Assembly (NCBI GenBank): GCA_016748015.1
Contig: JAAOMT010000776.1
Coordinates: 679,496 to 743,495 of the forward strand
Direction: 5' to 3'
DNA length: 64,000 nucleotides
DNA from: Geosiphon pyriformis uo1
Lineage: Eukaryota; Fungi; Glomeromycota
Position numbers and translations under genes: made by a program. This document shows, one piece after another, positions 1 to 64,000 of the stretch; position 1 is the first letter of the stretch; the number at the start of each line of letters is the position of its first letter. Below the pieces are notes generated by a model. It searched no databases. It was not told where the DNA came from and worked only from the letters and a program-made list of their open reading frames with translations.

Positions 1-489
1 TCCATTAAGTGTTACTAAACGTTTAAGTCGGCGATATTTTTGGTGAGTAAATAAACGTGGACGTCCTGAACGAGGTCTTGAATCAATTGAAACAGTTTCT
101 TTAAATCGTTTTATTGTATCCGAAACTGTTGTCAAGTTGCAATTGACTATGTTGGCAATATCACGATATTTCTTGCCATGCTGTTGTTATAAGCATATAG
201 TATTACGTTGAGCAATCGTTAATTCTTTTTTTGCTCCCATTTCGTTTTAATAAAAACGACGAAAAAATTTTATATGCGCGTTACATTTCATTTTTATAAA
301 AAAACGAGTATGAATAAAATCGATTATGCGCGTCGCGAAAAAACATTATACACGCGTGTTTAAAAAATAAAAAACGCGTAATTAAATAATTAACTAACTT
401 AATTTAGTAATAAACTCGTGCTTTTCTAATTATTCAAGCATGTGGAATGTTACTCCAAAGTTTGTTCGAAAACTTTTGGACACCCTCTG
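1..489 (-). mobile_element. Tc1/mariner DNA transposon, 5' end (runs off the window start), with transposase pseudogene 240..1
   Basis: Minus strand starts TA|CAGAGGGTGTCCAAAAGTTTTCG (TA at 490-491), a Tc1-type terminus. From ATG at 240 it reads MGAKKELTIAQRNTICL*QQHGKKYRDIANIVNCNLTTVSDTIKRFKETVSIDSRPRSGRPRLFT, a paired-like HTH plus GRPR motif, with an in-frame TAA at 187-189. The partner TIR lies outside the window. Confidence 0.85.
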
Positions 490-751
490 TATTATTTCTG
501 GAGCTCCACGTATTTTGATGGTTAAAATAAATTTTTATTTATAAACCGAGCAAGATTTAAAGTAAACTATATTTTAAACCACTCATCTTTTAAATAATTT
601 CTAACTTTTGCAGGATTTATCGTGTATCATTAAACAAATCTTATCGTACATTGTTTTACATTTTTGAGAAATACAACTAAAACTGAAATACACTAAAAGT
701 TTTTNNNNNNNNNNNNNNNNNNNNNNNNNNNNNNNNNNNNNNNNNNNNNNN

Positions 752-1759
752 NCATCCCCAACCGCTTTTGGCCTTATATTTATTACCACTGCCATTGGAA
801 TTACCATTTCCGGATCCAATGTTTCCATTACCATTACCATTACCATTACCATTATCACCAATAGCGGTTTCGCCGCCTACACCAGAGCCGGAACTAATTG
901 CAGTTACAACTTGATCAGGAGATTTATTGGTGACAACAACGGTTTTAGTTTGTCCTGGAACATATGAAGTAATAGTGGTTGTGCTTCCTGCGCCAACGGC
1001 AGTTACAACGGCAGTCCTCGTTGGTCCTGGGACAAATGAAGTAATAGTGGTCGTGCTTCCTGCACCAACGGCAGTTACAACAGCGGTCCTCGTTGGTCCT
1101 GGGACAAATGAAGTAACAGTGGTCACGCTTCCTGCACCAACGGCAGTTACAACAGCGGTCCTCGTTGGTCCTGCGACAAATGAAGTAACAGTGGTCACGC
1201 TTCCTGCACCAACGGCAGTTACAACAGCGGTCCTCGTTGGTCCTGGGGCAAATGAAGTAACAGTGGTCACGCTTCCTGCACCAACGGCAGTTACAACAGC
1301 GGTCCTCGTTGGTCCTGCGACAAATGAAGTAATAGTGGTCACGCTTCCTGCACCAACGGCAGTTACAACAGCGGTCCTCGTTGGTCCTTGGACAAATGAA
1401 GTAATAGTGGTCGTGCTTCCTTCGCCAACGGCAGTTACAACGACGGTTTTAGTGCCTTGAGCCAGAGTTACAGTAGTAGTGATAGTCTTTGGTTGTGGCG
1501 CGAAAGTCTCGGTTACATATACAACTCCTTTATTGCCATTTCCATTGCCATTACCATTTCCATTACCAATGTTCCCGTTACCGTTACCGTTACCGTTTCC
1601 ATTGCTACCAAATTGGTAATTCAGGGCTTCACTCAAACCATCCACACCTGAACCGTACGAATCGTAGCTACTACCCGATTTCGATCCTGTTCCAACCGGA
1701 TTGGCGGCGACAAGTAGTGCGTTCAAGAGAAAACCTACGAAAACTGAAGCAGTCTTCAT
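752..1759 (-). CDS. Secreted Thr/Val-rich repeat protein 1 (7 x 24-aa repeats, Asn/Gly motifs on both sides)
   Basis: Signal peptide MKTASVFVGFLLNALLVAA|NPV; repeat PTRTAVVTAVGAGSVTTVTSFVxG; NG motifs at about 1527-1603 and 780-856. The 3' end runs into the gap as ...SGWG then TGn, so the stop may be TGA at 752-754. The ORF-track end at 677 is read-through of Ns. Confidence 0.9.
930..1460 (-). repeat. 72-bp coding tandem repeat, about 7 copies
   Basis: GCRGTCCTCGTTGGTCCT recurs at 1011, 1083, 1155 and onward with a 72-bp period. Confidence 0.95.
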
Positions 1760-1861
1760 TTTCTGTCGTGAGATTGAGAATTAAAGCCCGTAAGGTTTCT
1801 CAAAAAGATCAGTTTTGAAGTCCTCTTTGTGAATGATGGAAAGAGTTTTCTTCGAAAGCTT

Positions 1862-1873
1862 GCTTTTTTATAT
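1862..1873 (-). promoter_or_regulatory. Candidate TATA box for repeat protein 1
   Basis: TATAAAAAAGC on the minus strand about 110 bp upstream of the ATG; weak evidence in AT-rich DNA. Confidence 0.3.
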
Positions 1874-4800
1874 CAAATTTGTGTTTTTCACCCAGAGGAT
1901 TTTTAAGATTTCAAATGCAATTGTAGTTTCCGTGTTCATCTTTGTCTAAACATTTCTGCAAGCGAGATTCCAATATTGGATTGTTTACTTTTTTAATTCA
2001 ATAAATTGATTATCCGATTTTGGACAGTTTTTAATCTTCCAAAGGCTTTTGACAATTAATGGATGATCAATTTCTTTGTGGTTCATAAACGCTTTTTTAC
2101 ATAGTTTGACAGCACGGAGAATTTTAACAAATAATTCTATTTTTAATGATGAAAGAAACGTTTTTTCCAAAAAATTATTTTTACCATCTCAGAATGATTG
2201 TCAAGAACTTTCGAGAGTGGGCGCAAACATTTTATTTGGAAAATCATCCAGTTTAGGCAATATTCAATGAAAATAGGTTTAAATAATACACAAATATTAC
2301 CAAATTAAATCATTGTATAGGAAATTTCGAATCTCTTTTCTTTCCCGATTGCACGCAAAAGATAACAGGTCCTGTTTACATTATTAAAGAATATTTTTAA
2401 TACTTTCCCGTTTGAACAAATATCGGGAGAAAGGCACTGTGGATTGTTTATTTTTTTGTTTAGACCCTAGTGTATTCTACCTTTTCATTTTGCTAAAACA
2501 GGAACTCAATAGAAGAAAATTTTAAGCAAAAAGAAATGATAAAACTTTGCGAAATAAAGATTAGATTCGCACAAAAATTTGATCTATAACCTTCTACATT
2601 AAATTTAGATAGCATGATAACTTACATTCTAGGATTTCAATATTATGATGACTAATTTTTAATCTTTGTTGTTTTTTGAAAATATAATTAGTTGGCTTAA
2701 TGGTAACTAATTAAATCTGGCGCATACAATATCGAAGCTTGACTCATTTCTGCATGTTATTAATGCTATCACATCGTGAGAATTCTTCAAAAAATGCTAA
2801 AAGTGTTTTTTTTTTGGTTTAAGACGAGTTAAGTAAATAAAAGTTTTTATTTATTTAAAGAAATCTTTCTTAAGTTACCAAATCTTCTCATTTCCACATT
2901 CTATAATAATAATAATAATAATAATTGATTGACGTTGTTTGGAAGGTAATTTTCTAGTCATTAAAAGCTCGTCTCAATAATTTTACTAAAAATTTTAACT
3001 TTAAGAGCTTGATGCCGCCGAAATTATTTTTGACCGGTTTTTTAGAGTAAAAATTTAGCTATTGTTCATGTTGAGATCAACTTTCGTTTTTAGCATTAAA
3101 AGTGTTGGTTCATTAACAACAAAAAACTTGATTTTATTTAGAGCGAATATCAAGAATCAGGCAATCAAGTTGGATCACAAGCAAAATTTGATTCAAGAAT
3201 TTTTTTGATCCAATTTGTAGCTGTTAAAACATTTTTCTTTGTTCAATACAAATTTATCTTAATGGAGACAAAAAGTTTAATGTGCGAATTGATCAACATC
3301 ATTTTTGGCAAAGAATTTCATTCAATTATATATCTTTCAATAGGATTTTGATTCCCATTGCACGACGATCGGTCAATAATTTTCGGCAAGAAATGCTTTA
3401 GCTACTCGATTTGTATTGAAAGTGCCATCTTTTCTCAAGTATCCCGTTAACCTCCTAAACATACTGTTGCAAAGTTTCATCATAAAACTTAGAATTCATA
3501 ATATGCCGAAAACAAAATAGTTTAGTTTTTTCCTTCATACAAAAACCATCCAAAGCAAAAAACTTTCTACGACCTTTTGGTCTTGGACGAACTAGGCGTT
3601 TTCTCTTTTGTCAATGTTCAATTGTGGTTGGGAACAGTTACAATGCTATTTGATCAGAGAGATAAGGTTTTTTTTCCAGTTATCAACAGGTTTCAGTTTT
3701 TAAACTTTCATTATCATTGGCGTATTATTTGGTAGATTTTTTATACATGCAAGTGATTTTAAATGTTAACCAATTGTGCGATATGAAATGTCTACTCCAT
3801 TTGTATCTAGTTTAGTAACATTTTTTTTTTGCATAAACAAAGAATTTTATGAATATATTGAACTAATTTTTTACGATAAATGTTCCATCATCTTCATACT
3901 TATAATAAATTTTGTTTTATTGCGTTTTATTCAGATCTTGTTGAGTAAAAAATGAATTTTTTTTTATAATTTGTAACATTTAAAAGAGTTTTAATTATTA
4001 ATTAAAAATATAATTTCTTCAATATATTTCAAAATACCAAATACTTAAAATATTGTAATTAATGATTAAAAAATAATAGTATTAAAAAGTTGAATGAAAA
4101 AATTCATATAATTACCGACAACATTTATTCATTCAAGAAACACTGAATAAATTAAATTATTACAGAACCATAACCAAATTTTTGCTTGATAAAAAACATA
4201 ACATTATTATTATAAATATTTTATTGACTAAAAATTTATGACTAAATTAATTTATAATATTCTAGTTTAAAGATACAAAGTATTTATTTAAAAAAAAATA
4301 GAATAGAGATTTTATTAAGATAAAAATTAAAAGAATTTTGATTAATCAATAAGAATAAAATATTATCAAAAATAAAAAAATTATATATATGGCAATAAAT
4401 CAATTATTATATAATATAATGTTATATTATAATATTTTAATTTATACTTCAAAATTTAGATTGAAATTTTAAATTGAAATATCAATTTTATTATGAAATT
4501 AAATTATGATTACATTTTTAAATTAGATTATTATTAAATTTTATGATTGTTTTTGATTTGATAATAATGTAGATTATTATATATTCAAAAAAAAAATTAT
4601 TAACAAATTATATAAATAGTAAAGAAATATTTAAAATATTTAATATTTATTTTAGATTCAATAATTAATAACAATAAGATAAGTTTTGAAAAAAAAAATT
4701 TGTTGAACGATTTTGCAACATTTAATTAAAATTAATAAAAAATTTTAATTAACAAATTGTTGTGCACATTATATTATTATTAATTTAAAACATAAAAAAC

Positions 4801-5307
4801 TATATATTCAAAAAAATATTTTGATTATTCTGCAAAATTTTACTAAAAAAATAGTTTCTTTAGAGTTTCGAATTCATATCTTTATTAATAATTAAAGATT
4901 TTTCAAAAAAACATAATTTTATAAAATCTTTATAAAAAAACTCCATTTCGTGATCAATTAGTTGAATATATTGCAAAAAAATAGAGTTATTCAAATCTCA
5001 AATATCGATAAAATAAAAAGACTTTAAACATCTTTTATTAATAGAAATACCAAAAATGATCTTTCTTAATAAAATACAAAAATGATAAATTGTTACAAAG
5101 AACATCATCTAAATTAATAGTATGACAAAAAGAAAGAGAGTAGTACAATAAGTCTGCTAAAAAAATACATTCATGAGTATTACACTGTGATAAAAAAAAT
5201 ATCTTTTTCTATGGAAGAAATATTCTGAAAGTCTGAATTGATGAATCTTTCAGTAGATCGGTTTGAAAAATTACAAAAAGCCATAACCAGTTAAATCATC
5301 AGTTGAA

Positions 5308-6387
5308 TTACCAATCAGTACCATATTTACTACCACTATAACCACCACCACCACCTATATTACCTAATAAACCACTTAAATCAAAAGCGGCACTTTTAGA
5401 ATTTCCATTTCCGTTTTCATTACCATTGTTACTACCATAGTTCTTGCTTCCGTTACTGTTTCCATTACCACTACTTCCGCCTCCATAACTACTTCCGCCT
5501 CCATAACTATATCCGCCTCCATATCCGCCAGCAGCAATAGTTGGGCCTGCTACGGACTTGGTCACGGTTTGGTACACAGGATTACCGGTGACATATACGA
5601 CCGTGGTTGATGTGACTGGGTCCGCATAACGTGTTGAAGTTACGTAACGAGTGGCTGCGGGTTCATAATAAATACTAGTCGAATAGACAGTTTGTTGTGG
5701 TGCGTTAACAGTTACCACACGAGTGGCTGGGGCTGGATAATAAGTACTAGTGACATAGACAGTTTGTTGTTGAGCGTTAACAGTTACCAAACTAGTGGCT
5801 GGGGCTGGATAATAAGTACTAGTAGCATATACAGTTTGTTGTGGTGCGTTAACAGTTACCAAACGAGTGGCTGGGGCTGGATAATAAGTACTAGTGGAAT
5901 AGACAGTTTGTTGTGGTGCGTTAACAGTTACCAAACGAGTGGCTGGGGCTGGATAATAAGTACTAGTGGAATAGACAGTTTGTTGTTGAGCGTTAACAGT
6001 TACCAAACGAGTGGCTGGGGCTGGATAATAAGTACTAGTGGAATAGACAGTTTGTTGTTGAGCGGTAATAGCTACAACCTTAGTGGCTGGGGCTGGATAA
6101 TAAGTACTAGTGGAATAGACAGTTTGTTGTTGAGCGGTAACAGCTACAACCTTAGTGGCTGCTGGTGCATAATAAACGCTATTCCCACCGACTTCGCCTT
6201 GATTAACGTATTTTTGGCCGGAGTTATAGTTGCCATTGTAAACTCCATTACTATCACCAACATTTCCATTACCGTTGTAATTACCATTTTCATTAGCACT
6301 ATCAACACTTCCACTAGAATAAGTTTTAACAGGATTTGCAAAAATGAGAGCGGCGTTTAAAAGAAGTCCTAGTAAAAGAGAACGCAT
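5308..6387 (-). CDS. Secreted Thr/Val/Tyr-rich repeat protein 2 (7 x 24-aa YYPAP repeats, Asn/Gly motifs on both sides, Gly/Tyr tail), 359 aa
   Basis: True ATG at 6387: MRSLLLGLLLNAALIFA|NPV, similar to the signal peptide of protein 1. Repeat YYPAPATRLVTVNAxQQTVYSTST; GGYGGGYSYGGGSSYGGG segment; uninterrupted ORF. Confidence 0.92.
   Translation of the reverse strand: MRSLLLGLLLNAALIFANPVKTYSSGSVDSANENGNYNGNGNVGDSNGVYNGNYNSGQKYVNQGEVGGNSVYYAPAATKVVAVTAQQQTVYSTSTYYPAPATKVVAITAQQQTVYSTSTYYPAPATRLVTVNAQQQTVYSTSTYYPAPATRLVTVNAPQQTVYSTSTYYPAPATRLVTVNAPQQTVYATSTYYPAPATSLVTVNAQQQTVYVTSTYYPAPATRVVTVNAPQQTVYSTSIYYEPAATRYVTSTRYADPVTSTTVVYVTGNPVYQTVTKSVAGPTIAAGGYGGGYSYGGGSSYGGGSSGNGNSNGSKNYGSNNGNENGNGNSKSAAFDLSGLLGNIGGGGGYSGSKYGTDW
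5670..6175 (-). repeat. 72-bp coding tandem repeat, about 7 copies
   Basis: ATAATAAGTACTAG recurs at 5881, 5953 and neighbouring units with a 72-bp period. Confidence 0.95.
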
Positions 6388-6522
6388 TTTAAAATGAATT
6401 TTCTTTTTACGAATTGGAAGTGAAGTGAAAAACAATGAAATGTAAGTGCTTGATATATATTTTTTTCTATCAAGTTACTTTGGAATGAGGATAAAATTAT
6501 TAAAGTCTCTGTGAAGGACCTT

Positions 6523-6533
6523 GGCTTTATATA
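6523..6533 (-). promoter_or_regulatory. Candidate TATA box for repeat protein 2
   Basis: TATATAAAGCC on the minus strand about 140 bp upstream of the ATG, a position similar to the motif before protein 1. Confidence 0.3.
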
Positions 6534-9500
6534 TTTTTTCACCTTTAGAGAAGTTAAAAAATTTTCGCGGTTATTCCCGATTAACAACAAATAATGAAAA
6601 GTAATCGTAACGGTGATCAAGTATTTTACATGTATTTGTTCATAAATGATATTTAATATAGGTAAAGGTAAATCGGGAAATAGAAATCGAAAAAGAATTC
6701 TTTGGAACATTGTATAGAAAGAAATAAAAACTTGTTTGATTTATTTACAAAAATTGAGAAAATCGGTAAGTTTAAAAAATGAAAATAGAAATTTCTTTAA
6801 TGACGATATATTATGTTAAAAACAAGTTTTTTCTTTTTAATAATTCTTAATTTTTGATTCTTTTAAAAACTTTTCTTTTTCACTTTACCAACATCATAAA
6901 TTATTTTTTTTTTTTGATTCCTGGGAAAAAAACAGAAAAGATTTAAAATAAGAAAAATTTTATTTGAAAGAATATTATGATTAAAATATATCTTAAAATT
7001 TAATCATTAAACCTTTGTCAAAAAAATTAAAATTTTTTTAAACATTTTACATCTCATAAAATGAAATTAGTATTGAGAAAAAGAAAAAGAAAAAGAAAAA
7101 GAAAAAGAAAAATAAAAAGAAAATTTAAAATTGATTATTCATATATTTAATTTTAATTAAAACTTTTCTAAAACTTTGAAAATTAATCTTGTTTTATTAA
7201 ATGAATTGTGAATTCGAAAAAAAAAAACTACTATAAATTCTTGGAAAGAAATCTCGGTTTAAATTAAAGAATTACATTTTCTTCTGTCTCATAAAACTAG
7301 AGATCAAATAGAATTCACATGGACCAAAGATTATCATCACAAAATACTTTTGGAAACACTTCATTTAAAAAAAATTAAATTTTTAAAGTAAATAGAAATT
7401 CTTTCTGCAAACTGATCTAAGAGGTTCGATTTATTCCTGTGAAAAAATTATTCAAAATCCCTTTTGAAGATCAATATTAATTGTTTACTTCTTCTTCTTC
7501 TTATTCTCTAACTTAAATTCGAGAAAACTAATCTTTTATGTAACTTTTTTTCATCATGATCATCATGATCATCATCATCATCAGAAATTTGATAATTGAA
7601 TAAAAATTAGCATGATTATAAAAATAAATAATCTCATAAAGATAAAATATTTTTAAAAAACTAGGACCAATTAAATAATTAGAGTATACTTAAATATCCA
7701 ATTTTACATTTATGATCTTTAGATGTTGGTTGGTTGGTTGGTTGGATGAAAAATTTTAGTAATTTTTATTTTTATTATAAAGAAGATCGTGAAAAAATAT
7801 ATTTAAAAAATTAGTAATATAGATTTTCTGAATACAAAAATATTGCAAAGTGCATCTTTTATTCAAAAAAAATAAAACCAACTAAAAAAATAAATATATG
7901 GACCTCTTTCAAAATTGGTAAAAATGATTACCATATTTTGTAAAGTAATATAAACTTTTTTTTTGGAAAATGACAAAACAAAGATGCAAACTAAAAAAAT
8001 GAGTCGATCATGTATAAATCTAGATTAACTAAAACTTGAGTTTTTAAATCAATTTCAGTTAGTGTAAGGGGTTATATTTTCCTTGTTAAACCGCTCTTGA
8101 TTATTCAGGCATTTTATAAAGTCTCTCATTAAATTGTTTAGATTAGAAATTCTAATCCAAATTATATGGTAAATATTTAGCGGGTGATTAAAATTAATTT
8201 AAAATATGCCAATTTCAATTTTGAAAAATTAAGAAATATGATATCGATATTATCCTTGGAAAATTGCGCTTTATAATTGGAGATTTTTTATTTCATTTTT
8301 CTCTATAATTTTATAATAAATTAAGAAATTTTTCTTAATAATTAAAAAATTCCTCCTTTAATAATTCCAAATGAATACTTGCCGCTTCCAAATTTGAATT
8401 TGTGAAAATTAATCAAATCAACACCTCAGACTAACTTTGGAATTTTTAAAAAATAAATTTTCCATTGAGATTTGCTTTTCGATATGAAGGCACCTGATGG
8501 AATATTAAAAAAAAATGAAAAACATAACATCGGGAATGTCCTTTCTAAAATTGCTCATCTTTGTTAATATTTTTGAAAAATATTTCAATCTTCCAAGCGA
8601 TTCTCCCATTCATAAATTAACTTTTCTCATCGAAATCTAACTCTGATAGATTACGCAATTATGCATTGTTGGATGCAAATATCCCAATTGAAATGTCCGA
8701 CTTTTTTATTTATCAAATATTTAAAACATTACTACCAAAAACCGAAGTTTTTTAGCTGTTTTAAAGATTTTAACAGGAATTATGACATATTTTATTATTA
8801 TATTCTCAACCAACAATATGATTTTGATTATCTTATTTCTAGAATATTTTCTGGCTAATTAAATGAATGACAGAATAAATCATTTGACAAGTATCGAGTC
8901 TGTTTTTGAATAGTCTTGTCGGATTTTACATGAGTTCTTAACAAAACATCCATAAATTAAAAAAATTACCCAGAATTGGATTTTTCTTAACGAACCCTAG
9001 TCATTTTTGAATAGAGGTTAACCAATGTATATAATATTCATGACCCCTTTAAGATCCTTTTCTTTTAATTTATTCTTGGAATTAGAAAGCCATTTATAAT
9101 AGTTTTAAAAAAAATATGTTCTAAATTTTCTTGAAAGCACAAAAAAAAAATTGAATAATAAATTTATATAAAAAAACCTAACACACATTATTTTATATAA
9201 AAATAAAATTATTACAATGTGAAGACTTATTAAAATAAATTAAAAGATTTTGAACTAAAAAAAAAATAAAAAATATCAAAAATAAATAAATAAATAAAAT
9301 ACAAAATAATAATTGATATTAATCAAACTAAAAGATTTTCTAATAAGAAAAGAGCTGTATATATATATATGATTATTGATAAATTATAAGAGAAAGACAT
9401 ATATATATATATAAATTATATTAAGTTTTGCAATTTATAATGTAAGTAAAAATTATATTAATAATATAAATAAAAAAAAATAATTAACTGAAAAAATAAT

Positions 9501-9811
9501 TAAATAAAAGATAATATTAATTAATTTAAAAAAGTAATCAAATAAAAGATCTTTTTTTGACTAATTAAATAAAAAATAATTAGTATAAATTGAGAAAAAT
9601 TTTGATAACCAAATTTTAAAAAAATAATCCAAATAACAAATAATAATTTTTTTTTTGGGGGGGGGGGAAAGTTTTAATTAAATCTAATTTAATCACATCT
9701 ATTTCATATAACATATGCACTTTTTACATAAAACTAACCATCTGAATTTATTTTAAAACTATTCTAAATTAAACATTCCAAATAAATTATCTCTTATATT
9801 CTTATGATATA

Positions 9812-11063
9812 CAGTGTGTTGCAAAAAAAATTGGACAAAAATGCACATCACAAAACTTGATACAGTTTAAGTTAGTTTGTGGCGGTTGAATTAGGAAGTG
9901 AATGCTAAGAATAATTGGCTAAATATGATAAATTTTTTTCACGCGTTTTACTAATAATTTTTTTAGACATTTTCTTGCACAATGCTACCTTCCAAGCAAG
10001 AAACACAGCGCCAAACTGTATTATATTTTTGGGATGAAGGGATATGAGACGCAACTGAAATAAAATAGCGAACAAATGTACCATGCTCTATTATCTATAA
10101 TATCCTTAAAAAACAGGAATGGTGGAGCATGCGGGTGGAAATGGTCGGCCGCGAAAAATTAAAGGAGATGCATCATGAACATTAAGACAATACCTCTGTC
10201 GAGATTCTTTAATATCTTTGAGGACTTTGAAAATAAAATTAGCAAAAAAGAATGTAGACATTTCTTCTAGCACTATCCAAAGGCATTTAAATAATCATGG
10301 ATATAAAAAAGACTTGCCTTTGGCAACTCCAATGATCACCAATCTCCACAAGGAAGATTGTGTAAAGTGGGCTCATGAACATCTCAATGATAATTGGAAA
10401 AGAACTGTTTTTTCAGATAAAACAGCTTTTTGTCTATTCCGAAATACAGTAAAACGTTAATATAAAGGCCAGCGCCCAATTCGTGCTATACCAAAAGATC
10501 GAACAAAAATTATGGTGTGGGGTGGTTTTTATGAGAAAGAAAAGGTAAGTTTATTTTGTTTTACCCAAATAATGAATGCTAAATTCTATGTAGAAATTAT
10601 TTACCTGGGATAAGAGGAATGTTAGGGAATGAATGGCGGTTTCAACAGGACAATGACCCAAAGCACACAAGCCGTCTAGCCAAAGCCTTTCTTCAAGAGA
10701 ATATGCCTGAAGTTATAACTTGGCCATCTATTAGTCCTTACTTGAATTCCATTGAAAAATTATGGGCTATTGTGAAAAGGAATGTGGAGAAGCGTATGCC
10801 CAAAAATCGGGATGAATTAGAACAGTTTATGAAGAAAGAGTGGCGAGATATTCCGTGATTTACCCTAATTGGGTTAGTGGAATCAATAAACACCATTGTA
10901 AGATGATAATTGCGAATATGGGGGAAAGAATATCATACTAATTTTTTTTTAATAAAATCATATGCTTTTTAGCTTTCTAATGGTATATAATTTATATCTT
11001 TTGGTGAATTGGATAAAGTACAATGATTATTTTTTTCCGTCCAATTTTTTTTGCAACACACTG
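9812..11063 (+). mobile_element. Full-length (1252 bp) Tc1-family DD34E transposon, non-functional
   Basis: Perfect 25-bp TIRs CAGTGTGTTGCAAAAAAAATTGGAC (9812-9836 and 11039-11063), flanked by TA on both sides. Confidence 0.95.
9982..10941 (+). pseudogene. Tc1 transposase pseudogene
   Basis: Motifs GRPRK, WKRTVFSDK (FSDE), MVWGGF, FQQDNDPKH and WPSISPYLNSIE, with 34 residues between the second D and the E. Several stops and frameshifts. Confidence 0.93.
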
Positions 11064-12552
11064 TAAATATTTAAAAAAAATTGCAATTACTAATCTTTTT
11101 AAAGAAATCTAAAAATTGAAAAATAATTCAAATCGTTAACAAAAATAATACAATAATTATATTTATATGTCTTAATTATTACTAATTCAATAACAAATAT
11201 CAGGTATAATTAAATAAAATACAATAAATTATATAGCGATTCAAAAATAAAAAATAAAACTACTTTTAAATTCAAGAAAGCTTTTAATAGTACAGTTATT
11301 AAAACTAATATTTTGTATTTATTAGAAAATTTTTAAATATTTTTATTGCTATAAGTATCAAAATTTGAAACATCTAGTTTTGATTATGAAACTATTTTTT
11401 TTGGTTTACAAAATAATTTTTTAAGTCTTTTGTTACATTTAAAATTCTAGTTAATTGTTTTGGTAACTTTTTGTTCTATGTTAAGATTGTTAGTTTTCTA
11501 TTATATTACATATTTTTTAATGTTGTTTATAAATTTAGATTAAGTTTGCTTAAAATAAAGTTGTAGAATTGGTCTAATATAATAAAATTGGTTAAGAAAA
11601 AATTGGATTTTATGTGGATATTTAGAAAAATCCTGTTAAAAAGATTAGAATCTATTTTATTTTATTAAAAGTATAGACTAAATATGTTATAAAGTGATTA
11701 TTAGTTTGCTTAAAAGCTTTGATCAGTTTAAATATAAAGAAAAACTTATTTTATCAATATTTTTAATTTTAAAGTTTAATTTTAAATTATAATTAATTAT
11801 AATAAATTATATAAAATATTCAAAATTTTTTATCTCAAAATTAACTAATTTGTTAAAATTTTTGGCTTATAAGATGTATAATAACTGTGGTAATATTAGT
11901 TTATATAAATATTTCAGCTTTTTTTGTAATAGCCAAAACTTTTGGAATATTTAATTATATAATGTCTAAAATTTCTGTTTGAATTTCCAAAGTTGTTTTT
12001 TTTAAGAGTTTTATATTTTCTAAAATTTTACCAAGTTTTTTATTATATTCAAATTGTTTTTTATATTAATTGATCAGATATTTTATTTTCTTTTATTAAA
12101 ACTAATTACTTTAACAGAATTTGCTTTAAAATATCATGAAAAAGTTCTAGTACACGGACCATGAATGGCTTTCAAAAATTTCAGGTTTAATTAGGTGACT
12201 AATTTTAGAGTGAAAAGAAGACCTGACAATACTAAAAGACAAGCCAATATAATCGTACTAAAAGAAACTAGAATGAATTAAGCTAAAGAATTCTCTATTC
12301 CTTATGAAATTAAAGCGAAAGAGTAGATCATCTCTGACACATTAAAGAGTGGAAAGGATAGTTTAAAATACAAGTGTTGGACGTTTTTAGGACCTAACTT
12401 TCTCAAAAAAACTAATATAAACAATTTATTCGTACAAAGTTTTTAAATTTTCTCTAATAAATTATACAATTTGGTATCAAGTGGGAATCAGAAGTTTGTT
12501 TTTCTATGTATTGATATCATCAAAGCCGAGTCGATTAACTCGAAGTGTTCAT

Positions 12553-15500
12553 TTAAGTTCTAAAAAATCGTTTCCAGTATGACGATCCATTACCATTGCC
12601 ATTGGCATTTCCGTTTCCGTTTCCGACATTACCATTTCCATTACCATTACCATTTCCTGATCCTGAATCAACAGACGGGTGAGCTATCACTGTTGCTTTT
12701 GGTGCAACGGTTGTTAAGGTCTGGGTTACAGGTGGTCCAACGAGTGTAGTAGTGACGGTCTTAACACTTCCTGGAGCGGTGACAGTAATTGTCTGAGTAG
12801 ATCCTTGACCAACAACGGTGCTAGTGACAACTTTGGATGGTCCAGGTACAGTTACTACCGAGGTTTGAGTGGTCCCAGGTGCAACGACAGTGCTTGTGAC
12901 AACTTTGGATGGTCCAGGTACAGTTACTACCGAGGTTTGAACTGATCCTTGACCAACAACAGTGCTAGTGACAACTTTGTTTGGTCCAGGTACAGTTACT
13001 ACCGAGGTTTGAACTGATCCTTGACCAACAACAGTGCTAGTGACAACTTTGTTTGGTCCAGGTACAGTTACTACCGAGGTTTGAACTGATCCTTGACCAA
13101 CAACAGTGCTAGTGACAACTTTGTTTGGTCCAGGTACAGTTACTACCGAGGTTTGAACTGATCCTTGACCAACAACAGTGCTAGTGACAACTTTGTTTGG
13201 TCCAGGTACAGTTACTACCGAGGTTTGAACTGATCCTTGACCAACAACAGTGCTAGTGACAACTTTGTTTGGTCCAGGTACAGTTACTACCGAGGTTTGA
13301 ACTGATCCTTGACCAACAACAGTGCTAGTGACAACTTTGTTTGGTCCAGGTACANNNNNNNNNNNNNNNNNNNNNNNNNNNNNNNNNNNNNNNNNNNNNN
13401 NNNNNNNNNNNNNNNNNNNNNNNNNNNNNNNNNNNNNNNNNNNNNNNNNNNNNNNNNNNNNNNNNNNNNNNNNNNNNNNNNNNNNNNNNNNNNNNNNNNN
13501 NNNNNNNNNNNNNNNNNNNNNNNNNNNNNNNNNNNNNNNNNNNNNNNNNNNNNNNNNNNNNNNNNNNNNNNNNNNNNNNNNNNNNNNNNNNNNNNNNNNN
13601 NNNNNNNNNNNNNNNNNNNNNNNNNNNNNNNNNNNNNNNNNNNNNNNNNNNNNNNNNNNNNNNNNNNNNNNNNNNNNNNNNNNNNNNNNNNNNNNNNNNN
13701 NNNNNNNNNNNNNNNNNNNNNNNNNNNNNNNNNNNNNNNNNNNNNNNNNNNNNNNNNNNNNNNNNNNNNNNNNNNNNNNNNNNNNNNNNNNNNNNNNNNN
13801 NNNNNNNNNNNNNNNNNNNNNNNNNNNNNNNNNNNNNNNNNNNNNNNNNNNNNNNNNNNNNNNNNNNNNNNNNNNNNNNNNNNNNNNNNNNNNNNNNNNN
13901 NNNNNNNNNNNNNNNNNNNNNNNNNNNNNNNNNNNNNNNNNNNNNNNNNNNNNNNNNNNNNNNNNNCTGTGTGGTCCAGGTACAGTTACTACCGAGGTTT
14001 GAACTGATCCAGGACCGGTGATAGTGTTGGTGACAACTCTGGCTGGCCCAGGTACATTTACAATCGAGGTTTGAACTGATCCAGGACCGGTGATAGTGTT
14101 AGTGACAACTCTGGCTGCTCCAGGTACAGTTACTACCGAGGTTTGAACTGATCCAGGACCGGTGATAGTGTTGGTGACAACTCTGGCTGGCCCAGGTACA
14201 TTTACAATCGAGGTTTGAACTGATCCAGGACCGGTGATAGTGTTAGTGACAACTCTGGCTGCTCCAGGTACAGTTACTACCGAGGTTTGAACTGATCCAG
14301 GACCGGTGATAGTGTTGGTGACAACTCTGGCTGGTCCAGGTACATTTACAATCGAGGTTTGAACTGATCCAGGACCGGTGATAGTGTTAGTGACAACTCT
14401 GGCTGGTCCAGGTACAGTTACGGTTGAGGTTTGAACTGATCCAGGACCGGTGATAGTGTTAGTGACAACTCTGGCTGGTCCAGGTACATTTACAATGGAG
14501 GTTTGAACTGATCCAGGACCGGTGATAGTGTTAGTGACAACTTTGGCTGCTCCAGGTACAGTTACTACCGAGGTTTGAACTGATCCAGGACCGGTGATAG
14601 TGTTGGTGACAACTTTGTCTGGTCCAGGTACATTTACAATCGAGGTTTGAACTGATCCAGGACCGGTAATAGTGTTAGTGACAACTTTGTTTGGTCCAGG
14701 TACAGTTACTACCGAGGTTTGAACTGATCCAGGACCGGTGATAGTGTTGGTGACAACTCTGGCTGGTCCAGGTACATTTACAATCGAGGTTTGAACTGAT
14801 CCAGGACCGGTGATAGTGTTAGTGACAACTTTGGCTGCTCCAGGTACAGTTACTACCGAGGTTTGAACTGATCCAGGACCGGTGATAGTGTTGGTGACAA
14901 CTCTGGCTGGTCCAGGTACATTTACAATGGAGGTTTGAACTGATCCAGGACCGGTGATAGTGTTAGTGACAACTTTGGCTGCTCCAGGTACAGTTACTAC
15001 CGAGGTTTGAACTGATCCAGGACCGGTGATAGTGTTGGTGACAACTCTGGCTGGTCCAGGTACATTTACAATCGAGGTTTGAACTGATCCAGGACCGGTA
15101 ATAGTGTTAGTGACAACTTTGTTTGGTCCAGGTACAGTTAAAATTGAGGTTTGAGTAGATCCAAGGCCAACAACGGTGCTAGTGACAACTTTGTTTGGTC
15201 CAGGTACAACTTCAGTTTTTGTGACAACGCTCCCAGGTCCAGTTACAGTTGTTACCGCGGTTTGAGTAGCGCCAGGTGCAACGACAGTGCTTGTTACAAC
15301 TTTGTTTGGTCCAGGTACAGTTACAATTGAGGTTTGAGTAGATCCAACGCCAACAACGGTGCTAGTGACAACTTTGTTTGGTCCAGGTACAACTTCAGTT
15401 TTTGTGACAACGCTCCCAGGTCCAGTTACAGTTGTTACCGCGGTTTGAGTAGCGCCAGGTGCAACGACAGTGCTTGTTACAACTTTGTTTGGTCCAGGTA

Positions 15501-15834
15501 CAGTTACAATTGAGGTTTGAGTAGATCCAACGCCAACAACGGTGCTAGTGACAACTTTGTTTGGTCCAGGTACAACTTCAGTTTTTGTGACAACGCTCCC
15601 AGGTCCAGCTACAGTTATTACCGAGGTTTGAGTGGCGCCAGGTGCAACGACAGTGCTTGTGACAACTTTATTTGGTCCAGCAACTGTTACAATTGAAGTT
15701 ACAGTGTTTCCAGGAGCTACAACGGTACTTGTTACTACTTTTTCTGGTTCATTATTTCTTTTTTCGAGATTGTTAAGTGGAGTAGCTGCTGCCAGAAGTA
15801 CCTGCAAGAGCAGGATAAACACTAGGGAACGCAT
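12553..15834 (-). CDS. Large secreted Thr/Val/Pro/Gly repeat protein 3 (24-aa repeats, C-terminal Asn/Gly motif); true length uncertain because of an internal gap
   Basis: ATG at 15834: MRSLVFILLLQVLLAAA|TPLNNLEKR (signal peptide plus Kex2-type KR). Repeats VVTNTITGPGSVQTSVVTVPGPAR and VVTSTVVGQGSVQTSVVTVPGPNK. The gap at 13355-13966 lies inside the array, so joining the two halves is an inference. Confidence 0.88.
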   Translation of the reverse strand: MRSLVFILLLQVLLAAATPLNNLEKRNNEPEKVVTSTVVAPGNTVTSIVTVAGPNKVVTSTVVAPGATQTSVITVAGPGSVVTKTEVVPGPNKVVTSTVVGVGSTQTSIVTVPGPNKVVTSTVVAPGATQTAVTTVTGPGSVVTKTEVVPGPNKVVTSTVVGVGSTQTSIVTVPGPNKVVTSTVVAPGATQTAVTTVTGPGSVVTKTEVVPGPNKVVTSTVVGLGSTQTSILTVPGPNKVVTNTITGPGSVQTSIVNVPGPARVVTNTITGPGSVQTSVVTVPGAAKVVTNTITGPGSVQTSIVNVPGPARVVTNTITGPGSVQTSVVTVPGAAKVVTNTITGPGSVQTSIVNVPGPARVVTNTITGPGSVQTSVVTVPGPNKVVTNTITGPGSVQTSIVNVPGPDKVVTNTITGPGSVQTSVVTVPGAAKVVTNTITGPGSVQTSIVNVPGPARVVTNTITGPGSVQTSTVTVPGPARVVTNTITGPGSVQTSIVNVPGPARVVTNTITGPGSVQTSVVTVPGAARVVTNTITGPGSVQTSIVNVPGPARVVTNTITGPGSVQTSVVTVPGAARVVTNTITGPGSVQTSIVNVPGPARVVTNTITGPGSVQTSVVTVPGPHXXXXXXXXXXXXXXXXXXXXXXXXXXXXXXXXXXXXXXXXXXXXXXXXXXXXXXXXXXXXXXXXXXXXXXXXXXXXXXXXXXXXXXXXXXXXXXXXXXXXXXXXXXXXXXXXXXXXXXXXXXXXXXXXXXXXXXXXXXXXXXXXXXXXXXXXXXXXXXXXXXXXXXXXXXXXXXXXXXXXXXXXXXXXXXXXXXXXXXXXXXXXXVPGPNKVVTSTVVGQGSVQTSVVTVPGPNKVVTSTVVGQGSVQTSVVTVPGPNKVVTSTVVGQGSVQTSVVTVPGPNKVVTSTVVGQGSVQTSVVTVPGPNKVVTSTVVGQGSVQTSVVTVPGPNKVVTSTVVGQGSVQTSVVTVPGPSKVVTSTVVAPGTTQTSVVTVPGPSKVVTSTVVGQGSTQTITVTAPGSVKTVTTTLVGPPVTQTLTTVAPKATVIAHPSVDSGSGNGNGNGNGNVGNGNGNANGNGNGSSYWKRFFRT
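12790..15680 (-). repeat. Coding tandem array with three blocks: 183-bp units, alternating 72-bp units, and near-identical 72-bp units
   Basis: AGTGACAAC followed by the reverse complement of KTEVVPG recurs at 15181, 15364 and 15547 (183 bp). About 16 72-bp units lie in 13967-15130 and about 8 in 12790-13354. Confidence 0.93.
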
Positions 15835-16989
15835 ATTAAAGATGAAAAAGACAAGCAGAGCTTGCTTCAAAATTTTAAGAGTGAANNNNNNNNNNNNNNN
15901 NNNNNNNNNNNNNNNNNNNNNNNNNNNNNNNNNNNNNNNNNNNNNNNNNNNNNNNNNNNNNNNNNNNNNNNNNNNNNNNNNNNNNNNNNNNNNNNNNNNN
16001 NNNNNNNNNNNNNNNNNNNNNNNNNNNNNNNNNNNNNNNNNNNNNNNNNNNNNNNNNNNNNNNNNNNNNNNNNNNNNNNNNNNNNNNNNNNNNNNNNNNN
16101 NNNNNNNNNNNNNNNNNNNNNNNNNNNNNNNNNNNNNNNNNNNNNNNNNNNNNNNNNNNNNNNNNNNNNNNNNNNNNNNNNNNNNNNNNNNNNNNNNNNN
16201 NNNNNNNNNNNNNNNNNNNNNNNNNNNNNNNNNNNNNNNNNNNNNNNNNNNNNNNNNNNNNNNNNNNNNNNNNNNNNNNNNNNNNNNNNNNNNNNNNNNN
16301 NNNNNNNNNNNNNNNNNNNNNNNNNNNNNNNNNNNNNNNNNNNNNNNNNNNNNNNNNNNNNNNNNNNNNNNNNNNNNNNNNNNNNNNNNNNNNNNNNNNN
16401 NNNNNNNNNNNNNNNNNNNNNNNNNNNNNNNNNNNNNNNNNNNNNNNNNNNNNNNNNNNNNNNNNNNNNNNNNNNNNNNNNNNNNNNNNNNNNNNNNNNN
16501 NNNNNNNNNNNNNNNNNNNNNNNNNNNNNNNNNNNNNNNNNNNNNNNNNNNNNNNNNNNNNNNNNNNNNNNNNNNNNNNNNNNNNNNNNNNNNNNNNNNN
16601 NNNNNNNNNNNNNNNNNNNNNNNNNNNNNNNNNNNNNNNNNNNNNNNNNNNNNNNNNNNNNNNNNNNNNNNNNNNNNNNNNNNNNNNNNNNNNNNNNNNN
16701 NNNNNNNNNNNNNNNNNNNNNNNNNNNNNNNNNNNNNNNNNNNNNNNNNNNNNNNNAAAAATTTAAAATGTATATATTTCTGTTTATCTTTTTAAAAAAA
16801 AAAGCGTTATTTTTTGTTGAATTCAATACCATCACCCAATATAAATTGTGAAAGATAATCATCTGATTTAAATCGAATTTAAAAAAAGACGGAATGTTCA
16901 ATACACATTTCATTTTTTATAATCATAACCTGATAAGGAAAATTTTTTCCAGTTTGATTTTGCCACTTATGCATTTTTGTAGAATTATG

Positions 16990-16993
<4 letters not shown>

Positions 16994-17035
<42 letters not shown>

Positions 17036-17045
17036 TATACACACA
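16994..17045. repeat. (CA)n microsatellite, interrupted
   Basis: Directly visible. Confidence 0.9.
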
Positions 17046-17062
17046 TAAAATGCAGTAAAATC

Positions 17063-17157
<95 letters not shown>
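17063..17157. repeat. (TAG)n microsatellite, about 31 units
   Basis: Directly visible; it explains the poly-T and poly-L ORFs. Confidence 0.97.
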
Positions 17158-17588
17158 ATAGTAGGAGTAGATTGATTTTCATATAGTTTTCCAGAAGCAA
17201 AATTCAAAAGATGGGACCATGAACTGAATCCAGTAAAAAATGGGGAATTTCTTCAATTCCATCTAGAAAGAATACGTAAAAATTCTAAAAAGATAGATAG
17301 ATGAAATTTAATAATTCTTTGAGTAAATATTTTGAAAACAAACCTCAAGTTAAATTAACGGNNNNNNNNNNNNNNNNNNNNNNTCCCTTCTAACCATTAG
17401 GAAATGTTATTAGTTGATCAAAGAATTTCTTTTCTACCCCCCGAGAGAATCTAAAAATAGAGTTTTATTCAAAAAAGTTCAAGATCTGAGATTAGTGTAA
17501 TTGACTAGCTAAACCATCATACACACTTAAAAAAAAAGGATTATCAATTCGTAAAAATATGTTGTTTTAATTATTGGACAGAATGATA

Positions 17589-17589
<1 letters not shown>

Positions 17590-17628
<39 letters not shown>
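17590..17628. repeat. (ATT)n microsatellite
   Basis: Directly visible. Confidence 0.9.
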
Positions 17629-20600
17629 TGAAATTTTTACTCTGGATATTTAGTGTGTGAAATTCGAGAAAAATTTTCATAATTAAAAAATTAAAAAATC
17701 TTGTTGAAAACATGCAAAGAATTTTTCAAAGGGTCGTTTAGGGAATGACTAAAGAAGCTAGTTGAAATTTTCATTATCAAATACACCAAATATTATTTTT
17801 TTTACCGTATTTAGGAATTCTGGCCTTAATGCAAAAATTAAAAAAATTATTTTTAAAAAATTATTTTTAAAATTATTATTTTTAAAATAAAATCCTAATT
17901 AAACAGATTCGGGAATTTTTGTATGTTGGCATACAGCGGCGAAATCTCACTTTGGTTAATTTACAAACACAACATGATAAGTTTTTTCAGGAAAAAAATC
18001 CTGTGTTCATAGAATATTGAACCCTTAATAATAAACAATGACGAACACCTAAAATTCATATTAGGCTCAGTTCGTCTAACAACACAGAATAAAAAGGCTG
18101 TGTATGTGTGTATGTGTGTTCATGTTTTGTACTCCCCACATTGTGCATGCCTTATGTTTGATAACTTATAAAGGATATCTTAAATTTTAGCCTTTTATTG
18201 GATTTGTATTAAATCCAAAAAGTTTTAAGATTCACACAATAATTCCTGAAAATGGTAAATTTAATTTAGATAATCTTTAGCCTTTCGTTTTTAGTTTACA
18301 TAAATGAATGATTTACAATAAAATCTTTAAAAAGGTTTTTTCGGCTGTGAATATTGAGAACTTTTAATAGATAAATGACGCCTAATTTACTTCCTTTTTT
18401 TTTTTTTTTGAATAACCATATATATTTATCTACAATGAACAAAAACACCTTTTTCAGTAACTCTCCTTATTAGCTGATAGGTTGACGAGATTATTAAATA
18501 ATAAAATTCTAAATCTTTTACGTAAAAAAATTAAAAGGAAAAACTTTTTAGTCAATCCATTTTTGGTAATCAGCCTTTGTGCTGGTTTACCTGTCAAGTT
18601 TATATTTTTTAAATTCAGGTTTTTCGTCTTCAAAGATTTTCCAAGAATAAAAATTAGATCATAAAAAGTTTGATAGATTTCGAAATCAGGTTAAAAATAT
18701 GTTTTAATCTTCCTTTGACAGTGAACCAATAAAGACTAAATTTTACGAGACAAAAAAGTTTAGATTTTTTTTTTTAAAAAAAATCGAATCAAATATTATC
18801 GATTTGTGTTTTATTTCGAAAATTCATTTATTAAATTTGAATTTTTATTATTTAATTCCAACTTTGGAAGTCGCAAAAGTATTAATCTTTTCAATTCTTG
18901 AGAAAAAGAGATATCGGAAATGAGAAAAAATTTGGATTAGGGGATTTTTAAAGTTAGTTAGTTTGAGGCTAATTTACAAAAAAAGAATTCTAAAATTGTT
19001 CTTTGAATTGAGATAGAAACATTGGAATTTGAAATTTTTTTTTACAAATAAACTCTACTATTAAGTTTCAAAGTTTAAGCTAATCCTAGTGTGTATTATT
19101 AGGCCTTTTTTTCAAAATGATAAAATTTAAAGTTTTAATCGGGTCATTTAGGTTTATTTTTTTATACCTGAAAATTAATACAAATGATTGACTTGAATTA
19201 TTTCTGACTGAGTCAAAGATAAATATCAAAGAACTGCAAAAAGACAATTGAAACAAGCTTTAGCTGGATTTTTCCGCTTTAGGATCAATAGAATAAAATG
19301 AAATGAAATGAAATGAAACGAAACGAAACGTATGGTAAAAAGGAGTAAACCTTTCTTGTTCTTTTCCTTGACTCCCGAAATTAAATTCCAATTTAGAGAA
19401 GAACTTTTTTCTTTTGCTACTTATTATCTCATTAAATTTGGTTTGAGACATTAAAATAAAGTCTCGAATTCGTTTAAAGCAAAAAACCTTTATGGTACGA
19501 TTATATAATGTTTCTAGTTTTTCTTTAATTTAAACTTTCGGAATATGTCTCTATCGTGGTCCAAATAAATAAATAAATAAATAAATAAATAAAATTATTA
19601 TCCAGTACAAATTAAGTTTATCTTTGAAAATACCCGCAATCATAAATTTGTCCAATACGCATGGGTTCTTTGGAAAACTTACTACTACCATATTGGTGGG
19701 GAAGAATGGATGGATTGATGAATTGATAGATTAATAGATTTATAGATTAATGGATTGATGGATGGATCTCAATTGGGAACAGATAACAGCCTTAAATATT
19801 TTTGGATATCAAAGGACAAATTTAAATTTTTGAAAAAAAGGTAATACCAACCAAAAAAAAAGATTTAGGTTTTAAGAACTAAGCAAATTAAAATTAGTCG
19901 TCGTAATTTTTTATTATCGAACCTAGTAGGGATTGGTTGGAAATAATATCTCATGTGTAAAATTTTGCATGTGGTTTCCTTTGAGAAAGATTTCGTTCTA
20001 ATATTAGAATAATCTCTTGAGGTCTTTCCAAATAAGTATTCTTGATTTCTTGATTTATGATAGATTTATAAAAAGCTTTAAAAAATAAATATCTCGATCT
20101 TTTCTAACGTGAAAAATGTTAAAATATCGGATATTTTCTACTCTCATTCAAGAGATGAAAGGTCAATTTAGCGTTAAAACGTCAAAAGAGTTTAAGTATA
20201 AAAAGCTTTTTTTGGTATTTTTGTGAATGAAAAAAAAAAAAAATCATTTTTTAAACGGGCTCATTCATTCCCCATTATAGGACTACAATTTCGTAAAGAA
20301 AAAAGTAAAAGAAAATATTGTTCAAATGCCCATAAAATTATTTAGACTCAGATTCACGCTGCACAATATTAAATTAAAAGAAAAATCTTGAATTGGAAAC
20401 CTTAATTGTGTTATTTGCAATCAATCATAAGATTTGAAATGGGTTTCGGTAAAAGAGAAGAGGGATTTATTTACGTCATTTCAACATGTCAATAGTTAAA
20501 AAGTACATGTATAAGGGATTTCCTGTCTTGATACAAAATCTTGGCTGATCCAGAGAGCGTTTGATGGCTCATAATAGATTTTTGTTAGCAAGTGTGTATA

Positions 20601-21194
20601 TCAATTAAATATTTTTCTTTATTTGTGGATTGGATGTTTAAAGTGAATTCATTGGCAAAATATTCAAATTGGGAGAAGTTGCTAGATATTTCGATCTAAT
20701 ATTTTTTGTAATTCTGTTAGGAATCCAAATTTGATATTTTAGAGTTATAGTAATTTGGCATGTTTTAATTTACTTTTTAGGAATTTTTTTATTAGCTTTC
20801 GAATTATGTCTTAAAAATGCACTATCGAAAATCTTAAAATTACTTGAAATTCTTTTATTTTGATAAGCGACTTCTATTGTAATATATTGGTTCATGAAAA
20901 AAAGACTTGAAATTCAATTGAATTATTCAGAATTGCCAAATATGTAATTTGAGCACAATTTTGGATGAATAAATATCTTTATTTGAAGAGTTTAAACAAG
21001 TCGAAATAGAAAATTTTTTGTTATGGACCAAAAACAAAAATTTATTATCACAAACAAATGATCTTTACAAAAAATTGTGTTCACTGCTAAACCAAACTTC
21101 TTTAACTGTACAATAAAATTGTAAATGAATTTCTTTTTTTAATCAAAACCGCTTCTTGTGATCAGGAATCAAAGCAACCGAGGATGTTTTTACC

Positions 21195-21250
21195 CATCAA
21201 CATCAACATCAACATCAACATCAACATCATCAACAACATCATCAACATCA
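21195..21250. repeat. (CATCAA)n simple repeat
   Basis: Directly visible; it explains the DVDVDV ORF. Confidence 0.85.
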
Positions 21251-23217
21251 TATGGTTGATGTAATTTTTGACCAAAGAAGCTTTCGCCGCAACTTTCTTG
21301 ATTTGAGCGGAAAATTTCGCATCGACATTTTTTGGTGAAAGAAAACTTGGTTAAAAATTCCTGCCAAAAACAAACAAATAAATAAATAAAGAAATAAAGA
21401 AATAAAGAGGCAAACAAACAAAAAAAACTTTGAAAATTTTTTATGGTAACCGAGAATTCTTACCAAATTCCACGGTTTTTATCAGGTTTGACTAAGGTGT
21501 ACATTGAAATTGAGATCGATATCCACATTTCTACTTTTTTTGTTTACCTTTGGGTCATTTATTAAACGAAACTCCATATTTGTATTGGTCAAACCAACAA
21601 TTTTGTCGGCAAGTTTTGAAATGAGTTCCTTCGCCCTTAAACTTTGAGGATCTCTTTGAAAAGTTCGAGATATACATTCTGAAAATATTTTGATTAGAGT
21701 GATGAGAAAAAGAACAAAAAGAAAAAAGAAAAGAGTTATAATGATGTAATGATATCATGACGTTAAAGGATTTCTGTTTCGTTATTTGTTCCAAAAGTTA
21801 AATAAATACATACAGGTATTTTTTTTTTTCAATATTTTCATGTAACTTCTACAATGAAACCTGAAGTATAAGGAAAGATTGATTTTTTCAATTTTGACAA
21901 ACTTAAACTCAAAAATATATCATGAGAATTTCATAATTTATTTTCATCTCAATGCTTGAAAGCCTTTAAATCTTTCTTAAAGAACACATTTTAATCTTCG
22001 TAACATGCCTAAAACTTGGAATTGTATAAAAAATCTGATATGATGTGATATCATATCATCCTTTTTTTTTAAAAAAAAAATTTTGGGTTCAAAATCACAA
22101 TCCCCTTCAATTTAAAGAAAGATAAACCATTTTCAGCGAATAATAACTCTTTTGAAGAATATTGAATAGATGTTAGATTTTAAATCAAATGAATTACATG
22201 TATCTGAAATCAAGTATTGATGAGAAAAAATACCCAGTTGAACCATGATTTAATGATTTAATGATTTAATTATAACTTTTATTGATTTCAAAATTCAAGA
22301 AATTTATTACCAACAAAAGTGATCAAATTACTCTCAACTTGGAATTAAAAGTATGACAAGGAAGCTTTCATTATCATTACATCAAAATCTTTTCAATGGT
22401 ATAAGGGTTTATTTGGTTTTTAGTTTACAAAAGAGTTATTATATTGAAAGAAAAAAACTCTAAAATAAATTATTTTTCTTTTTTGAATTTCCAATAAGAC
22501 ATTTAAAATGAAATACAATTTTTAGTTCACCGATAATGGTCTAGGATTTTATTTTTTACTTATCGATTGTAATCTCTCAGTATATATGAGGTAGAAATCT
22601 AGAAATATTTTACATATTCCTTTTAATTGTCTCAATATGTTTCGAAGAAAGAAAAGTAATTCTTTGTGTTTTGAAAATTATTTACTTTTAAAAAATATCG
22701 ACCTTTTACTAAGAGAGAGAGAGATAACATATTATAGAGAGATAACATATTATAGAGAGATTGACTGATTGAATGCGATATTGCGACATGAAATCGGGAA
22801 ATCATTGAATCTTTTGGATCGGCCATTATTTTTAGAATAGTGTCACTTTTGAAAGACATTCTGCAAAGAACTTCTACTTTAAAAATAAACAAATTCCCAC
22901 AGATCATGCAGAATTGAAATAGCAAAACAATAAAGTTTTCGTAAGCGCATTATCTGGTTTCTTTTTCGAACCTCCAAGAGAGAAGTTGAATAACCGGGTA
23001 AACATGATGAATTTGGAAAAAGTCAAGAACAATAAATTTCAATAGTAATAACATTTTCATTATGATGAATTAAGATCGTTCCATCGCTTAAAAGCTTCTT
23101 AAAGAAGGAGTAGGAATAATAATGTTCTCAATAAAGCCTTTCCTTAACCATTCAACTGGATAGGGTGACCCCATTGGTCCTGCCTCAAAAAAGAATGTAA
23201 CCATTAAAATTTGAAAG

Positions 23218-23280
23218 AATGAATGAATCAATGAATCAATGAATCATTGAATGAATCAATCAATCAATGAATCAATCAAT
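23218..23280. repeat. (AATG/AATC)n compound simple repeat
   Basis: Directly visible. Confidence 0.8.
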
Positions 23281-24048
23281 CCATTATCAAAAATAGTTAT
23301 TGAGAATTTCAGTTCACATAAAAAAAGTTTTTCAAAAAAGTTTTAATTAATATCTTTTCTCACTTCAAAAACATTCAATTTTGTTTTAAAGCCTCGAATT
23401 AATTCAAAACTGATATTAATTAGAATGAATGAATGAAAAGTCAAGTTGCTAAAAGATCTAAAATCTACGCATAGAGAAAAATAATTTATGTTGGAAAGAT
23501 TCAAATTTATAGTTCCAATTCTATCTTTAACTTAAATAAAATTTTAAAACTGATTGTCAAAGTATGGCTCATTAATTTTAAATATGATCAATTTTTTTAT
23601 AAATATCTTTATTTTCTGCAAGGTTAAAAAACCAACCAAGTCAATTTAACGACATAAGGATGATAAAGCAATAATAAATTTTAAAATTTTCAGAAACTAA
23701 ATGTGAAAACCTATAATTCACGTCTCTACTTGATTTTTTTTATCATTATAATTCAATCAAACTTCTCGATTGAACAGTTTTTTCTGAAAATAAAATTAAC
23801 ATTAAAACATTAAAATTTTTGATGATCGAAAATCCAAAAAATTGTCATTTTGCAAATGATAAATTTTAAATTGGTAATTTTCGAAAAAGTTCTTTTCTAA
23901 AAACAAAATTTTCATGTCTCGTCAATAAATGAAAGAGAGTTTCGTATTATTCCAAAAATTTAATCTTTTTTTAAATCTCTTTCTCTACTATCGTTACATG
24001 TTTTAGATTGAAAAAAGAATATATAAATATAAATAGAAATAGAAATAG

Positions 24049-24167
24049 AAATTGCTTTGTTTAATCTCTTTTATGAAAGACATTAAAATTGCTTTGTTTA
24101 ATATCTTGTATGAAAAGCATTAAAATTGCTTTGTTTAATCTCTTGTATGAAAGACATTAAAATTGTT
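24049..24167. repeat. 37-bp minisatellite, 3 copies plus a partial one
   Basis: Unit AAATTGCTTTGTTTAATCTCTTGTATGAAAGACATTA, with ATTG at 24051, 24088, 24125 and 24162; no spacers. Confidence 0.92.
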
Positions 24168-24606
24168 TTTTGATAGGTAATTGTCCTTATCTCTCTTGAA
24201 ATAATTACATTATCATTTCTCAGTTTTTTATAATTTTAATTTAAAATAAAAAGTTTTACTTGTGTGATTTAAATAAATATTAAATATCAATAAATAGTCC
24301 TCAAATAAAAATTCCCTATTTTTTTGCCTAATAAAGTTAATGGATTTTTTTGTTATGATTAAAATTTTGATATTAAATCTATCTATCTTTTCATGGTAGA
24401 AAAATCCAAATTTTCTGTTTGGCTCATACACTCAGTCTGCCCAATAAAGAGAAAGTAATAATTCAATGAAAAAGTGGTCAAAAAGATTTTGGAAATCCAT
24501 AAAAACTTCAAAGAAAATCGTGTTTATTCTTTTCAAAAAAAAAAATAAAAAACTTTCAATTTATTAACTTTTGAGAACCCTTTTAAGAATTTTAAAAATC
24601 CTAATT

Positions 24607-25647
24607 ATGAAGTACTCACCCACAATCTTTCTATGTCTCATTTCCATCGCCCATCTTGTCAATTCAACCCCCATCACGAGGGGAATTCAACTTTCAAAAA
24701 GACAATCTGGTGACGCAAATTTAAACGGAATTGTGAACGGACAATTCAATAAAGGAACCGACAATGGAAGCAAAAGTGGAGCTAATAATAGCGGCGTCCT
24801 GAATGGCTCAGGAAACGGAAATTTAAATGAAGGAGACTCAAACGGAAAAAGCAGTGGAAACAATAATAACGGTAGTTTGAATGGGATCGTCAGCGGAAAT
24901 GCAAATAACGGCAACTTTAACGGAGTTAACAATGGAAACAATAATTCCGGTAGTTCAAATGGGGTCGGTAACGGAAATGAAAATAACGGCTCCTTAAATG
25001 GAGTTAACAATGGAAACAATAATGTCGGTAATTTAAATGGGGTCGCTAATGGAAATGCAAATAACGGCACCTTAAACGGTGTTAACAATGGAAACAATAA
25101 TGTCGGTAATTTAAATGGGGTCGCTAATGGAAATGCAAATAACGGCAGCTTAAACGGAGTCAACAATGGAAACAATAATATCGGTACTTTGAATGGTTCC
25201 GCCAACGGTAATGGGAACACCGGAAGTGGAAATGGTAGCTCTAATGGCTCCGGTAACGTTGGTTCTCAAACTGTAATCAAGAAAGTAAAGGGTAAAAAGA
25301 ATGGAAAAAAAGTTGTGATTAAGAAAAAAGGAAAGAAAAATGGTATCAAAAATGGAAATAATAATGTTGGTTCGAATAATGGTGTGAAAAACGGAAATAA
25401 TAATATTGGTTCGAATAATGGTTCTAAAAACGGAAATAATAATATTGGATCAAATAATGGAACAAAGAATGGAAACGGGAACATTGGAGATAACAATGGA
25501 ACTAATAACGGAAATAACAATATTGGAAGCAACAATGGAACTAATAATGGAAACGGGAACATTGGAAGCAACAATGGAACTAATAATGGGAATAACAATA
25601 TTGGAAGCAATAATGGATCCGGAAATGGGAATGGAAATTCAAAGTGA
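24607..25647 (+). CDS. Secreted Asn/Gly-rich 13-aa repeat protein 4 with a central Lys-rich block, 346 aa
   Basis: ATG at 24607: MKYSPTIFLCLISIAHLVNS|TPITRGIQLSKR|Q (signal peptide plus Kex2-type propeptide). 14 units of NGxxNGNxNxGxx, then the Lys block, then 7 more units and a partial unit ending NGNGNSK. Confidence 0.92.
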   Translation: MKYSPTIFLCLISIAHLVNSTPITRGIQLSKRQSGDANLNGIVNGQFNKGTDNGSKSGANNSGVLNGSGNGNLNEGDSNGKSSGNNNNGSLNGIVSGNANNGNFNGVNNGNNNSGSSNGVGNGNENNGSLNGVNNGNNNVGNLNGVANGNANNGTLNGVNNGNNNVGNLNGVANGNANNGSLNGVNNGNNNIGTLNGSANGNGNTGSGNGSSNGSGNVGSQTVIKKVKGKKNGKKVVIKKKGKKNGIKNGNNNVGSNNGVKNGNNNIGSNNGSKNGNNNIGSNNGTKNGNGNIGDNNGTNNGNNNIGSNNGTNNGNGNIGSNNGTNNGNNNIGSNNGSGNGNGNSK

Positions 25648-26138
25648 AATTGTAACAATATTAAAACATTTTACATTGATTAGAAAATTTTTAAACTAAT
25701 ATCTTGAGATGAGATTTTCAAAAATGAATGCAACAAGTAAAAATCTTTAAAATTTTACTAGACTCACATAAACTTTTAATTCACTTGTTTAATAAATCTC
25801 TAGAAATTTTGATTCTTAATGTATCAAAATAGTTTTTTTGTATAGATCAAATGTAAAAAAAAGAATTATAATAATAATTTTTTTTAATTTATTTATTTTT
25901 AATAAAAATTTTACTCATTTTATTATTATTAAAATTTATTTCGAATAAAAATTTTACTCCTGCTTTTAAATTACATAAATAAATTAATTAAATTTTTTTA
26001 CTTTTACATTATCAAACTTTTTAGTGTTTTTTTTTAATAAATAAGTGATATAATATATATATATATATAAAGTATTACTTATATTAATTACACACACTAC
26101 TAATTATTTTTGAAATAATAATTGTATTATATTTTTAC

Positions 26139-29100
26139 TGTTGAAACGTTTAATTTTTAATTATCTTAATTATTTAACCACATCTATTAGCCACTGATGT
26201 CACATATATTAGCGATCCTGTAGTCGTTGATGTGATCATTGACCGAAAAACACTCCAAAGCCCTAGAAAATTTAATTCAGACTAGAGTTCTAGTTAAGAA
26301 TAATTCACTCAGATTCCTTAGCAAAATTATTACGATAATTCCATTTCTCTCTCACTATTTCTTTTCTCTTTTCTTTTCTTAATTTTGTGTATTGTTAGCT
26401 TTGTAAAGTATTTTGAATAAATTTTTACTAAAAAGTACAACTGATACCTGTTATTGAATTTTAAGAGTGCTGATTTAAGTCATAGAATTATACCAGTGTG
26501 TGATCTTTTGTTAATAATACAAACTATTCCTTTACTTTCAGATTCTTTTATTACCATACAATACTTGTTTTTCCTTGCTATTTTTTTAACATATTATATC
26601 TGACTATAACATAAAAGTGGTGTTCTTTAGAAAGTTCTTAAACCTTTAAATCCATCTATCACTGTATGGACAATCACCTTTTTTTAAGACAAGAAATCCA
26701 ATATCATTTTATTATTCATAATCAAAGAATTTTAAGCAAGAAACAATTACATTAATTAATTATTATTTTCAGTTATTTTTAGTCAACTTCTCTTAGAATT
26801 TGAAGTTTTAAATCAAAAAAATCTACAATTAAATAAAAGTTTAAAACTTTTTTAGAAACTAAAAATAAAAAAAGTTATAATTTAGACTTCTTATTATGAA
26901 TTTTAATACTTAAATTAATAGTTTAACCAAATGTTTTTCAAGACCAAAATATTTTGCCTGTACTTTAAAAAATCTAAATTGTTTTATATTATTAAATTAC
27001 AAATCTTTTACTTTTATTTAAAAAAGATGTTTAAAACCCAATAAAATAGCTTGAAATTTTTAAAAAAGCAACAATAGAAAATTAATATAATAATAATTAT
27101 AAACTTTAAATATTGAAAAATACCTTCAAAAATCTCTTACTATATGATTTACACAAGAAAAAGCTATTAGTGCGGTCAAACAAATTATTTGATAGTCTTC
27201 TGAAAACATAAACTATTATAGTGCAACTTTAATAATCCAATTTTAAAACTCTTATTTTAATATTAAAATAAAAAAACAATTTAAAAATTCATAAAACAAT
27301 TAACTCTTAAACAAAAAATACATGTTTTTACAAAAAAAATTTTTTTACTTTTAAAAAATGCTTTAATCTTTGTTTCTGTTTCTTAAATAACTTTTAAATT
27401 TTTTATCATCTATGTTTAAGATTTAAATAATAATTAATAAACAAATTAATATAATATTTTTTTAAAAATTTTAAAACTATTGGCCAAAGCTGTTTAAGAA
27501 AATTAAAAACTACTAAAATTTTATTACAATTAGCAATAAAAATCTTAATATAATCAAAAATTTTAAAATTAAGATTTACTAGGTTTTTATTAATAAAAAG
27601 CATTAATTATATAACACAAAACTAGAATAATTTTTTAATGTCGTTTTCAAATTTCAGAAATAACAATTTACAGAATAATAAAAACAATAATGATTATGTT
27701 TCAAATCAAGAAGTCAATTAAATTTCATAAACTTTTTTTAAAAAAATTTCTTAGTTGAAGCTATAGAATATTAGTTTTTAAATTAATAAATAATCTTTTA
27801 AAAATAAAAACACAAGTCAAAAGAAAATAATTTCTTGTTTAATTTATAACTAATAATAATACTATTAAAATACAAAAGCAAAATAGCAAGTAATTAAGCC
27901 AAACTAAATCAAAAAAATTAAATATAAATTTTAATATAAATTTTAATATAAGCATTTTAATATTTAATAACAAAAATAAAGTCTTAAAAATAAAAGTATT
28001 TAATAATTTGCAAAAGTTTAAATTATAAAAAATTGTTCAAGAATTAAATTCTTATTTAATAGTAAAAAAAGCAAAAACTCTTCTTAATTATAACTTTTAC
28101 TTATAATTTATAATGAAGCAAAAGCAATTTTAGTTAAATATTAATATTAAATAATATTTTTAAAACTTAAAAATAGCTTAATAACAATAACAATAATAAG
28201 ATAACAACAAAAATAACTCTGATAATTCCAAAAACTTTAAAAATAATAACAAAGAAAAAAACCAAATAAGTATTTACAACTTTAGCAACAATAAAAAACT
28301 CTTAAATAATGTTTAAGCAAATAATAAAAATTTTATAATTAACAAAAAACCTATTTTTTAATCTTGCTATAATATGTTCAAAAGAATGTTTAAAAATATA
28401 TTCAAAAAAACAAAATAAAATTATATAGTTCTTGTATTAGATATTAATATAATTATTTTTTTACTTTTTAGATAATAAATATAAAAATATATTTAATTTT
28501 TTATTAAAATTAAGAATTAATTAGTCTAATTTCTGATAAAAAATAAAAACTGTACAGAAATTATTTGAAAAAAATATTTGAAGTTTTATTATTAATTATT
28601 AAATAAAAAAATCTATTAAAAATTTTAATATCAAAAATTTCCTAATTAAAAATGCTTTTATAATATTAATAAAACTATTTGGTTAAATAAATTTTATTTA
28701 ATTAAAATTGTAAATATTCGATTTATTTATTTAAAGCTTTATTAAACAAATTATTTAAATAATAAATTTATTTAAATAACATTCAAATAAAAAAACTTGA
28801 ATTTATATAGAAAACCAAAAATAAATAAATATTTTTAATTATAATAATATTCAAAAAAGATGAATTTTTTAATTTTGTGTTATCAAATATTATTATTAAA
28901 TAAAATTTTTTTTTTTAAAAATTAGCAATATCTTAAATTAATTCGAAAACTTAGCTTATTTTACAACAATTAATTTAATTATTGAATTTTAATAAGTAAA
29001 ATAGATTTTGTCAACATAAAAAAATTCCCATTATTATAAAATATAAAATTTACAAATTTGCAATAATATTTTTTGAATTAATAAATATTTTATCTATGTT

Positions 29101-31280
29101 TTAAAGATTTAAAAATAAAATGTTTAAATCAATATATTAGAAATTTTTTTAGTATATTTAGATAACATTATTGTGTATTTAAAAATATAAAATAAATATT
29201 TAATTATTTAAAACAAGTTTTTGATTTTTTTAAAAATACTAATCTTAAAATCAACTAATTAAATCATTTTTACACAATAATTTATTTAGTTTTAAGAATT
29301 TTTTATTACAAAAATAGATTTTTTTTAGATTTAACCAAAGTAAAAAAAGTGTAAAAGCTTAAATAACTAATAAATATAACAAAATATAATTTTTTTGGAA
29401 TTAATTTGTATTATTTAAGATTATTCATTTATTCAACCAGTTCTTTAAAAATAATATTTATTATTATTAAAAAAAATTTAACTTTTAAACTAATTTTGAA
29501 GTATATTAATTTTTATATATAATAATAAAATCATTTAACAAGTTGAAAAAACTATACAATTATTGAAAAAAATATTTAACTATAATATATTTTATTACTT
29601 ATTGATATAAATATTTTTTTGAAAATTAATTTACTATATATATTAATTATTAAGTCTTAATTTAGTTAAAAAACAAAAAAATTAAATTACACATCTAAAA
29701 ATAAATAGTAATAAAATTAAATATTATAAAAAAACAAGCAATTAAATTACAAACACTCTATTTTAATTGGTTATTTAATAAAAAACAGAATAATACTGAC
29801 TAATTAAAATTAATTAATAATAAAATACTTTAAATTAAACATAACAATAGCTTAAAAGACTATTTTACATTTATTAAATTTTTGGATAAAAGACAATATT
29901 TATTAAAATATAATTAACAAAAAAAATATTTACAAAAACAATTAAATTTTTATTGAAAAAAACTAAAAAGATTTTAACTAATTTCAAAAAGTTATTCAAT
30001 TTGAAAAAAAAGAAATCACAATATATAATACGTATACTAATTCTCTAACAGAATATTTTGGAAAAACAAAAACAATCCAAAAAACATTAGTAAAATATTA
30101 TTGGCCGATTTTTGTTAATGAAAAACAAATCTAATTAAAAAAAAAACTTTATTTAATTTTTGTTAATCAATCTTTTAAACTACTTAACAAAATAAATAAA
30201 AGCTTGAACAATATTTAATCAAACAGCTGTTTTAATTGCCAACTTTATATATAAGAAAATTATATATTAATATTTAAATAAAGAAAAAACTTTGAGTATG
30301 TTACAAACTTTTTTTCTTTTATTATCTTTAAACAAATAACTTGATAGAATATTTTAATTAAATATTTTGTAAAACTTTAGCAAAAACCAATAAAGAAACA
30401 AATTTATAAAACAAAGTTTTGCTTTTAGCACTTTTTGTTTATTAAACAGTAAATAATAATATAACTAATTATAAACTTTTCTATTTACTTTACAAACATA
30501 TAGCACTATTATTCATTAAAATTAATAATTAAAACTGTATTTTTCAAAAAAATAACAGAAATTAGCTACAAAGATATTTTGTAACGAAAACTTGAAACAA
30601 TTCTCAGTAAAAACACAAATAATTATTTATAAAAAGATAAAAATATTCCAAAAAAGACTTTGGAAAATAAAAACATACAAACCATTTTCTTTAAATATTG
30701 GTAACTTAGTTTTTAAATACTAATTAAATTGAGACAATATATCTGGTAACAAATTTTCAAGTTATTAGAAAAAACTATTTATATAATTAAACTATTTATA
30801 ATACATAAATCAAAAAGTATTATAAAAGATCTAATTAGTTATTTATTGTTGTAATACTTATAATATTAAATAGTAAATCATTAAAACAAATATAAATAGA
30901 ATTATTAAAATTTTAAAACAAATGTATTTTCATTCAACATAAAAAATATTTTTTTAATCAAAATGTACAAAATACTTTTTTTATATTTTATAAATATTGA
31001 ATGAAAAATTATTTAGACAATTTGTTTATAAATAACAATAGAAAATAATATTAAAGTATATTTAGTTATTAACTTACAAAAAACAGAAAATTGACAATAA
31101 GTTAAAAAAATGCATGCTCAAATACATAATTGTCAAAATACTTTTCTTTTCTAATATAATTAGAAAAATTATAAAAAATGTTTTATTTATTAACAAAAAC
31201 TTGTTATATACAACTTGAAAATCATTGCTTTTGCTCAAAAAAAATTTTTCACGGTAAAATTAATGATAAAGGAGGGAAAT
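26139..31280 (+). mobile_element. Heavily degenerated Ty3/Gypsy LTR retrotransposon (RT then integrase); outer boundaries uncertain
   Basis: 28921: ISNILN*FENLAYFTTINLIIEF**VK, matching RT IDDILDxxxxxxYFTTxDLxxGFWQV. 29152-29181: VYLDNIIVYL (YLDD). 30021-30107: IYNTYTNSLTEYFGKTKTIQKTLVKYYWP (integrase HHCC region). About 30178: NYLTK*IKA*TIFNQTAVLIANFIYKKII (DYLTKWxEA integrase core). A purine tract at 31268-31279 is a possible PPT. Confidence 0.82.
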
Positions 31281-34066
31281 ATCGTAAAATTTTGATTTAA
31301 AATAATTATAAGAATCTCGTATATTGGGCTCTTGGACATCACTGATTTTTGGCATCTCTTTAATGCCTTTTTAAAACATCTCTAATTAAAAATAAATTGG
31401 ATTTACATTATTTTACCAACTTGGAAAATTTTTAATCAACTGAAAATTCCTCAGAAAAAGGTTTTGGATTTACCGAAAAATTGAAAAGCAATTGTAAAAT
31501 AGTGTTAGCCGTATTTCAAGTATCATTGTTTTATGAACCGGTTTTTAACATGAGGATATCAATTTCTTGATAATAAATAAAAAATGGTTCTCAAATATGT
31601 ATATTCATAAATTTATTTAATGCATTAAACTTTAATATATTAATCTAAAATAAACAAACAAACATTTAATTTGAATTTTTAAATAATTTAAAATTTATAA
31701 CTTGTATTATAATTATTATTTTATTTGAAATAAATGGAAAATAGCTTTTTATACATAATATAAATATTTTAAATATTCAAAATGTTTTAAAATATAATAA
31801 ATAATACATATTTAAATAAGTTTATTATAATTATTTATTTAAATAAAACTCACTTATAATATATATTTATTTTTTGAATGTTTATTAAATGTAATCCAAT
31901 TGCAATTTATTTACATAAAACATGTATATATTTTTAATTATTCATGTTATATATTTTTAATATCTTATTTTTAAAATTGATTACTAGTAAAATTTTTATT
32001 AAAAATTTTCAGCTAAAAACAAAACAAATCATACAAATCAAAATCAAAAATATCTAAAAATACAATGTAATAATTAATCTTAAACAGAATAAAAAACTGT
32101 TAAAAAATATATATAATTATTAATAAGTTATAATATAGTTTAATATAATATAATATAACATAAAAATATTGCAATTTATTATGTAAATAAAAAATTAATT
32201 AATTATATCGAAAAAAAATTTCAGTTTTTATAAAAGGTATTCACCTACCCAAAATTTCATGTCCAAATAAAATTTTTAAAAATTAACAGATAAATTTTCA
32301 TTATAAAATTTTTTTATTAATTTGCGCATACTTGTTAACAATTTACTTATAACCATTTATTATCACAGTTATTTCATTATAAATAATTATCAAATAAAAA
32401 TTTACACTTATTATTTTTTAATTTATAAATAACCAGTCTTATTCTAAATAAAATAAAAGTTAAATCATTTTGAAATCATTTATAGATTTTATTGACAATA
32501 TTATCCAAAGCTTTTTTTCACTTTGTAGTTTAGTCAAGATTTATTTGTTTTAATTATATAAATTTTATTAGCAAAATTCAAGTTTTATTTGACCAAAACA
32601 GCTAACAAATTATTATTATGTTTTATAAATTGATATTATCCAAAGAACATTTTCAATTAAAATTTTTTTTTAATAATCAAGTTTATTGTGTCCATTTTTC
32701 ACATTTTTTTATTTAATCACAAATATATAGATTTAAGTTTATTATTAATAGTTTTATTCCATATCAAAATTTTAACTATTATATTTGTAATTTTAATCTT
32801 TAATTTAAATATATAATATATATATATCGATAAGTTAATTGGCTTTTTTAATATTTTTATAGCAACCTCTAATTAATTAAAAATGTAAAACATTAATAAT
32901 AAACTGGAAGCAAAAGAAGTTATAAGTATACTTAGAATTAAAAAATCATATAAATATAGTATCTTTTTATGCTTCAAAAGCCATTTTCTTTTATGAATAC
33001 CAATATTTTGTGAGTCAGAATTATATTTGAACTAAATTTAAACTGAACAAGAAATTTCCAATTTTTCTGTTTTTACAATGAGTTTATCAAAAATCAACTA
33101 ATAGGAATTGATCAACCCCCGTTCTAGAATCATGAATAGGGTTCTACTTACCACATGTTGAATTACAATTCTTGATTAGTAGTTATTTTAACTTATTTAT
33201 AAAATGCCTCAAAAGAATTTTTGCCTACATATAACAGATGTGCTTCGGATTTTTATATTATTAGAATCGTCCATTATTTATTTCGTCATTGATATATATG
33301 TTCTATTTAAATTAAATAGAAAGTATCACGAATTTAGATTACCTCTGTCAGATTATAATAAAAAGTAAAAATATCTGGTTCTAAAAAATAAGTGAGAATT
33401 TTTATTAAAGATTAATACCATTTGTGTTTATTAAAATAAACTTATTAAAAATTGAAAAATAAAAATAAAAATAAAAATTATTAACTGTTTAATATTTATA
33501 ATATTGAAAATTAATTACTGATTTCTATAAATCATAACATCTCTCATTTTTGATCATAGCCTATAGTTTACAAATAATTATGAAACCTCTAGACTAATTA
33601 CAAATTTTGAAATTTTTTAAATAACTTTATCATTTTCTATTCTGTTTATTGCCAATTTTACTATGTTTTTATTGACTGGTTTTACTAAAGACTGGTTATT
33701 TTGTAACTTATTATTTATCTTCAAATATACATACAAGAGTTTATTAGATAATTATATCCTAAATTTCATTGAGTTTATTAATAAAATTAGCTTTTGTCAT
33801 CTATAATTTAGCTTTTGTGTATAAAATCTAAACTTTGAAAAATCGCTCTCTATCAAAATTTAATGTAATCAATTATTGTTTTTTTATTTCAAAATTTAAG
33901 AAATTGTTCTTTAGAGAAAGATTCATAGCGTAAACCTATTCAGAATGCACTGCGTTTAAAATAAGTTTTCTTTTCCAATTTTGACTTACTTGGAAGGCTG
34001 ATTTGAGAACGATAAACTATAAAATATTCTGTGAATACAAATTTCAAAATTGAAATCCTATCTAGC

Positions 34067-34160
34067 CTAAACCTCTAGAAAATGTTTAATCCAGGGAATT
34101 TTTTTTTTGATGATTTGAAAAACTTCATACTCATCAAAAAAAATTCTACTGTTAGCGTAA
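34067..34160 (-). pseudogene. Possible fragment of a TLDc-domain C-terminus
   Basis: Reads FFDEYEVFQIIKK; EYEVFQI is the usual TLDc terminus. No upstream part was recognised. Confidence 0.3.
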
Positions 34161-35398
34161 AATGAAACTAAATGGATCATATTTAACACACACTGATATA
34201 TATATATGATGCATTCACACACTGAATAAATATTCTTATAAATGATATATATATATTTAAAATGCAATAATTTTAAACCCATTAGTTTAGGATTCTATAA
34301 CATTGCAACATTTTAAACATTCAAATAGTGATTTTGTACGATCACTTGGTAAAATATTTAAAATTAACTTATAGTCCACCCACCCAAAAAATGAAAAAAT
34401 AATTATTTAAAAGAGCTATCATGAATATATTCAATTCTAATCAGGAAAATATTACATAATTGATATTATGAAAAACCCTCATAAATTCAAACTTTGACTT
34501 TCTAAATTGTTAGAAATTAAAAGGCTTTTATTTAATTAAAAATAGCAATAGGATAATGAAAAGCATAGTTTTTGACGCAATGTAAATAAAGTGAATGAAT
34601 TTCTAGCATTTTCGGGAATGTGATTTAACAAAATTACAGTTTGAAATCCTTATTTATTGGCAAGATAAACTCCTTAAAAATCTCTCTTTATCAATAGAAT
34701 ATTTATAATTTATTTTTTGCCAGAAAATAATTTCTTCAGCTTCATTAATTAAAACGCAATTTCATTTTTCGACTGACTTGAAGGAGCGTTAATTGTCATG
34801 AAAAGAAAATCTGACTATGTTTTCCCAGCTAATATTCAAAAGTTGCTTTTCTCATGATGATTGTTTTTTGGAATTACAATAAAACTAATTTAGAAGTAGA
34901 TGTAAGGAGATAATCGCCAATATCTCGAATTAGACTTTTTTATCAAAAGAAGCTATAACTTGAAAAATTTTGACAAAGAAAAATGTATCCTAATATGAAA
35001 TCAATCTAAATTTAAAATTATTTTTATTATGCGGCAAAGTAATTATCAGTTGCCATTTATGAGTGAATGCCAAGGCCCAAAAAAGTTAATTATGTTTCAA
35101 TCTATAATGAAAACCAATAGTCCCATTTTCTGGGAGCTCGAAAGTGATAATCGCAATCAGATTCTAAAACGAAAATAGATAACACACACCTAAAAATATA
35201 TCAATACTAAACAATTTCAATTTTTAATTAAAAAACATATATTTATAGTATATCTCTATAATCTAAATTATATAGAAAATAAGCTATGTCTTTTTTTTAC
35301 ATTTTCTGTTTTCTTTTCACGATAAATATTGTTAAATTCAAAGCTAAAATTATTAAACAAAGAAAATCATTACACTCATAATAACAATTTCAAAAAGT

Positions 35399-38619
<3,221 letters not shown>

Positions 38620-38919
38620 CTTAAAAAAATTGCTATTTTTCTTTTTAAAATAATTTTTTGGATTTGTTTTCTGTTCTCACAAAGTTTTTTAATCTCTTAA
38701 TACTTAAATTATCGAAAAGTTTAAAATTTAAATATAGCTAAAATGACATTCATATCATGTAATGTATTTTGTAAATATTTATTATTAGAATTCCTATGGA
38801 AGATCAATCTCAAGTATTACCTTTCATATTCCTTGTCATTATCCCTTTTTGAATTTAACCAAGGCGAGAGTTAAAATTTATAAAAATTAGTCTATTTAAG
38901 TGAATTGAATCAATTACCA

Positions 38920-38980
38920 ATCCATCCATCCATCCATCCATCCATCCATCCATCCATCCATCCATCCATTCATCCATCCA
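38920..38980. repeat. (TCCA)n microsatellite
   Basis: Directly visible. Confidence 0.93.
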
Positions 38981-39789
38981 AAAATGGGAACACAACTTTT
39001 TAGTTTTTTTTTAATAATTGGGCGGGATTTCTTTTTATAAAGATTGAAGGCTTAGATCTAATTTACCGAAAAATATTCCCATATCATAACATTCGAAACT
39101 TTCGTGGCGTAGGGTGATGCAAAATACTAAATTATGGATAGATCACAATTATTAATAAACTAATCAAATAATTATGTTATGGTTTATGTAATAATAGTAA
39201 AATACAGTTAATTTTAAATATAAACAAAAACATGAAATTTCCAAAATTAATTTATCAAAAAGGTGTGAAAATAAAATCTCTGAACTATATATACACTATC
39301 AGCTATCTGACCTTCTATTTTTTGTAATTATTTTTATACTTTATACTTTTTTTATCTTTCTTAATTTATTTCATCATTATTCTTTATTTAAGTCTTGAAA
39401 TTAGATTCTTAATTATTTGTTTGATCGCTTAATTAATCCACAAGTAGTGACATGTTCCGCAGATATTTTCCTAATTCTTATTTTGTATTTATTGCTAAAA
39501 AATCTATTTTTATTTGATATCTGTTGTTGTTATTGTTGAAATTAGATTGAAAATGTAAACTTCAACGAAAAATATCTGTTTATCTGGAAAATTAATTAAT
39601 TAATTAATTCTTTTTTTGATTAAAATCTTCTATTTTCTAAATGAAATTAAATCACTTTTCATTTTATTTCCTTCTATAAACAATTAGATGATGATTTAAA
39701 ATTCTAAACCAACTTGAAAAAGCAATCTCAACGAAAATAATAAAGAGTTTCATTTCTAATTTCGATTTAGTCTAAAAAAAAAATTTTCT

Positions 39790-41000
39790 TTGTTCCTCTA
39801 TTTGCATGCCTGAAATCTTAATTACCAAGAGTTCTCCACCATCAAACAAACGACCAACAAACGGAACAAATTGAGTATTTAAAAAAACCTGGAGCTTGAA
39901 AAGATTTATGAAATAACAGCGTTCCTGATAATCATTGCCTACACAGATCTGTTATTAATACATGTAAAAACTAGTTTCGGAGAGATATATATATATATGA
40001 TTTGATCACAGATTATACTCACTTTTATCATAATAGGTAGTTTAAAAAGTACAGATTGTCATTTATCAGATAGTTAGGAGTAAATCTTAAAGTCTGTATT
40101 CACAACTCATTTTATTTCCTTGGACAAAAACCAATAAAATCATATGCAATAATCTTACTATCTTATATACATCGACTAAGCTGTTGGCTTCTTCGAAGCA
40201 AGAAAAAAAAGGGCAAAGAGCATCAGTACAAACTGAAAATAGGATGATTATATTTGGAACCAGCGGTAGTTGTCTTATATGGTAAATCTCAAGTTTTTGA
40301 ATTAAAGAAGTTTAAAATTTCTATTTAATTCTATAATTTTGCTAATTTCTCTAATATCAATTCGCTAAATTTTTTTAAAATCACTAATTATAAAATTCTT
40401 TTCCAATTCTTTTATTGAAGAATAATCTATAAATCCAAATCTATTCGTATTTGATCCCAAAAAAACTAAAACTAACATGACCCTTACTACAACTCTTTCT
40501 TGAGATGAGAACAATAAAAAAAGAAAATTTGTTTGATGTAATCCTTTATTATTAAAATAAGTTAAAGCCAACTTTTAAATACATTGCTCTTCATAAATTT
40601 CATAAACTTTCTGAAAATTACATCACAGTTGCTAAAATTAGGATTTAGAACTTTCATTGGTAAAAGTGGCTGAAATCCTGGGTTTTTGATCATTTGTAAA
40701 ATAAATATTATAGATGGCCCAAAATATTTGATTAATTATACCAAGAGGGACTTCAATGACAAGACCTAGATTTCTCGTGTTTTTTTTGTGTAAGGTTAAT
40801 TCCAGTATTAGTCATCCTTTGGAGAACTTTCATTATTTTCAATATTCGAATATTTATGCAATATAGTATTAGTCTTTAACTGATCAATGCTCTTCGGCGC
40901 AGCCAAAAATGGCGTTGGCTTGGATATATTTAAATATATTTGAGAAAAATCTTCATTACTAACATTATTATGTGGTAGTTTAAAATTATAATTGAGCACA
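39790..41000 (-). pseudogene. Fragmented coding-like remnant, product unidentified
   Basis: Protein-like pieces (KPTPFLAAPKSID; RNLGLVIEVPSWYN; PGFQPLLPMKVLNPNFSNCD; PGFLNTQFVPFVGRLFDGGELLV) separated by stops or introns. Confidence 0.35.
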
Positions 41001-42039
41001 AACTAAGCAACAATTAGAGAAAGAAAGAAAGAAAGAAATTCAAGTAGAATGTCTTCTATCTGATTAATTCCAACAATCTTGGTAACAGCAGAAATCACGA
41101 CGATGGTATGCTGGATGCTAAAGAGGAAGCAGACAAAAAGATCAAAAAGATAACATATCTTTCAATCAAAATTACTTTTTCACTTTGTCTGGTTTTGTTA
41201 CAGCATGCCCCATATACGGCATAAAACTAAAGATTCGACATGGCTTATAAGTTAGCAAAGCTAAATGAAACATATACTGTAAAGAAAAATAAAATGCTAG
41301 TTTTTTAATTAAAACTCAAAATATCAAGAGAGTAGTCAACTGACTGGATAAATAATTTTAAAAATGCCATTCTTCACCATAACTACTAAATGTACAACGT
41401 TTTCTTCGCAGTTCTTAACGACGACTCTTTTCGAAGTCGAAAAAAAAAACGATTCAATCAGCAAGCTAAAGAAGATTATCAAGTAGAGAGTGTTATTTTT
41501 AGATCATATTTTCATGAACGAACTCGCACTCTAAAGATTAATATTTCTACCAGCAAGAAAAGAGATGAGCTGAAAATCCTGTAAGAAAAGCCTTATGCTA
41601 GAATTTGCAAATGAAAAAGGCAAAGTTCATGAGTTAAATTTATTATCATCTGCTTCTATTTGATAAGGAATTAATTCAACTCTTTAGCAGTTTTTGGCTA
41701 ATGAAAGGGAAAAGAAAAAGAGAGCAAATATATTGAAGGGAAGTTTGGTTCTATTAACGACTTTATTTTCTATGGTAATCTACAAAAATGAATTTCTTGT
41801 GGCAAATATTCAAATCTATAAAAAATTTTAGATACACCTAAAATAAAAGGTTAATATAACAAGGAATAAATATATAATAATTTTGTTTATAAATTAGAAT
41901 TTTGAAAACTTCTTTGATATAAAAGATATAGTGTGATAGGTGATTGGAAAAAAATCTTTTTCAAAAAAAAGTTAATAATTATATTACCTATTATTTTATT
42001 TTGTTTAAATGAGATGTTACAAAAAAACAAATAAGCTTA

Positions 42040-43410
42040 ATTTATAGGATTTTTATGGCATTAGTTTTTTATTTTTTGATGCATGAAAACCCACAGCAGT
42101 ATTTGAATAGCCTCTAAAGTAATTCAAAAGTATAAATATAAACTACACCTCTCCTACAATGATTAAATGGATAAATCAAATTGATATCCCACTAAAAATC
42201 AATCAAATCAAAAAACGCTCACAGTCACAACCCAAGAGACAAATTTTAACTTATGATGAAGAGTTAGAGGTTTTCTCGGATATTGTATTCATGATAAATG
42301 CCATTAACCGCTTCGGTCTAAATAATATCGTTTTAAGAGTGCCTGGTTTACAAATTTAAGATTTTTGATTTTCTAAAAAAATTAGTCTTAAATGAAGGTT
42401 TCCTTAAAGAAATTAATAAATCTTTCAAATACTATTAATCAGTGGGGATTCAATATTATCAAGCCACATCGGAATAAATTGTATTTGCGGGGCTAGTAAT
42501 TATCTCAACCCCTTTAATATTTTTAAATCAAATAAAAACTTGAGATAATAATGCTTCTTTATTTATATTAGAAATTAACAAAAAAAGAATGGGCTTCAAG
42601 AAAGTCAAAACAAATCCTACTTTGTTTTAAAATGGTCTAAAGTTGGGCGAAAAATTTTTGTAGACTCAAAATTATTGAAAGATGTGAAAATATTAGCTCA
42701 TATTTTAATCCAAGCTATTCAATCATCTTTAATTCAATTCCCAAGAGTAACTGAATGGTATGATATTATATTTACAGGACATGGTCTTGGTGGAGGTTAG
42801 TTTCCTAAATGGTTTTTATTTTAAAGTTTGAAGTAAGAATCATTTATTTTTTTAATTATATATATATATATAAGCATATGCCTGCATTGCTGCAGTTATG
42901 TGGGTAATTGCAAAAAATAAAATTCTAAATATGAATACTTGGTCGAATATTAATTTAAGCGGAATAGGGCAGGGTATTTATACTTTTGGAGCTCCGAGAG
43001 TTGGAAACGAGCACCTTAGCTATAATTTTACAAAAATATTCTTCACCGCCACTTTACCCATGGAAATGATCATGTGCCGCACTTTCCTGTGTCTTTAATG
43101 GGGAGGAGAGATTTCGGTACTGAAATTTGGATTGAGCCATTGAGTAATTGTAATTGTCCTGATGAAACTAAATATGTATTGGGATTGTAATTCTTCTGAT
43201 TTGATGTCAAGTCAAAGAGAAGAATAGTTGAATTTGCAGTATTCTGATGAGAATATGGTTAGTGATAATCTATATTAGATTAGAAAATTTTTGATAAAGG
43301 TGTTAAAAAACAATGTTTTATTATTATTTTAAGAGTGTAATTCTGGTCAATCAATAAACAAAGTTCCTGACAAATTATTTCATAATAGCCCTTATTTTAG
43401 GGTTGAATGA
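42040..43410 (+). pseudogene. Class-3 lipase-like pseudogene A
   Basis: IIFTGHGLGG (42777-42794), then a phase-1 intron 42796-42874, then AYACIAAVM, IYTFGAPRVGN, THGNDHVPHFP, GTEIWI, and last exon ECNSG..HNSPYF. Frameshifts occur after VGN and after the CNC motif. The 5' boundary is approximate. Confidence 0.85.
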
Positions 43411-46400
43411 GCAATTGCGAACCAATTAGTAAATTCGAGAATTTTAAGCTTTGAAAAATTATGAAAATAGAAATAATTAGTAGTAGCTAATATTTTCTTT
43501 TTGCTATAAATTCAATGATTTGAGAATATTTTTAGTTTAAACAAAAAAGAAAGAGCTTTTGGTATATTTATTCTCCTTGGATTGATTGATTAATAAATTA
43601 TGGCAATTAGCTTCGAATAAATGTTTTTGAGATGGGATATTATTTTAACATTTTCTATATTTCCTTTATTAATAGCTAAGAGGTTATGAAAAATTATGTA
43701 CTTTATATATTGTTTTCTTCTTTTTTTTATTTAAAGAAATATATGTATTTATTCTAAACCACTTTTGATATAAAACAAATTCAATTTTTTAAAACGCTAT
43801 AAGGTGTGCTAAGAGTATTATAAATTTAAAGTTTTATTGACTGTTGCCTAAAAATATTGCTGTGAATTAGATTAATAAATTTTTATTTTTAAATTAATAA
43901 TTTATAATTATAAGTAAAATAAAGATTATTTTTTTATTTAAAAGATTTATAATTTAATTAAAAAATTCTATTTTAATAAATTTTTATTGAAAATTATTAT
44001 TATAAACTTGAATTTATAATATTTAAGAGAATTAAAGTTTTAACTATTTATATCGTTATATGTCTGTTATGATAATAATAATTTCATTATTATTATTTTA
44101 AAAATTAAATTAGATTTAATTGAAACTTGTCTTCAATATATTTATTTTTTTAATTTATATCAAAAAAGATTTTCACCAATAAAAATAAAATATTTTTTTG
44201 ATGACTATTTCCCAATCATAAAATGATATTTAATATTGTAAAATTTTTTTGGAAAATTTTTAATTACCAATTTTTCTGATTGTCTTTAAATATATTTTTA
44301 TCCGCATGAAAATAATTTACTTAAAACCAATTTTTAAAAATTATTCTATTATAATAATATTCTATTAAATTATGTTTATAATTTTATATGAATTAAATAA
44401 TTAAAAATTTTGTTTATTTGCTCCTCATAATAAACCAAGTTCAAGATAAAAATAACACTATAATTTTAATCTATTAATATTCACCACCACTACATATAAT
44501 AATATTGAAAATGTATTAAAAATTTTAATTTTAATTAATCAATTATACAAAATATAAATTATGAAAATAACATAAAGCTAATTATTTTTGTTAAAACTTG
44601 TTTAAACAACTTTTTAAGCATTAAAAAAAGCAGGTTATTTAATTTCTTTCTGAAAAAAATATTAAAAAAAGTTTCATTAATAATCATAATTAAAAATGTC
44701 ATTAAATTTATAATATATAGAAAGTATATTTTATTTTGAAAATTTTTTATGTTAATAATTAAATTGAATCGCTTTACAAAAATTCTTTTTTTATATAAAA
44801 TTTGTTGCTCATTTTCTCTTCGAATTTTCTTCGAATTTTGGGTTGCTCAACAAGCAAAGGACTTATTCAAAACTTATATTGCAAAACTCGAGAAAAATAT
44901 AAATAATCTAATTGATATTTGGCTGGAAAAGCAAAACAAACCAATTTTTAAAATCACCAATAATGGAAATTTGACCACAATAAAAGCTAGTTTTTCGGTG
45001 ATTATAAAATTTCTATCCAGACCCTCTATTCTAGATTATTTCTTTGTGATTTATAACACTCATTAAACAATTTCATCGATTCTTAAGGGTCATATATTAA
45101 GGGATTAAATTGAATAAGATTCATTGTTTGTCATGAGATGTTCCGGTTTGTTGTAATCTGTTTTTACAAAATAAAAAATTTTCGTTACTTGCTATCCACT
45201 AATTTTTTACTCTGATTCATGATAACTTCTATATCAGGCACTTATATGAATTCTGTAAAGTTAATCCATGGCAGTTCGGGTTAACCTTTTTATTTTAGAT
45301 ACACACAAATATTTTTGGGAAAAGAATAACATTTTACATCTATTAGCTTTAGTTAATAGAGCAACATTAATATTACATGTATATATATTTAGTGAAAATT
45401 AAAATTAATTTTAATGTGGGCAATTTGAAGTTTTGAACCAGCACTACATTTTCTAAAGATTCAAATTCAACACATTTCACGAAATATGGTTCTACATAGG
45501 CTGTAAAAGTCTTATAGTCTTGACCAGTTGCTGCACAGCTCTGAAGGAACAAATAATAAATCCCAATCAATATGAGAAGATCTCAAAAATATTAAAGGTA
45601 CCCAAAATGGTTTATTTTGAAAAGGCTTTTTAAACCCTATTTCTAATCCATCTTCTGATCTACATTCAAAAATTCACTTTTGTGATAGACATAAAGAGAC
45701 AAATCTTGTATTGATATAAGTCCTTTAGTATTCGGAATAAGAAGTGGTGGCCAGTCTATTATAGTGTTTTTAGCAAACGTAGCATGGAATATTGCAAACC
45801 GACCAAGGTCAATTAAAGTCAAATAAAGTTTGCAAATTTCTCATTGCCAATACATGGTTGATGATATGTGAAGACACCAAAATCATAATCTAATCACAAA
45901 TGTTATTGTTACTACTAACAAGAAATAGTTGATGATTTTTCACATACCCCCACTGAGCCCATGTTTTGACAAAGCGAAAGACAAATTTGAATTTTGATTA
46001 GCAAGTGGTTCAAATATATTGAGGAATTCCTTTTGATAGCCAATCCAGGTTGTATAAATTTCTTTATGAATTTTTTCTTCACTTTATCTACTTGACAACC
46101 ATTTTTTTATGAAAACTTTTCTTCTTATCAATAACAGAATAACTATTTTTGATCAGCTATCCCTAATTCCATTGATTATTTAATGCTAGAAAGGAGGAAA
46201 AAACTAATAAAGAGGGTATCAATTTAGCTGGCATTTCTAAAAAAAAAATTTCAAATAATTTGGGAAAGAATCAAAATCAGTTCTTGTTAATTAGCATCGT
46301 GTGTTAGATTTGTATTTAAATTATTAGCAGTTAAAAGTTAGAATAAAAAACAAGATCAGAATTTCTTATAATTTTGGAAAATAATGATTGATATATTTTA

Positions 46401-47403
46401 GAAAAACAAAAATATAATTGATATTTTGGCAAGAGAATATATATTAAAACATATCAAATATGATTTATAAAAAACTAGAAGGCACTTTATACATTCATTC
46501 ATTTGTTTGTTGTCTCAATTTATGGCTGACTTTAATTTAGGAATCACTCTAAATTGTTATTAATTGGATTTTTAACATTGAGGGAAATTAGGTTCAAAAG
46601 TATTTAAATTTACTGCTCTTTTAGCACTAATTTAAAATTAGCAATCTGCGTTATGCTACGCTTTTTTATTAAAAGTATTTATCAAATGACTTGAGATTTC
46701 AAGTAAATGTAACTGATAACTATATCCTTTATCCTAATGTTTTGTTGTGGAAACATCTTTTAGAATTTTAATAGCATTCAATCTCTTAATAAAACTTTGT
46801 AAACATTTAAAAATTGTGTTTGTACACTTTGAATATAAATATTAACCATTTTATGAATGCTATATGTTCAATAAGCTACCAAAAAAGACTGATATAGCTC
46901 CTTAGAAATTTAAATTAAAAATCTTCAAGTCCATGTATGTTATTTAAAACATTTATGATTTTTCAATCAGTTTTCAAAGAATATTTTTTAAAGCCAAATT
47001 CTAGTACAATTCATATTAGGTGAGCTTACTTTCCAAAATTGATGATAAAATAAAATAATTCCTCTAGTATTAATAAAATAATATCACTTTTAATATCATT
47101 TATTTTTTGGCATATTATTTTTTTCTCACTTATTTTACTTTAAGTCTCAAAAATATTCCCCCCCCCCCTTATAGTCACATTAAGGGAAAAATGGATAAAT
47201 AAACAACTAAATCACAGTGAAAAAGAAAATTTCCCGCGATATCAATGATTGATTGAATTAAATTAATTAATCAATTGTCAATCTCATTACACAATTGCTT
47301 TTAAATAAACTCTATGTTAAAATCTTACGAGATTTGAATATACCTGTTGGAGATACTTCGAACTCATACCAAAATCATTATTTACGAGGTTTTAGTTGTA
47401 AGA

Positions 47404-48735
47404 ATGCACCAAAAGTCAGCACTTTATATTAAAAGACGGTTAGGAAGTCGTATATTTCAGCTATACTTTATCGCTTTTCTTTTTGTATTAAAGTTTGTCT
47501 GGGTAATAATACCATGGAAATTCTCCCAACATTCTGGCAATCTTAAAGCATCGGCTCATTCAAGGCTTGTTCTAGCAGGAAACGATGCCCATGAGAATCT
47601 TATAACTCAACAAGTGAAGGTTTTACCACGGCCTAATTTAAAAATTAAAGAAAATTTTTTTGCCGGAAAAAATAACATCACAGAGATCAACAGACATTTT
47701 TACTCAAAGAAATACAAAACACCTTTTTTCAAAAAAAAAATCTATTAATACACTAAAATTGCTGCGGGTTCTTATAGTCTTAGTAAAGTGCAAGCTATTG
47801 GGCCAGAAATTTATGGTATTTTTATTTGAAATTAGCAGGTGTGATTTTCAAAATAATTTTGTCGTGACAGAATGGTTTTGACTCTGTTGCAGCGGGGTTT
47901 TATACTATCGGTGACACAATATTCATCGCTGTAAAAAGGAAAATCATTAGGAAATGAGGAATACTGGAGAAATAGGGAAAATATCTTGGTTCCTTATCGA
48001 ATGGATGGAAGAAAAATTGACTATGAGTTTCAGAGACGTTTTGAGATTATAAAACCAAAATTTCAAGATTTTATAATTCTCAACTTCAAAGTGAAGCTCT
48101 CCAACATGTTATCGCAGTTGGACATAATTTGGGTGGTGGTAAGAAGCTTATAGAATTTTCTAAAATTAAATTACGTTTAATTTAAATACTAAATCGCTTT
48201 ACTTTGACCATTTCAGTACATGTTTTGCTTGGAATGCTAGAATTAATAGCGCTCAACCTTAAACAAAACATAAACGTTTATACTTTTGGAAAACCTCGCG
48301 TTGGCAATCGTCAATTTACACATTATGTGAATTCACTTACCAGTAAGATGCGTATTCATCGGATCACTAATATGGATGATTATGTTCCAAGGCTACCACC
48401 GAGTGTTTCGTTTTACACCCACACTATGTTGGAATATTGGATTGAGGCAGATGATTGTTTGTGTTTTACAGGAAACTTATTTTTGTGTGCAGGACCAGTA
48501 TCAGGGCGAGATCATTTTATCGAAGAGAGCCAGGTAAATATTTCTAAAGTTCCTTCTTAAATTTTTAAAAATTATTAATTTTAAATATATTCATCTTTAT
48601 TTTTATTTTTTTATAGCCATGTAACAACCAATACTCAACCAATACTCAACCAATAATTATGCTGTGCATAGTGGTCCTTACTTTCGTTGGAAGATGCAAT
48701 GTCCACCTGGAGGCTTTCTATGGCTGCCTCTCTAA
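47404..48735 (+). pseudogene. Class-3 lipase-like pseudogene B
   Basis: Hydrophobic N-terminus; in-frame TAA at 47746-47748 before YTKIAAGSY; a frameshift before VIAVGHNLGG (48120-48137); intron 48139-48216; then VYTFGKPRVGNRQF, RITNMDDYVPRLPP, HTMLEYWI, and last exon HSGPYF. Confidence 0.88.
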
Positions 48736-51700
48736 GACGGAATTATTATACAGTGGGTGACGAAAAATTTAACATTCAAAGATAATCAATTCGCAATGTT
48801 GCGACATTGGATTTACTAAATTGATCCACCTAGTTTTTGGCAAAGAATCATATTGTTCAAACATATATTATTCAAATTAGCTTGCTACATCCTTGATTGA
48901 CCACATTCGTTTTAAATATAAATTGTTTACAAAGCCACAAATTGGATTACTTGGGCTTTTACATCTATTTGGGAAGTATAAAAAAATAAAGAAGCTTCAT
49001 ATGTGGTAAATTTTGCGAGTTGTTGGCTAAGTTTTTTTTACACACAGACTAATTACAAAAATATTTTACAATCATCAAATCTTGAAAGATTAAAGAACAA
49101 TTATTTTATTTTTCCTTTTTTCTTGAATTATAATTCATAGAGTTAAGTTAAAAGCATTAATTGAGACATAAGATTATAAAAACTGTATTATTTTTTTATT
49201 AACATTTGGAGACTATTTTTCAACTTTCAAATTTTCTTGAAAAAAAATTAATAACTGTCATTTTGAGACTGATTATATTAATTAAATTATCTATATATTC
49301 AATTTCTCTTTTTTTTATATTGTTTTTAATTATCTTACTTTTAACTATTTATTATCATGTGATTTTGACTTATAATATTACAATACATGTATATAGTATT
49401 TTTTTAAAAAGATACTGTACATTAATTGCTTTTTTTTTAATATATAAATAAATTATTAATTATTTAATACTGTTTTTAAAAATATTTATTTCAATTTTTG
49501 TTTAATTATTAAAAATGTTGCATAAACATGAAAATATCGTTTTTTTAATTAGCTAATAAAAATATTTATCACATATAATGATAAGCATAAAAAACAAGTT
49601 TTTTTTTAACATAAACATTAAATATAATAATAAACTTTGAATATCAATTATAAAATTTTAAACAAACAAAATTTTAAGAATTGAAATAATGAAAAAATTT
49701 TAACAGCTTAAACAAAATTTATTTATAAACGTAAATATAAAAAGTTAACAATTTTTGTCAATAACTTAAATTAATAATAAGATAATATTTATCTTAAAAT
49801 TAAAAAAGCCTATTTCGATAAAATATAAACCAATAAATATAAAATAAGATAAATAAATTAATAAATAGATTGAATCAGATTAAAGATAAAAAGTCTCAAA
49901 AGCATTTTTGAAGGGGTTACAGTTTTTTAGAATATTATATACTAAAATAATCTCATCTATTGTTAAAATTTATATTCCAAAAATAATCTTTCAAATCTCG
50001 GAGTAAATTAATTTAGTGTGCTAGATTTTATAAGAATAGAAATCTTTTTTAGGCATAATATTTCTAAAGAATCTGCTTGTTAATTAAAAGATATTCAAAA
50101 GAGATAATAACAGCATAAGCTTGAGTTTTAAAAATATTAGATTTCTTAACCCTTTGTTCAGCAAGATAAACTTAGTTTGAATATTTTTAAAATGAATTTA
50201 ATTCTAAAATAATAAGTTAAATATATTTTTTCATTAGAAAATAATCAATAAATGTTAAATTTTTACATTAGATACAAATTATAATTAAATTCAATATGTG
50301 AAGATAAAAATTAAGAAACGGCAATAGGTATTAAATAAAATAAAAATTTGTAAATGTGAAGAGTAGCAATAATAGTTAATTTTTTAACAAGTTTGTTGAT
50401 TTAATTTAAATTCTATTTATTAAATTTCACTGTCTAAAAGAAGATATATATTTGCATAAGAATAAAAAGTTTAATAAAATTATTATGTTCAACTATTAAT
50501 GTCTTTTATAATTAGAAAATGAAATGATGAACAGTAAACTTCATTCTTTACTTGTAAGAATGTTATTTAACCATAATTGATTAATTAATAAATGAGTCTG
50601 TAGTTTTTAATATCCAGCTTTATCAAGCATAAAGGCACCAAAAAAATATTTTTTTTTAATATTTCAATCCAAATGACAGTTAATAATTATTAATTGATTT
50701 TTTTCGACAATTATGTCATAAGTAAGAATTATAAATATAAATCAAAGTTTTGTGATATTTTTTTGAACAGTTAAAATTGTTAAATAATTTACATATTAAT
50801 AAATATGACATTATTCTATTTATTTATGAATATACATACAGATATAATTATAATAAATAGCTTTTCTATGTTTCTATTATGTTACTATCTAATATTGTTC
50901 ATTTTTAAAAAATTTTAAAATTAAAAATAAGAATAATAAAATAATTTTCTGTTATTTTCTTGATTTTTACTGTAAATAGTTTAATTTTTTTTTAATATAA
51001 TCTTAAATTAATATTTTTTGTAATTTATTCTTAAAAGATTATGTGATAGTTAATAAATTATATCATGTTTATAATGCTAAAAATTCAAATAAAGTTTCTA
51101 GTTTACCATTTAAATTTATACAAAATTGTTATTTTTAATTTAAAATTATAATGCAATAAAATAAGAATTTTTTGTTTTTTGTTTTAATAAAGTGAGGTCC
51201 TTCTATTATTTACTTTAGCTATAAACAGCAACTATAAATATTAATTGTGTGTTTTTAATACATGACTAGCCACTCAGACTTTTGTTAAAGCTAATCACAT
51301 TTATATTACTATTATTACTTATTATCTTAATCTAAACAAATAATCTATGTGTGAAAATATACAATTTTTAAAAAATTATAAATCACTTATTTTGATAAAT
51401 AAATTATAATAAAAAATAATTTCTAGTCAAAAATAAGCTAAATTCAAAATCAAACAGTTTGTATAACTTATAAACTTATAATATATAATATATATAACAA
51501 TATATAATATTGTATTGTAATATAAAAGATAGAAGTTGATAAATAAGCTAATTTCTCTAAATTTTTTATTAAAATTAGACTTTTTTAATAAACAGTTTTT
51601 GAAACCAAAAGTTTTATTAAATTATAATTTATTTTAGTAATAATACTAATAAAAATTTAGCTCAGATATTATATATGTATTTTAATAAAGAAACTAAAAT

Positions 51701-51969
51701 TTTGGCTGTTAAGATATTTCATTTTTTTAGAAAGAGACTTTGATATTTAATTATAACAAGTTGCAAAATTACTTTAGAGTAATCTTTTAGACAAAATATT
51801 TGAAAAACTAAAAAAAATAGAAAGTTTAAAGACTCAATTAATCAATTAATAAAATACTAATTAACATTTTACTTTAGTTTCAAATAAGTGTTAAATCATA
51901 TATTAATCACATAAATACTAATATGTGGAAAAAAATCTTAGAGTAGATTAAATTAATTATATTTACTAA

Positions 51970-53288
51970 TATTACTGCAACAATATTTTCAAGCTTTATT
52001 CAATAATTTTAGAAATCTATTTGACAATCAAAAGTTCTCTGATGTTAAAATTATAGTTGACAAAGTGCTTAATATTAAAACTTTTTATGCATATTTGCAA
52101 ATTTTAATAACATAATTACTATATTTTATTGTAGTTTTTTTTGGAAATTAAATTAAAAAAGAAAAAGTACTATTATCTTTATTAAATTTAATATTTTACC
52201 AAATATTTTTAAGATAATTCTTAAGTATAGAATTTTTTTATTTCAAATATTTTGGATAATATTAATTTAAATGTTTTATTTTCTTGCAAAGATATAATTA
52301 TAATAACATAATTTTTTTAGATAAACATAAAATATTTATTATTTTAGAATTGCTTATCACAATTAACAAGCTTATTCTAGAAAATTTTATTAATATTTTT
52401 AAAGACTATTTAATTGAACACCATTCAAAAAAGCTAAAAATATTTTGCTACTTTGCATAAAACTTTATTTATGTATAATCTTTTCAAAAAGTTACAAAAA
52501 TACTGTATCAAAATAGCTGCTGTTAATTTAGCTATAGTTTTTAACTTTCAAGATTTTACTATGCTTAGCAAAAATCATTTTTGCTTAATTTGAAACCTAA
52601 ATAAATTAAATATACAAAAATTTGAAATATAGAAAAGATTATGAAATAAAATGTTAATTTGGATTCAAATATTTAAGTAAATAAAAATTTTGACTTGACA
52701 GATAACAATTTTAATGCTTTTAAAAAAGTTATTGAAAATTTTAATCTTTAATTTAGTTTTTTAAGATATTTTCAGTTAACTTTTATTACAAAGTAAAATT
52801 ATTTGCAAGAATTTTGTTTGAAACTTTATATAAAGATCAACTTGGAAATAATTTTAAATTGTTATTTTGTAGTAGTTAAAATGGATTTATTTTAACTAAA
52901 TTTCATTTAATTTATAATAATAAAGAAGTAACAATAAGCATAATTAAAGTAAAAAAACTGGTCAGTTAATTGGCAGCTATAATTTACAATTATGGCACTC
53001 TGAAAATAGTTGGTTAAAAAAAAAGGAAGTTTTATTTTTTTTTTAAAAAATGACAATACTAATAATGTTAAACTTGGCAAATTTGTTAATAGATTTGGAT
53101 TTTATGATAATATAAATTTTGGTTCTTATTTTGTATTTTATGGTATTAAATTGCATAACAATAATTTTAAAAGTGAATTTTGTCAAAAGACAACAAATTA
53201 TAAGTATGCTATAATGTCTGAGTTAGAAAATTAATAAGTTAAATTTTTTTTTAAAGAATATAAAGTTTTTCAAATTATAAAAAGATAA
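51970..53288 (+). pseudogene. Degenerate BTB/POZ-(BACK)-TLDc gene
   Basis: FNNFRNLFDNQKFSDVKIIVDKVLNIKTFYAYLQILIT*LLYF matches BTB DVxIxVGxxxxxxxFxAHSxILxxRSPYF. The C-terminal LIGSYNLQLWHSENSW..SFIFFLKN..FGSYF..EYKVFQII matches TLDc IGGYNPxxW..SFIFS..GPxF..EYEVFQI. Confidence 0.8.
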
Positions 53289-56200
53289 AATTTGCTTTTA
53301 TTTAATAAAATTATACATTTTTTGAAAGTTTTACTATCTATTTTAAGAATATTCTATTATTTTAAGCTTTAAAATAAATTAAAAAAATAATATTTTATTT
53401 AATAATAATATTTTTATTTCTAACTATTTAATTTTTTGGTTTTTATTGAATTTAATTTTAATTTTTTAAATATTTATAATTAAAAATTAAAAACAATTTT
53501 ATTTTTAAAAGTAAAAATATTTTAATGCAAATATATTGTTTATAAACAAATTAAAGCTTCAAAATCCCAAAAAATTCAAGTAAAGTTCAATTTAATATTG
53601 TTATTTAAGAAAGTTTTATTAAAAATTTATAAATATATATATTGTTTATACAAACTTTGTATTTTATTTAGAAAAAATATGATAAACTTTCAAAAATATA
53701 GTTTTTATAGACTTTATTTTATGACAATTATATGAATAATTATTCCAAAATTTTCATAATTCTTATTTTTTAAGTGTTTAGTAATTTTTTTTAAAAAAAA
53801 ATATTAATAAAAAAATATAAAATTTATTGGCTTTTAAATTTACAAAGATAATTAAAATTTTGGTTTTAAAAAATACTTTTATGTTTATTACACTAAAATA
53901 ATAAAATTTTATATAATTACTAATTATTCAGCAAATAATTACTCTAAAATTCAAACATGTATTATAAAATTATTTATAATTTTCTTAAAAGCAATAAAAA
54001 AAACTAAAAGAAGTTACATATAAATTTAGATAGTTAACTTTTTAATTTGCCAAAATTTATTTGTTTTAAACTAAATAAATAATACAAAATTATTATATTT
54101 GTAAAAAATTTATCTTCAAAGTTCAGTTTTTTGAAATTTTATAATCTGTTAACTTATAAGAAAACTTTTATTTATAGCTTATTACTATTGTAACAAATTA
54201 AAAAACCAGATTTATCTTATTTTATATACTAAAAGTTTTTTTCAAAATATAATTTTATATAATAAATTTTATTTTACTTTAATTTTAAGTTATAGAACAA
54301 AAATAAACCATTACATAAAAAAAACATTTTATTTTTTCTTTACATACTATTTTATATTTTAGTAATAGTAAAATTAATTTTTTTAAACAGCAAAAATTTG
54401 ATCTAATTGTTTAATTTAAAAATCTAAATATTAATAATGTTTTTAAACCAATAGAATCTAACATATTTTTGAATTAAAAGGTAAATAAAAAATTTAATAT
54501 GATTAATAATTTTGATTTATTATAATATTAACAGTTAATAATAATAAAAAATTTTAAATATTAATTTAATACAAGATTAAATAGCTAATAATATATTTTA
54601 AATCAAAGCTAAATCTCTAATTACATATTTTCAAATTAAAATTAAGTTAATAATAATAAATTTTTAACTTAAGACTAAATTAATAGTAATATATTATTAA
54701 CTTAAGATTAAATTGCTGTTAATTTATTATTAACTGAAAACAAATTATTAACAATATATTATTAATGTAAAATAATATTTTCAACAATCTATTATTAATA
54801 CAAGCCAATATTACTAGTGTAATTAAAATACTAAATTATTTTTCTAATTAGAAATTAAATCAATTTTTAATTTAAATTATTAATAAAAAAGTTTTAAAAG
54901 TTTTAACTCTTTATTTATTACTTTTTTAAAAAATAAAACTTTTAACAATTAATTAAACTCATTCAAAATAGCAAAAACTTCTACTAATAAGTTTTTTCAA
55001 AAAATTGGATTTGTTAAAAATAAGTCTTAATTAAAAGAAAATTTATTAAGAACTAAATTAAATAAACTTAAAATTTTAATTCTACTCAAATTTTTAAAGT
55101 CTTATTACCAAAAATGGAAACAATAATAATTCTAAAAAAATTTTTAAAGCTCAATTTAATAATATTTTATTAATAATTTCTGAATATACAAATATATTAC
55201 CAAATTAATAATTTAAATAATCTATATATTTATATTTGTTTAAGATTTGTTTATGTCAATTTAAAAGCTTATAATAATATTTTTAATTTAAAAATCTTTA
55301 TAATAAAAAACTAGTCAATAAAAAATTATTAAAGTCTTATAAATATAACTGTTAAATTTATGCTAAATAATATATTACATACTTTTACTAAATTAAAAAT
55401 ATATTTTATGGATAGTTATATCTACTATAAAACTATATTTTATGATATTTTTAATTAAATATAATTAATAATTTTAAAACTGTTCAATTTTTATTTCTGT
55501 TTAATAAACTATTTTTTTATTTTCCAAAAATAGAAAAAAATAGAAAAAGTAAAAAATTTAATTATTTAATAATATTCAAGTTACATTTAATTATACAGAT
55601 TTTACTTTATAAAATTTTTTTATTTGTATTAAATTTTAATTAAAAAATATAAATTATATATTTAAAGTAATAATTCAATAAAAAATATATTTCAATTTAA
55701 TAGTAAAAATAGAAAGTTAAATATTGAACAAAATTTTGTGCAATATATAAATATAACAATAATTTTACTAGATAAATATATTATATATATGTTATAATTT
55801 TTTAAACTATTTTATATTCACAAAAATTTTTTTGTTTTTCATTGTTTTGTAAATTTGTTTTTACTGTTTTTTTTGAATATAGTAAAACTTGCAGACAAAT
55901 ATTTAATTTTTTTTTATATCAAGCTAATTTTTTATGTCTAATATAAAATTTTGAATTAATTACATAGTTTTTAAAACACATAACTAAATAAAAAAACTTT
56001 AATTTAAATTATAATTAAAAATAATACCAAAAAAAATACAAATTTTAAAGACCTGAACAATTACAATAAGTTTTAAAAACACAAAAAATGATTTAATATT
56101 CTTTAAAATTTGATACAAATTACTTATAAAAATACATATAATATATCTGTTAAGATTATTTAAGTACATAAACATTAAAACAAATTCTAAAAAAATTATT

Positions 56201-59200
56201 AAGTTTTATTACTTAATTTTATGAATATAGTTAATTGTTTCAAGTTTTTTACAATTTTATTATGCTATTAAACTTTTTTAACAAGTTTAATAAACATATT
56301 TTATAATATTTTAAAAAACTTAAAGCCACTTTTAAGTCATTTGGTTTTTGCTTTTTAATTAAATTATTAAGTTGTTTTGTATTACTTATTAATATCTATA
56401 TTTTTCAAATCTTTAAAAGTTTTGTCTATAATTGGTTTTTATATATTAATATTATACCAATTTTTATAATAATTTGTTGTCAATTTATTTGGTTTTTTTT
56501 TATACAAATATATATTACCTAATTATTTTATATTTAATGTAAAAACAAATTATCTTATCAATTATTATTAATACAAATAGTAAACTAAATAAATAATAGT
56601 ATTAATAAAAAAGTTTTTGTAAATATCATAATTAATATCTCTTTTTTTTGAAAATTAAACCATAATTTTTCGAATTTTGTTAATATTAATCTACAAAAAA
56701 AATAAAAATATTAAATAATAACATAGCAAAAAAGTAATTAATTATATTTTTTTTAATATATTAATACAAGTATAATATCAAAATTAAATTTTAAATCTTT
56801 TTTGAGATTTGTAAATTTTATTTTTTTTATTTTTTTATCAATAAAATATGAACTAAAACAGTTTTATAAATTATTATTCAAATAAGTATTGAAAATCAAA
56901 CTTATACAACATATTTTCTATATATTTTTTTGATTTTAACTTTTATTTTAAGTTTTTTTATTATTAAATATGTTTTCTATATTTTTGTCTCGAAATTTTG
57001 CTTAATTTTATTGTTTTTATAATCACATTTTTGTGTATTTGGTTTTTATTTTTATATTCTTATTGTTTTTGTTTTTATTATCTTTATTGTTTTTATTATT
57101 ATAATTTTTATTGTTTTTATTCTTTTTTGCATTTTTTTTTAAATTTTTTGCTAATTAGTATTTGTTATCTAATAAACTAATCAATTTTTGTATAATAAAA
57201 CATGTTATTTTTTTTATTAAAATTATACAAACAATAAAATTTTATATTATTAACAAATATATATTAACAGCTGCTTTAACTACTTTTTTATTTTGTTTTT
57301 TTTTACTTTATTTTAACTTTTAAAACACACAATATGTATTAAATACCAATTAAAACTTTGGTAAAAGTTATATAATTGCTAAATAGATTAGTAAAATATT
57401 GTATATTCTATTTTAATATGTCTGTTTTTTCAAGTAATTAATGGTATATTATTTTTTATATAAAAATCATGTTAAAAATTTTTATATTATGATTTTTTTT
57501 TTAATTTTTAAAAAACAAAAATAAACAAAAAAAATTTGTTATCTAATAATAATTACTATTATTATTATTATTATTATTAATATTATTATAATTATTACTA
57601 TAACAAAAATAATAATAATATATAATAATAATTTTAAGAGTTTTATTTCTAAAACTAAAAGAAATTAGTATTTACTTTATAATTAATTAATTTTAATTTA
57701 GTATTTAAAACAATATTTAATTTATATTATTTTTACTTATAATATTATATTCAAACAAAATTATAAAAAACACTTAATTATTGGTTATAATAATAGACTA
57801 TTAACTTAAATAATAGTTTTTTATGCTGATTTCAATATTAAAATACTTAATTACTAATTACAAATAATACTTTAATATTTTTTTCTATTTTAATAAATAT
57901 TTTAATAGTTATAATATTAAAACACTTAGTTATTAGTTGCAATAATAAGCTATTGACTTAGATAATAGGTTTTTATACCAATAATTATAATATTAAAGCA
58001 CTTAATTACTGGTTATAAATAATACTTTAATATATATTTTTTTTGTCTTAATAATTATTTTAAAAATTTTAATGTTTAAATCTTAATAAAAATATTTTTA
58101 TTAATAAAAAATTTGTTGAATAATACTGAATAATATTATTAAATACTTTTTAAATCTAATTTCTCAAATACTATAGTCAAAGAAAAATTGTTATACTCAA
58201 AAATTGAAACAAAAACCATATTCAATTCTTTTAAAATGAATTTATTAATAATTTTAAAAACCATTTGATTTTTATATTATCTTAAATTATTTCAAAAAAG
58301 TTTTAATTACTTTTAGCTTTTTCGAAAACATTATTGAATATAAAAATAGTAAAAAAGAAAATTATTTGTCAAAAAATTTAGAATATATATATTAGCTAAT
58401 AGTTTTAACACAATTTTTTCTAATTAAATAAATTTAAATAAGTCATTAAAAAATTATTTATAAGAATTTTATAAAAAACAATCAATTAATCTTATTAAAT
58501 TTTACAAAAAAACTTTAATTATTTTATCTTTAAACAATTTTTCACTTTTTAACTTTGAAAACAGGACAAATATAATAAAATATTTACCAATATTTAATTA
58601 AAGTTTAAGCATCATAAAAAAATTTGCTTTATATAATAAAGCTAAAAATTATTTAGAACATTTATGTTTTTTTAAGAATTTAGACAATAAATATTTATTT
58701 TAGACTTAAAATAACTTGTTTGAATTAAATAAAAAAATGTTACCAAAATTATAAACCAATTGAATTTTAAAACAATATATTAGTTTAATTTTTGAAAAAA
58801 AATTTCTTTAATATAATCAATAAATTAAATATAAAAATAATTAAAATATGAATTTTGAACTAATATTATTATCTAAATTTATGCTAATAGTTTTTGATTA
58901 TATTAGTTTAAGAAATTTGTTTTTAAATATAATATATAATAAAGTAAAATTTTAAGTTAAATAAGTTTACAATAATTTGATTTTTTAATTTAAGATATTC
59001 AAATTTTTTTTAAAATATTAACTTTTAGGTATTTATACTAATATAATAATAATTTATAACATATAGTATGAAACAAAAAAAACTTTTTAATTTTGCATAA
59101 AATTTTAAATTAGTATAATTTTCTTAATATTAACCAGATTTTTAATCTTTAAGATATAAATTATATATATAATTAAATAGATTTTTTTATTTATGCAGAT

Positions 59201-61399
59201 TGCTAATATGTTTGAATTTTTTGCCTAACATATTGGCAAATGTTAGCTGCTAAAAAGCAAAGTCAATGAGAAATTTTACTATATTATTAAAATAAAAATA
59301 TATATAATATTTAAAAGTTATTTTTTTTAATACCAAGTTCTATATAAAACAGCTTTTTAGCTCTTTTAAAACTGAGTAAAATATTAACATAAATAGTGTT
59401 TTATACATTTGAACCAAAACTTAAACTTAAACTATATTCGACTTAACAGAATAATTTAAATCTTTAATTTTGTAGATTTAATTAGTTTTTAGATTTTAAT
59501 AGAGATCTAAACCAATAATACTTTAACTTAAACTAATTAGCTGTTTTTATAATACACAAATGTTATAAATTTAAACTAGTTGTTTTTATTTGTTTTTATT
59601 TTATTTTATAAAATTTTTTATATGTTCTTATAAAATAATAAAAAAATATCAAGTTTATTTACAATTTTTTTTGAAAAAACTTAAAATAAAATTCAAAAAC
59701 AAACAAATATAATTTACTTAAATAAATTTAAAGAAAAAATAATAATAATAATAATAATAATAAATTATTATCAAATAAAACATCTTCTAATAAATATTAT
59801 ATTTTTATTTAAAAAATTTATAGTATTAGTAATAATATAATAACCAATAAGTAAAATAAATTAATAAACAAAAAATATAAATAGCAATATATTTAAAATT
59901 ATAGTAAAAAAAACTAAATAATTAAATATATTTATATAAATTATTAAATTTTCATTGATTTTAATATTATTTTATAAGTTTTATGTTTAAAATATTAAGT
60001 ATATTTTATTAATTAAACTTTTAACAGATTTTTATTATAATTTTAACCAGTTTTAAATTCAGTTCAAATTTATTTTAATCAAATTTGAATTCATTCTTAA
60101 ACTCAAACTGGTTTTTTAGTTTGAATTTAAATTAAATTAAATCATAAAAAACACTAAATATAAGAATTTATAATTAATTAATTATATTTTAAAAGATTAT
60201 ACAAAAATTAATACATAAAGTAAATTTTAGATAAGAAATAAAACTAGTTTATTTTGCTTTTAAAAAATACTTAGTAAACAATAATAACAATTGTATCAAG
60301 ATAATAACCTAAAGTACACAAATTATTTTACTTAGACTTTTCTTAAAAAAAATATTCTTAAAGTTTTAATCTAGTTATTTAACAGTTTAAATCTAAATTC
60401 AATTAAAATTTATAAATATTATTAAGAGAAAATAGAAATTGAAATACTTAAAAATTTGAATAAATTAGAATAATATATAATAAATAAATAAAATAAAATT
60501 ACTATATTATACTTAATTAGTCTAATAAGTTTGATAAAACAATACTATAAATTGATCATACTAAATAATAATTAAAGAATACTATTTTGATTTTTTAGCC
60601 AATAAAATATTTAATATAAACTTATTAATAGTATTATTTTTATATAATTTGATGTAATTTTTTATTTATAATTGGATAATTTTAAAAAACAGTTTTTTTG
60701 TTTAATATGTTATTTTATTTTAAATGTAATTTTAATATATTAAAAGATTATTTTTTTGTTGCAAAAAAAGTTAAAAATATTTAAAAAACATGAGTAGTGG
60801 ATAATATAAATAAAATTAACTCTACTATTTTTGTATTAATAGTTTAATTTTAATTAAAACTTAATTTTTGCTTAATTTAATTAATATATGCTTTAAATAA
60901 TAATTTGTAAAATTTGAATTATCAAATATATAAAATAAAATCGAATTAAAGTATTTAATATTCAAATTTTTGTAACTATATTTTTTTGTTTTTTATACTA
61001 TTATCAATTATTTTGTTTAAACAATTATTTATTAAATGTTTTAATTTTATTTTATAATTAAATAAATTTTTTGAATAACAATTTCTTGGTAATTTTATTT
61101 TTATCACAAACAAAAATTTTTATTTATTTAGTGTTAATATAAAAATAATAAAATTAGATTTTCTGTCTTAAAATAAAAGTGCCAAATTTTTTTTATAATA
61201 TATTAATTTATCTAATATTTGAAGTCTTACTTATTTTAATTTAAGATATTGTACTTGTTTTCTTTAATTAATATTGAAATTTTTACCAATTTTAATTACA
61301 ATTTCATAAACTGTTTTTTGTATCAATAAGTGAAAGCTTGTTGTTAATTTATTTATTAATTAATTAAAAAAAAATTTAAAGATATTTTAGATATTTTAT

Positions 61400-63000
61400 A
61401 GTTTTTGTTGTTTAATTGAATTAATAAATTGTTAATGACTCCATTTTTGCTTTGTTTTAATGTAAATAATTTAATAAAAAAATATTAATTAATAATTACA
61501 GCTTTATAAAATATTAATAATTAATTATATTCATTATTATAATAATAATTATTAATATTGTAAAAAAAAGTCATATTTATATTATTTTATTTTGCATTGT
61601 AATTATTTTATATTATATTATTATTAATTTTTGCTTTATATATTTGGTTATATGGCTAAAAAAACTACAATTTTTAAAGCAAAATCTGGTAATTATTTAT
61701 GCTACTTTAGATATTAGCATCATTTACTATATTATATCTTTTAAACTGAAATCACAAAACTTTTTTACCAATATTTTAACCTTCTTACCAATCAATAATC
61801 TCTGATTTGTTTTACTAAAATTAATGATTCAATCACTCAAATTTATATATTAGTCATAAATAAAAATTTCAATAATAATTCAATGTTAAAGCTTAAAAAC
61901 AATAATTTCAAACTAATTAATGACAACTATTTATATTTTTATTTTCGAATTGGCCATAAATTAATACAAAATGTGAGAAATTTATATCTCAAATTTAAAT
62001 ATACGAGTCTTCTACTTGGCAGTATTCTCTGGAAAAACAAGAAATAAAAAGCTAAAAAAATTATAATATATTAAATAAAATCAAGAAAATAATAATATTA
62101 TAAGATTAAAATATAAAACTCAATAAATCTTTAAACCTTATTTTCATGCCAATTACACAAGATTATTTGAGTTTTTGGAAAATGTTTCTTGGCTGCTATT
62201 AAATAAGAATCCCATTTATCTAACTAATTACTTGAGATTTGATTAAATATTGCTCTTATAACTATATTCAATAAACTTTTAATAGAAAGAATTATTGTAT
62301 AATTTATAAATTGAAAATTTTAATCAAACAAAAATTATTATACAACTTACTTGCTTAAATATTAAATTAATAACTGGTATTGTTTCTTTATTACTTATAA
62401 ATATTATTAAAACTCAATTATATGGATTATTTGATCTAACCATAAAGACAATATTGAAGAAATTTAAGCTATTGTGATAGCTAGTAAAATCTAGAAACAA
62501 AAAATTTAAATATTTGTATAATATCTTTGACATGACTGTAGATGCAACACCAAAAAGTACAGCTTAATCCTTAAAATTCTGAGCATCTTTGATTCCATAT
62601 TGTTTTGATATAATAATGCTTTTAGTCTCATAAGTATCCATTAGAAAACAAATCTGTTAATAAAGTGAATTAAAATAATAATATATATAAAAAAGTAAAT
62701 ATAAGCAATTTTTTACTTTTCTAAATTCTAACACACTTGAATAATATAACTTTTTGTTGTACTTGAGAGCATTTTGAATTGTCTTAAGATTAAGTACAAA
62801 TTGAACAGAAATTGGTTGAACTTGATTTGCAAATCTATTACTTGTGCTCAAATTTTTCATATTATTTATTAATAAAATTCAATTATTTTTTCGAATTTAT
62901 ACTTAAACTTACCAGTTGCAATTATTAAAGGTGATGCATTTGTAGTTTTATTTAATATAATTTTTCTAATTAAATTGGCTATTTGGTGTGGTTTTTTTCA
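61400..63000 (-). mobile_element. Degenerate Mutator-like (MULE) transposase relic; boundaries approximate
   Basis: LFLDFTSYHNSLNF (first catalytic D at 62489-62491) and DKWDSYLIAAKKHFPKTQIILCNWH (62220-62146; second D, FP and the CxxH signature). Confidence 0.7.
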
Positions 63001-64000
63001 GATATAATCAGAATTATGATTTCTATAGCACTCAATATTGCATAAATTGAATGGCTTGTCATAAAAAATTGCAATATAACTTTTACAATTACATTTAGTT
63101 TTATGACACCTATTCTATAAATAAAAATAAAATTAATACTTTTTAATTTTGATTAGATATTATTTTTCTATGTATGCCAACTTTGAATTTGTATTTTTGT
63201 TTGTATTTTCATTTACAAGTGTAATGACTTTTATATCTTTTTTACGTATCTTAATATTTAATAAAATACTATTTTATATATAAAAGTATAATTTATATAA
63301 ATAATAATCTTTTACCTGTTTCTTATATATATAGTTATAATCTAGAATTTTATAACTGTAAAGATACTGTATTAAACATATATAAGTTTAACACTGAGAA
63401 TACTTTTATAAGTGGCATTTATATGCATTAAATAGTTGGCAATAATGAACCAAATAGCCTTTTTTGTTTTAATAAACCTAATAAATAAAACATAATTGCT
63501 CATTAGTAATAATGTTATGATAGTAAAAATAATATATATTTTATTTTCTTTAGTCTTATATAATATAGCCAATAAAATGCAATTTATTACAAATTTTACT
63601 TGATACAATCACAAGATTTATAGGTTTAAATTTCAATTGTATTTATCTTTATATAAAATTAATTTACATTAAATTCACTATGGAATTATAAAATTACAGC
63701 ACTATTAAAAAAAAACAAGAAAAAAAAATTGCTCTATATATTTTTAAAATTAATAATACCCAAACTTTTTAGAAATATCTAGATAAAACATAATTTTATT
63801 ATTTACAAATTCACAATCAAGTCTGAATAATAGCATATTTAATAATATTTTACTAAAGCAATCAAAGTATAAGGATACTTATTAATAATTCTAATAAATA
63901 TGTACTTTATAAGTTGTTATTTATAAAATTAAGTCTATCAATTCTCATGCTACATAAATAAACATCAATTACAGAGGCAACAATCTGACAATTTAATTTG

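Follow-up and report, generated by a model that had tools for sequence, protein, structure and literature searches.

Four open reading frames coding for repetitive, secreted-type proteins (P1 to P4) lie between positions 755 and 25647 of the window, the 64,000-nucleotide stretch of Geosiphon pyriformis DNA that was analysed, and they raise the question whether such neighbours make up one dedicated extracellular system. Geosiphon is, to our knowledge, the sole fungus with cyanobacteria inside its cells. The initial annotation had proposed a self-contained four-gene system, with the Asn/Gly repeat protein P4 as a solenoid scaffold or nucleator to which P1-P3 are docked by their two-rung motifs, cross-linking its fibres in the manner of CsgB/CsgA or NWD2/HET-s. 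Our results favour, with a probability of about 0.6, a local gene cluster in G. pyriformis for secreted, lineage-specific repeat proteins, not a closed four-part machine.

The reading frames were found as described before, intronless and with hydrophobic, signal-peptide-like N-termini as judged from hydrophobicity (Table 1). The lack of a recognisable enzyme domain was confirmed by searches of Pfam and NCBIfam, which returned no domain for P1-P4. The assembly gap 705-752 removes the C-terminus of P1, the gap 15886-16756 begins 52 nt upstream of the ATG of P3 and touches its 5' region only, and the gap 17362-17383 is intergenic. P3 is most parsimoniously read as a single gene across the gap at 13355-13966, since both flanks carry the same type of repeat on the same strand, with the start on one and the end on the other; it stays in frame only through the estimated gap length of 612 nt (8.5 repeat units), a multiple of three. 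In P2 a Gly/Tyr/Ser stretch precedes the C-side motif and the last residue is Trp. In the case of the P1-P2 region, sequencing run X1 gave contigs only over the coding parts of the two genes, with short contigs on P1, exact contigs on P2 at 5420-5710 and 6107-6465 and none in the 3.6 kb separating P1 from P2. The evidence for P2 in this run is transcript-like.

Table 1. Positions of the repeat protein genes and their parts in the window. Shuffle counts give how many of 20000 shuffled motifs reach the score of the real one.
Feature	Position	Strand	Description	Basis
P1	755-1759	(-)	secreted-type Thr/Val repeat protein, 335 aa read	ORF, ATG start
P1 72-bp repeats	933-1441	(-)		
P1 N-side two-unit Asn/Gly motif	1520-1603	(-)		4/20000 shuffles
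P1 C-side two-unit Asn/Gly motif	770-853	(-)		5/20000 shuffles
P2	5308-6387	(-)	secreted-type Thr/Val/Tyr/Gln repeat protein, 359 aa, complete	ORF, ATG start
P2 72-bp repeats	5638-6147	(-)		
P2 N-side two-unit Asn/Gly motif	6211-6288	(-)		0/20000 shuffles
P2 C-side two-unit Asn/Gly motif	5395-5466	(-)	weakest of the five	110/20000 shuffles
P3	12553-15834	(-)	spans assembly gap	ORF, ATG start
P3 N-terminal part	13967-15834	(-)	signal peptide-like start, KR at residues 25-26, about 25 Thr/Val repeats of 24 aa	
Assembly gap within P3	13355-13966		612 N, length estimated	
P3 C-terminal part	12553-13354	(-)	about 8 Thr/Val repeats, Asn/Gly motif, Tyr-Trp-Lys-Arg and 4 residues	
P3 two-unit Asn/Gly motif	12577-12654	(-)		12/20000 shuffles
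P4	24607-25647	(+)	secreted-type Asn/Gly repeat protein, 346 aa	ORF, ATG start
P4 first array	24724-25269	(+)	14 units	
P4 Lys-rich linker	25270-25338	(+)	in phase	
P4 second array	25339-25644	(+)	7 units and a fraction	

P4 is composed of 34% Asn and 23% Gly, and its autocorrelation has peaks at lag 13 and lag 26. About 22 repeat units had been claimed; the phased 13-residue repeat, NGxxNGNxNxGxx, was borne out, while the count came to 21 strictly phased units plus a partial last one. Fourteen in-phase 13-mers occupy residues 40-221, followed by a Lys-rich linker of 26 residues, which preserves the unit phase, and by seven further units. N1, G2, G6, N9 and G11 are invariant in all 21 units.

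Two-unit copies of the P4 unit flank the Thr/Val repeats of P1-P3. The motifs quoted in the initial annotation were found verbatim, and they match the order of the P4 unit beyond what composition would give (0-12 of 20,000 shuffles per motif, 110 for the C-side motif of P2). A six-frame scan of the 64 kb located the Asn/Gly motif nowhere outside P1-P4. The N- and C-side motifs within one protein are no more alike than motifs from different proteins, and since their DNA identity is 55-85%, there has been no recent gene conversion between them. Self-complementary head-to-tail ends were also considered and were unsupported in this matched-ends test.

The central parts of P1-P3 had received no mention before. 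All three proteins carry 72-bp (24-residue) Thr/Val repeats and are mutual paralogues (E 1e-30 for P1-P3, 1e-6 for P1-P2). A profile search of the genome yielded five Thr/Val genes, three of them in tandem in this cluster; the other two stand alone on contigs C625 and C578, follow the same motif-capped plan and lack an Asn/Gly array gene for about 5-10 kb around them. The common plan comprises a signal peptide, up to two Asn/Gly units, the Thr/Val array, at least two Asn/Gly units and a Trp near the C-terminus. Four of the five genes have an Asn/Gly module at both ends, P3 having one at the C end only. Exactly two units are present at the N end in four of the five and at the C end likewise in four, while one gene bears four units at its C end. 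Each end module opens with the usual first unit of the wider Asn/Gly family, NGNGNGN(I/V)G, or, in P2, with a close variant of it. This Thr/Val subfamily is new here.

The 13-residue Asn/Gly unit itself is spread over at least 35 unlinked loci on at least 25 contigs, in many architectures. A genome scan with P4 gave 69 matches on at least 25 contigs, with paralogues at E values down to 1e-19, and the first-unit pattern was found at 32 genomic sites against 0 for a reversed control. The architectures include pure arrays, KR-separated modules (contigs C580, C701 and C615), arrays in alternation with Ser/Thr linkers, and Cys-rich or Lys-rich proteins that carry a single unit. The positions invariant in P4, together with an aliphatic preference at position 10, recur in hundreds of units across many paralogues. 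P4 matches a region of KAG9292817.1, a protein from G. pyriformis that maps to contig C580 with 99% identity. An exact-product look-up of P4 returned no record, and a word-indexed protein search gave zero matches for P1 and only weak ones for P4, which were later found to share the 13-mer.

The Asn/Gly family, which had been put forward as possibly new, is in fact already in print as GN-rich intrinsically disordered proteins (IDPs), including GpRIC1-3 (Schultz, Wu and Baumann 2022, PMC8786786); a thesis (Hoffrichter 2018) is a second source for GN-rich IDPs of Glomeromycotina. Asn/Gly repeat transcripts dominate a Geosiphon cDNA library, with GpRIC1-3 making up 22%, 5% and 3% of the reads (PMC8786786), and the identical 13-mer is visible in published Ambispora and Paraglomus sequences (Amlep_AGL4 and Pabra_AGL2, supplement of PMC8786786). 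P4 and these proteins are alike in being secreted-type, in having more than 50% Gly+Asn, and in their KR sites and 13-residue unit, GpRIC1-3 coming from the same organism; judged by its sequence, P4 is a member of this GN-rich (RIC-like) family of at least 35 loci. P1-P3 differ from it with a Gly+Asn content of only about 20-25%, so that just their end modules belong, although Amlep_AGL1 and AGL2 are similar chimeras of a short Asn/Gly start and a Ser/Thr-rich body. P2, P3 and P4 have hydrophilic C-termini, without a hydrophobic GPI tail, which sets the readable ends of P2 and P3 apart from the GN-rich IDPs. In PMC8786786 most GN-rich IDPs were scored without tandem repeat and treated as disordered, and that paper has no 13-residue period, solenoid model or Thr/Val subfamily capped at both ends.

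Folds were modelled with AlphaFold2, which is prone to solenoid models for repeats, from shallow alignments of 7-8 paralogous rows. The P4 array was predicted as a narrow all-beta solenoid with one rung per unit (pLDDT 70-84, 66.8 for the model overall) and with 11-residue strands at a period of 13; 14 of its units are about as long as some 14.6 rungs of 3p4g (Z 12.9, rmsd 2.8), whose rung we take to be 19 residues. The beta-solenoid proposed earlier for P4 thus has a counterpart in a model of moderate confidence, while the two-unit Asn/Gly ends were modelled as disordered (pLDDT <50). The Thr/Val array of P1 gave a curli-like two-sheet beta-solenoid (pLDDT 80-91, pTM 0.69), whose best structural match was CsgA 8c50 (Z 22.4, rmsd 9.0), the next having Z 14.1. 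Foldseek found no match with E <=0.001 in the PDB for the P1 and P4 models, profile searches of PDB sequences with these proteins gave zero matches, and in the Atlas the fold search returned only generic predicted solenoids and the P1 feature search no informative score (none above 0.85). Structural matches between solenoids often reflect analogy, not homology (PMC11812678). A capping role of the two-unit motifs for the Thr/Val solenoid was unsupported, because the model leaves these motifs unfolded. Heavy N-glycosylation of P4 or O-glycosylation of the Thr/Val arrays could block such folds.

According to the explanation we favour, each unit of P4 would probably form one rung of a parallel beta-solenoid that is very narrow. 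P1-P3 would be tandem duplicates within the five-gene subfamily, in which short Asn/Gly modules flank a central array predicted to form a curli-like two-sheet rod. The proteins may be structural parts of the wall or the extracellular matrix, and the Asn/Gly modules may work as general self-association or spacer modules of many secreted proteins. That P4 is linked to P1-P3 would stem from local gene birth via duplication and not from functional coupling. Under uniform placement the chance that an Asn/Gly array gene lies within 10 kb of the Thr/Val cluster is estimated at about 1% (35 loci in 128 Mb), therefore some functional linkage of P4 with the cluster may exist.

The most serious alternative, which we consider unlikely but by no means negligible, is that the Asn/Gly segments are intrinsically disordered, hydrophilic, possibly glycosylated spacers, that the solenoid models are artefactual and that the motifs of P1-P3 are flexible tails. 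The classification of the GN-rich proteins in PMC8786786, the pLDDT values of the two-unit ends and of P4, the 18 N-x-S/T sequons of P4 and the Foldseek result are all consistent with it. However, it leaves unexplained the invariant Asn and Gly positions, the aliphatic position 10 and the phase kept across the linker; the strict conservation at period 13 suggests that a fold or a binding site is being repeated. Rather improbable in our view is a more ambitious proposal, that the Asn/Gly modules are templated 'sticky ends', the two-unit modules on the Thr/Val rods folding only when stacked on other Asn/Gly modules or arrays, and the many members of the family co-assembling into a modular amyloid-like extracellular lattice of the Geosiphon wall or symbiotic interface. 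If true, it would give eukaryotes a combinatorial equivalent of curli nucleation.

We rate lower again the dedicated four-gene system. The motifs are genuine in-order copies of the P4 unit, the number of units is exactly two at the N end in four of the five subfamily genes and at the C end also in four, the ends are modelled unfolded when alone, as expected of a templated segment, and P4 lies only 8.7 kb from P3. On the other hand, the unit and its first-unit form are present in at least 35 unlinked genes of many architectures, no array gene lies near the lone paralogues of C625 and C578, P4 is on the strand opposite to P1-P3 and past an assembly gap, and the motifs of P1-P3 resemble the first unit common to the family more than anything peculiar to P4. 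Since the unit is found at so many unlinked loci, the motif is common in unrelated unlinked proteins, an observation which the initial annotation had itself named as contrary to its proposal. Docking of P1-P3 onto P4 found no support. A complex prediction for P4 residues 244-346 with P1 residues 288-335 scored 0.01 in a run without controls, and counts neither for nor against docking. In a looser form, the Asn/Gly modules may be candidate general stacking modules throughout the family.

It is very unlikely that the proteins are precursors of Kex2-released signalling or antimicrobial peptides. KR follows the signal peptide in P3 and P4 (residues 31-32 in the latter) and stands near the C-terminus of P3, KR sites occur in the GpRICs, and in the paralogues of C580, C701 and C615 a modular build around KR sites is clear. 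However, P1 and P2 have neither KR nor RR, and in P3 and P4 the sites are at the ends only, so cleavage would trim a propeptide or tail and free no repeated peptides; repeated KR-flanked cores, the feature of Kex2-processed repeat proteins (KEPs), are absent from P1-P4. Hardly credible is the binding of a periodic surface (ice, mineral, fungal-wall or Nostoc polysaccharide) through regularly spaced Thr or Asn on the flat faces of the solenoids. The models superpose on the ice-binding solenoids 3p4g and 3ult and the P3 repeats have TxTxT-like strands, but the likeness is one of generic fold between unrelated sequences.

The present gain is one subfamily and fold predictions for an already published family, and no new system. 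Should the proteins prove to be ordered solenoids rather than disordered chains, they would represent a new class of surface material in fungi, its 13-residue rung being unusually tight, and the Thr/Val subfamily would show Asn/Gly modules combined with a second, curli-like rod.

Among known systems, curli CsgA (Pontibacter, 8c50) resembles the P1 array model in its strand-arc-strand repeat of about 20-24 residues and its two-sheet solenoid, and both proteins are secreted. The Thr/Val repeats, however, do not have the Gln/Asn ladder consensus of curli, there are no csgEFG-type partners, the host is a eukaryote, and P1-P4 gave no match to Pfam Curlin_rpt at E up to 1. The likeness probably reflects analogy. 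In HET-s/NWD2 a short two-rung motif needs a matching template to fold, the same idea as that proposed for the end motifs. The HET-s rungs, which we take to be of 21 residues, cytosolic and with an NLR gene partner, differ from the secreted 13-residue units; none of the translated ORFs that were read in the window appeared NLR-like, and a HET-s/NWD2 match was not found in P1-P4 by domain search. In structure the P4 model comes closest (Z 8.6-15) to the trimeric autotransporter heads BpaC 7o23 and UspA1 3pr7, the Lolium ice-binding protein 3ult and the Marinomonas antifreeze protein 3p4g. Like it, these tight beta-rolls have short rungs in which Asn, Gly and small residues abound, but their rungs are of 14-19 residues against 13 in P4, rmsd values of 8 A or more are frequent and the sequences are unrelated. 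The class II hydrophobins QID3, HCf-6 and the multipartite ones of Claviceps have Gly/Asn repeats in extended N-termini (Kubicek 2008, PMC2253510), and a Microdochium bolleyi hydrophobin (P0001) has the same period of 13. As in P1-P3, an Asn/Gly repeat module is joined to another part, which in these hydrophobins is a self-assembling fungal surface protein. Their partner domain is a Cys-knot and not a Thr/Val array and their hosts are ascomycetes. The likeness may reflect either homology or convergence.

The window (contig C665:679496-743495 of the 128.3 Mb assembly of 792 contigs) has a GC content of about 25%, with long stretches down to 12-15%. Apart from ORFs that rest on N letters or run antisense to the P1-P4 repeats, only four ORFs longer than 150 residues were found in the 64 kb. 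The four neighbouring repeat protein genes, P1-P4, are listed below together with the other features; beyond their cluster the window is gene-poor.

Features of the window (positions in the window)
Feature	Position	Strand	Remark
N run	705-752		48 N; takes away the C-terminus of P1
P1	755-1759	-	ORF with ATG start
P2	5308-6387	-	ORF with ATG start
Transposase remnant, Tc1/mariner type	10179-10855	+	between P2 and P3
P3	12553-15834	-	ORF with ATG start
N run	13355-13966		inside P3; estimated length 612
N run	15886-16756		starts 52 nt upstream of the P3 ATG
(TAG)36 microsatellite	17063-17170		adjoins a TG/CA dinucleotide run
N run	17362-17383		intergenic
P4	24607-25647	+	ORF with ATG start
Long ORF-free stretch	26000-34000		12-19% GC
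ORF with GxPRVGN motif	42898-43098	+	no Pfam match
Exon-sized ORF	48204-48560	+	class 3 lipase match (Lipase_3, E 1e-12)
Long ORF-free stretch	50000-62000		12-19% GC

The transposase remnant matches HTH_Tnp_Tc3_2 (E 2e-11) and DDE_3 (E 1e-9) in two open frames, and the microsatellite region yields spurious poly-Thr and poly-Leu frames. The lipase ORF, perhaps together with the upstream ORF of similar GxPRVGN motif, probably belongs to one or two intron-containing lipase genes.

Hydrophobic, signal-peptide-like segments were present at the N-termini of all four proteins, Cys was absent or nearly absent, and the Pfam and NCBIfam search detected no domain in any of them, which bears out their earlier description as secreted-type, domain-free proteins. 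In case of P3, the start and the signal peptide lie on the high-coordinate side of the internal gap, along with about 25 repeats and no stop, while the low-coordinate side has about 8 like repeats on the same strand, the C-terminal motif and the stop. Since the repeat kind and the strand agree and the start and the stop are on opposite sides, a single gene across the gap is the parsimonious reading. The frame is kept solely by the estimated gap length (612, equal to 8.5 repeat units), thus the P3 length given here is provisional.

P4 consists of 14 in-phase copies of the 13-residue Asn/Gly unit (NGxxNGNxNxGxx), a Lys-rich stretch exactly two units long, then 7 units and a partial last one. N1, G2, G6, N9 and G11 are invariant in 21 of the 21 units, and Ile/Val occurs mainly at position 10 (11/21). 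The five two-unit motifs that the initial annotation had reported in P1-P3 were all found as quoted. When the letters of each motif were permuted 20000 times and every permutation was scored against the P4 position matrix in each of the 13 phases, the observed score was reached by 0 (P2 N-side), 4 (P1 N-side), 5 (P1 C-side), 12 (P3 C-side) and 110 (P2 C-side) shuffles. Since so few reached it, the motifs resemble the P4 unit in residue order and not in composition alone. No further Asn/Gly motif was found in any frame of the window outside P1-P4.

P1, P2 and P3 each contain a tandem repeat of 72 bp (24 residues), which had been overlooked previously, and they are mutual paralogues (P3 versus P1, E 1e-30; P1 versus P2, E 8e-7). 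The whole-genome profile search for this Thr/Val subfamily returned just five genes, three of them in the window and one each on contigs C625 and C578. The latter two share with P1-P3 the signal peptide sequence and the overall plan: the signal peptide is directly followed by a two-unit Asn/Gly motif, a Thr/Val-rich body and a second Asn/Gly motif of two units, in one gene four, directly followed by Trp. Trp is the last residue of P2; in P3 the terminal Tyr-Trp precedes a Lys-Arg (KR) site, and in P1 a Trp stands immediately ahead of the gap. Around the two unlinked paralogues, no Asn/Gly array gene was found within about 5-10 kb.

In the genome, P4 matches at least 69 stretches on at least 25 contigs. 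NGNGNGN(I/V)G, the usual form of the first unit, has 32 sites, and the reversed control pattern has 0. The N and G positions of the unit are invariant across paralogues, and all inspected Asn/Gly genes have signal-peptide-like starts. Their architectures vary: some are nothing but an array, up to 934 residues long, and others combine arrays and Ser/Thr/Val linkers alternately in a single chain, have KR-separated modules with aromatic or His-rich tails, or carry lone units on Lys-rich or Cys-containing proteins. One KR-separated precursor (C701, about 154.5-155.2 kb; L036:2484-3215, + strand) has modules in which 3-4 Asn/Gly units lead into a Gly-Trp run and a stretch of Gly-His or Gly-Pro-His/Tyr, the aromatic/His tail being odd for the family.

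The strict four-gene system with P4 as scaffold, as proposed initially, is unlikely, as the motif is common in unlinked proteins, a result that the initial annotation had itself named as refuting it. The cluster is best read as the product of tandem duplication in a superfamily of secreted, structural repeat proteins that is specific to the lineage and throughout which the Asn/Gly unit would serve as a general module. A looser version may still apply, in which the Asn/Gly ends of the Thr/Val proteins stack onto other Asn/Gly modules, because the end-module length is near-constant at two units across the five paralogues and an array gene would fall so near the Thr/Val cluster with a probability of only about 1%. 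The N- and C-side motifs within one protein showed no special match to each other.

Sequences of the P1-P2 stretch were found in one public run only (X1). The X1 contigs are confined to the P1 and P2 coding parts (two exact ones on P2) and the P2 5' leader, and the 3.6 kb between the genes has none. This pattern fits cDNA, the type of the run being unrecorded. Over 1521-1712, at the P1 N-side motif, the summed contig depth is about 27700; the contigs there diverge outside the motif and therefore derive from other, abundant family transcripts. The great abundance of family transcripts in X1 is in line with published cDNA-library figures.

The folds of P1 and P4 are predicted ones, based on shallow repeat alignments (6 and 7 paralogous rows, respectively). 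The P4 model (mean pLDDT 66.8; first array 70-84, second 57-78, linker below 50) has 11-residue strands with a period of 13. Foldseek gave no significant match for it, and the matches of an exhaustive structural aligner were all beta-solenoids: 3p4g (Z 12.9, rmsd 2.8, 180 residues), Ag43, trimeric-autotransporter heads, 3ult and CsgA. By the ranges aligned, each 13-mer would form one rung, which would be, to our knowledge, about as tight as any known solenoid. In the P1 model (pTM 0.69) the Thr/Val array has pLDDT 80-91 and two strands per repeat, and both Asn/Gly ends are below 50. The Pontibacter CsgA solenoid (8c50) is its top match (Z 22.4, the next 14.1) and superposes with the predicted array, but at an rmsd of 9.0. 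Such structural matches of solenoids often reflect analogy, not homology (PMC11812678).

Among 1.84 billion representative proteins, a profile search yielded 204 matches at E <= 0.001, the best being KAG9292817.1 of Geosiphon pyriformis (E 2e-43), which was placed on contig C580 at 99% identity, identifying the assembly as G. pyriformis. In this NCBI model (C580:248479-252498), an unrelated N-terminal region, residues 1-347, is fused to a gene of KR-modular Asn/Gly repeats; the model looks chimeric, since in the genome the repeat part starts with a signal peptide of its own. No curated Pfam or NCBIfam model was found for the unit. Schultz et al. (2022) described KR-containing "GN-rich IDPs" from Ambispora leptoticha, Paraglomus brasilianum and Geosiphon, where GpRIC1-3 make up 22%, 5% and 3% of the cDNA-library reads (PMC8786786). 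The 13-mer of P4 is visible in their supplementary sequences, yet most of these proteins were scored there as free of tandem repeats and taken as disordered or amyloid-prone. Outside Glomeromycotina the unit, with its period of 13/26, was found in a Mesorhizobium and a Flavobacteriales protein, in three metagenome proteins, presumably bacterial given tails that resemble PEP-CTERM sorting signals, and in a Microdochium hydrophobin. Gly/Asn repeats at hydrophobin N-termini are already known (PMC2253510).
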